From assembly GCF_036588685.1 (NCBI RefSeq), contig NC_086384.1, positions 16,802,001-16,866,000 of the forward strand: a stretch of 64,000 nucleotides of DNA, in the 5' to 3' direction. The translations under genes were made by a program, and so were the position numbers. The notes beneath the pieces are model-generated. The model made no database searches and was not told where the DNA came from. It was given only the letters and a program-made list of their open reading frames with translations. The stretch comes from Mytilus trossulus. Its lineage: Eukaryota. Below are positions 1 to 64,000 of this stretch, piece by piece (the first letter of the stretch is position 1; every line of letters begins with the position of its first letter).

Positions 1-1304
1 AAATTAATGTATGAGGTTCAAACGCATCACTTAGGTAACTAAACGTAAATCGTTCTGCCAGCATTCTTCGGGGGCTATCGTAGGTTAGGCATTAAAACAA
101 TACACAAAAACATATATTATATACAGCAATACACAACAACCCTTGACGTATGTGCTGACATTCGCCAAAAGGATTAAATTTACAATTAGACAAAAATAAC
201 AGAAAGCGAATTGATATGTTTTAGATATTTTATGAAAGTATCTTATGAACCTTTATTTAATCATTCAGAATAGACAAACCAAGTACATTATGATTGATTT
301 TATTTAAATTTTATGACAATTTAAGACGATAAGACATGTGTCAATGAACAGTGGTAAACTACTGTTTCCTTTATTTGTCCTGTATCTGTCTAGGACAATA
401 TGGTGTACTTGACACAGATGATAGTATCATTTCAAATTGAGACCAAACATCCTTAAAGAGGAAAACAATTATCACTCCGGCGCTATACGTCCTCGAAAAG
501 TTTTCACATTTTCTGAACAAACACAACATTTTATTCGAAATAATTTCAAGTGCCTTTATTTTCTCCTACTCTAGGATAATTAACCAGATACAAAGTAATA
601 TAAAACATGCATCAGAAATTTCAAGATATAACGATGAAATGTGAATAAACATTTAGAGCAAAAGTGTTTATAAAACTTGAATCTCAACTTTGCATCGTAC
701 AGATGTATTTCTAAAACAGTAATACATTTGAAAAACTTGTGGGAAGTTACTGTTGAATGCAAAAGGCAAATCATTTTCAAAGCAATATTACTTCCCAAGA
801 TAAACTCATCAGAAACACAAAAGAAACCGTTGAGCCAAATTTGGTATATGAGTAGGATTTGATGGGGTTAATATGGTCAACTGAATTTAAAAAAAAATGA
901 ACAGCTTAATATTTTTTCATTATTTTTGTATTCATATTCAGCATTGAGAATGACGTGAAACTGTATAAAAAGCTTATTTTTCGCAGATATGTAGGATGTT
1001 ATTTTTAACATTGATCATTTGAATACATATAATGTATGGCAAATAAGACAATTTCAATTTTGAATTTATCAATTTCCCCCAACTTAGTAGCAATCAACCA
1101 AATTAACCTGCATATGGGATATAAATTTCCCAACTCATTCAGTATTCAAAAACTTCCATCCTCTACTCAGACTTTATAAAACGTCACCAGTGTCTGAGCA
1201 AAAAGTTGATGAACCAAGGTTATGTAAAAAATGTATGAAAAAAAGTTACGTGTTAAAGTGTTCTTTGTTTTGTCTTTGTAAATTAAGAACTTGTACGGTT
1301 TATA

Positions 1305-1700
1305 CAAAAAAGAAGATCTAGTATGATTCTAAATGAGACAATCATTCACAAGATACGAAATGACACAGACATTAACAGCTATAGGTCATTGCACGGCCTT
1401 CAACAGTGAGCAAAGCCGGTACATCATAATCAGCTATAAAAGGACCCGAACTCACAAATGTTAAACAATTCAATCGAGAAAACTAACGACCTAATTAATG
1501 TACAAAAAAATGAACGAAAACAATATGTAACATAGCAAAAAACGACGACCACTGAAGTACAGGCTCCTGACTTGGGACAGGCAACTACATACAGAATGTG
1601 GCTGGGTTAAACATGTTAGTGGGATCCCAATCCTCCTCATTACCGGGGACAGTTGTGAAACAGTACAGAATAAGAATGAACATTATAATCAGTTCATAAA
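1305..1700 (+). repeat. Dispersed repeat family 1 (aaaagaagatgtggtatgatt...ggccttcaacaatgagcaaagccc)
   Basis: Further copies at ~25513 (+), 43065-43215 (+), 6975-7100 (-) and 27667-27795 (-). Fragments at ~13980, 31820, 38870 and 52870. Confidence 0.8.
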
Positions 1701-3094
1701 GGGTTAACACATCAGATGGATACAAATAGAAATATATCTAACAAGTGTACAGATTTGAGAGTACTTGCAGTTTTTGACAGCTAGTTAAAAGCCAATAATA
1801 ACTAATAAAAATAATCATGCATCTAAGACTAATGTATCAATCAGTTCACATCCAACATCCAATGGATTTAGTGTAAATTTGTAATGAACAGTTAGAGAAA
1901 AACATGACTTTGTGCAATGCCAAGATACAGGAATCTAAAGATTGTAGATCCATGCAAGTGTACATGTATATAACAATATTATTTTAGTTTGCTTTTTAAC
2001 TGATAACAAAATGAATATAAATACCAATAAAAACAATATTCAAAAATCTTATCACAGTATTTGAAAGGTAACAATTTGGAATAATTTTATTTAAGGGATT
2101 GATAAGTTTACCAGGATCGTTTTCTAAATTTGCAGGCACGGTAAACAACATCGCCGTAAAATGAGGATGTGCCTATCCGTTTGAAATAAGTTTTCTACAG
2201 GACTGGTACAAAAAAACTTCAAAACCAAATCTTTATATCTTTGGAAGAATTTTGTAAAAATTAATTAAGGTAGATTAATCCATGACTTAATAATTTACCA
2301 GTAATACATAGATTACGTTGGTTAAAATCTAAAACGTCACAACAGACACAGGCATAGTAAACTAGTTGTGAAATATTAAAACCGTAAGATGGTGCCAAAG
2401 AAACATCAATATCCAAAAAAGAAAAAGAAACAATAGGGAACGAAAAATCGTCCCTTTTGTCGTAAACGGGTTTCCCGTGTAAAACTGAAATATCTAAATC
2501 CAAGAAAGGACAGTTATTACCGTTTAAATTTGATTTATCTAAGGCAAGTTCCTTTGGGTAAATTTCGGCAGTATGTTCAGAAAGTTCTTGATTATTTAAC
2601 GAAAAAATATCATCAAGATAACGGTAAGAGTTTTGTTGAATTTTTAATTAAATGCAATTAAGACGGGTTTTTACTGAGTTTGGTCATCAACTGTGATTCA
2701 TAACAGTACAAAAACAAGTCCGCTATGAAAGGGATGCAATTAGTGCCCATGAGACCACATATGATATGTCGATAAACTTTGTTGTTGAAGCGTACATAAA
2801 TATAATCAAATAGAAAATTAACAGCTTCAATCATCTCATCACACCTCCAGTAAGTATATCTTCCAAAAAAAGTAATTCCACTATTTTCATATATTTTATT
2901 TCAAAAGTTTATGATTAGTTATTTGATAGTTAAGGAACTATTTAAAAACACTGAAAGATCAGTTGTAGAACACTTACTAGAGGCCGAGATGAAACGATAG
3001 TTTGCTGTTTTTTGTAAAGTTTATGTAACTAATACATAGTATGGAACTTCTGATGTTCAGAAGGGGCCTTCAGCTGTGATGTCGCTATGATATA

Positions 3095-6000
3095 CAGTTG
3101 GGTGCAGACCAAGCATTACATGTAGACGGGCCGAAAAAGTTAACGCGGCGTTTACTCGCGTGCACTTCATGTAAACGCCGCGTTAACTGTTCGTTAACTC
3201 TGAAATTTCAGTAGACATTAAAAGTAAACGGGCGTTTACTTTCGCGTTTACCTCCGCGTTAACGCAAAAACGGCGCGTCTTCTAATTTTGTAAAGAGTAA
3301 ACGGGCGTTTACTTTCCCGTTTACCTCCATGTTAACGTGAGAAGATGCGCGTCTTCTATTTTCGTAAAAAGTAAACGCACGTTTACTGTTTGTAGTAAAC
3401 GCGCGTTAACGCAGAATGTCATCGTATCCTGGATACACTGACCTAAAATATCAAATGATAATAAATGTACATCAACATTAAATGACCAACAGTTAATTAT
3501 AAATTTTATCACACATATGTATTCAATTGAAAAACAGTAAAGTAAATTTCTTGTTCTTTGCAAATTTTAAGTATGTTTATTCAAATAATTTAATCCTCAC
3601 CATAATCAAACAGATTTCTCATTTAAGACAGTCTGACTCGTAAAACAAAATTATTTGATCTATTTAACCAAAACGGACCATATTTATCCTTTATCAAGTT
3701 ATCTATTTAGTAGTAATTCAGTTATATTTTTATGTCATAATGGACATATAATACAATTGAAAGCAATTTTTGAACCAGCATGACCTCTTTTATTTAAAAT
3801 ATTGAATTGTAAACAAATTTCAGTAGTTTTCATTTTTACTGAAATTTGTTTACAATTCAATATTTCAAATAAAAGAGGTCATGCTGGTTCAAAAATTGCT
3901 TTCAATTGACTGACCGCTTAGTAAATGAAATAAATGTTTATGTAAGGATTGATGGTATAATACAAAAGGTAGCAATATTTGAATATTATGACTAAAAAGT
4001 TTTGTTCGCATCAATTTAGAGTGCAGGCATGTACTTTTTTTATTCAAAATATTGAATTGAAACAAATTTCAGTAGTTTTCACACCTCAGACTGACTCTTA
4101 TTATAAATCATTTGTCCGCAAAAACTAAAACTGAAAAGATAAGCATTTTAGTATGTAAATCTATATAGCCACAAAGTAAATATTTTCATGTAAGGATTGA
4201 TTGTATAATACAAAAGGAAGCAATATTTGAATATTATGACTAAAAAACTTTTTTCGCATCAAATAAGAGTGCCAGCATGTCCTTTTTTTATACAAATTAT
4301 TGAATCATGAACCAATTTCAGTAGTTTTCATACCTTATAAAATAATTTGTTTCGCAACAATCAAAACTGACCATACTAGCATTTTATTAGGTAAATCTAT
4401 ATAGTCACATAGTAATTGAGTTATATTTTCATGTAAAGAACTGATTGTATAATACAAAAGATAGCAATATTTGAATATTATGAATAAAAATTTTGTTCTC
4501 ATCAATTTAGAGTTCCAGCATGTTCTTTTTTTATTCAAAATATTGAATTGTAAACAAAATTCAGTAGTTTCCATACCTCAGACAGACTCATATAATAAAA
4601 TTATTTGTCTGCAACAACCAAAATTTACCATATAAGCACTTTATTATATAAGTCTATATAGCCATATGGTAAATGAGTTATATTCTCATGTAAGGATTGA
4701 TTGTATTATATAAAAGGTAGCAATATTTGAATATTTTGACTACAAAAAATTGGTTCGCATTAATTAAAAGTGCCAGCATGTACTTTTTTATACAAATTAA
4801 TGAATCGTAAACCAATTTAAGTAGTTTTCATACCTCAGACTGACTTGTATTATAAATCTATTTGTTTCGCAACAACCAAAACTGACCATCTCAGCATTTT
4901 ATTATGTAAATCAATATAGTCACATAGTAAATGAGTTATATTTTCATGTAAGGATTGATTGTATTATATGAAAGGTAGCAATATTTGAAAAAATATGACT
5001 AAAAAAAATTTGTTCGCATTAATTAAAAGTGCCAGCATGTACTTTTTTATACAAATTAATGAATCGTAAACCAATTTAAGTAGTTTTCATACCTCAGACT
5101 GACTTGTATTATAAATCTATTTGTTTCGCAACAACCAAAACTGACCATCTTAGCATTTTATTATGTAAATCAATATAGTCACATAGTAAATGAGTTATAT
5201 TTTCATGTAAGGATTGATTGTATTATATTAAAAGTAGCAATATTTGAAAAAATATGACTAAAAAAAATTTGTTCGCATCAATTTAGAGTGCCAGCATGTA
5301 CTTTTTTATACAAATTATTGAATCGTTAACCAATTTAAGTAGTTTTCATACCTCAGACTGACTCCTATTATAAAATTATTTGTGCACAGCAACCAAAACT
5401 GACAATATACATGTAAGCACTTAATTATGTAAATCTATATAGGGGCATAGTAAAAGAGTTGTATTTTCATGTAAAGATTGATTGTATAAATTAAACGGAA
5501 GCAATATTGGAACAGTTTAAATAAAAAAAATGGTTGGCATCAATTTAGAGTGCCACAATGTCCTTTTTTTATTCAAAATATTGAATCGTAAAAAAAATTC
5601 AGTAGTTTTCATACCTCAGACTGATTCATATAATAAAATTATTTGTTCCCAACAACCATAACTGACCATATTAGCACTTTTTTTATGTAAATCTATATAG
5701 CTGCAAAGTAAATGAGTTATATTTTAATCTAATGATTGATTGTATTATATAAAACTGAAATGTAGCAATTTTTGATTAGTATGACTAAAAAAAATTGTTG
5801 GCATCAATCATTCTAATTTAGAGTTCCACCATGTCTTTTTTTATTCAAAATATTGAATTGAAACAAATTTCAGTAGTTTTCATACGACTGACTCGTATTA
5901 TAAAATTATTTGTCGGGAACAACCAACACAGACCATATTAGCACTCTATATAGCTGAATAGTAAATCAGTTATAAATCCATGCAAAGGATCGCAATATTT

Positions 6001-6847
6001 GAACATTTAAATTGACGGAATGGTACAAATGACGTACATACTTATGTTACACTTTATTAAATATCCCTGTACAATTGACGTTTGATAATTTGTCAAAACA
6101 AAAGCTTAAATCATGTTAATCCAAGACAAACGAGGGGAATTTCGATTTAAAATTATGTATTAAATGCACCGAGTTATAGTTAGGAATTCGAAGAACAATT
6201 ACAAATGGGGAAAGAAACAACGTAAACCAGGATGTTTATAAAAATATGTTTCCGATGTCTCTGATAACCTTTCTTTCCGTATCGATATTTGTACATGTAA
6301 CTTTTGAAAAGAAAATATAGAACATCTGCTAATAAGTAAAAATAATGGACTTAATGGAACTGATTGTGTGTGATTGAATAAAATTAATATTCGAATTAAA
6401 AGAATTTTGGAATTGTTCTGGTTTAAAACACATATACGTAAAATACAAAGACTAAAGGTCGTTTTTATAAAATAAATGAACAAATGAACTTTATTTCTAA
6501 ATTTAGCTAATCAGTTAACGCGAAAAGTAAACGCGCGTTTACTTTCAAGTGCACGTAAAAATACACTTTTAAAATCTGTAGTAAACGCCCGTTTACTTTG
6601 AAGTGCACGTAAACATAAATTTAACGAATTCTGAAGTAAACGCCCGTTTACTACTGACTAAACGGACACAAAGTAAACGCCCGTTTACCCGGGTAGACAT
6701 TAGAAATTTCCATTTCGACCGCGTTAACGTAATTATAGTAAACGGGCGTTTACTAGTGAACGGGAAATTTGAAGTTAACTAACGAAATATGTGCACGCGG
6801 CGTTAACTTGCGTTTACTTTATGTAATGCTTGGTCTGCACCCAACTG
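3095..6847. mobile_element. Non-autonomous Tc1/mariner-type TIR element (3753 bp) carrying a tandem array
   Basis: Perfect 27-bp TIRs CAGTTGGGTGCAGACCAAGCATTACAT (3095-3121 and 6821-6847) with TA on both sides. The empty site near 27539-27540 has a single TA. No transposase ORF. Confidence 0.9.
3690..5990 (+). repeat. ~255-bp tandem repeat (about 8-9 units) inside the TIR element
   Basis: A gtaaggattgat-like marker recurs at ~3942, 4190, 4433, 4690, 4948, 5207, 5471 and 5730. Confidence 0.9.
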
Positions 6848-8229
6848 TATATGTTTACTATACGACTCTCTGTGAAGCGCACGGACTTGAATGTAGATGA
6901 ATTTAAAATTTCAAACTTAAGAACGTCCGTGTAGTATTTACGGCATTGATTTTTATTCTGAAAATAGACGTTCTACAGCTGACTATGCGGTATGGACTTT
7001 GCTCATTGTTGAAGGCCGTACGGTGACCTAAAGTTGTTAATTTCTGTGTCAGTTGGTCTCTTATGGCGAGTTGTTTCATTGGCAATCATACCACATCTTA
7101 TTTTTTGTATTATTTTCTCTATTATTTAGTTCTGAATTATTCTCAAAATGTTATATTCGAATATCCACAACATTCATACATTTATTTAGATAAGAATCAA
7201 GAGATTTTTTATCACATTTTTTCCCGTTTACACCAATTTTTACAAAATGAGGAGAGCGTATTTTGTGACCTGACTACACTGTTTCCAATCTATTTTAGAT
7301 GGAGACCGATATTTTGGTCCTTTTTAAAAATAGATTTTAACCTCTTTGTCTTGGACGATATTGAGGTCCCCATAAAAACATGGCCGTAGGGGTCATATCT
7401 AAACTTCGACGATTAACAGTTTCAAGTTTAAGGAGTATTGTTTTCTACACTGACGTCTGATGTTACTGACGTATCACTAAAAAAACTTCTGCTTGGTTTT
7501 TTGTATGTTTACGAAATAATAGGTGGTTCTGTCCATTTGTCCATATTCCATATTTTGTAATATTGTTTTGGCGTGGCTCGGTACTTTGACATTCCGCGTT
7601 GTGTTATTTTCATATGTTCCGTGTCTTAATGTCAATTTGTTTTAATAGTAATTAAATTATCACACAATATTGACTACTGTATCCCTATTTTGACATTTTT
7701 ACCTATTACGTCTGTTTGTTTTATTCGCCCATTGTTGTAAATATAGTGGAATTGCATGCTATTGTCATACTAGTGAGAGGTTCAGCTTGATTTTAATAAA
7801 AAACAGATTTAAATAATTATTTTCTTCATAAGGAAATGTCCGGACTAACGCAGAAATATGACAGTTGTTTTAAATTCGTTTGATGTGTTTGAGCTTTTGA
7901 TTGAGCCATTTGAAACGTGACTTACCAGTGCTGAATTTTTCTCGGAGTTAGGTAGTTTTTGGAATTTTAATGTTATAGTCATTCATAAAAGATATGCATT
8001 GAATTATGAATATATGTTAGTATGTATGCAATATTTCATTCAGTTTTCACAGATATACCACTCTTTCATTTTTCCTATTTTCCAAGGTAAATATTTACAT
8101 TGATGAATATAACATATTATATAAATGCATTCATTCATAAATGCAAACAAATTAAAATTGCCAATAAACTGGTCAACGGAAGATTAATATATTCGTTTGT
8201 AAACTAGTTGATATATATTGTACATAATG

Positions 8230-8500
8230 GCATAAAGTAATATACCGGTGTTCAAAAGTCATAAATCGATTGAGAGAAAACAAATCCGGGTTACAAACTA
8301 AAACCGAGGAATAAACATCAACTATTAGAGGAAAACAAAGGAACAACAGGAACACTGAAGTCGAACAAAAACAAACACCAGCATACATAGAAACGAACTA
8401 TTTGATAATAAACTGCCATATTCCTGACTTGGTACAGGACATTTTAAGAAAAATGGTGGGTTGAACCTGATTTAATGGCTCGCCAAACCTCCCGCTTTAT
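8230..8500 (+). repeat. Dispersed repeat family 3 (aaaagtcataaatcgattgagagaaaacaaatccgggttacaaac)
   Basis: Also at ~28880 (+), 34580-34750 (+) and 22885-23012 (-). Confidence 0.8.
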
Positions 8501-8785
8501 GACAATGTTAAAAAAAATCGCTAAAAAGACAATACTACGTGACAGAAATACAGCACAAACTCACGCAAGAACATTCATCACAGAGAAATGCACAAACATA
8601 TAAAACAATAGTCTTCACAAAATGCAAACCGCAAAACAACAACGACCATATTCAATCAATGACAGACACCACCGGATATGTCAAACAGTGACGCGCTTAC
8701 GTTACTAACATGCAATCTCGAACTTTTACAAATATTTTCACAATACTTGTCCAAACAATTGTCATGACAATGTTGGTATTGAAAG

Positions 8786-11700
8786 GCATAATGGATGTTA
8801 CAAATAAATATTAAAAATACTCACCAACTATGGTATTAAACAAACATGTTCATATCTGTACAGTAAATTGTAAAGGCTTACAACAACCTGATAAATGAAA
8901 AAGATTGATTGAATGGTCAAAACCCAAAAAATGTGACATTCTTCTTATGCAAGAAACACACTTTACAGATATCTTGACAAACCATTTAAATACTGAATTT
9001 GAAGGCAAACTTTTACTAAGTAATGGTTCAAGCAATTCAAGGGGTATTGCCATATGGCTGAAAAAAAACTATACTTTAATATTATAGATGACTATAAAGA
9101 TAATGAGGAAAGGCTATTGCTTGTTAATATTGAAATATATGACACTATTATAACAATAGCCAATATTTATGCGCCAAATAAACTGTACATGCTGTAATAG
9201 AAGAAAAAAGTTTGGGTCAACTTATTCTAGGAGGCGATTATAACGAAATGTTATCCCATATTGATTCAAAAAGCAAATCTAAGCACCAAAAAAAAAAAAA
9301 AAACTGCTCACAACTTAAATAAACTTATAAAGTCCTTTAAACTAAGAGATATGGGGAGAAACAGAAATCCAAACAAAGTTCAATATACATGGAGTAGAAA
9401 AGATGGATCGGAGTCGACAAGAATAGATTATTTTTTAATTGCTCCTGAGGTATTCGAAAACTGTGTTTCATGTGATATAAGACCAATAGTACTACAAAAC
9501 ACAGATCACAACAGTGTTTCTTTAAAAATAAATTTAAGTAGAGGACAAAAAGGAAGGGGATACTGGAAACTTAACAGTAGTGTACTTCAAAATGAAGACT
9601 ACATTGAAATAATTAATAAGATAATAAAAAATTATAAAAACAAGCCAAAAACTAAAACTGAACTTGACATTCTATGGGACAATTTCAAAAATGAAGTTAG
9701 AGACCAGACAATCAACTATTGTAAAATAAAAGCTAAGAATAAAAAAGACCAAATCAGCAAGTTGGAAAAAATGTTAACGGAATTAAATATAATTATAGAC
9801 AAATCATCATGCAATGATAAAAACAAAAGCAATTTAGAACAGAAAGTAGAAAATATAGAAAATGAAATAGGAAAACTCTATAATGAGAAAATAAAAGGTA
9901 ATCGAATAAGGGCATGGGTAAAGTGGGTTGAAGAGGGAGAAAAAATTCGGCATATTTTCTAGGGATGGAAAAATCTAGACAGAATAGAAAAACAATAACC
10001 CAATTATGTGATGATAAGGGTCAAGCTACAAGAGATCAAGACAAAATATTAGAATTAGAAGCAAATTATTACAAAAATTTGTACTCTACAAAAAATCCTG
10101 AGATAGAAGAAACAAAAAAGTATTTAGAATCTCTAAAAGAATATAAAAAAAAATGCCCTGAAAGTAATACTTGTGAAGGGGAAATAACTGTTGATGAATG
10201 TACTGATGCAATTTTTAAAATGAAACTTAATAAAGCTCCTGGGCTTGATGGATTAAATGTTGAATTCTACAGAACATTTTGGGAAGAATTACAAACTTTT
10301 ATAGTCGCTACTTTTAATTATTGTTATGAAAAAGGAAAGTTATCAAACACTCAGAAAGTAGGTTTAATATCCTTAATTTATAAAAAAAAAAATGACCCTC
10401 TTTCACTAGATAATTATAGACCTATAACTCTTTTAAATTATGATGCGAAAATACTCGCTTATGCATTAGCACAAAGATTAAAACCCCTGCTACCCAAAAT
10501 TATACACACTGACCAAAAAGGATATGTTAAAAATAGGTATATTGGTTTTAATATTCGACAAATACAAGATGTTATAGATTACTCTAAAACTTTTAAAATA
10601 GATGGAACAATCTTATTCCTTGACTTTACAAAAGCATTTGATTGATTAGAATGGGACTTCATGTTTGAGACTTTATAGAAATTTGGCTTTAAAAATAATT
10701 TTATTAGGTGGGTTCAGACAATGTACTCGGATGCATTATTAATAACGGGTGGGTTTCTACTCGATTCAGTGCTTCTCGTGGAATCTGACAAGGATGTCCG
10801 TTATCATCGTTACTTTTTGTTCTAGCAGTAGAAGTAATGGCAATTAAGATAAGGGAAAATAAAAACTTAAAAGGACTAGAAATAAAACTAGATGGTAAAA
10901 GTAACACTCTGAAAATTTGTCAACTAGCAGATGATACCACTTTATTTCTTCAATCAAAAAAAGATGTTACTCTTGCAATTAATTTAATAGAAATATTTGG
11001 TACTTTCTCAGGTTTAAAATTGAATAAAACAATGAATGAAGGGATATGGCTAGGCCAATTGAAACACTGTCGTGATAAATGTGAAGATATAAATTAGTGT
11101 ACTACACCTATTAAAAGTCTAGGAATTGATTTTGGGCATAATAAACAAACATGTCAAAAATTAAACTTTGAAAAGCAGCTTTTAAAATGTAAAAAAATAA
11201 TAGCCGATTGGAGTAAAAGAAATCTTACTATTATAGGAAAGATAGTCATCATCAAATCACTTGTTTTGCCAAACCTAACATATATTGCATCAAACACTAT
11301 AATTCCTTAAAAAAATGTTGCAAAATTTTAAAACTTTGATATAATTGTATATGGAAAGGTAAAAAAGACAAAATAAAAAGATCCACACTTACAAAAGATT
11401 TTTTGGAAGGTGGACTTAAAATGACAGACATTGATGTTTACATAAAATCATTGCATATCAATTGGATTCTAAAATTAAGCGAAGATAAAAATGATAATTG
11501 GACAATCATTCCAAAATTTTATTTCAACAAATTAGGGGAAAATCTTCTTGTATTCAAAATGAATTTAAAGAGTATTAAAGACATTGATCAAAATAAGCCA
11601 GACTTCTACAAGCAACTAATTAAAGATCGGATTAGTGAAAAAGGAGGGAACACAAAAGATCCCAAAAGATTTTTTGAAATCAGAAAACAAGTTTTGTGGG

Positions 11701-12834
11701 GTAATGATAATATTAGGTTTAACAGAAAATGTCTATACTTTGACGACTGGATAAAAAGCGATATAATTAATATAAATGATATCATTGATGAACAGAGTAA
11801 AATCTCTGAAACTACAATCTTATCTAAGCTTAAATATAAACAAAATTGGATAAAGCAAATAAATATGTTAAAAAAAGCTATACCAAAGAAGTGGAAACTA
11901 ATTCTTTGTACTGAAGAATCCATCAAAACTAAAGTTAAAGTTGTCAACGACTTAAAACTTAGGTATACAACAATAATTCCATTAACGAGCACTAGAGAAC
12001 TCTATAAAATATTCAAACTAAAAGAAAATCATGAAAAACCAAACGGTTTTCTTTTATGGGAAAAATTATTTGACAAACATTTAAATTACAAGTTCAAAAA
12101 TAACTTTGTTTTTATTTTTCAATATCTCACTGACAACAGATTGAAAATATTTAGATGGACACTTATTCACTATATTCTGCCATGTAATGAACTATTAAAA
12201 AAGTGGAAAATTACTGAAGACAACTTATGTAAGCATTGTAAAGAAAAAGATAACTATGAACACTTTTTTGTCAACTGCTCATTTAATACAGACTTCCTAA
12301 AAATAGCAATGAAATTAATGAACTCCCTAGGTATAGACAAAAACATTTTAAGTCTTGAAAATCTAGTAATAGGGTACAAAATTGAAGACTCGGCATACTT
12401 TGATATTAACTACATACTAACAATAATATCCTTTTCATTATATAAAGCATATTATGTCTCAGAAAAAAAAAAAAAAAAAATAAACATTTTGAAAATTTTC
12501 CAAAAAGAAATTTCAGATATTATTGAAATGAACAAATTTAATAACAAAAATAATAGTTAGACAATTCTAAAAACAAATAAATTCATTGAAGATTATACAA
12601 AAAAAATCAGAATTAAATCAGTTTTAAATGTCTGAAACATTATATTATAAAAAGAACAAAACGTAAGCACAATTTTTAATTGTTTACATGCCATATATGG
12701 TCATGTTTATTCACAGGTTCAATCATGCATGTCGGCATGTGTTACAAATATGTTTGTAATAATGTTCAACCATGCATATGTAACGCCATGTTAAATATTG
12801 TTGTTTTATTCATAAACATTATAAGAAAAAAAAA
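8786..12834 (+). mobile_element. Dead Tx1/L1-clade LINE ORF2 (APE endonuclease, RT, C-terminal CCHC)
   Basis: ATG at 8830 (MVLNKHVHICTVNCKGL..LMQETH). Motifs TRIDYF, TDH, GRGYWKLN, KAPGLDG, NYRPITLLN, LDFTKAFD, QGCPLS, QLADD and CKHCKEKDNYEHFFVNC. Multiple stops and frameshifts. The A-run at 12826-12834 is a tentative 3' end. Confidence 0.93.
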
Positions 12835-13699
12835 GATAAACATGTGTAATCACGATTATTTAATATTTTTTTCATAGTGTAGACAAATTGTGAATTGTGC
12901 ACGCTAAAATGAATGATTTAACTTGTGTAATACATATACACGACGACATACAATAGATCAGTAGAAATTTAAACAAAAATTGTATACTTACCGAACTTTA
13001 TAAAATAAGTTAAATCCTGTTTATATAAGAATATTTAGACACACTCGATAATGCGATAACGCACATGCTTTCCGAACCAAAACTAAGCCCAATTTCTTTC
13101 AATGGAACACGGATCATTTGATAAAATCGATAACGGAAAAAAATTCCGGAAAATTTAATGTATAAAAAAAAACAAGAAATTTTTAACAAAGATCTGTATG
13201 TGTATTCACAATATTTATTTTATATAATTGTGAAATCAATTACACTATAGCTACTAATATTATGAATAAGTTATATCTTATGTTAAACTATTAGGTAAAC
13301 TAACATGAGGGATACTAAGTTACAAGCTGTAAACTTAGTAAATTGTTACAGCAAATATAAAATAAAGATATTATTACGTTTAAAAAAAAAGTCATTTCCC
13401 AGTGAATATAAGGTTTTTGAAAGAACAGTTTTGACATATCTGTACTACACACAGAATACTTCCGAGACCACACTGTTTACAACTTGGGAAGAAATACACA
13501 CTGTTTAACTGATTAGCAAGATATCAAAGTTCTAGATCTACCACCTTATACGATCTTATACCAGTCAAGTTCGCGATTTTCATTTTGAAGATCTTCTTCG
13601 TGACTTTTTTTACATTCATTTTTAAAATCCTTGATTATTTCTTCATCTTCAATTTTAGCAAACAAGTTAATTCTCCTATAAGTTGCATACTTTTCACCA

Positions 13700-13832
13700 A
13701 ATTTACTATTGTCCCGTCGGAAAGTCGCCGGTTGCTACAATGCAAATTCTGGTGAAAGGGACGTAATTCGTACAAAACGTCGCAATATTTCGCGGAATCC
13801 GGTAGATGGCGTTCATTTACTGTTACTTGACC
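13700..13832. mobile_element. Orphan right end of a Kolobok-like element
   Basis: catttactgttacttgacc-TTAA at 13814-13836 matches the 56896 terminus. The intron repeat backbone resumes right after it. Left boundary unknown. Confidence 0.5.
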
Positions 13833-15466
13833 TTAAATTGAAAATATAACATAATGTTACATGAATTTAGTCAGTGAAAATGTTGCCTAAATCTTTTTAT
13901 GACAAGACAGTGAATTGAAACCGGGATAAAATAAATATCCTGTCAAATAAATTATCATAGGTACCACGATTTAAAATGAAATCGAGACCAATACAAAAGT
14001 TCGCAACTCTAAGTCACCGCACGGAATTCAATAATGAACAAAACCCATACCGAAAAATAAGCTATAAAAGGCTCGGACATGACAAACGTGAAAAAAAGTT
14101 CAAAAGAGAAAACTAACGAACTGGTTTATGTAAAAACAATAAACATAAAACAGGTTTGACATACAGCAATATACAACAACCCTTGGTTATGTGCTGACAT
14201 TATCCCAAAAGTATTAAATTTCTGTGTAGGTCTTATAACAGTCCTTAGATGTACGTTCACCAGACAGTAAAAAACAGAAAACGAATTGATATGTTTTATA
14301 TCTTTTATGAATGTATGTTATGAACCTTTACTTAATCATTCAAAATAGAAAAATCAAGTACACTATGCATGATTGATATATTATGGGAATTTTATGATAG
14401 TTTAAGGTGATACGAAATTTGTCAATCGAGAGGTTATTCTATAACTGTTTAGGGCAAAATGGTGTACTTCAGCAGAGATGACAGAATCATTTCAAATTGA
14501 GACTAAACATCTTTAAAGAGGAATACCATTTTCCGGCGCTATGCGTCTTCGAATAGTATTCACACTTTAGGATAATCAACCAGATACAAAGTAATTCAAA
14601 ATATGTATTAACAAAAATCAAAGTACATTTATAACGATACCATTTAAATTCGCATTTAAAGCGAAAGTTTTTATAAAACTAAAATCTGAACTTTGCATCG
14701 TACAAATTTAGCTCTAAAACAGTTCTTCATTTGCAAAACTTGTGGGAAGTTACTAATGAATAAGAAAGGCAAACCATTTTTAAAGCAATACCACTTCCCA
14801 ATATAAACTCATTTGATAATAAAAACACAAAGAACCATTGTGCCAAATGTAATACATGAATGTAGGATTTTATGGGTTTTAATATGGACAACTTAGGCAA
14901 TTAAATTAAAACTTAAGGACTGATTGTCTTGCCAGCTAAAGCATGACAATTTTTATTAAACTGAAATCTAAACTCTTCATCATGAATCTATAACGGTTTC
15001 CAATTTATCAAAGTTGTCGAAAGTTGCTGCTGAATGAGAAAAGCTTACCATTTTCAAAATTAAAATTATTTTATTACCAAAAACACAAAGGAAACCGTTG
15101 TTCAAAATATTTAATATGAGTGTAAGTATTTATGTGGCTAATAAGGACAACTTTGGTAACTGAAATAAAAATCTGGAATGATATTCCTATCCGCAGTAAT
15201 TTGTAACTTTAGTCTACATACATCGTGCTCCGTGTAAATTCACCATATAAATTCACATATAACAGCTCCATATCAAAATGGTGAAATGACCAGATTTAAT
15301 AGAAGACTTTGAGCATGTTGTTTTAACATATATAATTAACGTCATCCGTGATAAATAACTTTTAAAATAATTCATTGTATCCCTCGTTTTCCAAGGTAAG
15401 TATTATTGCATTGATGAATATGAAATATTTTATGCAGAAATACGTTTCAAAAATGTTATTTTGCAG

Positions 15467-15538
15467 GAACTTATGGAGCAACAAAATTTCAGCACTCGAC
15501 GTGAATATCTTTCAAGGTTTGACGTCACTCGAGATATT
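15467..15538 (+). CDS. LRR micro-exon A (72 nt, phase 2-2): (L)NLWSNKISALDVNIFQGLTSLEI(L)
   Basis: Acceptor tgttattttgcAG ends at 15466 and donor GTAAGT starts at 15539. Length is 1+23x3+2 nt with no stop. Fits the 24-aa typical LRR consensus xLxxNxIxxLxxxxFxGLxxLxxL; TT|G across the splice junction rebuilds Leu. Confidence 0.9.
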
Positions 15539-16027
15539 GTAAGTAACTTTATGCCGTTAAAACATAATTTGCATTTACATGTATGTGTTGCTGATTTACT
15601 GTCGCAAAGATTTATCTTCTCTTTTTGAAAACATTTTGCAATGTTCCTACTAAATTAATAAATGCCTGTTCATTCAATTTGATATAACGTGAAAGCTTAA
15701 CCAATTTTTAGAATTAAAAAAATTAGAACATTCAGATTAATGTTTTTGAATTTTTAAGATAAGTCAAGGTGATATAAATGTTTTGAAAACAGAGGTTACC
15801 TTGTATCTGTTTAGGGCAACGTAGTTTTCTTTTCGAAAAAAAACTTGAGACCGAACCTTGCTAGAGAGGAATAGCATAATCGATCTAGTGGTATACATTT
15901 GCACATCAGAGATTAGCAGTACATATTTTCAAAACAGTGAAATATTAGCACTTTGACAACTTCAATTTGACTTTGCCCAAAAGAAAAAACAAGAAAATGA
16001 TACAAAGTTACTAAATATCTATTGTCA

Positions 16028-16838
16028 TTATACCCCCGCTTTAAAAAAGGGGGGGGGGTATACTGTTTTACCTCTGTCTGTCAGTCCGTCCGTCAGTCCG
16101 TCAGTCCGTCAGTCCGTCCCATTTCGTCACATTTTTCTCAGGAACTACACATCCACCCTTTCTGTAATTTGGTATCAACATTTATATATGTCAGCCATAC
16201 CGTGTGATGCGTTTTCAGATTCATCATTCATCGACTTCCTGTTTACCGAACACTTGTATGATTTTACACATGATAGCCAAGTTGAAAATTTTCGTCACAT
16301 TTTTCTCAGGAACTACAATAAAAGGATTTCTGAAATTTGGTTTCAGGGTTTATCTAAGTCGGCTATACCGTGTGATGCGTTTTCAGATTGATCACTCGAC
16401 AACTTCCTGTTTACCGAACTCTTGTATGATTTTACACATGATAGCCAAGTTGAAAATTTTCGTCACATTTTTCTCAGGAACTACAATACAAGGATTTCTG
16501 AAATTTGGTTTCAGGGTTTATCTAAGTCAGCTATACCGTGTGATGCGTTTTCAGATTGATCACTTGACAACTTCCTGTTTACCGAACACTTGTATGATTT
16601 TACACATGATAGCCAAGTTGAAAATTTTCGTCACATTTTCCTCAGGAACTACAATACAAGAATTTCTGAAATTTAGTTTCAGGTTTAATTTAAGTTAGCT
16701 ATACCGTGTGATGCGTTTTCAGATTCATCACTCGACAACTTCCTGTTTACCGAACACTTGCATATTTTTACACTATTAATATTATCCACTTGCGGCGGGG
16801 GTATCATCAGTGAGCAGTAGCTCGCAGTTTCACTTGTT
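16028..16838 (+). mobile_element. Helentron-associated (HINE / DINE-1 / pearl-type) element with 168-bp core repeats
   Basis: Starts TTATACCCCCGC with a nearby inverted copy, then a (GTCC/GTCA) microsatellite at 16075-16120. 168-bp units marked at 16197, 16365, 16533 and 16701. 3' inverted repeat gcgggggtat plus hairpin gagc-agta-gctc. Inserted in a T run and absent at 36968. Confidence 0.88.
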
Positions 16839-18427
16839 TCCACCTTTTTTCTACAATATTATTAGAATATGTATAAATTTCGTTTCGATTAATCTGGGTG
16901 CCGGTTTTTTTTTCTCAAAAAAGATATGGACGTGCGGATTTAAGTTCTTTAAATGATGAGATTAATCCAAGTACTCTTCTCTCTGACCTCCTTCTTTTTT
17001 GTGTTTTTTATGGTAATAACCAAGATATAACTTTTTATAACATGTATAGGAGGATTATACACATCGCTATATCAGTTGTATATTTCGATAAAATCCGACT
17101 CTGATCTGTTACAAAAGTCAAAACATAATTGGTCATAACTTGTATCCCAATCAGCAACGCTTTGGTCAATTCTTACTGAACATGAAAGGGAAACCGTTTT
17201 TAGACCAACATTACTTCCCAAAAATCCTATTATAAATACACAAAGGAAACCATTGTGTAAAAAATAGTGCATGGCTCGAAACTTTCATATGGTTAATACG
17301 AACAATTTAGATAACCGAAATAAACATTATGGACTGATATTTCTGCCAGCATCATTTCATCACTGGTGTCTGTCTAGACATAACCCCATTGAGTTAAACC
17401 ATATCTTCGCTCGAGATTGAGATATTGAAATGGGAGTTTTGATATCGAGGGATAAATATGCGTATCATTATGTTAACACTGGTGACGACGAGGCTGTAGT
17501 AAATATGGTATTAAGATCATTTTGTTTCTATTCAAATGTGTGATCAATTATGTGATTAAACCGTCTGAAGACTGGATTGTTTTAGCCGAACATCAACCTG
17601 TTATTTGGTGCATTAATCATTTAAGTCAAAACTATAACCTTGTATTTTTATGTCAACACTTGTTACGACGAAGCTGTAGTAAATAAGATAAATTTGTTTG
17701 TATTCAAATTTGTGATCGATTGTGTGATTTAACTTTCTAAAGACTTGATATATATTCTAGCCAAACATCAACATGTAACTTGTTGCAGTAATCATCTACG
17801 TCAAACATGAACTATAACCTTGTATTGTAATGTAGACATTTATTACATTGTTTGCAATGAACAACAGTGATTTCCCAGTAAAATAAAAACCGATAACTTA
17901 ACATGTGAAATAAACCCAATTAGTTCACTCCCCTAACGTCATACAACAATGTGGTTTCTACATTGTCAATGTAATAAAAAGAATAACTTATTAATGAATT
18001 CAAGTATCAAGAAATAGTGAACTCGTGATCGGACAACACTGATAATTAACGTATACGCTACGCGCATTTGTGAATTGTTTGGTCACTCGTTGAACATTTT
18101 TCTCATTATAAATTATAATCCTGGTACATTTGATAACTAATTATTGTCAGCAGTAAAACGGTATTTAATTTGACAAAGTTGTCTTTACCTAATACTTAAC
18201 GAGAAAGGTAGAAAATTATCAGACCAATATCACTTTACCAAAAATGTTTTAGTGAAATAAATTAAAAGTAAATGGTTATGCAAAATACAATATACCTTAA
18301 AATAATAGATGAGGTTGAAATGGACAACTAAGGTAACTGTACTGAAACTGTCAGCATTATTCGGCGGTTATTTATTTGTCTGCCTGCACACAACAACGTA
18401 ATCCTTAACGTAATGGTCACTTAATAT

Positions 18428-20062
18428 CACTACAAAAGTCAAAAAGTCTGAAAAGACCAGTTTTTGTCTGAATTTGCATAAATTTTTACTTGACATTCTT
18501 AATTTGTCTGCATAATTTTTGAAAATTCTTGACATAGTACTAGTTTGTCTAAAAAGGTTCTTGATTTTTCTTGACAAGTGTTTTGACAGTATTAACATTG
18601 TCTTAAAATTTCTCGACACTTCCTGTATCATCTGATAAGAGTCTGGATTAGTCTCGACCAATTCTTGACTGTCTTAAATTTGTCTCGATCTGTCTTGACA
18701 TATTCTTGACATTCTTAATAATGTCTGAATTTGTCTTGACATATTCTTGACATTCTTTATAATGTCTGAATATGTCTTGACACATTCTTGACAGTATTAA
18801 ATATGTCTTGACACTATCTCAACAGTATAAATTTCGCCGGTACGGTTTATGAAATATTTTGGGTTTGTGTGGCTAAAAAAAGAGGAGGGGGGCTTTCGTG
18901 TTGGTCAAAGAATTTTTTATCAACAAAAATTTGTGATAACGGTCTCCTTCCTGAAAAGAAAAAAAATGTTTAGATCTATATTATGTATGTTTGTTTGAGA
19001 CCAATGAAATTATTGATTAAAAATTATTAAATTCAACACTCAAATTTGAATAGTAAATAGAAATCATTGATGGGACCCATTATGAATACTTTTTTTATTA
19101 TTATTCCTGGAGTAGATAATAATTTTCTTTTAATCTTTGAAATGTTTATGGCAGGTCAACTGATAAGTTGTATGGCTGATTATAGGTTAATCAGTAATTG
19201 CTATTTGACAGTTGCGTGTATTCTGGGGTGTGTTATAACTTAATTTCATGGGGAACATCCTGTCCATGTATAATACTGAATATATATATTCCAACAGATG
19301 ACATTACACAAATTTTTCTTCTGTTAAATGAATGATTTTATGTCATCATAATTTGCTATTTATATAAACCACATTTTTGTACAATAATTATTTACAATAT
19401 TAACATTGGATATATTGAATGTAGAGTGAAATATGTCTACCATATGATTGGTTTTAATAATTTAATTAATAATTGAGATTTAGGAATCAAAACTTGTATT
19501 TTTTACAAAAAAACACATTTAAATTGTTTTATATCAACACACCCTCATTTAAATTATTTTATACATTATATTTCGTAGCCGTATTTGCATTTGTGAAACT
19601 ATTTAAATACCAAAATTTTCAATTGTTTTACATGCCCAACTTTCATATTTGTTGTAAGCAATGTAACTTAAAATCAACAGTATATTATGAAAAAGAAATA
19701 AAGATTACAGTTATATTATGAATATTGGTCATGATTTGTAAAACTTAGAACTTTCAAGTAAATTTAAGACACAATTCAAAATGTTCAGAATATGTCAAGC
19801 CAAACTGAGAAAGAATAAGAATGTCGAGAATATGTCGAGAAATTTCAAGACAGTATTCAAATGTGAAGAATTTGTCAAGAAATTTTAAGACCATATTCAG
19901 AATGTCAAAAATATGTCGAGTAAATTTCATAAAAATTTGATATAAATGAGAATTTGTCAAGAAAAATTAAGACACGAGTCATACTTTTGGAGAATGTCAA
20001 GTAAAAGTTCATGCAAATCAAGTCAAAAACTGGTCTTTTCAGACTTTTTGACTTTTGTAGTG
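18428..20062. mobile_element. Non-autonomous CACTA (EnSpm) element, 1635 bp
   Basis: Perfect 39-bp TIRs CACTACAAAAGTCAAAAAGTCTGAAAAGACCAGTTTTTG and 3-bp TSD TAT (18425-18427 and 20063-20065). Subterminal ~11-bp tcttgaca repeats are oppositely oriented at the two ends. Empty paralogous site near 33737. Confidence 0.92.
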
Positions 20063-20368
20063 TATGGAACGCATTAAATGGAGGGACAAATGATACAAGT
20101 CAGAAGACATCACTTCAAATCTTCAAACACTGTTGTACAAGATGGTCATTGAAATATTTGTATTCAAGTTCATCATTTATAATGCGGTAATACTGTCTAA
20201 AAACAACATCGATTTCTATATACTTAAGGGCAGATATTGAAGATGTTTTCGTCTCATGATAATAATGGAAGCCATAAATGAATAAAAACTTTATATCATA
20301 TTATAAAAATCTGCCAGTATGTTGTCAATATATATCAACCAGTTTATAAACAGATATACTTCTGTTGG

Positions 20369-20741
20369 ACCCCCAAGGGTGAATGGGGAATAGACATATG
20401 GTCACTTGGTCTTCTTCCGACCGGCAGTAAAACGCTTGCCGAAGTGGGGCGTCCGTCTGGCTGTGCGGGATGTATCAAGTTCGCAGTCACGTACGGTCAA
20501 ATTGGGGACGTTAAATCCGATGCCTCGTGTAAGGAGAGTGGGCTGTTGCAAGGCAAAATTTCTGTCCCTATCCAATATACCCTCATTTTTCAGTGGCATT
20601 CCAAATTTCCCCGACCATCATCCCAGATGGCCTCTATTAATTCAAGACCTACCTATAGTATTTTTTGTGAACTTGTTCTCGTCCTGAATATGCATGAAAT
20701 ATTTGCCACTGGACGTTAAGCAACCAACAATCAATCAATCA
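20369..20741 (+). mobile_element. 5'-truncated SINE with (CAAT)n tail
   Basis: GC-rich island flanked by the 13-bp TSD ATACTTCTGTTGG (20356-20368 and 20742-20754). Tail ggacgttaagcaaccaacaatcaatcaatc. No clear Pol III boxes left. Confidence 0.85.
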
Positions 20742-21595
20742 ATACTTCTGTTGGTCAATAACTGCAATGACGAATACTCTTATTTTTCGGAAAAAATGTT
20801 ACTTGTTTGATCTTGTATTATATCACCCTTTCCTTTTATTAATTGTTTTTCAAGTAACACAAGATTTTGAAAAAGCAACATATATAATCAATGTTCTTAT
20901 CTTTTTAAAAATATTTTCCATCGAGCTTTTAAAGTATCGATCGATTCAGCTTGTTGAATGATTAAAGACAACCATTTTGATGAAAATAAACAAACGTCGT
21001 TTAAATTGATCCTATTGATTGTAATAAATTGCCATTTGTTTTCAAAGATATATTAATTTGTGTCAATTGTATTTAGTATTACAAGTAAAATTAGAAATAT
21101 ATGCAAGAAATAACAATTAAGGTTATTGAATTGCTGGTAAGGAGTCTGAATTTGTAAATGGAGAGGTTTGCCTATATCTGATTAGGACAAGATAGTTTAC
21201 AGGATCAAAGACGACAGCATTCTTAATCAAATTTAGATAAAACCTTGATGAATAGGAAAAGCATTATCGATGTTTCTATGTTTCAACTAACCAAATACAA
21301 CCACCTGATTGTAAGCACATTGTATGTATATTTGAACAGCACACGGTTTGAGTGTCTAGGTAAAACACGTTCCTCTGTCACCCTCAAACAGTGACGTTAC
21401 AAAATAACATTGAGAAGAAACTTTACAAAAAATCTGAAGAAATTCATTTAACAAATCAACATGAAGGATCTTTCAGTAATACCTTTAATTGGTTTTCAAA
21501 GAAATATACTATACTTCAGTTTTTCTTATTTTTCTACTGTAAATATGTATGGATTGAGGAATACAAAACATTTTATGCAGACATATGTTTTACAG

Positions 21596-21667
21596 GTGGC
21601 TGAGTGCCAATCAAATTGAAACGCTTGACGTAAATCTCTTTAATGGTTTGACGGCTCTGGGGACATT
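21596..21667 (+). CDS. LRR micro-exon B (72 nt, phase 2-2): (L)WLSANQIETLDVNLFNGLTALGT(L)
   Basis: Acceptor tgttttacAG ends at 21595 and donor GTAAGT starts at 21668. Open frame, same LRR register as exon A. Confidence 0.9.
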
Positions 21668-24208
21668 GTAAGTATTTTGAATCCACAAACAACTATTTGC
21701 CCCATCTGATGCTGGTTTTCCATGCAATGATGTAATTTATCTATTTTTGTTTCCTTTTTCTTTTCGTGCACAGATATATTAACTTGTGTCAATTTGATTT
21801 TGTATTATATGACAATATAGTTTACAGGAAAAAAGATGATACGATTCAAGCAAGCCTTCATTAAGAGGAATAAAAATTTGGATCAAGTGCAATATATTTC
21901 TACATTTTTTTAGTAGAACATATTATCAGACCGATACAATATGTGCACTTTAGACTATTTCAGTTCAACTGACTTGTCTATTGCCCCAAAATTAAATGAA
22001 GATTATATAAATAAACTCATCATATATACCAGAATTGAAATTATATATTTGCGCAAGACGCGCGTTCCATAAAGCTATTGCATATCTATTATAGCCATTT
22101 GTTTTTTTTTAATTGGCTGCCAAATTCCTCAAAATATATCCAAAAAAAATAGTTGTGTATCGTTTTAAAGAAATAATCAAAAAAATGTTAGAAAATCGAT
22201 AAAACATTTGAAGTGAATTTAGTGAAAATATTTTTTTTTGTAATGGGTCGAATCTTTCGTTAATTGTCTTGATTTTATGTTAATATAAAACATGCATAAA
22301 TAAATATTGATATATAATGATATAAAGCAAATTTAAAATTGTTCAATTTCTGCTCTCAAACAGTATTTCATTTGGCAAAGTTGTCGTTTCTTACTACTGA
22401 ATGATAAAGGCGGAAAATTATCAGACCAATATCACTTCCCAAAAATATTTTAATAAAATAAATTTACAAGAAATTGTTATGTAAAATATGATTTTGCGTA
22501 AATTAAAGTATGAAGTTCAAAATGACAAATAAGGTAACTAAACTGCAAACGTTGTGCCAGTATCCTTCGGGGGCTATTGTCTGCATGCACACAACCATAA
22601 TTTATACTACTTAACGCCATGGTCACTGACTTTGGACCTGCTTAAATTACAGAATAAATCAAACACGGTAGAAGACCACACGTATGATCTGCCAGCACTG
22701 CTGTAAAATATGGTCATTGAATTATTTGTTATTTAATTAATCATTAATATTGCGGTAAAATTGTCTAAGAACAACGCTGATCTTTGTAGATTTAAGGGCA
22801 GACATTGAAGATATTTATCTTATAATGATAATGTAAGACATAATTGGTGAATAACTATGTATTATATTATGAAAATCTGTCACTATGTTTCTGTTGTTCC
22901 GTTGTTTTCCTTTTATAGTTGATGTGCTCCTCTCGGCTTTAGATTGTAACCCGGATTCGTTTTCTCTCAATCGATTTATGACTTTGGAAGCGCTATACTA
23001 CTATTGCCTTTATTTGCAATATATCAACTAGTTTACATACCGATATATTCGATATCCGCTTGCCAATGTATTGCCAATGTTAATCTGTTTGCATTTACGA
23101 ATATGCCAAATGTAATGATGAATTACGTTATGCTATATTGTAGGTCTCACATACCAATCAAATTACAAAACTCCCCATGTATTGCTTGATTGCTCTTGTA
23201 TTATAATACGCCTATTATTTTATTCATTGTTTTTAAAGTAAAATAAGTTTTTAAGAATGCAATATAAATAATCAGTGTTTTTTTTCTTCAAATAATGCAA
23301 TTTTCCGAAAGATTTAAATACTGTTTATTTTATTTGGTATATCATATAAAGTCTACTGTTTTCAAAAAATGAAGATGCCGTTTAAATGATGCTATTGGAT
23401 AGATCAGATAACGCAATGCCATCTGCATTTTTGTCAATAGAGAGGTTACCATGTGACTTTCATGATACATTAGTTAACTGGAGTAGGAATGACAAACTGT
23501 TCAGTATAATTAAGATTAAACTTCAATAATGGTGAATTTAATAAATAATTCTCATTTCGAGCACTACCAAAATATAGCACTTTATGATACTTTGTATTTG
23601 ACTTTTCTTTTCTACTTTTTAAAAACCGCCTGCGCATCTTAGATAAATGAATTACGTTCGCTTTAATTTGATATGGTATCATTTTAAGAAATAACATAGT
23701 AATAAGGACTTTTAGATTTATGTTATTGAATTGATTATCTTTCTTAAGTGACATGAGTTTAGTAAATGAAAATGTTGCTTTGATCTATTTTTTGAAAAAA
23801 TAGTTTGTTTTTTGCTTTTTTTTAATTGACTGCACAAATTCGTCATAATATATAAAAAATGATAATCGTTTCAAAAAAATAATGAAAAAAAAATGTTAGA
23901 AAATTGATAAAACAGTTGAAGTGAATTTAGAAAACATAGACTGTCTTGTAATATATCCTATCTTTCGTAAATTATCCGGATTTTATATTAATATAAAGCA
24001 TGCATTAATAAATATTGATATATAATGATATTAAGCAAAATTTAAAATTGTTCAATTTCTGCTCTGAAACTGTATTTCATTTGGCAAAGTTGTCGTTACT
24101 TACTAGAGAATGAGAAAGGCGGAAAATTATCAAACCAATATCACCTCCCAAAAATATTTTGTTAAAATAGATTAAAAGGAAATTGTTGTGTAAAATATAG
24201 AATTGCGT

Positions 24209-27200
24209 AAATTAATATATGAGGTTCAAACGCATCACTTAGGTAACTAAACGTAAATCGTTCTGCCAGCATTCTTCGGGGGCTATCGTAGGTTAGGCAT
24301 TAAAACAATACACAAAAACATATATTATATACAGCAATACACAACAACCCTTGACGTATGTGCTGACATTCGCCAAAAGGATTAAATTTACAATTAGACA
24401 AAAATAACAGAAAGCGAATTGATATGTTTTAGATATTTTATGAAAGTATCTTATGAACCTTTATTTAATCATTCAGAATAGACAAACCAAGTACATTATG
24501 ATTGATTTTATTTAAATTTTATGACAATTTAAGACGATAAGACATGTGTCAATGCACAGTGGTAAACTACTGTTTCCTTTATTTGTCCTGTATCTGTCTA
24601 GGACAATATGGTGTACTTGACACAGATGATAGTATCATTTCAAATTGAGACCAAACATCCTTAAAGAGGAAAACAATTATCACTCCGGCGCTATACGTCC
24701 TCGAAAAGTTTTCACATTTTCTGAACAAACACAACATTTTATTCGGAATAATTTCAAGTGCCTTTATTTTCTCCTACTCTAGGATAATTAACCAGATACA
24801 AAGTAATATAAAACATGCATCAGAAATTTCAAGATATAACGATGAAATGTGAATCAACATTTAGAGCAAAAGTGTTTATAAAACTTGAATCTCAACTTTG
24901 CATCGTACAGATGTATTTCTAAAACAGTAATACATTTGAAAAACTTGTGGGAAGTTACTGTTGAATGCAAAAGGCAAATCATTTTCAAAGCAATATTACT
25001 TCCCAAGATAAACTCATCAGAAACACAAAAGAAACCGTTGAGCCAAATTTGGTATATGAGTAGGATTTGATGGGGTTAATATGGTCAACTGAATTTAAAA
25101 AAAAATGAACAGCTTAATATTTTTTCATTATTTTTGTATTCATATTCAGCATTGAGAATGACGTGAAACTGTATAAAAAGCTTATTTTTCGCAGATATGT
25201 AGGATGTTATTTTTAACATTGATCATTTGAATACATATAATGTATGGCAAATAAGACAATTTCAATTTTGAATTTATCAATTTCCCCCAACTTAGTAGCA
25301 ATCAACCAAATTAACCTGCATATGGGATATAAATTTCCCAACTCATTCAGTATTCAAAAACTTCCATCCTCTACTCAGACTTTATAAAACGTCACCAGTG
25401 TCTGAGCAAAAAGTTGATGAACCAAGGTTATGTAAAAAATGTATGAAAAAAAGTTACGTGTTAAAGTGTTCTTTGTTTTGTCTTTGTAAATTAAGAACTT
25501 GTACGGTTTATACAAAAAAGAAGATCTAGTATGATTCTAAATGAGACAATCATTCACAAGATACGAAATGACACAGACATTAACAGCTATAGGTCATTGC
25601 ACGGCCTTCAACAGTGAGCAAAGCCGGTACATCATAATCAGCTATAAAAGGACCCGAACTCACAAATGTTAAACAATTCAATCGAGAAAACTAACGACCT
25701 AATTAATGTACAAAAAAATGAACGAAAACAATATGTAACATAGCAACAAACGACGACCACTTAAGTACAGGCTCCTGACTTGGGACAGGCAACTACATAC
25801 AGAATGTGGCTGGGTTAAACATGTTAGTGGGATCCCAATCCTCCTCATAACCGGGGACAGTTGTGAAACAGTACAGAATAAGAATGAACATTATAATCAG
25901 TTCATAAAGGGTTAACACATCAGATGGATATAAATAGAAATATATCTAACAAGTGTACAGATTTGAGAGTACTTGCAGTTTTTGACAGCTAGTTAAAAGC
26001 CAATAATAACTAATAAAAATAATCATGCATCTAAGACTAATGTATCAATCAGTTCACATCCAACATCCAATGGATTTAGTGTAAATTTGTAATGAACAGT
26101 TAGAGAAAAACATGACTTTGTGCAATGCCAAGATACAGGAATCTAAAGATTGTAGATCCATGCAAGTGTACATGTATATAACAATATTATTTTAGTTTGC
26201 TTTTATTTAACTGATAACAAAATGAATGTAGATACCAATAAAACAATATTCAAAAATCTTATCACAGTATTTGAAAGGTAACCATTTGGAATAAGTTTAT
26301 TTAAAGGATTGATAAGTTTACCAGGATCGTTTTCAAAATTTGCGGGCACGGTAAACAACATCGCCGTAAAATGAGGATGTGCCTATCCGTTTGAAATAAG
26401 TTTTCTACAGGACTGGTACAAAAAAACTTTAAAACCAAATCTTTATATCTTTGGAAGAATTTTGTAAAAATTAATTAAGGTAGATTAATCCATGACTTAA
26501 TAATTTACCAGTAATACATAGATTCCATTGGCTAAAATCTAAAACGTCACAACAGACACAGGCATAATGAACTAGTTGTGAAATATTAAAACCGTAAGAT
26601 GGTGCCAAAGAAACATCAATATCGAAAAAAAGAAAAGAAACAATAGGGGACGAAAAATCATCCCTTTTGTCGTAAACGGGTTTCCCGTGTAAAACTGAAA
26701 TATCTAAATCCAAGAAAGGACAGTTATTACCATTTAAATTTGATTTATTTAAGGCAAGTTCCTTTGGGTAAATTTCGGCAGTATGTTTAGAAAGTTCTTG
26801 ATTATTTAACGAAAAAATATCATCAAGATAACGGTAAGTGTTTTGTTGAATTTTTAATTAAATGCAATTTAGACGTTTTTTTCTGAGTTTGGTCATAAAC
26901 TGTGATTCATAACAGTACAAAAACAAGTCCGCTATGAAAGGGATGCACTTAGTGCCCATGTGCCCATGAGAATACATTCAATCTGTCGATAAACTTTGTT
27001 GTTGAAGCGTACATAAATATAATCAAATAGAAAATTAACAGCTTCAATCATCTCATCAAACCTCCAGTAAGTATATCTAGCATATTTACCTTTCCCATTA
27101 GAGAAGAAAACTTTAAATTAGTTGCAGCAAATATATTTGCATTCAGATTTACCAAACGACCATTTATTTAAATAGGAAATCTTTTATTTGATAAGATTGT

Positions 27201-29433
27201 GTGGAAGTATAGTGTAAAGAGTTGAAAAGTCAAAACTTTCAACAGAATCAAAAGGACCATCAAAAGCAAGTAATTTGTCTAAAGCTTCTAGAGAATATTT
27301 TACATTCCAAAAAAAAGATAATTCCACTATTTTCATACATTTTATTTCAAAAGTTTATGATTAGTTATTTGATAGTTAAGGAACTAGTTAAAAACACTGA
27401 AAGATCAGTTGTAGAACACTTACTAGAGGCCGAGATGAAACGATAGTTTACTGTTTTTTGTTAAGTTTATGTAACCAATACATAGTATGGAACTTCTAAT
27501 GTTCAGGAGGGGCCTTCAGCTGTGATGTCGATATGATATATCTGTTTACTATACGACTATCTGTGAAGCGCACGGACTTGAATGTAGATGAATTTAAAAT
27601 TTCATGCTTAAGAACGTCTGTGTTGTATTTACGGCATTGATTTTTATTCTGAAAATATGCGTTTTACAGCTGACTATGCGGTATGGACTTTGCTCATTGT
27701 TGAAGGCCGTACGGTGACCTAAAGTTGTTAATGTCTGTGTCATTTGGTCTCTTATGGCGAGTTGTTCATTGGCAATCATACCACATCTTCTTTTTTGTAT
27801 TATTATCTCTGTTATTTAATTCTGAATTATTCTCAAAATGTGATATTCGAATATCAACAACATTCATACATTTATTTAGAAAAGAAGTCAAGAGATTTTT
27901 TATCAAATTTTTCCCGTTTACACCAATTTTTACAAAACGAGGAGAGATCGTCTTTTGTGACCGGACTACACTGTTTCCAATCTATTTTAGATGGAGACCG
28001 ATATTTTGGTCCTTTTAAAAAATCGATTTTAACCTCTTTGTCTTTGACGATATTGAGGTCCCCATAATAACATGGCCTTAGGGGTCATATCTAAACTTCG
28101 ACGATTTACAGTTTCAAGTTTAAGGAGTATTGTTTTCTACACTGACGTCTGATGTTACTGACATATCACTAAAAAACTTCTGCTTGGTTTTTTGTGTGTT
28201 TACGAAATAATAGGTGGTTCTGTCCATTTGTCCATATTCCATATTTCGTAATATTGTTTTGGCGTGGCTCGGTACTTTGACATTCCGCGTTGTGTTATTT
28301 TCCTATGTTCCGTGTCTTAATGTCAATTTGTTTTAATAGTAATTAAATTATCACCCAATATTGACTACTGTATCCCTATTTTGACATTTTTACCTATTAC
28401 GTCTGTTTGTTTTATTCGCCCATTGTTGTAAATATAGTGGAATTGCATGCTATTGTCATACTAGTGAGAGGTTCAGCTTGATTTAAATAAAAACCAGGTT
28501 TAAATAATTATTTTCTTCATAAGGAAATGTCTGGACTAACGCAGAAATATGACTGTTGTTTAAAATTCGTTTGAAGTGTTTGAGCTTTTTATTGAGCCAT
28601 TTAAAAGTGACTTACCAGTGCTGAATTTCACTCGGAGATAGGTAGTTTTTGGAATATATGTTAGTATGTATGCAATATTTCATTCAGTTTTCACAGATAT
28701 ATCACTGTTCCATTTTTTTCCTATGTTCCAAGGTAAATATTTACATTGATGAATATAACATATTATATTAATGCAAACATTCGTAAATGCAAACAAATTA
28801 ATATTGGCAATAAACTGGCCAACGGATGTCTACTATATTCGTTTGTAAACTAGTATATATATATTGTTCATAAAGGTAAGAGTAATATACCGGAGTTCAA
28901 AAGTCATAAATCGATTGAGAGAAAACAAATCCGGGTTACAAACTAAAACCGAGGAATAAACATCAACTATTAAAGGAAAACAAAGGAACAACAGGAACAC
29001 TGAAGTCCAACAAAAACAAACGTCAACATACATAGAAACGAACTATTTGATAATAAACTGCCATATTCCTGACTTGATACAGGACATTTTAAGAAAAAAG
29101 GTGGGTTGAACCTGATTTATTGGTCGCCAAACCTCCCACTTTATGACAATGTTGAAAAAAATCGCTAAAAAGACAATGCTACGCGACAGAAATACAGCAC
29201 AAGCTCACACAAGAACATTCACCACAGAGAAATGCACAAACATATACAACAATAGTCTTCACAAAATGCAAACCGCAAAACAACAACGAACATATTCAAT
29301 CAACGACAGACACCACCGGATATGTCTAACAGTGACGCGCTTACGTAACTAACATGCAATCTCGTTTTTTTGCAGATATTTTCACAATACTTGTCCAAAC
29401 AAATTGTCATGACAATGTTGGTATTGAAAGGCA
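24209..29433 (+). repeat. Segmental duplication, copy 2 (paralog 1-8788)
   Basis: Colinear with 1-3094 plus 6850-8788. Similarity ends at ...gtattgaaaggca. Confidence 0.95.
26260..28170 (-). mobile_element. Decayed Penelope-like RT, second (uninterrupted) copy
   Basis: Same motifs (ORF 26471-26713). Lies inside duplication copy 2. Confidence 0.8.
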
Positions 29434-30104
29434 ATTTTATAATTATTTGGACTACAAACGATAAAACATAACACATTATCAAACCGACACCATAACAGAA
29501 ACATCAAAAATAAAAACGTGAATGTTGGATGTACAAAACACCGAGACGCGTTGTATAGCAATGCAAATTCTCACTCGGTATAACAGTCATTATCGGGAAT
29601 ACGTCACGTTCGGTACTTAACAGACAGACGAAATAGATGTTAAACCACAATCGAAGACGTGGTAAAAAAGTCATCTGTTAGTTTAGACACAGCTACATCG
29701 TATAGATCAACAATTCGTTAAGGTGTCCATAAAAATGTACGGAGTTTCATTTCAAATCTGTACTCTGGTGGAGCAGTTTCTGCGTGCACACTCCTAAAAA
29801 AATTGATTTAATTTTGACATTATTTTGATAGTTTACAAATAAGATTTATAAACGTGTTTTCATTTAATTTGGTATTAAATGTTAACTGTACATGTTCATG
29901 AAATCACAAATTAGACCGTACAACTTTATGTTATTGAATTGTTTCATAAACTCTCAGGTGATTTGATTTTTGTCAGTGGATACGTTACCCTGAGATAGTT
30001 ATTTGAGCATAGACGGCATAATTAGAATTAGAATTAAAAACAAACTTTGATTAAGAGGAATAGCATTATCGATCTTGTACTATACATTTGAATATCGTTG
30101 ATTA

Positions 30105-32700
30105 GCATTTCCAGATCAGTTAAATCTTTGCACTTTTAGACTACTTCATTCTGAATTTTCCCCTAATATCAGTTATCATTTTCCTCTCTTTTGCTGCAAT
30201 ATTCCTAAATTATATACACATTTTGTTTTGTTAGAACTGAGTACCGTTTCTAAGAAATAAAAAATAAGATATTGACGTTTATAAAAAAAAAAAAATATTG
30301 GTACCTATGATGAGTTTATTTACAACCACTGGGTCGATGCCACTGCTGGTGGAGTTGTAATTCCCCGAGGGTATCACCAGCCCAGTAGTCAGCACTTCTG
30401 TGTTGACTTCAGTTATCATTGATGTGTTCATAATCATAAATTAACTGTTGAAACTTTGAATTTTTGAAATACTGATTAGTCTTCTGTAGAAGAAACGCCC
30501 GTCTGGAGCAAATATAAAACTTCAATTCTGGTACCTATGATAAGTTTATTTATATTTATGTAATTGAATTGATAAGACAGCTCAAAGTCCTTTCACCTTT
30601 GAACTTCTTCTGAATTGATCCTTTTATTGTAATAGACAAGGTATAAGTTATTATAAGATTTGTATAAACAAATATCGATAGAAAATACTTATTCGAGTGC
30701 TAAAGTCGAAACATAATTGTTCCTTTGTAGCTCCAAAATTGTACCCCAATTTGCAAAAGTGTAATGGTTTTTACTGATTGGTCAAGAGAAAACGTTTTAG
30801 GACCAATACTACTCCCCAAAAATCCTTTGATAAAAAAATACGAAGGAACCCACTGTGCAAAATATAATATATGGGTAACGGATTTTAGGTGGGTAATACG
30901 GACATCTTAGATAATCAAAACTCAAGAATTATTGACTGATATTTCTCCCAGGATCTCTTTAATATGTTGTCTGCTTAGACATAACTCCATTAGGTACACC
31001 AAATATTTGCTTGAGTTGGAGATGATGTAATGAGGATTTACAGCAATATATCAACCAGTTAACAAATAGATATACTAGACTTCCGTCGGCCCATCATTGT
31101 TTTGACGAATACGCCACATGAAATGTAGAAATGTGAAATGCAGTATTGTAGGTACCTACAAACCAATCAAATTAAGTTACAGAAGTCCCCATATGTTGCT
31201 TGTTAGCTGTCGTGTTATAAAACCCCTCTCTTTTTATACATTATTTTTTTCAAGTAACATAAGTTTGAGAAAGCAATATATATACTCACTATTTTTACTT
31301 TTGATAAACGTATTGCAATTTCCGGAAAGATGTTTTAACATCGTTTAATTAATTTCGTATAATGTTTAAAGTGTACCATTTTTGATAAAATAAAAAGGTT
31401 GTTTGAATTGATGTTATTGAATATATCAGATATTAATATGTCAATGGAGTGGTTACCTTGTATCTTTTTACGATTAGATAGATAACTGGAACAGGAATGA
31501 CAAACTGTTTAGTATGATTAAGATTTATCTTTCCTTTTTCTGTATTTGAATGTTTCATTTCTTTTCTCAGTTTTTCAAAAATCGTCTGTTAAGTTGAAAG
31601 TGAAATGTGAAAATTTCTTTTTAATTTCATTTGGTATCATTTCTAAGAAACAAATGATACACACATTTATATATGTGTAATAAAATTGATAATATAACTT
31701 TGGTGACATGAATTAAGTCAATGGAGAAGTTTCCCTATATCGTTTTATGTCACGACAGATAACTAGATCCGGGATGAAACTAAACTCATCATAGCTACAA
31801 TCATTAAATTAAAATTGATACCAATATAAAGATGGAAACTAAAGGTCACCTGAAGGAATTCAAAAATGAACAAAACTCATACCGCATAAGTTAGAAACGG
31901 CCCTTTCATGGCCAATATATCACTTGACTTATTTGCTGACATTCATTTAAAAGGATCAAATTCCTGTGAAGATCGTTAAACACTTCTATAGTAAGATCGA
32001 ACACATATGCATTTGTACTGATTTTGTGACATAGATAGATACCCCATATCCTTTGTTTTTCTATGTTATGTCTTTTATGAGCACATGATCCTCAACTCAA
32101 TCATACAAAACAAATGAATTCAGTTGTAAAAGATCAAATACATGTTTCTATTCCATTCAAAACCCGGACCATTTTTTTCCACCACAAAATAAAAAAAACA
32201 ACAGTACATTAAAATTGATTTTATTTGCATTTTATGATAATTTAAGATGATAAAACATGTGTGTGAGGTTATCCTGTTTCTATTTACGACAATGTAGTTT
32301 ACTTGAGCAGAGATGAACGAATCATTTCAAGTTGACCCTTAACTACTTTAAGAAAAATTACTTTATCAATCCGACTTTATACGTCTTCGAATAGTAATTC
32401 ACATTATCAGAACAACCATAACATTGTTAGAACTATTTCCATGTGAATATTTTTTATTTTCTCCTACTTAGGGATAATTAACCAGATTCAAATTAATATA
32501 AAATACGTATAATCAAATATCTATATATAACAATAAAAATAGACTTCATATGTAGCGCGAAAGTTTTTATTGAACTAAAATCTGAAGTTTTTATCATAGC
32601 TTTAAAACGGTGCCCCATTTGGCAAGTTACTGTTGAATGCGAAAGCTTACCATTTTCTAAGCAATATCACTTTCCAAAGTAAAATAATTTGATTAACTAA
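30105..32700 (+). repeat. Older duplicated block (paralog ~51185-53670)
   Basis: Colinear from gattagcatttccagatcag onward, with scattered substitutions and indels. Confidence 0.85.
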
Positions 32701-35421
32701 AAAAAAAGAAACCATTGTGCCAAATGTGATACTAGTATATGAGTGTAGGTTTTTAAGCTGTTAATATGGACAACTGTGGTAACTGAAGTAAAAATTCTGG
32801 ACTGATATTCCAAACAGCAGCATTTTGTAACTTTTTTCTACTTACATCGTGCACCATTGATAAAAACACAAAGGAAACCATTGTGTAAAAAATAATTTAT
32901 GGCTTGAGATTTTTTGTGGTTAATACAAACAACTTCAGCATCATTGCATCACTGGTGTCTGCCTAGACATTACCCCATTTAGTTTAACCATATCTCGCTC
33001 GTGATTGAGTTGTTAAAATGCGTCTTTTGATATCGAGAGCTAAATATGCGAATTAATATTTCAACACTGGTTACGACGAAGCTGTAGTAATATGGTCTGT
33101 AACATCATTTTGTTTGTATTCAAATTTATTATCGATGATGCGATTGAACTGTCTGAAGACTAGATTTTTAAGCCGAAAATTTACATTTTATATTTTGAAT
33201 AAATCATTTAAGTCATGCATGAGCTATAAGCTTGTGTTGTTTTGTAGACATTTATTACATTGTTTGCAGTGAATAACCGTGATTTCCCAGCGAAATAAAA
33301 ACCGATCATTTCACATGTGAAATAAACTCGATTATACTGAAATATTGAACTCGTGAATGACCAACACTGACAATTAACGAATATGCTACACCGCATTCGT
33401 GAATTAATTGGTTGTTTTGTCACTCGTTGCATATTTGTCTATTTAGAAATTATGTATTCTCAGCAGTAAGACGGTTTTTCTTTGGCAAAGTTATCTTTAC
33501 CTAATATTGAATGAAAAAGGTAAAAAATTATCATACCAATATCAATTTACCAAAAATATGTTAGTGAAATAAATTAAAAGTAAATGGTTATGCAAAATAT
33601 AATATAGCGTAAATTAATAGGTGAGGTTGAAATGGAAGACTTAGGTAGCTGAACTGAAACTGTTATTTCAGCATTCTTCGGGGGCTATTATCTGCGTGCA
33701 TACAACAACGTCCTACTTAACGTCATGGTCACCGAGTATGCAACTCATACAATGGCGTGATAAATGAAACACGTCAGTAGACCTAACTTCAAATCTGCAA
33801 ACACTTTTGCAAAAGATGGTCATTGAATTATTTGTATTCAAATTCCTCATTGATATGCAGTAATACTGACTAAAACAACCTCGATTTCTATTAACTTGAG
33901 GGCAGATATTGAAGATGTTTTCGTCTAATAATAATGTAAGCCATAGATGAAAAACAACTTTATAAAATATTGTGAAAATCTGCATGTATGTTGTCAATAT
34001 ATATCAACCAGTTAAAAAAATCATATCTACTAGACTTCCGTTGGCCAATAACTACAATGACGAATACCATAACTGTACTAAAAAATGTTACTGGTTTTAT
34101 GTCGTAATATAATACCCTCTCCTTTTATTAAGATTTTTTTTCAAGTATCACAAGTTTTTGAGAAAGCAATATATATATAGTCAATGTTTTTATCTTTTTT
34201 GAAAACTTTCCACCAAGATTTAAAAATATGGATTTATTGAGTTTGTTTAATGTTTAAAAATTACCATTTTTATGAAAATAAAAAAAGCGTTTAAATTGAT
34301 CATAATGAATAGACCAGATAACTGAATGTCATCAATTGCACTTGTCTTTCAAAGATATATTAATTTGTGTCAATTGGATTCAGTATTACAAGTTTATTTA
34401 ACACTATGAAAGAAGAAAAAAGACTTTCGTTTTATGTTATTGAATTACTGGCATAATGCAAGGGGTAAAAAAATTTAAACAAAGAGGTTTGCTTATACAT
34501 TAATATGAATATGTTTAGGACAAGATAGTTTACATGAGGAAAAATGACAGAATTCTATATCAATTGAAAACTAAACCTGAAATAATGGCAATAGTAGTTT
34601 ATCGATATTCAAACGTCATAACGTCGATTGAGCGAAAACAAATTCGGGTTACAAACTATAACCGAGGGATACACTTCAACTACAAGATGAAAACAAAGGA
34701 AAAAGAGGAACTCTGAAGTGAACAAAATACAAACGCCAACATACACAGAAGAATAAAGAGAAATAACATTTTTGATCTGGTGCAATGCATTTGTACACTC
34801 ATTTTAGTAGTTCAAAACGATACACAATGCACATTGGTCTATTTCAGTTTGACTTACTTGTATATAGAAAATTGACAAAACAGTTTAAATGAAAAAGTGA
34901 ATTCAGATATAATATGTCATATCTTATATATATATATGAGCAGATACGACAGAATTTCGAATAAAATTTGGACCAAACCTTGCTTAAAACGAAACGAACT
35001 TAGCTAACTGGGGCATGGATAACAAACTGATCATTATAATTGCGATTAAACTTTCAAAAATTATAAGGCTTTGTATGCATGTATCACTTTTTTCATTTTT
35101 TTTCTCCTTTTCAAAACCCTTCTGGAATTTTAAAGAGAAATGTATAAAATTTTGTTTCAATTTGATTTGGTATTATTTCTAAGAAATTATTGATAATTGA
35201 AAGGAATAGAAAAATAAGGACCTTCAAATTCTTGTTATTGGACTGCTGATTTAAGTTATAGGAAAAGGAGTTTTGACAACGGAGAGGTTTATCTGTATCT
35301 GTTTAGTACAAGAGAGTTTTGGTCTGTTGTCTATGTCACAAATGTTCTTAAAAAAAGAGTTTTCCTATTTCTTTTGATGACAAGATTGTTAACCCTGATC
35401 GAGAAAGGTATAAACAAATAG

Positions 35422-38104
35422 CAAAGTACATTTATAACGATACCATTTAAATTCGCATTTAAAGCGAAAGTTTTTATAAAACTAAAATCATAACTTTGCA
35501 TCGTACAAATTTAGCTCTAAAACAGTCCTTCATTTGCCAAACTTGTGGGAAGTTACTAATGAATAAAAAAGGCAAACCATTTTTAAAGCAATACCACTTC
35601 CCAATATAAACTCATTTGATAATAAAAACACAAAGAACCATTGTGCCAAATGTAATACATTAATGTAGGATTTTATGGGTTTAAATATGGACAACTTAGG
35701 CAATTAAATTAAAACTTAAGGACTGATTGTCTTGCCATCTAAAGCATGACAATTTTTATTAAACTGAAATCTAAACTCTTCATCATGAATCTATAACGGT
35801 TTCCAATTTATCAAAGTTGTCGAAAGTTACTGCTGAATGAGAAAAGCTTACCATTTTCAAAATTAGAATTATTTTATTACCAAAAACACAAAGGAAACCG
35901 TTGTTCAAAATATGCAATATGAGTGTAAGTATTTATGTGGCTAATAAGGACAACTTTGGTAACTGAAATAAAAATCTGGAATGATATTCCTATCCGCAGT
36001 ATTTTGTAACTTTAACCTTCATACATCGTGCTCCGTGTAAATTCACCATATAAATTCATTATAACAGCTCCATATCAAAATGGTGAAATGATGACATGAT
36101 GTTTTAATACTTGAGGTAAGAAGAACCAAATATAGTATAGCTACACTGCTATCGTTGTAGCTGTTGTAAAATATCGTCACTTAGACATATATTTTTTGTG
36201 TATTCAAATCCGGCATTGAGTATAAAGAAACACTGTCTAAAGACCAGATTTAATAGAAGACTTTGAGCATGTTATTTTAACATATATAATTAACGTCATC
36301 CATGATAAATTACTTTTAGAATAATTCATTGTATCCCTTGTTTTCAAAAAAGGTAAGTATTATTGCATTGATGAATATGAAATATTTTATGCAGTAATAC
36401 GTTTCAAAAATGTTATTTTGCAGGGGTTTAGCGTGGAACAAAATTTCAGCACTCGACGTGAATGTCTTTCAAGGTTTGACGTCTCTCACGGACTTGTAAG
36501 TAACTTTATGCCGTAAAAACATAATTTGCCTTCATGTGTTGCTGATTTGCTGTCGCAAAGATTTATCTTCTCTTTTTGAAAACATTTTGCAATTTTCCTA
36601 CTAAAATTGATAAATGCCTGTGCATTCAATTTGGTATAACGTGTAAGCTTAACCAATTTTTAGAATTCATTCAGATTAATGTTTTTGAATTTTTAAGATA
36701 AGTCAAGTAGATATAAATGTTTTGAAAACAGAGGTTACCTTGTATCTGTTTAGGGCAACGTAGTTTTCTTTTCGAAAAAAAAATTGAGACCAAACCTTGC
36801 TAGAGAGGAATAGCATAATCGATCTAGTGGTATACATTTGCACATCAGAGATTAGTAGTACGTATTTCCAAAACAGTGAAATATTAGCACTTTGACAACT
36901 TCAATTTGACTTTGCCCAAAAGAAAAAAACAAGAAAATGATACAAAGTTACTAAATATCTATTGTCATTTCCACCTTTTTTCTGCAATATTATTAGATTA
37001 TGTATAAATTTCGTTTCGATTAATCTGGGTGCCGGTTTTTTTTCTCAAAAAAGATATGGACGTGCGGATTTAAGTTCTTTAAATGATGAGATTAATCCAA
37101 GTACTTTTCTCTCTGACCTCCTTCTTTTTTTTGTTTTTTATGGTAATAACCAAGATATAACTTTTTATAACATGTATAGGATGATTATACACATCGCTAT
37201 ATCAGTTGTATATTTCGATAAAATCCGACTCTGATCTGTTACAAAAGTCAAAACATAATTGGTCATAACTTGTATCCCAATCAGCAACGCTTTGGTCAAT
37301 TCTTACTGAACATGAAAGGGAAACCGTTTTTAGACCAATATTACTCCTCAAAAATCCTATTATAAATACACAAAGGAAACCATTGTGTAAAAATAATTTA
37401 TGGCTTGAGATTTTATGTGGTTAATACAAACAACTTAGATAACCGAAATAAACATTATGGACTGATATTTCTGCCAGCATCATTTCATTACTGGTGTTTG
37501 GCTAGACATAACCCCATTGAGTTTAACCATATCTTCGCTCGATATTTGCCACTGGACGTTAAGCAACCAACAATCAATCAATCAATACTTCTGTTGGTCA
37601 ATAACTGCAATGACGAATACTCTTATTTTTCGGAAAAAATGTTACTGGTTTGATCTTGTATTATATCACCCTTTCCTTTTATTAATTGTTTTTCAAGTAA
37701 CACAAGATTCTGAAAAAGCAACATATATAATCAATGTTCTTATCTTTTTAAAAATATTTTCCATCGAGCTTTTAAAATATGGATCGATTTAGCTTGTTGA
37801 ATGTTTAAAGACAACCATTTTGATGAAGAAAAAAAAACGTCGTTTAAATTGATCCTATTGATTGTCATAAATTGCCATTTGTTTTCAAAGATATATTAAT
37901 TTGTGTCAATTGTATTTAGTATTACAAGTAAAATTAGAAATATATGCAAGAAATAACAATTAAGGTTATTGAATTGCTGGTATACGGTAAGGAGTCTGAA
38001 TTTGTAAATAGAGAGGTTTGCCTATATCTGATTAGGACAAGATAGTTTACAGGATCAAAGACGACAACATTCTTAATCAAATTTAGATAAAACCTTGATG
38101 AATA
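35422..38104 (+). repeat. Exon-bearing segmental duplication, copy 2
   Basis: Contains exon C. Lacks the HINE insertion (empty site attgtcatttccacc at 36961-36975) and lacks ~3.3 kb at junction 37542. Confidence 0.93.
36424..36495 (+). CDS. LRR micro-exon C (72 nt, phase 2-2): (L)GLAWNKISALDVNVFQGLTSLTD(L)
   Basis: Acceptor tgttattttgcAG ends at 36423 and donor GTAAGT starts at 36496. Direct paralog of exon A within the 14619/35422 duplication. Confidence 0.9.
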
Positions 38105-39462
38105 CACTGCATGAACACATGAGTTTACTAACATTTAATTTTTCAATAAATTTCTTTCTACTTAAGTTTAGAAATACACTTGAAATTTAAGGCAAATTAT
38201 ACTACAAGTTTGTGAGAAATTACTGAATTGCTTCGATTTGAAAATTAATTCACATTAAAGTAAATTTACAATACAATATATTTCAAGTTTATCAGAATTT
38301 ATAAAAAGTTTTTTAGTTGAAATTGAATAACGAATAATGCGAATTTATAATATTTTCTACTTCTAATTTATGAGAATTTAATCTGTTATGTTTTTTTGCA
38401 ATTAAAAGTCTAGTTAAATTTCATTTGACCCCATCTTTAATGAGAGTTATTTTTATAGTATACATATAGTTAGGAGTGGTTTGAAGAAAATTAGCAAAAT
38501 AAAGCATTAATTTTATATTCAAGTTATTCTATTCTTTTTTCTTCTTTGCATTTGTTCACTGAATTATCGGATAACGAGGAAAGTTACTATACATTACTTT
38601 TGAGAAGACATTTGAGACAACAGTTATTTAATCTGAGGTTGGATTTTTCGGCTTATAAATCATTTATTAAAAAAAACTATGTTTGGGGAGTCAAATTTCA
38701 AGAAGTTGATACTAATTCTTTTCTCCCCTTTTCATTATCATAATTATAACTTCTTTTACATTGCAAATTCCTATTTTCCTCGTACTTAATTTAACAATTT
38801 TGGGGTTATTAAAAAATAAGTCTTTTAGTTTTCTCAATTTAATTGTTTCATATTTTTTATGTCGGGGCTTATTGTAGCCGACTATACGGTACAGGGTTTT
38901 TCTCATCGTTGAAGGACGTTCTGTACGGTAACGGGTTGCCTATAACTTAAATCCACTTTTTTTTCCATCTGAATTTTGGTGACACATCTCTTATTTTTAT
39001 AAACATCAAATATGGTGTATTATGCTACTAAACTGTTTAATCATTCGTATATTATTCGGCATTATTAATATTCCTTTGCATTATCAGTAAAGTCAGGGTC
39101 TTTAAATTTTGCAATAAATTAGCATAGATTGTAATTGTTTAGCATACATCTAGTTTTGCTTAGTATGAATCCAAAAGTGTATCCGTATGTTCGTAGAGTT
39201 GACCTCCCTTTGATTACAAAAGATGCATCCAGGGGAACTAACTGCGCTGCATTTACAACAACGTTTTATTTGGTTATTCTTAAATATTAGATACATGCTA
39301 ATTGGTTAATTTACCGTTTATATCTTTCTATTTACTACAACAACAATGCCTGCACATAAACGAATTTGTAATATGCAATCAAGGTTAAAAAAATAGAAAA
39401 ATACTGTACAATGTTAAGGACATTGCTTTTTTCCTAAACTGTTAACACGTTACAGATCATAA

Positions 39463-40668
39463 TTAGGTCTTTCCACTTTTCTGTGGAAAGACCTATTGTT
39501 TTTCTTCTGATTATTATTTTTTTTTTTTTTTTCTTCCGCCTTATTTTCTTCTTGCGATAAACATTTGTTTCGCAATATGTCGCTTAGATATTTGGTATAT
39601 GATATTGAACAGTTTATGCGCTTTTGAAATTTACCCTGCGTAAACAAATACTTTTCTTTGTAGGAGTTATCTCCCCAAACACTGTTTTCCTTGTTAGCGC
39701 ATCTCCTTCGCAACCGTAAAATATTATGACAAATTTATTTTTCAAAATTGCTTGTTATATCCTTCGCATGATTTGTCCTATTTTGACCGAAGTGATATGA
39801 ACGCTCCATATGAGAGTTATTTCCCCTTATGCATTTGATATAAGTGATATGCATTTCTATCTTGTAAACCATAAGTGCTAGAGACCAAGGATCTTTTGAT
39901 TTGAGGTCCTTGGTCCAAAAAAATAAAAATTAGGTCAAGGTCAAAGGTCAAGGTCATATTCTAATTTGAATTTGGCTTATTTCCACTAATTTCCAGAAAC
40001 CGTATAAGATATCGACATATTATTTTTTCTAAATTGTTAGTTGCGACATGTCGTAACACATAAATTTTGATTGCAAGAGTACGTTAAACGTAAAAGTGAG
40101 TTTTCTCCCCTCTTGTATTTAAAAATACGCGTTTGGTGATATAACTGATTAACCAAATATTATTAAGACCTATGGTCTTTTGATTTGAAGTCCTTGGTTT
40201 ATGACCTTGAAATTATTCTCCAGGTCATAGATTAATTTAATGTTCTAGTTTTTGACCTTTGCTTTCAGCTCATATGTATACATGATATAGCCATGAGACT
40301 TATGGCAAAAGGTATCAAACCATTTAACCTTGAAAAAAACAACCGGAAGTGACCTTGTGTAAACCGGAAGTAGCTATTTTTTGTACTTTATACAAAAAAA
40401 AGTATATAGAACCAGATCATTTTGGAATCAGTGTCAATTAAATATTCAAATATTATCGGAAGTAACATTTTTCAAACCGGAAGTAACAAATTATCTCCCT
40501 TATTTAAAAAAAATATTGTATAGAAACCATATATTTCTGGAATCAGCGTACAATAACCTATCAGTTGACGATTGAAATGACATTTCAAACTTAATTTTAC
40601 AACTTTCATATTAAAATACATTGTTTTCAATGGAAAGACCTTCAATTGTTCTCTGAACAATTGGTTTT
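39463..40668 (+). mobile_element. Second HINE-type element (different family)
   Basis: 5' palindrome taggtctttcca-N-tggaaagaccta, then a simple-sequence tract. 3' tggaaagacc followed by hairpin caattgttc-tct-gaacaattg and a T run. Confidence 0.75.
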
Positions 40669-41900
40669 TAATTATATCTAGTATCTGTTCATGTAAAGAA
40701 AACAATTGAAAGAGTCTGGCCAATCTTTGAGATTAAGAAACCAAAGGAAAATAAAAATATGAAGCAACTGTAAGATATAATAGTGTCCTGTGAAAATTAT
40801 TTTTAAAATAATGTCCATTGCCATGAAATATTGTCGCTTAAGTGGACATATTTTTACTGCAAAAAACATGAAATAGTGTTAACCACAGGACAACTTTCAT
40901 ACAATATGCTATTAAATTGTGTCCTCCAAGGGAAGCAATACAAAGGTCATTAAAAAGTTTTAATATACTTGAATTTTAATAAAATCTGAACAATTGAAAA
41001 GACTTATTAATACTGTTAACAAACATATAATGGTTGAAAATGAATATAGAGACATTAATTTCTTGGAAAAGCCCAGTTAATGCTAATGACAATGAAAGAA
41101 GGACGTTTGTAAAGTATAAAAATCAAATTTGAGCAACTTTACTATACTTATTATGAGAAAAATACAAAATAAAATATTGAATTTTGATGTAAATAATGTC
41201 CATTGTAATAAAATGTTGTCCTGTAAGTGTTCAGCAGTTAACAATAAAAGTTACAAGTATGAAATATGGTCCAACCACATGATAATATTTATTAGTGGTT
41301 AGTGTTAGCCATTAATTACAAGTACTTAAATATAAAACAATAACAATTCAGCGAAATTGAAAAAGCATGGTCAGAATATACTTAAATAATAAACTAAACA
41401 AAAACAAGAAAACCCAAGGACTTGATGTTGACTTTGGACAGGAACGTCCAAGAACCGGTTTAAACATACCAACAATTCGCTTATATATCTTGAACAGTGT
41501 TGGAACAATCGCCGATGTCGGATTTGGGACAATGACTGTTCATTACTTATCTGACATAAAACATACGTCAAGTGCTTGTTCTTACTATACATATTATCTG
41601 AATCAATGTTCGTGATTAATGCTTGTAATCATACTTGGAACATAAAATGTGTTTACGTTATTATATTTGGAGTGTCTATATAAAGAAGCCGATATGTTCG
41701 ATAAAAGTTTCTGCTTTAAAAAGCCTCAATCTGAAAAGTCACATACTTTTGATTAAACGGTTATAAAGCGTGAAAATGCGCTATGTTCAATCTATTTAGA
41801 AGTAGAATCAGAATAATTTCACTGATCCGACTCCTGACTTCACCATGCGTGATTGCGTATTTAGTACTATTTACACATTGCCTAGATTTGCATCATACTC

Positions 41901-42045
41901 TAATAAAATTGAGAATGGAAATGGGGAATGTGTCCAAGAGACAACAAAACGACCATAGAAGAAAAGACAACAACAGAAGGTCACCAACAGGTCTTCAATG
42001 AAACGAAAAATTCCCGCACCGGAGCCGTCCTTCAGCTGGCCCCTA
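41901..42045 (+). repeat. Dispersed repeat family 2 (aataaaattgagaatggaaatggggaatgtgtc...)
   Basis: A longer reverse-complement copy lies at ~48085-48440. Confidence 0.8.
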
Positions 42046-44500
42046 AATATTATCTAAACACGAAAGCTGTGCTAGATTTATCCGAGTACTATAACCTAGC
42101 CTTATAGTCCTGAAATGTTAACTGCTTCGACAGTTTACCGTACCCTTTTGGGGGTTTTAAATATTTAGAACTAAATCCCGTAGCCTATATCTACTCCATT
42201 GAACTGAAATCTTAGGCTAGTATGCTCTCTGCAAATGTGAAAATCGTATTTATATTCGATTCCCGACTGTATCAAACCAAACTCTTGAAAATATTGGTGC
42301 AGACGAATCACAAAGCAGTATACTATATTGTGTATACTGATCAGAATATGACTTCATTTTACATCGTCATTGAAAAATGTGTAGATCCTGTCTGAACGTA
42401 TAAAACGCGTAAATTTAAATACAAATATATGCATAGATATATATCTCAGGAGCATGGGTTCGAATCCCGGCGAGGGAAGAACAAAAAGTTTGCGAACGCA
42501 AATATACAGATCTTACATTGTTGGGTTGATGTTTAGACGAGTTGTATATACAGAATGTACACAGCAATGTATCACCATCAATGCTGATGATCCGATGGGT
42601 AAATCTGTTGTAGAGTTGTCACTGGTTCAGACGTACTTATAATATATCTATATCTATATATATATAAAATAGACCTGAGTATTCTGGTCTTATCATACAT
42701 GTCTCTGGAAAAAGACCAGTTTAGATAAATAAAGATAAAAGCCGGCTTCGCGAAAGGGGAAAATTGATATTCTCCTCCCGAAATCGTCTACTGCCCTTCT
42801 CCAACAATAACATGGTCATCCCCCTAAACAGTACGCAGGAAGAAAAGTTGAAAGAGAACAATTTCGCAATTCCTATGAACGGTGAATAAAGCGTTTCATC
42901 GTGCAGTGGCAAGTATTACAGATATATTTGAGACGAACCAATTCAACAAACCATATTCATTTCAATGAATAGGATATAGAATATTCATTTGTCATAAGAA
43001 AACTGGATCTGTCGATATGTGAAGGGAACTTTATCACCGAGTTGTCTACGTACAAAAATGTATACAAAAAGAAGATGTGGTTATGATTGTTAATGAGACA
43101 ACTCTCCACTAGAGTCCAACATGACACAAACATTTACAACTATATATCACCGTTCGGCCTTCAACAATGAGCAAAGCCCATACAGTATAGTCAGCTATAA
43201 AAGGCCCCGAAATCACAATTTAGTACTTAAATGGCCACAAGCGTGTCAAAACTGAGGCTGTGACTGCATGTACGTGGTTCTTTCTTCGGCAAAGCGTGTT
43301 CATCTTAGATCCTTAGAAATAGACACACGTTACTTGTTTTCTTGTGGAAGGCCAGTGGTTTTCTCTGGCTTTCTCTACAAATTAATCTTGATTGTCATGG
43401 AAAACCAAGCGTAATGAAAGTGTCACTAAACCAGCAAGCAACTAATTGTTCATACGATTTTTTTCGTTTACGGGTAAAATGATTTCAATTTAGTTTGAAC
43501 CATGTATTTGCAAGACATAAGTGCGCAAACATTTTTCATCACTTTTTTATACTGATTTTCGGAGAACCCGAATTGTGCGCCTATTCCTAAAAACAGATAT
43601 ACTGTATTTTTTGCCCAAAATATTGAATAAATCATTTTAATTTCGGTGATCTTGATAATATAGTTAATACAAGAGTAGGTATGCCATTGTATCATTCAGG
43701 TTTGTTTTTAATGTTCACCGGCAGACGACTTTGTCAGCACCGACTCCAATCAAGCGAAATTTCTATTACAACTGTCAGAAGATAAGAAAGGGGGGGGGGG
43801 GGGGGGCAGATGAACGGTCCCTTCATGAAATATCGTATTTGTAAAGCGCTTACACTTTTTTAAAAGTAACAGTCAAAATATTTGCTTACTAGTCTCCCTT
43901 TTTAAGTGGTTTATCATTTTCAGACAAAATGGGTGACGGATCTATGAAATGTCGTAATATATGGGCAATCGCACCGCAATCCAATCTGTAGAAATCGAGA
44001 AATCGGTATTATGTGTCTTTGTATGTACATGTATATTTCATCTTTTTAATAGTACCATAGAAAGGAAGACGCAAATGTGGTTCAATGGAATCTTTTGTGT
44101 AACTATTACAGCTATGTTTGTTTACCAATCACAGTCTCTATGATATAGACCGATGTGGCATATACAATTTGGTCTAATGTATTAAAGCAGAGTTCAAGAT
44201 TTAGATAAAGCAAAATTTAAAGGAAATGGAATTTTATAGAGGTACGATTAATTTCCCTGTATTTTGTATACTTCATGTAACGTGTCGAAATTTCGTACTT
44301 GCAAATATCCAAACTATCCATTGGATAAAGCACATATGCTTTACATAACAATGCACAATACAAGTGTACAACATATAAAACATAAGTGAAAATTAACCAC
44401 AAGTCTATTTTATTGGAAGGAAAAATATACATGGTCCATAATCTCATGTTTTGTTCTTTTAATGCTAGCCCAACGAATGGATATCAAGAATACTTTTCTG

Positions 44501-45167
44501 ATTCAAACTCTGAACCTTTCCAAATTCAAACTCTGAACCTTTTCAAATTCAAACTCTGAACCTTTCCAAATTCAAACTCTGAACCTTTTCAAATTCAAAC
44601 TCTAAACCTTTCCAAATTCAAACTCTAAACCTTTCCAAATTCAAACTCTGAACCTTTTCAAATTCAAACTCTGAACCTTTCCAAATTCAAACTCTGAACC
44701 TTTTCAAATTCAAACTCTGGACCTTTCCAAATTCAAACTCTGAACCTTTCCAAATTCAAACTCTAAACCTTTCCAAATTCAAACTCTAAACCTTTCCAAA
44801 TTCAAACTCTGAACCTTTCCAAATTCAAACTCTGAACCTTTCCAAATTCAAACTCTAAACCTTTCCAAATTCAAACTCTGAACCTTTCCAAATTCAAACT
44901 CTAAACCTTTCCAAATTCAAACTCTAAACCTTTCCAAATTCAAACTCTGAACCTTTCCAAATTCAAACTCTGAACCTTTCCAAATTCAAACTCTAAACCT
45001 TTCCAAATTCAAACTCTAAACCTTTCCAAATTCAAACTCTGAACCTTTTCAAATTCAAACTCTGAACCTTTCCAAATTCAAACTCTGAACCTTTTCAAAT
45101 TCAAACTCTGGACCTTTCCAAATTCAAACTCTAAACCTTTCCAAATTCAAACTCTGAACCTTTCTAA
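44501..45167 (+). repeat. 23-bp minisatellite, 29 units (ATTCAAACTCTRAACCTTTYCAA)
   Basis: Strict 23-bp period with no spacers. Confidence 0.97.
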
Positions 45168-46295
45168 ATGCGCTGTCTAGGCATGTAAGTAATATTTATA
45201 CTTCCATGGTCTAGGTATCTATAAAAATCTGCGATCCAAATTTCCATAAGGTTTTTAAATATAAAGGTCTGTATACAAAGATCGTTACTTGAGTTTATCA
45301 ATTATAATCCAGTATGGAGTTTAAAACTCCCCTGCGATTTAAATTGCTTATGGGTGTCATGTACATGTACCTGTTAAATTGAAGTCGTGTGCCATCTGAA
45401 AAAATTTCTATAATACAGTAATAAGATAATCACGTGTCCGAAAATTTGTAAAACAAATATATGTGTAAATCTAAAAGTACACATTTGACACTACATGAAT
45501 GGTCTTAGTAGAAAAAAAATTAAAGGAAATTAGCTGCTTGCCATGTTTAAACTATTTTTTTTCATTTTTGCCCTTTTAAAGTTATAGATGGTGAATTTCA
45601 CTCCTTCTTTCATTGCGAAATAAATAAACATGTAAGAAATGATAACTTCTCTGCAAATGCTTTTCAGAATATTGACTTTATGTGTTGCACTAACAAACAA
45701 AAACTACAATACATACTCATCATGATCAATCAATAAAAAAATTCAACACATTTTAGGCTCGTTTTCAAACTGAGGACAGGGCTTGATTTACCGATGCATG
45801 GTTTAAAGTTTTGTGGTTTATTAATATGCTGTAATTTGTATTTAAATTTTTCACTATATTACATGTATATACTTGCAACAATAGATACATGTATAATATA
45901 TGTGTATATTGTAGGTTTTTTTCCGGCTTGTTTGATTTGTTGAAATATATATGACCAGATGACAATAAAGATTATTATTATTCATTTTATCAACGCCTGA
46001 CTTTTAACTATTCAATTATTTTTACCCTTACCATGGAAGTGAAATAACTAAAGAGGTTATATGACCTCATTGCCCTAACTCTGATGTAAATTAAATCTGG
46101 CAGATAATTTCACATCCGCAAGAACAAATGTTTCGTAGTAGGGTGCATCTTCTGATAAAGGATCAAAGGACGCCAATAGTACTTTATTATAAAGCTTTCA
46201 TCACAATAAGATCGTGGCGTTCCTGATCAATTAACTTAATGGGACGTTTTAAACTATTATATGATAATTTGAAGATAACGACAAGCTGAACGGCC

Positions 46296-46938
46296 TCATC
46301 TACCTTTATTGTTGTACAAGAAACATTTACCTGCATTCATTTTAGATATTTGAGGTTCTAGTGTAGGAGTTACACCCTGTGAAATATACAGAAGCCATAA
46401 CTCCATGTCTACACAACCCCAATTTATTGATGGGTTTCTGACACGTTTTAATCTAAATTGTTGATCAACCCATATCAGCACATCTGCCTGCCCCCAATTT
46501 TACATAATAAATATACTTAAGTAAGTCCGGGGTACTACTAGGATGTGCTGCTGTTTAAATGCTAGTATAAATTAAGATAGCATCGAACCATGTATTGATA
46601 TTGGATATTTTCTTTTCAGATTTTGGCTTTAAATTAAGATTTCCATTATTATCCATAACTACTCCCCTTGATTGCTTGCAATGAGAAATAACCAATAGGT
46701 TTTCTAATTCTACATATTTCCCATTAATAATGTTGTCTCTTACTTGCTGAGAAATGTGCATCCCAAGGTCATCATTGAAACTTTTAACAGGAGCAATATA
46801 ATCATTATCATTTACAAGTATGCTGTTATTAGCGAGATTTATACCTGACAAATCTGTATCTGGGGTTGAGCAGAGTGTGGGTGTTCTCTGGATAGCCTTA
46901 ATTGCTTTAGCCGTTCTTCCCATTTTACTTCCACACAA
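46296..46938 (-). mobile_element. Decayed DIRS-like (tyrosine recombinase retrotransposon) ORF1/gag remnant
   Basis: DDLGMHISQQVRDNIINGKYVELENLL, ISNINTWFDAILIY, DQQFRL..W...DMELWL and CFLYNNKG resemble invertebrate DIRS gag. Recognised from memory; no RT or YR nearby. Confidence 0.65.
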
Positions 46939-47688
46939 TCTGAAAAACTAATAAGTGAAATATGAACAACAAATCCTTTTTTACTTATTTCATGCAAGTG
47001 TGTACGTTGTTTTAATTCAGAACTTATATCATCGATCCTCGCTATATCGATCAATTAGTAATGCGATTAAAGGATTTTTATACAAAACCACGCCTTAACG
47101 CGTTAAATCCCGCTGCAAAACTTACCAAAAATTTATCTTTATTGAATCTTATCAAACACATTTTTTTTTTCTAATAAATACATTTCATATTACGTAAACA
47201 TAGTTATACGTTTTTAAACATTTTTCTTACATTACATATAAAAAAATTAATACAAAACCCGGAATTTACTCTGACGAAAAATGTCTGTCTTTTCTTCTTA
47301 AATCTCTGAACGCCAATGCAGGCGATATATTGACGTTACAAACGATATTGGTCCGCTAGGCAACATGACCCTTTTTCTAAGAAGCGTAGTTTGATTTTCC
47401 AAAAATTGCAAACCTACATTATAAAGAAACTGTATAAAGAAAAGTAACTCGAATAACCGAAACGGCAGCTTCACAGAATTAAAGCAATCTATCCCATATA
47501 AGGATAGATTGAATTATTCATCAAACCAACAAAAAGCATCTATTTGTGTGTATGTTATACCTGTAATTGGTTTTCAAACAGATATATTACACTTCCACTT
47601 GTATTTTTTTTTCTTCTTCTGTAAATATGTTTGGATAACTTAATATAAAACATTTTATGCAGACGTACGTTGTTGTATTATTTTACAA

Positions 47689-47760
47689 GCAACTGGAACA
47701 TAACCGAATTGTAACACTTGACGTAAATCTCTTTCATGGTTTGACGGCTCTGATTAAATT
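47689..47760 (+). pseudogene. LRR micro-exon D, acceptor mutated: (L)QLEHNRIVTLDVNLFHGLTALIK(L)
   Basis: 72-nt open LRR frame with GTAAGT at 47761. The acceptor reads ttttacAA instead of ttttacAG; using the AG at 47688-47689 gives 71 nt and a frameshift. Paralog of exon B. Confidence 0.8.
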
Positions 47761-49485
47761 GTAAGTAACTTGATTCTACAAACAACTGTTTGCCTTCATG
47801 TGATGCTGGTTTGCCATGTAACGATTTAATTTATCTCATTTCTTATTTTTCAATTTTAGTCTACAGATATATTAATGTATGTCAATTTAATTTTGTATAA
47901 CATAAAAAGTGTACAATTTAAAGAAATAACAAATAAGGACTTTAGATGTTAGATATTGCATTGCTGTTATAAGTTAAGTGAATAGGAATTTTGACATCGG
48001 ATAGGTTTCCCTAAATCTGTTTATGACAATATAGTTTACAGGATAAGAGAGGACAGCATTCTTATCAAAATTGAAATCAAACTTGCTATGTGTTTCTTTA
48101 TTCTACATTGGCTAGAGGTATAGGGGCGGTTGAGATCTCACAAAACATGTTTAACCCCGCCGCATATTCGCGCCTGTCTCAAGTCAGGAGCCTCTGGCGT
48201 TTGTTAATCCTGTATGTTTTTTTTAATTTTAGTTCATTTATATGTTTTAAAGTTTAGTGTGACGTTCATTTTCACTGAACTGTTACACAATTGTATTTAG
48301 GGGTCAACTGAGGACCACCTCAGGGTGCGGGATTTTCTCGCTGCGTTGAAGACCCATTGATTACCTTCGGCTGTTGTCTGCTTTGTGGTCGGGTTGTTGT
48401 CTCTTTGACATGTTCCCCATTTCCATTCTCAATTTTATTAATTAAGAGGAATTGCATTTTCGATCTGGTGCAATATATATTTGTACATTTTTTTAGTAGT
48501 ACATATTTTTCAGAACGATACAATATTTGCACTTTGGACTATTTCAGTTTGAATTCCTTGTATATTGCCACAAAGTCATTGATTTTGGCCCTATTTTTAA
48601 ACTATCTGCAAAATTCCTCAAAATATATCAAATATATTTGATTTTGTATCGTTTCCAAAATATAATGAATAAGAATGTTTTCAAATTGATAAAAGAGTTA
48701 AAGTGAATTAAGTGATTTCAGACTTTCTTGTAATATCTCTCGTTTATTATTTGGATTTACAGTTAAAACATGCATGAAATATCGATATGTAACGAGATGA
48801 AAGTAACATTTTAAAGTTAATATAAAACATTCATTGATAAATATCCACATATAATGTTATAAAGCTAAAATTAAAATTGTTCTAATTACAGCTCTTAAAC
48901 AGTATTTCATTTGACAAAGGTGTCGTTTCTTAATACTGAATTAAAAAGGCAGAAATTATCAGACCAATATCACTTCCCAAAAAATATTTTGGTACAATAG
49001 ATTAAAAGGAAATGGTTATGTAAAATATAGTATAGCTTAAAGAGTAATGTATGAGGTTCAAACGGAAAACTTAGACAGTTAAGTGAACTGAAAATGTTTT
49101 GTCAGCATCTATCGGAGGCTATAGGATCTACATGCACACAACAACGTCCTACTTAATGCCCTCTCCACTGACTTTGGATCTGATTACATAACAGGATATA
49201 TCAAACATGTCAGGAGACCTCAGTTAAAAATCTGCCGACACTTTTGAAAAATATGGTCATTAAATTATTTGAATTCAAATTACAACCTTGATTTTTGATA
49301 GATTAAAGGACAGACATTGAAGATGTTTTCGTCTTATAACAATAATGTAAGACATGAATAAATAATAACTACTAAGTATATATTATATTACGAAAATCTG
49401 TCAGTATGTTTGCAATATCAAACAGTTCACAAAACAGATATATTAGACTTCCGTTTGCCAATTATTGCCAATGTTAATCTGTTTG

Positions 49486-50708
49486 TTAAGTATACTTTTA
49501 AAACCATATTTAGCTTCTTTTGATTTAAAATCTGTTGCTCAAGTTAAAACTTGCAAATGTCCTCCATGGGAACTTCCCAAACCAAAAATGATATTTGATC
49601 TCCGTGAACACAAAAAAAATAAAACAAATCCTCTTTTAATTCAGCAACACTATGCTGAAATGTAAGCCGATTATCTAGATTTTTCAACTGTCTATACTGA
49701 TGGATCAAAAGATGGTGACAGAGTTGAATCTGCTGCTGTCTTCAGGGACAGAGCTGCAACTTTCCGTTTGCCATCTGATGCATCCATCTTTACTGCTGAA
49801 GCAGAAACAATAATTTTGGCTTTGCAATTTATTGCTCCTTCAGATAAATTCAAATTTATTATATGTTCTGATATACTTTCATGCTCACAAGCTATACAAA
49901 ATACTAAAATTAAAAACCCAACAATTCTTAAAATTTTATATGTTATGAGGAATTTAAAAATTCTTCTGAAAGAAATAATATTTCTATGGGTTCCGAGTCA
50001 TGTTGGAATCCTTGAAAACACAGCTGTAGACCTTGAGGCAAAGAATGCCCTGGGTGACCCTTGATCTTACTGTGATATACCATATACTGGTTTTAAATCT
50101 AATATAAGAGAATATGTTTTTAATATATTGAAAAATGAATGGAGTAAAAAAGATGATAATAAATTACATGAAATTAAACCTAATTTAGGCAAACCTTTTA
50201 ATAATTTTATGTGCAGAGAAGATCAGTGTGTTATTTCTAGACGTCGTATTGGTCATACTAGAATAACACACGAGTATCTTTTAAAAAATGAAGATGAACC
50301 ACAATGTATACCTTGCAACTGCAAGTATACTATAAACATGTTTTAATTAATTGTATTGTCTTTGCTGATATTCGTAAGAAGCATTTCAATGTCAAAAATA
50401 TGTATGATTTATTTAATAATGTTCCATTTACAAATATTGTTGCATTTTTAAAAGAAATTGGAGTTTATTATAGAATATAAAAATGTTATTATATTCAAGT
50501 CGTTTTTAATTTTAACACATTATCTTACTGTTGATTTTTATTTGTCAATAATCAATTTGCTTTGGTCTAGAATTTTAGTATATTGAAGGACTTTTTGTCT
50601 TATTTTAAAGATATGCTTTAAATAGTGAAAATATTCGAATTAGCTCTCGACGCGATATAGCTGTTTTGTGCTAATGCGGCGTAAAGCAACCAACAATCAA
50701 TCAATCAA
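49486..50708 (+). mobile_element. 5'-truncated I/Nimb-group LINE (RNase H domain, Cys-rich C terminus, 3' UTR)
   Basis: Motifs YTDGSK (49693-49710), SIFTAE, IICSD, WVPSHVGI..N..VD..AK, RIGHTRITH and PQCIPC. (CAAT)n tail and TSD tt(a/g)atctgtttg at 49474-49485 and 50709-50720. In-frame stops. Confidence 0.9.
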
Positions 50709-51399
50709 TTGATCTGTTTGCATGGACAAATATGCCAAACGTAAAGCAGAAAATCACGTTAGGCTATTTTATACAGACCAGTCAAATTACAAAATTCTCA
50801 ATATCTGGCTAGTGTGCTGTCATATCATACCATTCCTCTTCTGTTATTCAATTCTTATAAGTAACATACGTTTTTGAGAAGCCAATATATATTATCACTG
50901 TTTTAACTTTTTAGAAATCTTTTAAAATTTCCTCATAGACAGTTGAATAACGTTTAATTAATTTTCTATAATGTTTAAAGTCTATCATTTTCGTAAAAAA
51001 CAATAAATAAAGATCGTTTAAATTTATGTAATTAAATAGATCAGACAGCTAATAAGAGTCATCTGAATTTGTCAATTGAGAGGTTATACTATAGTCCTTT
51101 ATGTTTAATATTTTTTTAACTTGATCAGAGACACACAGTTCTTTATGATTGAGATTAACCTTCCTAAAGTAAAATACCCTTATTATCGTTGATTAGCATT
51201 TCCAGATCAGTAAAATCTTTGCACTTTTAGACTACTTCATTCTGAATTTTCCCCTAATATCAGTTATCATTTCCTCTCTTTTGCTGCAATATTCCTAAAC
51301 TATATACACATTTTGTTTTGATTAAACTGAGTACAGTTTCTAAGAAATAAAAAAAAAAAAAAAGAAATGGACGTTTATAAAAAAAAAAAAAAAGATATG

Positions 51400-51815
51400 T
51401 AACGCGCGTCTGGTGCAAATATAAAATTTCAATCCTGGTTCCTATGATGAATTTATTTACAACCACTGGGTCGTTGCCAGTGCTGGTTGAGTTTTTATTC
51501 CTCGAGAGTATCACCAACACAAGTAGTCAGCACTTCTGACTTGAGTTATTGATATTTTCATAATTATAAATTAACTGTTTGTAAAACTCTGGATTTTGAA
51601 ATACTAAGTTTTTCTACTTCAGGAATAGATTACCTTAGCTGTATTTGGCAAAACTTTTAGGAACTGTTGGTCCTCAGTGCTCTACAACTTCGAACTTTCT
51701 TTGGCCTTTTTTACATTTTTTTATTTGAGCGTCACTGGTGAAACTTTAGTAGATGAAACACGCGTCCAGCGCAAATATAAAATTTCAATCCTGGTACCTA
51801 TGCTGAGTTTATTTA
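51400..51815 (+). ncRNA. Degenerate retrozyme-like repeat with a type I hammerhead remnant (paralog 30298-30555; minus-strand fragment ~22008-22068)
   Basis: gcgtca-CTGGTGA-(stem II)-GAAAC-acgc-GTC at 51729-51766. The cgcgtc...aaatataaaatttcaatcctgg segment repeats ~357 bp apart. The core CUGANGA has an A>G change. Confidence 0.6.
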
Positions 51816-54643
51816 TATTTATGTTATTGAATTGATAAGACAGCTCAAAGTCCATTTACCTTTGAATTTCTTCTAATTTGATCCTTTTGGTGTAATAAAC
51901 AAGATATTAGTTATAAACAAATATCGCTATAATACGAGATAATTCTTATTCTGATCGAGTGCAAAAGTCAGAACATAATTGTTCCATTGTATCTCCAAAT
52001 TTGTACCCCAATCTGCAAAAGTGTAATTGTTTTTTTATTGATTGGTCAAGAGAAAACGTTTGAGGACCAATACAACTCCCCAAAAATCCTTTGATAAAAA
52101 ATACAAAGGAACCCACTGTGCAAAATATAATATATAACGGATTTAAGTTGGGTAAAACGGACACCTTAGATTATCAAAAATCAAGAATTATTGACTGATA
52201 TTCTCCAAGTATCTTTTTGAATATGATGTCTGCTTAGACATAATTCCATTAAGTTTAATCAACTACTACCTTGAATTGGAGATGTTGTAATGAAGATTTA
52301 CCGCAATATATCAACAAGTTAAAAATATATATATTAGACTTCCGTCGGCTAATTATTACTTTGACGAATACCCCTCTCTTTTTATTCATTATTTATTTCA
52401 AGTAACATAAAGTGTGCCATTTTTGATAAAATATAAAGGTTGATTGAATTGATGTTATTGAATATATCAGATATTAATATGTCAATGGAGTGGTTACCTT
52501 GTATCTTTTTACGATTAGATAGATAACTGGAACAGGAATGACAAACTGTTTCGTATGATTAAGATTTATCTTTCCTTTTTCTGTATTTGAATGTTTCATT
52601 TCAGTTTTTCAAAAATCGTCTGCTAAGTTGAAAGTGAAATGTGAAAATTCAATTTTAATTTGATTTTGGTATCATTTCTAAGAAACAATTGATACAGACG
52701 TTTATATTTATGTAATACAATTGATAATATGACTTGGGTGACATGAATTAAGTCAATAGAGAGGTTTCCCTATATCGTTTACGTCACGAAAGATAATTGG
52801 ATCCGGGATGAAACAATATTCTGATAAATAAACTTATCATAGCTACCAGCATTACAATTATAGAAATTAAGACCAATATAAAGTTGAAAACTAAAGGTCA
52901 TCGTATAGAATTCAACAATGAACAAAACGCATACCGCATAATTAGCTAGAAACGGCCCCTACATGGCAAATGTATCACTTGACTAATTTGCTGACATTCA
53001 CATAAAAGGATCAAATTGCTATGTAGATCAGAAACAGAAAAAAGCAAAAAAAGAGATCCTATGTACTGATTTTGTGTTATGGGTAGATATTCCATATCCT
53101 TTGGTTTTTTTTTATTTTATGTCTTTTATGAACACATCATACAAAACAAATGAAGTCAGTTGTAAAAGATCAAATACATCATTCTATTCCATGCAAAACC
53201 CGGACCATTTTTACCATCACAAAAAAAAACCAATACATAAGAATTGATTTTATGATACTTTAAGGTGAGAAAAACTTTGTCACAGGAAAGTTTATCCTGT
53301 ATCTGTTTAAAACAAGGTAGTTTAATTGAGTTGAGATGAACAAATCATTTCAAGTGGACAATAAACATCTTTTGAGAGAAATAACTTTACCAATTCGACT
53401 CTATACGTCTTCTAATAGTAATTCACATTATCAGAACAACCACAACATTGTTCTTTGAACTATTTCCATGTAACATTTTTTTATTTTCTTCTTATTTAGG
53501 ATAATCAACCAGATACAAATTAATATAAAATACGTATAATCAAATATCTATATTTAACGATCAAATTAAAATTTGCATGAAGGTTTTTATTAAACTAAAA
53601 TCTGAACTTTTCATCATAGCTCTAAAACAGTACCTCATTTGGCAAAGTTGTCGCAATATCGCTTTCAAAAGTAAAATCTATTGATCTGGTGGATCTCATT
53701 TGCACAACGGAGAGTAGTAATACATATTTCCGAAACAGTAAACCTTGGCACTTTTACAACTTCAATTTGACATTGTCCCAAAAATATAAAGCTACCAAAT
53801 ATCTGTAGTAATTTTCCCCTCTTTTTCTGCAAAATCCTACAATATTATAAATTTCATATTGATTCAACTGGTTACCGTTTCTTAAAAACACAAATTAAGA
53901 TGATGTTCGTCTGGTAATACAGAAGATATCAAAATTCTTACATTGGTACCAGTTGATTATCAGATTTATCCAATCGAGATAATTAAATAACCGAATTTTA
54001 AGGTCCGAGCATCGGGGAGGACGTTAAAGTTGAGAATTTACAATCGTGATTGAATATATCCGATAATCCATGAATAACTATGTAATAATCAGTAACTCTA
54101 ATGAATATCAAATACATTTTTATTTTTGATCAGCGAAAATCCCTTCCAGTGGCCTCCACATTCCACAAAATTGTCTATTTCATTAAAACCTGTTAGCATC
54201 TTTTGATTCATTCAGTCAGCCGATGAAGGGTGTGAACCGTAAACTCATTCAAAAATCGTCTGAGATCGTAGGCAACCACACGTTGATTAATTGTTTCATA
54301 CATTGGTTACGGACAGGGTTAAATATAGCCACAGAATTAGGGAAAAGTTATTATAAGAAATCTATAAACAGTTATCGCTATTTGACGACAAAATAATGAC
54401 TAAATACAAAAGTCAACACATAATTGTTCCATCAATAGACCAAAAGTCTAACCCCAATTTCAACTAAAAGAGAGAGTTAAACCGTTTAAAGACCAATATT
54501 ACTTCCAAAAATTCATTGACCAGTTTTCAAAGAGATAAACAACACTTCCAAGGCCTTCTTTTTCGAAAGTAAATATGTTTGGATTAATAAAAACGGAAAA
54601 ATGTATGCAAATTACGTTGTTGAAATATATTTATTATTTTGAG

Positions 54644-54719
54644 GGACCTGGCTGTCAACCAATTTTTTTTCGAAACTTGATGTAAACATTTTTAAAGATT
54701 TGACGTCTCTGGAGGAATT
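54644..54719 (+). pseudogene. LRR micro-exon E, frameshifted: (L)DLAVNQ[+4 T]xSKLDVNIFKDLTSLEE(L)
   Basis: Acceptor ttattttgAG ends at 54643 and GTAAGT starts at 54720. Length is 76 nt because of a T8 run at 54663-54670; removing 4 T restores a 72-nt LRR. Confidence 0.8.
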
Positions 54720-55500
54720 GTAAGTAACTCGATTCACAAAAGAAATATTTGACTCCATGTATTGCTGGTTTGCAATCGCAATGATTTGATTTATCTTTTG
54801 GGAAAACTTTGCCTTTTTTTTAACGATATATAAATGTTTGTCCATTCGATTTAATATATGTAAAATGTACACTTGTAAAGAAATAACAAATAAGAACTTT
54901 TAGATTAATGTTTTTGGATTGTTCATACAAGTTTGGGGGATGGGGATTTTTTCAATGGGGAGGTTTCTCTGTATCTGTTTATGACAATATAGTTTACAGG
55001 TGCAAAGATGAGACCAAACCTTAAGAAATTGAAGTCAATGAAGAGTTGATAAAACTTAAGTGTTAAACTATAACCAAATCCGGGCAAATAATTAAATATG
55101 TTCATGCTGTACATTCTACTATTTTTATGAACGAAAAAAAAATGACGTTTAGATTGATTTGCTTATAATTGAATGTATATGATATTTTAAAGTTGTCTGA
55201 ATCGTTCAATCTAGAATGGAGAGGTTACTCAATATCTTTTGATGACAAGATTGTTAGCTAGAGCAGGGGAAGGTCAAATTCTTCTCAAATTGACATATAA
55301 CCTTGCTTAGTGAAAAATCGCTATCTATTGTGCGCTATACATCTTTGACAAGTAGTTCACATTTTATCAATTTTGTATCTTAATTAGTAGAACGTTAATT
55401 CTAACAGGAATGAAAAAAATCATTTCAAATTAACACCAAATGACGTAATTCCGTTTGGATATAGAGATACATTTTATGCAGAAATTCGTTTTAAAAAAGG

Positions 55501-55548
55501 GTACTTATACTACAACCAAATGGCAACACTTGATATCAATCTCTTTAA
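55501..55548 (+). pseudogene. Truncated LRR exon F1: YLYYNQMATLDINLF...
   Basis: Follows the ttttatgcag pre-exon motif shared with most other exons, but the pyrimidine tract is lost. Cut at TTAA by a Kolobok-like element end. Confidence 0.7.
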
Positions 55549-56045
55549 GGTAAAGGAACAGTAAATGGGCTATGTCGCAGATTTTACTACAAAATTGCAT
55601 ACAACCTTGGCTCGTTGAACTACAACTGAAAATCGAAGACTTCGTTTTCGAGAAAAATCCATTTTTAAAATAGTCCGATAGAGTACTAAATTACGTTGAA
55701 TATATAGGGAAAATCAATATTTTTCTTCAACAATTTTCGGTTTCCTGAATAAATCACGTGAACCGCACCATCGAATTTTGAACAAAATTAATATGTTCTT
55801 TCTCTTTGTCTAACTAATTAGATGATGCTTAAAAAAATATGGTCACCGACTTCGTTGAAAAATCGCTATCTATTGTGCGCTATACATCTTTGACAAGTAG
55901 TTCACATTTTATCAATTTTGTATCTTAATTAGTAGAACGTTAATTCTAACAGGAATGAAAAAAATCATTTCAAATTAACACCAAATGACGTAATTCCGTT
56001 GGGATATAGAGATACATTTTATGCAGAAATTCGTTTTAAAAAAGG

Positions 56046-56093
56046 GTACTTATACTACAACCAAATGGCAACACTTGATATCAATCTCTTTAA
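56046..56093 (+). pseudogene. Truncated LRR exon F2 (duplicate of F1, 545 bp downstream)
   Basis: Identical to 55501-55548. Interrupted at TTAA 56090-56093, and the 3' third of the exon and its donor are absent after the element. Confidence 0.7.
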
Positions 56094-56896
56094 GGTAAAG
56101 GAACAGTAAATGGGCTATGTCGCAGATTTTACTACAAAATTGCATACAACCTTGGCTCGTTGAACTACAACTGAAAATCGAAAAAATAATACATTTATCT
56201 GTTTTTGTTGCTGAAAAGTTGCAGATTGATTTCTCTTAATATGGGTGAACATTTGTATAGAAAGCACATAAAATCGGCAAAAAAACTTCTAAATTTTGTC
56301 TTAAAATCGCCAAATCTCTAATTCTACTCCATAGACTTTTCTTAAAAAACTATATATTGTTGACACATACATTTCTGTTTTAATGATATAAAATAATCAT
56401 AGGGTCACCGACTTCGTTTTTTATCTAATAATCAATTTGTTACCTTATTGGTAGTAAAAAACGTCAAAAATCAACGCTTTACGGCCTGCAACGCGATAAC
56501 GTTACGATTTTTTCGACGTTGTGTTGGATTTTTTCACAAAGAACGCAACTTTGAATGATGTATACTGTAAAAACGAAGTCGGTGACCCTATCTTTATTTT
56601 GCATCATTATAACGGAAATTTATGTAACAACAACATATAGTTTTTTAAGAAAAATCTATGGAGTAGAATTAGAGATTTGGTGATATTAAGACAAATTTTA
56701 GAAGGGTTTTCGCCGATTTTATGTGCTTTCTTTACAAATGTTCACCCATTTTGTAAGAACTCAATCAGTAATATTTCAAATGATAATTGAGATAAATGCA
56801 TTATTATTTCGATTTTCAGTTGAAGTTCATCGAGCCAGAGCTGTATGCCAAATTTTACTGAAATCGAAGACATAGCCCATTTACTGTAACTTGACC
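56094..56896. mobile_element. Kolobok-like foldback MITE (803 bp) with ~330-bp imperfect inverted arms
   Basis: TTAA-GGTAAAGGAACAGTAAATGGGCTATGTC ... GACATAGCCCATTTACTGTAACTTGACC-TTAA. Inner arm ends are agggtcaccgacttcgtttt and aaaacgaagtcggtgaccct. Confidence 0.85.
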
Positions 56897-56953
56897 TTAA
56901 ATGGTATCATTTTAAGAAATAAATAAAAAGGACGTTTAGATTTATGTAATTAA

Positions 56954-57420
56954 GGTCAAGGATCTGTAAATGACTAGTCCATAGATTTTTTTTTTAAATT
57001 TACAACTCAATTAGATATTGAAAATATACATCAGAAAATGTTAAAAAGAAAGTATATGTCACCGACTTCGTTTTCGAGAAAAATCCATTTTTAAAATAGT
57101 CCGATAGAGTACTAAATTACGTTGAATATATAGGGAAAATCAATATTTTTCTTCAACAATTTTCGGTTTCCTGAATAAATCACGTGAACCGCACCATCGA
57201 ATTTTGAACAAAATTAATATGTTCTTTCTCTTTGTCTAACTAATTAGATGATGCTTAAAAAAATATGGTCACCGACTTCGTTTTCCCTGTAGAAGCGACG
57301 CAAACTCAACATTTTGGCAAAAAAAAAATAAAAAAATCTTGACGTCGTCATTCTTATTACATAACGTCATTAGCATGCTAATTATTTCCAACGTTCTTCG
57401 TGTTGATTATGCACGATGAT
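56954..57420. mobile_element. Left part of a related Kolobok-like element
   Basis: Starts TTAA-GGTCAAGGATCTGTAAATG and has repeated gtcaccgacttcgtttt motifs. No right end seen. Confidence 0.55.
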
Positions 57421-59169
57421 GATGTGTTTTGTACTGATAGATTCTTTTTATCATATTAAAGAGTCTGGATAATTATCATTAGTTTTTATTTTGTATTACC
57501 AGTTTTCTTAATTCTTTATATTTTAGCACCCCATTATTCTCTTTTCTTTTTTTTCTTTTTTTTGCCTTTTATTCTGCATTTTTTGCCCGTTATTCTGTAC
57601 TCCGTAAACCCTAAATCAGAACGTCTTTTATAGACACGTATTTAAAGAAAATTTAACGTTGAAAAAACCAATATGTTCATTATCAATATGTACATGTTGA
57701 AGAAAAATATTAATTAATACAAAAACACTTTGTAAGTACATACACGTAAAAAATAGTAAAAACATAAAAATAGATTTAATCATTCCTATTATGGCTTGAT
57801 TTAATAAAAGATAAAATTGAAGCAATATTTTCTTTAAACTGAAAGTGGGGGGAAGGGGGTCATATTGTGTTACCCTGGTCCATCTGTCCGTCCGTCCGCC
57901 CTTCCGTCCCATTATAGATATACACATCTTCCTATATCTATATAGTTTTTCCACACAACTCCTCATACAGTTTAAATCCTAGGAAGTTTTCACTTTGCTG
58001 TCCGTTTGTACAAAATTACTAAAAGTATGCATGTGGTCAGGGTTTTGATTTTTAATATCATTTGCTCTTATGGGAGATAGTTGAACTTTTCATTTTTGGG
58101 TACTCAATTCGTAAATCTCTTCGACTATCTTGCATGTCATCTGTTTGCATAATTTCTCCGTTCCGATATATATGATTTTAAGCCACTTAAAACCGGTTCT
58201 ACAAGTTCTACAAGTTCTTTAAACAGTGTCGTGCGGTTATAAATACATCTGCAAGTTAACAGAAAAACACGCATACAAACTGACATCTTTTTTTATCTGT
58301 ATAAAAATTATTGTATACAAGTCTATAGAAACGTTAAAGTTCTGGCTCCAACAGTGTTCACGGGTTTGCTCGAAGCATATACAGAACCAGTACATGATAC
58401 ACAACATGCGACAAAAAAGGGGGGTAGTAATAACAGGAAACTAAATTAAACTAAGGCTTTGGTCATGTTGATTGATTTAAACTCTTCAATAAAAATGGAA
58501 GTTAAGGGAACAGGAAAAAATGAATAAATTGTATTACGTACAACATCCTTTAAACTGACCAGTGATATTTTTTTTTTATCACAGAACACACCGAGATAAT
58601 CCAACGATTATATATAAGAGTCTGCATACATGAAGTGTGAACCTAAATGTTCTTTACCTTTAAATATAACGTTTATTCTAGTAAATCCTCAAAAAAAATA
58701 ATTGTAAAATTCTTCTATAATAAAATTAGTTCTTTAATCTCTACATGTTTCTTGTCTGTGATATGTATTATATTAATTTATTATTTTATTTTATTCTTTA
58801 TAATTTTGCAAACTTCAATTCTTTTGTTAAATTTTTACATTAGCCAGTATCCTTATTCTAAAATCCCCTGTTAGATCTTAGACTAATAATATGTGACAAT
58901 AAATTAATGTGTTTCTGTCTCTGAATTTAGCTTTCTCTCGAGACTTTGTCTTTATAGTAAGGTGATACATCGTGTAAAACATTTACAAAATAACTAAAGA
59001 TACGGAAGTTGAGACATGACATCAAACAGATGTACATATTAATGTTTAATTTGGCTACCAGAATAATCTCCCTAACAACAAAAAACACTGACTGGAAATT
59101 GTGTGTTTTGTTATAGTCCATCTTCACAAAAATTCATATCATTATCGATGACTTTTCCTTTTGATTTTG

Positions 59170-59565
59170 ATTTTTGTTGTCTTGTTGTTGTCTTATTGAA
59201 TTATTGACTACTTACGGGATTGTCATTTTACTTTAGGTACAGAAAGTGTGTGTGCATATATTTTTTTAGTAGATTTTAGTATAGATATAGTTGTAGTATG
59301 ATATAGACATGATCGATAGAATATTGTTCTCGACCCTCAAGTTATTCAGTGAAATAGAATTGAAAACTGTTCTATTCTATATTGAAGTTGAAATGCTACT
59401 TTCAGTGTACATGTCTCTATTCTGCCTGGTTTTGTTGTCTAGTTGTTGTCTTATTGGAGTACTGACTACCTACGGAATTTTCATTTTACTTGAGGTACAG
59501 TGTGTGTGCATATTTGTTTTTAGTAGATATATAGTAGTAGTATGATCTAGACATGATCGATAGAC
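59170..59565 (+). repeat. Short diverged direct duplication (~59170-59320 vs ~59430-59565)
   Basis: ttgttgtcttattg...gactac..acgg...cattttactt..ggtacag...tagacatgatcgataga is present twice. Confidence 0.75.
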
Positions 59566-60906
59566 TTTCAGGGTACATGTCTATTTTTTATTCGGTTAAC
59601 TTGTTTACCTATACAGGCTATATTACTGTTTCCTTGATGAGAAAACTAAACGAATCAATACAAAGAAAATTCTTTTAAGGATCCACTGAATGTTCTTTTA
59701 TTCGGAGAATATCCCAGGTTTAACTCTTCAAACAATATACTATTTATACTTGCGTGTATTTAAAGATTTCTGTTCTATTTTTAACTTCTAAATTGTGGAC
59801 GTGAAAGAAAACACCATAACAAAAAACAAAAACGTGGAATGCAAAATGTATCGATGGGTTCATGATCGCGAAACATAACTTATGTCAATAATTTATTTGG
59901 TATAATCCAAAAAAATATATGAAGTATAAATATCAAATGATTGTTGCAACCTAGGAGAACTTCAAGATTAATTAATTTAAATGTAAAATCGTTTTGTGTC
60001 AACTGTTGTCGTTGAGTAACTGCTTGACACTGCGGAGAATTTATGAGCAGTCTATTTATGTAGTTCATTTCCTTTTCTTAAATTTGAAAGGTTTTTACTT
60101 ATTCCGACTGGTGTGATAATTTTCAAAATAGGGGATATCTAGTCTAACCGTACGATAATTAATATGGTCAATTTCCTAAAATTGCACCCGGGCCCCTTCT
60201 TCTTGTTTTCTGCTGAACGATGTCATTTCCCACTGATTTTTTTTTTAACAAAACTGATTCTCATGCTTTGTTCTTATAACAATTTTTTTTTATTTGTTAT
60301 ACATGTATGTGTATATGCAAGCATGTGTATATACAAATGGTTCTTTTTAAATATGTTTTGAATATGTATTTCAAGTTGAAGTGCATATGTGTTTATATTT
60401 ATTTGATCCCAGCAGACACTGAGTGTACTCAAGTTATGATGTACATGTCAATGACTGTTTTTGAAGTCACAAGGATGACCCAAATAATGACCTTTGAAGT
60501 CAAAGAAAACAACACATTTTTCTCATTTTTGAATGCAACTTGTAGTTGTATGTCTTCAATAGAAATAAACTGTGCTAATTTTTTACATGATAACACATGT
60601 AAAACCCGTAAAATTAAATACGCAGGATGGACAAATCATCCTTTTTGTAGAATGAATTTAAACACAAAAAGTACAGGTAAAAAATTAATAATTTCTGTAA
60701 ACATTATTTATAAAGTTGATAAGTATCTTGATCCTATTTATAATACAAAGAACAAGTCGATTAATAAATAAAAGTCCCTTTAAAAACGGGAATAGTGTTA
60801 AAAATAAAACACCTGGAAAAATGTCTATTTATAGTCTCTGTGAAGGTCAACTAAAATGTAACCTAATTATTAACACTCTAAAGGGGATTTACCTAAGTTT
60901 ACTGAA

Positions 60907-63900
60907 GCATAATGGATGTTACAAATACATATTAAAAATACTCACCAACTATGGTATTAAACAAACATCTTCATATCTGTACAGTAAATTGTAAAGGCTT
61001 ACAACAACCTGATAAAAGAAAAAGATTGATTGAATGGTCAAAAACCCAAAAATGTGACATTTTTCTTATGCAAGAAACACACTTTACAGATATCTTGACA
61101 AACCATTTAAATACTGAATTTGAAGGCAAACTTTTACTAAGTAATGGTTCAAGCAATTCAAGGGGTATTGCCATATGGCTGAAAAAAAACTAAACTTTAA
61201 AATTATAGATGACTATAAAGATAATGAGGGAAGGCTATTGCTAGTCAATATTGAAATAGATGACACTATTATAACAATAGCTAACATTTATGCGCCAAAT
61301 AAGCAAAAAGCAGATTTATTTTTTTCAAAACTGTACATGCTGTAGTAGAAGAAAAAAGTTTGGGTCAACTTATTCTAGGAGGAGATTATAACGAAATGTT
61401 ATCCCATATTGATTCAAAAAGCAAATCTAAGCACCAAAAAAATAAAAAAACTGCTCACAACTTAAATAAACTTATAAAGTCCTTTAAACTAAGTGATATG
61501 TGGAGAAACAGAAATCCAAACAAAGTTCAATATACATGGAGTAGAAAAGATAGATCGGAGTCGACAAGAATCGATTATTTTTTAATTGCTCCTGAGGTAT
61601 TCAAAAACTGTGTTTCATGTGATATAAGACAAATAGTACTACAAAACACAGATCACAACTGTGTTTCTTTAAAAATAAATTTGAGTAGAGGACAAAAAGG
61701 AAGGGGATACTGGAAACTTAACAGTAGTGTACTTCAAAATGAAGACTACATTGAAATAATTAATAAGATAATAAAAAATTATAAAAACAAGGCAAAAACT
61801 AAAACTGAACTTGACATTCTATGGGACAATTTCAAAATTGAAGTTAGAGACCAGACAATCAACTATTGTAAAATAAAAGCTAAGAATAAAAAAGACCAAA
61901 TCAGCAAGTTGGAAAAAATGTTAACGGAATTAAATATAATTATAGACAAATCATCATGCAATGATAAAAACAAAAGCAATTTAGAACAGAAAGTAGAAAA
62001 TATAGAAAATGAAATAGGAAAACTCTATAATGAGAAAATAAAAGGTAATCGAATAAGGGCATGGGTAAAGTGGGTTGAAGAGGGAGAAAAAAATTCGGCA
62101 TATTTTCTAGGGATGGACAAATCTAGACAGAATAGAAAAACAATAACCCAATTATATGATGATAAGGGTCAGGTTACAAGAGATCAAGACAAAATATTAG
62201 AATTAGAAGCAAATTATTACAAAATTTTGTACTCTACAAAAAATCCTGAGATAGAAGAAACAAAAAAGTATTTAGAATCTCTAAAAGAATATAAAAAAAA
62301 TGACTCTGAAAGTAATACTTGTGAAGGGGAAATAACTGTTGATGAATGTACTGATGCAATTTTTAAAATGAAACTTAATAAAGCTCCTGGGCTTGATGGA
62401 TTAAATGTTGAATTCTACAGAACATTTTGGGAAGAATTACAAACTTTTACAGTCGCTACTTTTAATTATTGTTATGAAAAAGGAAAGTTATCAAGCACTC
62501 AGAAAGTAGGTCTAATATCCTTAATTTATAAAAAAAAATGACCTTCTTTCACTAGATAATTATAGACCTATAACTCTTTTAAATTATGATGCAAAAATAC
62601 TCGCTTATGCATTAGCACAAAGATTAAAAACCCTGCTACCCAAAATTATACACACTGACCAAAAAGGATATGTTAAAAATAGATATATTGGTTTTAAAGT
62701 CATAAGAAACGAGTGACCGGTGAAAAATAATGTTCTTCCAATTCTTAAACCAATGCATACAAACATCATAAACTTAGTCTTCTGTGCTCGAATTTATCAT
62801 TTTTTTCGTGTAAATTTCGTATAATTGTCAATTTTTTTTCAATCGGTCAGTGTTGTGAAAATATGGCAGGTAATTAAAGTTCGTGTTTTGAAGCCGAAGT
62901 TTAACGATTGTCACCTGTTTGTCAACAATTGACGAAAAATAAACAAAAAGCATGGAAATTGAGCACGTGTTTAACATGTAAATTCAGATAATGGTTTATT
63001 TTAAGGACATTCCTGCGTATTGTGGTCACCGGATTTTTACGAGATGGGTCACACTGAGGTCACCTTGCATACGGAAAATATGTCGGGGGAATTGCTTGCT
63101 GGAAGGAAGCTATTCAAATAAAGTAAACTTCTTCTAAATATGAATAAATTAAAGAATTTTCTTTAGAAAAAAGTATATGTACATAAGTTTTATAATGAAA
63201 ACTATCCATTGAGTTATTAAAATCATATGCATTAATTCTTTTTGATTTGAGGTTTCTTATGACTTTAATATTCGACAAATACAAGATGTTATAGATTACT
63301 CTGAAACTTTTAAAATAGATGGAACAATCTCATTCCTTGACTTTACAAAAGCATTTGATTCATTAGAATGGGACTTCATGTTTGAGACTTTTGGCTTTAA
63401 AAATAATTTTATTAGGTGGGTTCAGACAATGTACTCGGATGCATTATTAATAACGGGTGGGTTTCTACTCGATTCAGTGCTTCTCGTGGAATCTGACAAG
63501 GATGTCCGTTATCATCGTTACTTTTTGTTCTAGCAGTAGAAGTAATGGCAATTAAGATAAGGGAAAATAAAAACTTAAAAGGACTAGAAATAAAACTAGA
63601 TGGTAAAAGTAACACTCTGAAAATTTGTCAACTAGCAGATGATACCACTTTATTTCTTCAATCAAAAAAAGATGTTACTCTTGCAATCAATTTAATAGAA
63701 ATATTTGGTACTTCTTCAGGTTTAAAATTAAATAAAACAATGAATGAAGGGATATGGCTAGGCCAATTGAAACACTGTCGTGATAAATGTGAAGATATAA
63801 ATTGGTGTACTACACCTATTAAAAGTCTAGGAATTGATTTTGGGCATAATAAACGAGCATGTCAAAAATTAAACTTTGAAAAGCAGCTTTTAAAATGTAA

Positions 63901-64000
63901 AAAAATAATAGCCGATTGCAGTAAAAGAAATCTTACTATTATAGGAAAGATAGTCATCATCAAATCACTTGTTTTGCCAAACCTAACATATATTGCATCA
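60907..64000 (+). mobile_element. Second copy of the same dead Tx1/L1 LINE ORF2 (runs off the window)
   Basis: ATG at 60951 and ORF 61360-62541 nearly identical to 9261-10400. Interrupted at 62698-63264. The true 5' end probably lies further upstream. Confidence 0.93.
62698..63264. mobile_element. Kolobok-like MITE (567 bp) inserted in the LINE RT
   Basis: 13-bp TIR AGTCATAAGAAAC with TTAA duplicated (62694-62697 and 63265-63268). The empty site in LINE copy 1 (ggttTTAAtattcg, ~10547) has a single TTAA. RR..YY termini fit Kolobok rather than piggyBac. Confidence 0.88.

What the first reader, a model, noticed from the sequence alone, without database searches (positions are those of the whole stretch)
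15467..56093. Hidden array of one-LRR-per-exon cassettes: candidate variable LRR receptor locus in a bivalve
Seen: seven exon copies (six distinct sequences) over about 40 kb on one strand, derived from a 72-nt AG...GTAAGT exon encoding one 24-aa LRR. Three are intact. Splicing A-B-C gives LNLWSNKISALDVNIFQGLTSLEIL-WLSANQIETLDVNLFNGLTALGTL-GLAWNKISALDVNVFQGLTSLTDL. Known: symmetric phase 2-2 72-nt exons are a standard architecture in animal LRR genes and can be duplicated, lost or skipped without frameshift. LRR-cassette diversification underlies agnathan VLRs, and LRR exon shuffling is described for brown-algal ROCO genes. Inference: this is the middle of a very large gene whose ectodomain grows and shrinks by exon birth and death, plausibly an immune or allorecognition receptor. 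The gene's ends are outside the window, so its family (LRR-only, LRR-TM, LRR-GPCR, LRR-TIR etc.) cannot be named.
Basis: partly seen in the sequence, partly recalled or inferred. Interest (0 to 1): 0.92.

Follow-up and report, generated by a model that had tools for sequence, protein, structure and literature searches.

The report
Mussel LRR receptor gene's exon array
The seven repeats are real single-LRR cassette exons in the middle of one ~212-kb mussel (Mytilus) gene for a membrane LRR receptor, whose ectodomain grows by exon duplication, loses exons by decay, and changes fastest at its predicted ligand-contact residues.

Summary
The window holds seven same-strand copies of one LRR exon: three intact at 72 nt (A, B, C), one at 71 nt (D), one at 76 nt (E) and two identical 50-nt stumps (F1, F2).

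Beyond the window, the array has 15 intact 72-nt cassettes plus one in-frame 75-nt cassette over 188 kb. I found both gene ends:
- a signal-peptide/LRRNT exon 89.6 kb upstream of the window;
- an LRRCT exon, a 36-nt stalk microexon and a TM/acidic-tail exon 46-58 kb downstream.

All phases fit. The gene (C12:16,712,416-16,924,016) belongs to a Mytilus-only family whose other members in this genome have the same layout (about 30-130 kb each).

In three duplicate pairs the six predicted concave-face codons differ at 39-67% of bases, against 4-18% in flanking intron and 2-6% in the rest of the exon. This points to diversification of a translated protein.

An internal alternative terminal exon gives a short secreted form, annotated in M. 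galloprovincialis. RefSeq annotates the 3' half of the ortholog as a separate gene with no signal peptide.

Not shown: which cassettes reach mRNA here (RNA depth was 1.5 or less), somatic or combinatorial choice, and any immune role. A Dscam-like docking-site test was negative and VLR-type assembly does not fit.

First-stage notes describe similar arrays on other parts of this genome.

The parts
15467..15538 (+). Cassette A: intact 72-nt single-LRR exon (phase-2 introns both sides). It is cassette 10 of the 15 intact 72-nt cassettes in the gene.
   Evidence: pyrimidine-rich tract, cag|G...TT|gtaagtaa, open in frame +1. LRR_8 18 bits, sub-threshold as expected for one repeat. 99% identical twins at C12:16793550 and 16871422.
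15423..15446 (+). Conserved intron element upstream of A (-44..-21, TTTTATGCAG...). It lies in the branch-point window and is the best-conserved part of the whole repeat module.
   Evidence: mean pairwise identity 0.69-0.81 among 9 non-redundant cassettes, against 0.53 for the exon's own 5' end. Also conserved in arrays on C10 and C13.
21596..21667 (+). Cassette B: intact 72-nt single-LRR exon.
   Evidence: Twin B' at C12:16799390 (1 nonsynonymous difference); older twin at 16879177 with 6 amino-acid and 0 synonymous differences.
36424..36495 (+). Cassette C: intact 72-nt single-LRR exon, an older duplicate of A.
   Evidence: flanks 91-97% identical to A's by BLAST. Against A, 12 of 18 bases differ in the six concave-face codons and 2 of 54 elsewhere in the exon.
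47690..47760 (+). Cassette D: 71-nt pseudo-exon (1-nt deletion) that still has an AG acceptor and a GTAAGT donor. It would act as a poison exon if spliced in.
   Evidence: read in the incoming phase it hits a stop after 8 codons. Intact 72-nt twin at C12:16908598.
54644..54719 (+). Cassette E: 76 nt, one T too many in a homopolymer relative to the in-frame 75-nt copy E' (25-residue LRR) at C12:16779393-16779467. Either a real frameshift or a homopolymer error in the assembly.
55500..55549 (+). Cassette F1: truncated 50-nt stump with a weak A-rich acceptor.
   Evidence: A third copy F' lies at C12:~16780250.
56045..56094 (+). Cassette F2: identical duplicate of F1.
   Evidence: (55311-55637 = 55856-56182 at 99.7%).
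8078..8122 (+). Vestige: upstream-intron element of a cassette with no recognisable exon after it.
28726..28768 (+). Vestige: duplicate of the vestige at 8078 (part of the 6848-8788 = 27539-29433 duplication).

Best explanation
The seven copies are internal cassette exons of a single + strand gene of about 212 kb (C12:16,712,416-16,924,016) in a Mytilus-type mussel genome.

Gene model (window coordinate = contig coordinate minus 16,802,000):
- Exon 1: ATG, signal peptide and LRRNT, ending in the same TT|GT phase as every cassette.
- Cassettes: 15 intact 72-nt and one in-frame 75-nt single-LRR exon, interspersed with at least 5 broken copies.
- LRRCT exon, 16,912,353-16,912,504.
- Stalk microexon, 36 nt, 16,921,089-16,921,124.
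- Terminal exon, 16,923,211-16,924,016: one TM helix plus an acidic tail holding three 65-aa repeats.

Shown:
- All splice phases are compatible.
- The array grew by tandem duplication of exon-plus-intron units at several scales.
- Copies die by 1-nt indels and truncation.
- Duplicates diverge preferentially at the six codons that canonical LRR structure places on the concave beta-sheet.
- The branch-point region and splice sites are conserved.
- The gene belongs to a Mytilus-restricted family whose other members in this genome have the same layout.

Inferred:
- Germline exon birth and death plus diversifying selection reshape a ligand-binding solenoid.
- Transcripts either end at an internal terminal exon after cassette 7 (16,757,490-16,757,571, stop overlapping AATAAA), giving a short secreted LRR protein, or read through about 155 kb to give the membrane form.
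- The membrane form must skip D, E and F.
- The ligand, and an immune or self/non-self role, are guesses.
For: Gene ends
- Exon 1: LRRNT 37.4 bits against cutoff 25.8; ATG and phase. It is the only exon-1 copy in 264 kb.
- LRRCT and TM exons: found by tblastn with family members; splice sites and phases read directly.
- Stalk microexon: amino-acid sequence identical to the ortholog model's.

Array
- Searches show 15 intact cassettes, each starting with G after an AG acceptor, ending ..TT or ..CT, and followed by gt(a/g)agta.

Duplication history
-.

Selection pattern
- A-C: variable codons 12/18, intron 18.5%, P=1e-5.
- B-B'': 10/18, intron 7.5%, P=3e-7.
- G1-G2: 7/18, intron 4.4%, P=1.5e-5.
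- Rest of the exon 2-6%; nonsynonymous to synonymous 6:1, 6:0, 6:1.
- Same direction in a paralog array (P=0.012).
- Entropy peaks at positions 1, 3, 4, 6, 8, 16, 22, 23.

Intron conservation
- The branch-point window is the most conserved part of the module.

Ortholog models in M. galloprovincialis
- XP_076086898.1 / LOC143057476 = exon 1, 4 LRRs and the internal terminal exon.
- The adjacent LOC143057477 = 2 cassettes, LRRCT, microexon and TM/tail with the same C-terminus.

Family
-.

RNA
- Small depth (0.25-1.5, first mate on -) in the two bins holding A' and B' in 3 of 4 runs, and none in adjacent unique intron.
Against: - No read-level proof in this species that the window's cassettes are spliced. 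Depth in the exon bins was 1.5 or less at 6-18% sampling. No A'->B' joint was among those listed. Other intron bins also show depth up to about 3.
- RefSeq annotates the ortholog as two genes, and no model anywhere links exon 1 to the LRRCT/TM end.
- Broken cassettes with good splice sites (D, E) lie in the path of the long transcript.
- The tail is shorter than in relatives and lacks their distal Tyr motifs.
- The selection test rests on 18 bases per pair. Part of the A-C difference could be two compensating 3-nt indels, and patchy gene conversion would give the same picture.
- The A'/B' and A/B units are about 99.5% identical and 24 kb apart, so they could be an assembly duplication of two haplotypes.
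Confidence: 0.7

Rival explanations
1. Dead middle. The functional transcription unit ends at the internal terminal exon after cassette 7, giving a secreted 4-7 LRR protein. The window's cassettes are relics of runaway segmental duplication in a repeat-rich region and are never translated. The LRRCT/TM exons are a separate or defunct unit.
For: - RefSeq splits the ortholog into LOC143057476 and LOC143057477.
- RNA depth over A'/B' is near zero.
- D, E, F1 and F2 in the window are broken.
- Paralog arrays carry many dead cassettes that keep being duplicated.
- Introns are full of retroelements and satellites.
Against: - A, B and C keep perfect length, phase, acceptor, donor and branch-point region.
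- Their duplicates differ almost only by amino-acid changes at concave-face codons, while the rest of the exon is more conserved than the intron. That requires translation.
- The 3' model has no signal peptide and starts at an ATG that resembles the conserved intron motif, so it is incomplete.
- The only signal-peptide exon upstream is exon 1.
Confidence: 0.18
2. Regulated combinatorial splicing. Different cells or conditions include different subsets of the ~16 usable cassettes, giving a somatic repertoire of LRR surfaces. This would be a protostome analogue of Dscam or VLR diversity achieved by exon choice.
For: - Every cassette is symmetric, so any subset is in frame.
- The long form must skip D, E and F anyway.
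- Two isoform classes already exist.
- About 60 nt of upstream intron is conserved across paralogs, which is typical of regulated exons.
- Family members with the same termini have 3 versus 11 LRRs.
- Brown-algal ROCO genes with the same exon design show such splicing (PMC11378527).
Against: - No RNA evidence here.
- No shared docking site, and no upstream/downstream complementarity.
- The conserved intron stretch is explained more simply as branch point plus pyrimidine tract.
- The 3 versus 11 difference is between species or annotations, not shown within one individual.
Confidence: 0.12
3. Assembly inflation. Part of the array, above all the 24-kb A'/B' versus A/B units, is two haplotypes of a heterozygous mussel placed in tandem, so the true cassette number is lower.
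For: - Intron identity is about 99.5% between the units (2/800 and 4/787 differences), and 1-2861 = 24209-27078 at 98%.
- Mussel genomes are highly heterozygous (my own knowledge).
- E differs from E' by a homopolymer length.
Against: - There are no gaps (no N) in 264 kb.
- The older copies (C, A'', B'', D'', N1-N5, G1, G2) differ by 2-18% and have different flanks, so the array stands even if one unit is removed.
Confidence: 0.1

Closest known systems
Brown-algal ROCO (LRR-ROC-COR) genes with shuffled LRR exons (Zambounis et al. 2012, PMC3341825; Teng et al. 2024, PMC11378527)
   Same: One LRR per exactly 72-nt exon, phase-2 introns on both sides, tandem exon duplication, positively selected sites on the concave face, and many broken or spare cassettes. 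Alternative splicing of cassettes is reported there.
   Different: Those are cytoplasmic ROC-COR GTPases of a stramenopile. This is an animal type-I membrane protein with a signal peptide, LRRNT and LRRCT caps, a TM helix and a Tyr-motif tail. Its introns are 1-36 kb, and cassette alternative splicing is not shown.
Tetrahymena 90-bp-exon LRR gene arrays (PMC6564038)
   Same: Clonal waves of expansion of a fixed-length, phase-2 LRR exon with conserved intron flanks, a junction codon shared between exons, and association with non-LTR retroelements.
   Different: The exon is 90 bp and there are thousands of genes in a ciliate. There are no Cys caps or TM architecture.
Agnathan variable lymphocyte receptors (VLR-A/B/C)
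   Same: Protein plan: SP, LRRNT, a variable number of 24-aa LRRs, LRRCT, stalk, membrane anchor. VLRs are among the best PDB sequence matches of a family member (E 1e-47 to 1e-28). Variability is on the concave face.
   Different: VLR diversity comes from somatic gene-conversion-like copying of flanking donor cassettes into an incomplete germline gene (PMC11160967 abstract). As I recall, those donors lack splice sites and lie in both orientations. Here every cassette is an ordinary exon with AG/GT, all on one strand and in one transcription unit.
LGR / glycoprotein-hormone receptor (and Slit) LRR exon design
   Same: About one LRR per ~72-nt exon with phase-2 introns (cited in PMC11378527). 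LGR4/5 and Slit2 are strong sequence matches to the LRR region.
   Different: Those exon chains are fixed and conserved across phyla, and LGRs end in a 7TM domain. Here the chain is in flux and ends in one TM helix.
Arthropod Dscam1 exon arrays
   Same: Tandem duplicated cassette exons for a recognition domain inside one gene.
   Different: Dscam uses mutually exclusive splicing guided by docking and selector RNA pairing. No such complementarity was found here, and the exons encode LRRs rather than Ig half-domains.

Membership tests
Mytilus-restricted LRRNT-LRR-LRRCT-TM family (P0010, P0045, P0046, P0047, P0049) | Homologous signal-peptide/LRRNT first exon | tested here: met
   52-57% identity to P0007, P0010, P0045 and P0046. 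At least 28 paralogous first exons with E<1e-3 in this genome.
Mytilus-restricted LRRNT-LRR-LRRCT-TM family (P0010, P0045, P0046, P0047, P0049) | Family-specific C-cap (N-P-L-x-C-S-x-C ... C ... C) and TM plus acidic tail with the E-Y-x-x-I-D-E-L-E-x-S-D motif | tested here: met
   LRRCT exon 40-56% identical and terminal exon 35-51% identical to members. The tail is shorter than in most members.
Extracellular capped-LRR type-I membrane proteins (eLRR class) | Signal peptide, LRRNT, tandem 24-aa LRRs, Cys-rich C-cap, single TM helix | tested here: met
   Pfam LRRNT above cutoff; LRR_8 88.8 bits in the ortholog model; four Cys in the cap exon and a 25-residue hydrophobic stretch read directly. 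The cap exon itself has no Pfam LRRCT hit, and no TM predictor was run.
Exon-shuffled LRR receptor genes (brown-algal ROCO type) | 72-nt single-LRR exons with phase-2 introns, and excess change at concave-face sites | tested here: met
Exon-shuffled LRR receptor genes (brown-algal ROCO type) | ROC-COR GTPase domains | tested here: not met
   The 3' exons encode an LRRCT, stalk, TM helix and acidic tail only.
Exon-shuffled LRR receptor genes (brown-algal ROCO type) | Transcripts with different cassette combinations | tested here: inconclusive
   Only two poly(A) classes can be inferred from ortholog models. The RNA reads were too few.
Agnathan VLR system | Incomplete germline gene plus donor cassettes without splice sites, in both orientations | tested here: not met
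   All cassettes are on the + strand with an AG acceptor and GTAAGT-type donor.
Agnathan VLR system | Somatic assembly by AID/APOBEC-like deaminases | not testable with these tools
   Needs DNA from sorted cells.
Dscam-type mutually exclusive exon clusters | Docking site complementary to a selector upstream of each variant exon | tested here: not met
   Complementary matches of the conserved flanks are scattered 14-23-nt AT-rich chance hits with no shared target. Intramodule duplex z-scores run from -2.3 to +1.2.
LGR / glycoprotein hormone receptors | Rhodopsin-type 7TM domain after the LRRs | tested here: not met
   The terminal exon has one hydrophobic helix and no 7tm Pfam hit.

The most novel reading that the evidence does not exclude
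The family is a protostome recognition system in which individuals, and possibly individual cells, display different LRR surfaces. Haplotypes would differ in cassette content through ongoing exon birth and death, and regulated exon choice from about 16 in-phase cassettes would add further diversity between a secreted and a membrane form. That would be convergent with VLR and Dscam logic. In mussels it could bear on self/non-self recognition, including resistance to transmissible neoplasia.
Probability: 0.12. Interest if true: 0.85.

Novelty: new variant of a known kind. Interest (0 to 1): 0.6.

Why it matters
LRR exon shuffling with diversifying selection has been described in brown algae and ciliates. 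In animals, one-LRR-per-exon genes such as LGR and Slit are fixed chains. My four literature searches found no description of an animal gene family like this one.

Here a lineage-specific family of capped LRR membrane receptors in mussels shows the dynamic version. The genes reach 212 kb. Their ectodomains are rebuilt by exon duplication and decay, and substitutions pile up at the predicted binding face.

The finding gives concrete, testable candidates for fast-evolving recognition receptors in an animal known (my own knowledge) for large presence/absence variation and transmissible cancers. It also flags an annotation problem: RefSeq splits the ortholog into a head model and a tail model with no signal peptide, so such genes are probably under-counted.

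Tried and rejected
- **Generic LRR regex on six frames.** It misses the cassettes because the exon boundary splits the LRR core. I replaced it with tblastn and a cassette HMM.
- **First LRRCT regex and Pfam LRRCT genome scan.** Neither found anything near the locus, because the family's cap is divergent. It was found with family proteins instead.
- **Dscam-like docking/selector pairing and flank-to-flank pairing.** No support.
- **Transposon origin of the ~300-nt exon module.** The conservation profile shows no sharp element ends, only decay away from the splice signals. Not pursued further.
- **Decay of the distal tail after the stop.** Collinearity with relatives is weak (E=0.22), and the same C-terminus occurs in M. 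galloprovincialis. So this is not a recent truncation.
- **S/T-rich stalk exon.** None found. The real stalk is a 36-nt microexon.
- **Sushi exons seen in older M. galloprovincialis models.** Absent from the 264 kb held here.
- **RNA test.** One call only, on the 99% identical A'/B' pair beside the window, because the A-B intron exceeds the 6,000-letter limit. Reads pile up on intronic repeats, exon bins have 1.5x depth or less, and no verdict on the A-to-B junction is possible.
Full report
**1. Observation**

- A is at 15467-15538, B at 21596-21667 and C at 36424-36495.
- Each is 72 nt, preceded by a pyrimidine-rich tract and (c/a)ag, starts with G, ends with TT and is followed by gtaagt.
- Frame +1 gives the three 23-residue peptides quoted, and TT|G across each junction reads Leu.

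The other four copies are broken.
- D (47690-47760) is 71 nt.
- E (54644-54719) is 76 nt.
- F1 (55500-55549) and F2 (56045-56094) are identical 50-nt stumps.
- Read in the incoming phase, D, E and F each run into a stop.

Similarity extends into the introns. A and C are about 91% identical over 750 nt, and older pairs are about 67-76% identical over roughly -85 to +150. So these are duplicated exon-plus-intron modules, not chance LRR-like ORFs.

**2. The window is a mosaic of segmental duplications inside one gene**

Self-comparison shows large direct repeats:
- 1-2861 = 24209-27078 at 98%;
- 14605-16029 = 35408-36969 at 92-97%;
- 8786-11292 = 60907-64000 at 96-97%.

The window is G000:C12:16802001-16866000 in a 1.3-Gb genome. 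With 100 kb fetched on each side, a cassette profile finds 15 intact 72-nt exons on the + strand between C12:16,720,328 and 16,908,598.
- Five are N-type (N1-N5), built from a 6-kb two-exon unit.
- Two are G-type (G1, G2).
- The A/B pair occurs three times: A'/B' at 16,793,550/16,799,390, A/B in the window, and A''/B'' at 16,871,422/16,879,177.
- The remaining two are C, and D'' at 16,908,598.
- In addition there is an in-frame 75-nt copy, E', at 16,779,393.

**3. Both ends of the gene**

5' end. An ORF at C12:16,712,416-16,712,579 starts with ATG and encodes a hydrophobic signal peptide and an LRRNT (Pfam 37.4 bits, cutoff 25.8). It ends ...TT|GTGAGT, the same phase as all cassettes. It is the only such exon in the 264 kb.

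3' end. Searching that single exon against 1.84 billion representative proteins returned mussel proteins. With these as probes I found three further exons.
- LRRCT exon, 16,912,353-16,912,504: acceptor cag|G in cassette phase, four Cys, ends in phase 1.
- Stalk microexon, 36 nt, 16,921,089-16,921,124: phase 1 to 1.
- Terminal exon, 16,923,211-16,924,016: one TM helix and an acidic tail with three tandem 65-aa repeats.

Every junction is in frame. With all usable cassettes the product would be about 745-770 aa.

**4. Two outputs**

An in-phase acceptor lies 250 nt downstream of cassette G2. It opens a 26-codon terminal exon whose TAA stop overlaps an AATAAA signal (16,757,490-16,757,571).

The M. 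galloprovincialis RefSeq model XP_076086898.1 (LOC143057476) consists of exon 1, four LRRs and exactly this tail. It is 93% identical in exon 1 and 96% in the tail.

The next RefSeq gene on the same contig, LOC143057477 (P0073), holds two D-type cassettes, the LRRCT, the same microexon and the TM/tail with the same C-terminus.
- It has no signal peptide.
- Its first residues look like a read-through of the conserved intron motif that contains ATG, so it is an incomplete model.
- Including a 36-nt microexon suggests the model rests on spliced RNA. That is my inference, because the evidence behind the model is not visible here.

My reading is one gene with a short secreted isoform and a long membrane isoform. 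Two transcription units cannot be excluded.

**5. Evidence that the cassettes are, or were recently, translated**

Canonical LRR structure (LxxLxLxxNxL, established knowledge) fixes which residues face the concave sheet. In exon numbering these are positions 22, 23, 1, 3, 4 and 6.

In three independent duplicate pairs those 18 bases differ far more than the flanking intron, while the other 54 exon bases differ less:

| Pair | Concave-face codons | Flanking intron | P | Other exon bases | Nonsynonymous : synonymous |
|---|---|---|---|---|---|
| A-C | 12/18 | 18.5% | 1e-5 | 2/54 | 6:1 |
| B-B'' | 10/18 | 7.5% | 3e-7 | 1/54 | 6:0 |
| G1-G2 | 7/18 | 4.4% | 1.5e-5 | 3/54 | 6:1 |

- The youngest pairs (A'-A, B'-B) each differ by a single nonsynonymous change at such a codon.
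- One usable pair in a paralogous array on C10 goes the same way (5/18 against 7.7%, P=0.012).
- Across the 13 distinct peptides the scaffold positions are invariant, and entropy peaks at positions 1, 3, 4, 6, 8, 16, 22 and 23.
- The best-conserved part of the whole module is intronic, at -44 to -21 in the branch-point window. It is also conserved in arrays on other chromosomes.

Together these argue for exons that are spliced and selected. Caveats: the numbers are small, compensating indels are possible in A-C, and patchy gene conversion would look the same.

**6. RNA in this species**

Only one read-laying run was allowed and it was limited to 6,000 letters. The A-B intron is 6,057 nt, so I used the 99% identical A'/B' pair just upstream of the window (L040:1500-7499).
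- Four RNA-seq runs give heavy pile-ups, but only on intronic repeats, and those reads carry many mismatches, so they come from other copies.
- The two bins holding the exons have depth 0.25-1.5 (first mate on -) in three runs, and the adjacent unique intron bins are at zero.
- Other intron bins also reach about 3.
- No A'-to-B' joint is among the joints printed (123 were not shown).

This is compatible with rare spliced mRNA but proves nothing.

**7. The family**

Exon-1 paralogs, cassette clusters and tail-exon paralogs line up as genes with the same plan, for example:
- C10:7,833,354-7,960,512 (127 kb);
- C12:30,865,397-30,967,553 (102 kb);
- C13:24,542,869-24,631,489 (89 kb);
- C12:50,196,558-50,263,731 (67 kb).

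The focal gene is the largest.
- The paralog arrays contain many dead cassettes: TG in place of the AG acceptor, AT in place of the GT donor, and stops. These dead copies are themselves duplicated.
- Proteins sharing the tail occur only in five Mytilus species.
- Two members with about 81% identity and the same termini carry 11 and about 3 LRRs (P0045, P0010).
- The LRR region is a generic capped 24-aa LRR. The best PDB sequence matches are ALS, VLR-A, LRRTM, LGR4/5, Nogo receptor and Slit.

**8. Mechanisms considered**

- VLR-type somatic assembly does not fit, because the cassettes are ordinary exons on one strand.
- Dscam-type docking/selector pairing was tested and not found.
- The closest described systems are the 72-bp phase-2 LRR exon shuffling of brown-algal ROCO genes, which show positive selection on the concave face and alternative splicing, and the Tetrahymena 90-bp arrays.
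- My literature searches found no equivalent in an animal.

**9. Verdict**

The gene is now complete and the family is defined.

Still open are which cassettes reach mRNA, whether choice is regulated, and what the receptor binds.

Limits:
- the spliced model was searched exon by exon and the joined step was left out;
- first-stage notes on other parts of this genome describe similar arrays, but they are unchecked and count only as leads.

Noticed in passing
window 16122-16773 (= L040:2100-3100): A 168-nt tandem repeat in the A-B intron draws very deep RNA reads from one mate orientation in three runs (depth about 500-2000 at only 6% sampling). The reads carry consistent mismatches and back-joints, so they come from a transcribed satellite or repeat family elsewhere in the genome.
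   Followed up: partly
window 9261-12560 and 60907-64000: Two 96-97% identical fragments of a non-LTR retrotransposon (RVT_1 38.7 bits, zf-RVT 33.3 bits) lie in introns, on the same strand as the gene.
   Followed up: partly
window 44493-45169 and 3775-5974: A 69-nt-period minisatellite (93-96% identity between copies) coincides with a GC-skew dip to -0.17. A second tandem repeat, roughly 250-nt period, spans about 2.2 kb.
   Followed up: no
L046:7211-8016 (C12:16923211-16924016): The cytoplasmic tail contains a coding minisatellite. There are three in-frame 195-nt repeats here and two in the M. galloprovincialis ortholog. The Tyr of the E-E-Y-A-E-I motif is kept only in the first repeat here.
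   Followed up: partly
P0073 (M. galloprovincialis LOC143057477), residues 1-8: The RefSeq model starts at an ATG that looks like the ATG inside the conserved intron motif upstream of every cassette, and it has no signal peptide. This is probably an annotation artefact that splits one gene into LOC143057476 and LOC143057477.
   Followed up: partly
P0072 and P0074 (older M. galloprovincialis models): These models place two Sushi/CCP domains between the LRRCT and the TM helix of the ortholog. No Sushi exon exists in the 264 kb held here. They may be a presence/absence variant or alternative exons in that species.
   Followed up: partly
L006, L011, L014, L016, L017, L021, L023, L028 (C10:7.89-7.95 Mb, C13:24.6 Mb): A three-cassette unit recurs in which two members carry the same splice-site defects in every copy (TG in place of the AG acceptor; AT in place of the GT donor). 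So dead cassettes are being propagated by duplication.
   Followed up: partly
L040:4195-4229: A ~35-nt stretch is covered by hundreds of RNA reads whose two sides run off into unrelated, well-agreeing sequence. This looks like a short shared piece of an abundant transcript or mobile element (table 7).
   Followed up: no

Follow-up and report, generated by a model that had tools for sequence, protein, structure and literature searches.

Probable diversifying selection on the concave-face codons of duplicated single-repeat LRR exons in a putative receptor gene of Mytilus trossulus

Introduction

The VLRs of lampreys and hagfish combine a conserved LRR framework with diversity at the concave beta-strand positions in a modular repertoire. 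[quoted passage not shown] Mussels, to our knowledge, are invertebrates without adaptive immunity. Shuffling of one-LRR exons, combined with selection on concave residues, is known from brown algae and ciliates. In the LRR-ROCO and LRR-kinase genes of Ectocarpus each LRR is one 72-nt exon, the modules have been duplicated and shuffled, and site models point to positive selection at concave-face residues, with omega of about 3.5-6 (Zambounis et al. 2012, PMC3341825). Tetrahymena has thousands of equal-length 90-bp LRR exons with phase-2 introns between them, and its exon/intron units, with LINE-like elements within the introns, spread by unequal crossing-over (PMC6564038). For human LRR domains (NLRP3), the portion of the report consulted describes a strict exon-repeat match that permits in-frame skipping of LRR exons (PMC6642158). 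No animal case of single-LRR-exon shuffling with concave-residue selection was found in the literature searched.

Here, a 64,000-nt stretch of M. trossulus DNA (the window) was analyzed. Like those of Ectocarpus, its LRR exons consist of one LRR per symmetric 72-nt exon, and the 'type II' exon of the alga (xLxxNxL...LxxL) matches the mussel exon register (PMC3341825).

Results

Differences between exons A and C are concentrated in five codons

The two exons compared and the intron elements that precede them are as follows.

15396-15466, plus strand, 71-nt intron element 5' of exon A, from sequence comparison with the copy at C
15467-15538, plus strand, LRR exon A, 72 nt encoding one 24-residue repeat, x residues N, W, S...E, I
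36353-36423, plus strand, 71-nt intron element 5' of exon C, one difference from the copy before A
36424-36495, plus strand, LRR exon C, 72 nt, interior shared with A, x residues G, A, W...T, D

Both exons have AG/.../GT borders, a G as first base and TT as the last two bases, and the junction Leu is formed by the exon-final TT and the initial G of the next exon. A recount agreed with the original observation that A and C differ at 14 of 72 nt and that 12 of the 14 differences are held by the five x codons (1, 3, 4, 22 and 23). The swaps (AAC/GGT, TGG/GCG, AGC/TGG, GAG/ACG and ATA/GAC) change 12 of the 15 x-codon nucleotides, giving N-L-W-S...E-I in one protein segment and G-L-A-W...T-D in the other. 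The original counts for the rest of the exon (2 of 57 nt, one I>V and one synonymous) and for the 71 nt on its 5' side (one mismatch) were also reproduced. The clustering was significant both within the exon (hypergeometric P = 2.5e-9) and against the flanks of ±200 nt (Fisher P = 2e-11). The five codons had been identified as the x positions of LxxLxLxxN, and the AlphaFold model of the paralog P0020 bore this out: pLDDT exceeds 90 throughout its LRR part, where strands return every 24 residues and the beta-strand lies on x-L-x across the junction.

The intron had been described as nearly identical. This was true of the level of identity, 94-98% over the approximately 1.3 kb that can be aligned, but several indels are present. 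Flank divergence was about 3% over about 1.3 kb and 4.5-6.3% within ±200 nt. It was not raised beside the patches of difference at the exon ends, and identity reaches the exon border and continues through the 47-nt interior. The use of the 71 nt as a neutral intron benchmark did not hold up, since they are conserved across paralogous genes on other chromosomes. The element before A opens AG/GTAAGT (AG at 15394-15395) and closes with TTTTGCAG. It is 82-90% conserved in the paralogous arrays on other chromosomes, its family-wide column conservation is 0.6-0.9, and RNA folding of the element revealed no special fold. Because it is conserved family-wide, the element is constrained and is not a neutral yardstick. 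The A/C result is unaffected, as the wider, unconstrained intron gives the same conclusion.

The exons lie in duplicated blocks of different ages

The duplicated segments and the remaining modules of the window are listed below.

1-21254, plus strand, larger segmental duplication unit with exon A; the copy at 24209-38104 carries exon C
14605-17418, plus strand, recent duplicated block, A side (self-BLAST)
35408-37546, plus strand, recent duplicated block, C side (self-BLAST and alignment)
21596-21667, plus strand, LRR exon B, 72 nt, x residues W, S, A...G, T
47690-47760, plus strand, decayed LRR exon D, 71 nt, a recent copy of exon F (C12:16908598)
54644-54719, plus strand, decayed LRR exon E, 76 nt, frame disrupted by an expanded T run

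Self-BLAST aligned 14605-15289 with 35408-36091 (96.9% identity), 15285-16029 with 36239-36969 (91.7%, exon and indels counted) and 16837-17418 with 36968-37546 (95.7%). Pieces of the larger unit are 92-98% identical to the 24209-38104 copy and are separated by TE insertions/deletions. The duplicated kilobase blocks show graded ages (0.3%, 2%, 5% and 10%), and the history of the array is mosaic, the A/C flanks being about 95% identical versus 76% for the neighboring B/D flanks. Exon D has 71 nt due to an acceptor shifted by 1 nt and would thus be out of frame if spliced in. Near-identical copies of A are found outside the window at C12:16793550 (A', 1 nt off) and C12:16871422 (A'', exon identical), and copies of B at C12:16799378 (B') and C12:16879177 (B'') provided two more test pairs.

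The x-codon excess recurs in other pairs

The proposal of diversifying selection and/or patchwork conversion was supported by recurrence of the excess in several independent pairs, namely B/B'', A'/A, B'/B, u5/u6 and D/F, and at the same codons in DNA and RNA contigs from other individuals or species. In B/B'' the five codons hold 10 of 11 differences, with flanks 5.7-7.7% apart. The youngest pairs, A'/A and B'/B, have introns/flanks 0.25-0.5% apart and are each separated by a single exonic change, AAC>GAC in the former and GGG>AGG in the latter; the two changes are nonsynonymous and fall in x codons (P = 0.008 for this placement). The changes in u5/u6 amount to 6/15 at x codons versus 4/57 at other exon sites, with the 5' patch alone replaced, and those in D/F to 4/15 versus 1/56, with flanks 6.1% apart. 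Pooling of 8 recent pairs, a set that is partly non-independent and in which changes are unpolarized (no outgroup), gave pN(x) = 0.31, pN(other) = 0.024, pS(other) = 0.038 and 0.037 for introns. The pooled pN at x codons is therefore about 8 times the intron divergence, part of the flank used for comparison being itself constrained. The excess is uneven: u1/u3 shows 0/15 x changes yet has flanks 4.5% apart, and A/A'' shows 0/15 at 1.8%, so that either change is episodic or some modules are constrained.

The expectation that variation would be uneven in a wider exon set was confirmed with 27 exon units (25 distinct exon sequences), where no columns of the approximately 250-nt unit are less conserved than the x codons, which fall below even the adjacent intron. 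In A/C and B/B'' the changes affect 18/20 first and second codon positions and 4/10 third positions, and the transition/transversion mix is ordinary. The pS at x codons is nominally 0.16, a value resting on multi-hit codons. Most x codons carry 2-3 changes, and the third-position change in AAC>GGT is unnecessary for the amino-acid change; these features fit patch replacement as well as stepwise selection.

The modules are transcribed and spliced

The RNA evidence consists of contigs from run X15 of a congener (organism B), as opposed to reads of the assembled animal. Over exon C the depth was 444-2175, falling to 12-14 in the flanks, and both borders of the exon showed spliced junctions. Canonical junctions in the contigs link an A/C-type exon to a B-type exon, to a second A/C-type exon and to an upstream ..ALQT exon. 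These results demonstrated head-to-tail splicing and transcription of the modules, and the confinement of depth to the exon, together with the canonical exon-exon junctions, upheld the earlier claim of present or recent function for the exons. Further x-codon versions were found in the X15 contigs (D-S-W, E-W-G, A-F-D and A-L-D, with 3' ends reading R-I or K-T). A DNA contig from another individual keeps the flanks and 3' patch of C and has L-L-W-R as its 5' patch; of its 8 differences, 6 fall in three x codons. The exact 5' patch of C was not found in any sequencing run compared.

The gene is predicted to encode a single-pass receptor

Modules A, B and C lie in a gene of at least 204 kb (C12:16720328 to 16924013), about half of which was read. 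It is predicted to encode a receptor that spans the membrane once, in which an LRR array and an LRRCT cap are followed by a transmembrane helix and by an acidic tail bearing tyrosine motifs. Exon translations fit LxxLxLxxNxL, the approximately 24-residue 'typical' extracellular LRR type. Exon A alone matches Pfam LRR_8 with E=0.0025, its single repeat leaving it short of the cut-off, and database paralogs reach LRR_8 at 65 bits. An LRRCT-like exon (C12:16912384-16912560) is 63% identical to residues 1-59 of P0002, the match including 2 stops, probably from running past the exon. No LRRNT exon was found in the DNA examined; the paralog P0006 carries an LRRNT at 36 bits. The terminal exon (L043:3165-4013) encodes a TM helix together with a three-fold acidic repeat. 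For the tail exon at C12:16923213, paralogs of 40-57% identity occur directly downstream of eight other arrays on the same strand; at the C12 locus it is preceded by an LRRCT exon, as are its counterparts at four of the eight further arrays. Because an LRRCT exon and a homologous TM/Tyr-motif tail exon come after the array, both on its strand, the locus is assigned by sequence to a Mytilus LRR-TM-tail family with at least 8 paralogous loci.

Database searches returned protein relatives from Mytilus species and none from outside the genus; they have an LRRNT-LRR-LRRCT-stalk-TM-tail layout and are named 'LRRC15-like', 'peroxidasin homolog' or 'uncharacterized'. The receptor family appears to be undescribed and restricted to Mytilus. 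A Toll-like receptor was rejected since the terminal exon and P0006/P0020/P0021 gave no TIR match, and a leucine-rich GPCR of the LGR, relaxin-receptor or GRL101 type, a group that also has one LRR per exon, was rejected because the terminal exon and every database relative have one TM helix in place of seven. A Foldseek search with a paralog model gave target TM-scores of about 0.83-0.88 to LRRTM2, Nogo receptor, one LGR4 chain and chondroadherin, and of 0.61 to NGL-2, the best matches being 25-31% identical to the model.

Discussion

The observations are best explained by duplication of modules followed by very strong diversifying selection, to which short-tract exchange may contribute; we give this reading a probability of roughly 0.6. 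Modules A, B and C each encode one 24-residue LRR in symmetric form, with G as first base and TT as last two, within one giant gene, and the array would expand through tandem copying of blocks of exon and intron that are roughly 24 to 54 kb long. After copying, structural codons and introns would stay nearly static, while the five codons with side chains facing out of the concave beta-sheet would be replaced at about 10 times the intron rate or more, until saturated. Two x codons lie at the 3' end of the exon and three at the 5' end, and each strand is thus assembled across a splice junction. The driver would be positive diversifying selection for new ligand-binding surfaces, and the receptor would probably act in recognition of non-self or of a partner.

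The closest competitor, which we consider unlikely as a full account, is short-tract gene conversion, in which the 9-nt and 6-nt end patches would be copied from allelic or assembly-absent A/C-type modules and selection would only retain the products. Such tracts would leave no other trace because the donors would share interior and introns. The differences do form dense patches that act semi-independently, both being swapped in A/C and B/B'' and the 5' patch alone in u5/u6 and in the DNA contig from another individual; the multiple hits in most x codons fit as well, and hidden donors are plausible since other animals have more A/C-type versions than the assembly. Nevertheless, the 1.3-Gb assembly has no other sequence within 1 mismatch of either patch of C, an absence that favors selection somewhat. 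In the youngest pairs the x codons have changed by one nucleotide at a time, patches with intermediate counts exist (1, 3 or 4 changes), and conversion relocates diversity and leaves its origin unexplained. Concerted evolution would instead make the modules old and the x-codon divergence slow, with introns and framework homogenized by conversion/unequal crossing-over and selection sparing the x codons. The mosaic history of the array and the likeness of exon-adjacent intron elements even between arrays on different chromosomes speak for it. However, tracts would have to end repeatedly within a few bases of the patches, the kilobase blocks include unconstrained TE-rich intron at 92-98% identity with graded ages that fit simple duplications, and RNA/DNA contigs suggest rapid turnover between species, which makes this history quite improbable.

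A local mutational process at exon ends, such as error-prone repair or deaminase-type hypermutation tied to splice sites/transcription, would account for changes lying within 12 nt of each splice site and for the nominally raised pS at x codons. It would hardly spare the Leu codon between x codons and the following Asn codon, which lie inside the patch and never change, or the unchanged neighboring intron bases; the bias toward first and second codon positions and the lack of a strand-specific or base-specific signature also make it very improbable. Least probable of all is an artefact of assembly errors, false haplotype duplicates or LRR-looking non-functional pseudo-exons. The A', A and A'' units are 98-99.8% identical in a repeat-rich region, the 5' patch of C was not reproduced exactly, and D and E of the same array are dead. 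Errors, however, would not hit five codons and spare splice sites, frame and framework; an independent DNA run shows the 3' patch and flanks of C, spliced RNA contigs contain A/C-type exons, including two in tandem, and the copies are distinguished by indels and TE content.

Fresh exon copies with their own introns as a clock amount to an unusually clean natural experiment on the re-specification of a binding surface, framework and intron being static while five codons saturate. The many paralogous loci and the tyrosine-motif tails make the family a concrete candidate for diversified recognition. A broader reading, which we offer tentatively and as rather unlikely in its entirety, is that mussels have, in the germline and in the form of exon modules, the equivalent of a variable LRR receptor repertoire for individual-specific recognition. 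Single-repeat modules of giant LRR-TM genes would be copied, their five concave-face codons re-specified at more than 10 times the neutral rate, and the modules would vary between individuals and species; as every module is symmetric, combinatorial inclusion by splicing may occur, each junction creating a new beta-strand. If true, these would be receptors for immunity or self/non-self discrimination, which is relevant to transmissible neoplasia in Mytilus.

Among known systems, Ectocarpus differs in being a brown alga whose LRRs have intracellular Roc-COR or kinase partners, whereas the mussel is an animal with a predicted extracellular LRR-TM receptor; an LRR-ROCO gene of that type was rejected, the C-terminal partner being a TM and tail in place of a Roc-COR GTPase. 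Intact LRR exons occur on the non-coding strand of Ectocarpus introns (PMC3341825), and none was found on the minus strand in the window. Mussel introns, unlike those of Ectocarpus, are kilobases to tens of kilobases long, and against the algal omega values the mussel x codons are saturated at 3-6% intron divergence. Tetrahymena, in contrast, is a ciliate with 90-bp exons, and the emphasis there is on gene birth and not on site-specific hypervariability (PMC6564038). An agnathan VLR was rejected because the mussel modules are ordinary exons with canonical AG/GT borders joined in RNA contigs; unlike VLRs, they appear to carry no sign of somatic change. Human NLRP3-type proteins are cytosolic NLRs, and the portion of the source consulted reports no hypervariable x codons between exon copies (PMC6642158). 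LRRTM2, NGL-2, Nogo receptor, the LGR4 ectodomain and chondroadherin, the best Foldseek matches of the paralog model, are all capped extracellular 'typical' 24-residue LRR solenoids, but the mussel product lacks sequence-level orthology to them, has a different cytoplasmic tail and is built from a one-repeat-per-exon array of near-identical modules that is absent from them. Plant NLR/RLP LRRs (xxLxLxx), like other fast-evolving immune LRRs, resemble the mussel modules in diversifying selection on solvent-exposed beta-strand residues, and their loci too are clustered and variable in copy number. In plants, however, the comparison is between genes or alleles with mostly multi-repeat exons, whereas in the mussel it is between freshly duplicated single-repeat exons of a single gene, for which the intron serves as an internal clock.

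Exons A and C

The window (C12:16802001-16866000, on the chromosome C12 of a 1.3-Gb genome) is AT-rich, with approximately 30% GC, and contains short exons that each encode one 24-residue leucine-rich repeat (LRR). The modules within the window and next to it are listed below, in window coordinates unless a chromosome is named.

Modules of the LRR exon family
15467-15538: exon A, 72 nt, bordered by AG and GT; x residues N,W,S...E,I
36424-36495: exon C, 72 nt, bordered by AG and GT; x residues G,A,W...T,D
21596-21667: exon B
C12:16793550: A', near-identical copy of A
C12:16871422: A'', near-identical copy of A
C12:16799378: B', copy of B
C12:16879177: B'', copy of B
47690-47760: D, decayed module, 71 nt after an acceptor shift
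54644-54719: E, decayed module, 76 nt with an expanded T run
55391-55561 and 55936-56106: two degenerate module copies, 99.7% identical

Exons A and C both begin with G and end with TT, so that TT and G together complete a leucine codon wherever two modules are joined; every module is symmetric. When the exon is aligned to the repeat as L-x22-x23-L / x1-L-x3-x4-N, codons 1, 3, 4, 22, and 23 (x codons) fall on the x positions of LxxLxLxxN, in agreement with the original prediction. The differences that it had counted were reproduced exactly: 14 of the 72 nt differ, 12 of them in these five codons, with 2 differences in the other 57 nt and a single one in the 71 intronic nt upstream. Thus, 12 of the 15 nt of the x codons differ, a clustering with P = 2.5e-9 within the exon and P = 2e-11 against the flanks. 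The differences form two dense patches, one at each end of the exon (5' patch, codons 1, 3, and 4; 3' patch, codons 22 and 23), and a four-way alignment with two copies located outside the window showed that identity extends as far as the splice sites and across the exon interior.

Intron divergence

Exons A and C are part of a segmental duplication (window 1-21254 and 24209-38104) in which the matching pieces are 92-98% identical and are separated by transposable element (TE) insertions and deletions. In the four-way alignment, the alignable intron around both exons diverges by about 3% over about 1.3 kb; divergence within 200 nt on either side is 4.5-6.3%. The 71 nt upstream of the exon had been taken as the yardstick, but this element is not neutral. 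It shows 82-90% conservation in paralogous arrays on other chromosomes, as does a stretch of about 25-90 nt on the downstream side of the exon, and column conservation of the exon-flanking intron elements is 0.6-0.9 across 27 units. The excess in the x codons nonetheless stands because the wider, TE-rich intron shows equally low divergence. In a profile of the whole family, conservation within the unit is lowest at the x codons, lower than in the introns.

Next to every LRR exon, the intron sequence (about 75 nt on the upstream side and about 25-90 nt on the downstream side; e.g., window 15396-15466 and 15539-15630) matches the exon framework in its conservation across the paralogous arrays on C10, C12, and C13. 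These regions may be splicing signals that define 72-nt exons within huge introns. The upstream element showed no stable RNA fold (z = 0.31). The A/C-type exons share a pyrimidine tract and, directly behind it, AG/GTAAGT, located exactly 71 nt upstream (window 15394-15401 and 36351-36358, and likewise at A' and A'' in loci L002 and L003). This juxtaposed 3'/5' splice-site pair, located at the end of introns of about 15-25 kb, resembles a recursive splice site; in B-, D-, and E-type units the corresponding site reads GTAAAT and lacks the AG, and no extra exon at the AG/GTAAGT site was present in RNA contigs. At three positions that a search located in paralogous arrays (C10:7893325-7895176, C10:7946912-7947719, and C13:24610671-24612492), the downstream element is expanded directly behind an LRR exon into tandem arrays of 10-19 copies of a unit of about 97 nt.

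The introns of the window are packed with retroelement pieces (8786-12557, 60907-64000, 2264-2647 and 26474-26857 on the minus strand, and 49666-50061). These include LINE-like endonuclease/reverse transcriptase ORFs in copies 96-97% identical and an RNase H ORF (Pfam E = 2e-7); some other repeated ORFs among them had no Pfam match. A 168-nt tandem repeat (window 16122-16773) is found in the A unit and missing from the C unit, and a 69-nt satellite with copies about 95% identical lies between C and D (window 44493-45169).

Other exon pairs

The exon set was drawn from about half of the gene (alternate 10-kb pieces) and from loci of about 3 kb. At least one more unit of the family exists beyond those compared, an LRR-exon-like unit located by search between u6 and A', outside the window (C12:16779322-16779482). 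The pattern seen in A and C recurred in other pairs. Exons B and B'' differ at 11 of 72 nt, and 10 of these sites belong to the same five codons; their flanks are 5.7-7.7% apart. The youngest pairs, A'/A and B'/B, have flanks 0.25-0.5% apart and one exon difference each (AAC>GAC and GGG>AGG); both changes are nonsynonymous and both are in an x codon (P = 0.008). Differences in x codons and at other exon sites were 6/15 and 4/57 for the copies u5 and u6, 4/15 and 4/57 for a pair on C10, and 4/15 and 1/56 for D and its close copy F. Substitution was measured by Nei-Gojobori counts on recent pairs. When eight recent pairs were pooled, pN in the x codons was 0.31, compared with pN = 0.024 and pS = 0.038 in the other codons and 0.037 in the introns. 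The excess is uneven, since u1/u3 (flanks 4.5% apart) and A/A'' (1.8%) have no x changes. Among 25 distinct exons, amino acid entropy was highest at positions 1, 3, 4, and 23 (2.8-3.3 bits); position 22, with 2.5 bits, was on a par with positions 8 and 16, and variability was moderate at positions 6 and 14.

The exons of the window were searched individually, and the structure was modeled on a database paralog, P0020. Its LRR domain had pLDDT above 90, and the model predicted one strand per 24 residues on x-L-x, with each strand lying exactly over the exon junction. The fold matches those of capped extracellular LRR proteins such as LRRTM2, NGL-2, Nogo receptor, and LGR4. Across the P0020 repeats, variation is concentrated at positions 1, 3, 4, and 23, and the framework hardly varies.

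Transcripts and other animals

Contigs of four public sequencing runs were aligned to exon C with 300 nt on each side; those from X16 and X20 stop short of the exon. Run X15 comes from a congener, and while its RNA label was a guess, its spliced contigs showed RNA content. Summed depth in X15 was 444-2175 in the exon and 12-14 in the flanks, and the contigs contain canonical exon-exon junctions. An exon ending in A-L-Q-T is joined to a C-like exon beginning with D-L-S-W, an A/C-type exon ending in R-I is joined to a B-type exon (W-L-D-G-N-Q-I), and A/C-type exons are joined directly to further A/C-type exons beginning with A-L-F-D or A-L-L-D. These junctions in the congener indicated that the modules are transcribed and spliced head to tail, and mutually exclusive use of the exons is not supported. 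Optional skipping of modules is possible.

With an additional exon version, E-L-W-G, the X15 animal has at least five versions with the same interior, none identical to A or C. One unspliced X15 contig keeps the upstream intron (about 6% different) and has Y-L-S-V as its 5' patch. A 243-nt contig of the DNA run X1 keeps the flanks and 3' patch of C and has L-L-W-R as its 5' patch, with six of its eight differences from C in three x codons. These two contigs indicated that the patches vary independently of each other, and between individuals and species. The exact 5' patch of C was absent from the contigs of every run aligned to it.

The host gene

Module F (C12:16908598) is the last intact one, and about 15 kb beyond it an open exon (C12:16923213-16924013; L043:3213-4013) encodes a transmembrane (TM) helix as well as a three-fold acidic repeat containing a Y-A-E-I motif. 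Paralogs of this exon (40-57% identity) are found on the same strand just downstream of eight other arrays of the LRR exon family on C10, C12, and C13. Paralogous arrays include those at C12:30.87-30.97, C12:4.79-4.83, C12:50.22-50.26, C10:7.61-7.64 and 7.89-7.96, and C13:24.57-24.63 and 12.83-12.85 Mb. In this gene (C12:16912384), as well as at four of the paralogous loci, an LRRCT-type exon separates the array from the tail. On this basis, the gene is at least 204 kb long. No LRRNT exon or gene start was found in the portion of the gene that was read.

The database relatives found all come from Mytilus species (coruscus, californianus, edulis, galloprovincialis, and trossulus), and their names are uninformative. 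Three models are complete (P0006, P0020, and P0021): they start with a signal peptide and LRRNT, continue with LRRs, LRRCT, a Ser/Thr stalk, and a TM helix, and end in a tail that carries the motifs E-Y-x-x-I, Y-L-N-P-Y, and Y-T-N-L-Y; the other relatives are partial models. Identity as a TLR was rejected because there is no TIR domain, and as a GPCR because there is a single TM helix and no 7TM domain. ORFs in a small stretch of downstream DNA had no match to Pfam domains, including TIR.

The TM/tail exon is common to the predicted proteins P0002, P0007, P0008, and P0014, where the ectodomains are Sushi repeats (P0002), EGF repeats (P0007), and mucin-like stalks (P0008 and P0014). It looks like a signaling module shuffled among receptor families. 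The tail carries a Src-SH2-like motif (E-Y-x-x-I) and a Grb2-like motif (Y-T-N-L-Y) besides Y-L-N-P-Y; in the gene of the window this block of motifs occurs three times, and C replaces Y in the second and third repeats. The search also located, outside the window, more than 30 densely arrayed Sushi-domain exons (C12:15444000-15481500), each about 186 nt long, spaced about 600 nt to 1.5 kb apart and mostly 86-95% identical in protein sequence to the Sushi domains of P0002 (range about 62-95%).

Origin of the pattern

Relaxed constraint was rejected as the cause of the at least eight-fold excess in the x codons, since it cannot exceed the intron rate. A mutational hot spot at the exon ends is unlikely: the patch includes Leu and Asn codons that are always unchanged, and the neighboring intron bases are intact. 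Furthermore, in A/C and B/B'' first and second codon positions changed at 18 of 20 sites compared with 4 of 10 third positions, and the substitution spectrum is ordinary, with no deaminase-type or A-specific signature among these differences. Concerted evolution that spares the x codons would require conversion tracts that end, time after time, within a few bases, and it does not agree with duplicated blocks that are kilobases long and of graded age.

Conversion in short tracts, with other A/C-type modules as donors, could have helped, as the patches act as units and many module versions exist outside this assembly. We give such a contribution a low probability. A search of the 1.3 Gb with the 16- and 19-nt patterns of the 5' and 3' patches of C, allowing up to one mismatch, returned C itself and chance-level matches only, so the assembly holds no donor; the youngest pairs show single-base steps, and conversion would leave the origin of the diversity unexplained. 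Taken together, these arguments and the points against conversion favor an origin, to which we assign a probability of about 0.6, in which modules would first be duplicated and their concave-face codons would then come under strong, episodic diversifying selection.

Comparison with known systems

In the ROCO and LRR-kinase genes of Ectocarpus, each 72-nt exon encodes one LRR, exons are shuffled, and concave residues are under positive selection; the "type II" exon of these genes is in the same register as the mussel exons (PMC3341825). The minus-strand or inverted LRR exons of Ectocarpus have no counterpart in the window. Tetrahymena has LRR exons of equal length with phase-2 introns that spread as exon/intron units (PMC6564038), and exon-repeat modularity has been described in human NLRs (PMC6642158). 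A limited literature search returned no earlier account of this family in Mytilus and no animal with such a pattern, which is absence of evidence only. The mussel case differs from these systems in having an animal host with an extracellular LRR-TM receptor family that carries tyrosine-motif tails, introns of up to tens of kilobases, and x codons that are saturated against an intron divergence of 3-6%.
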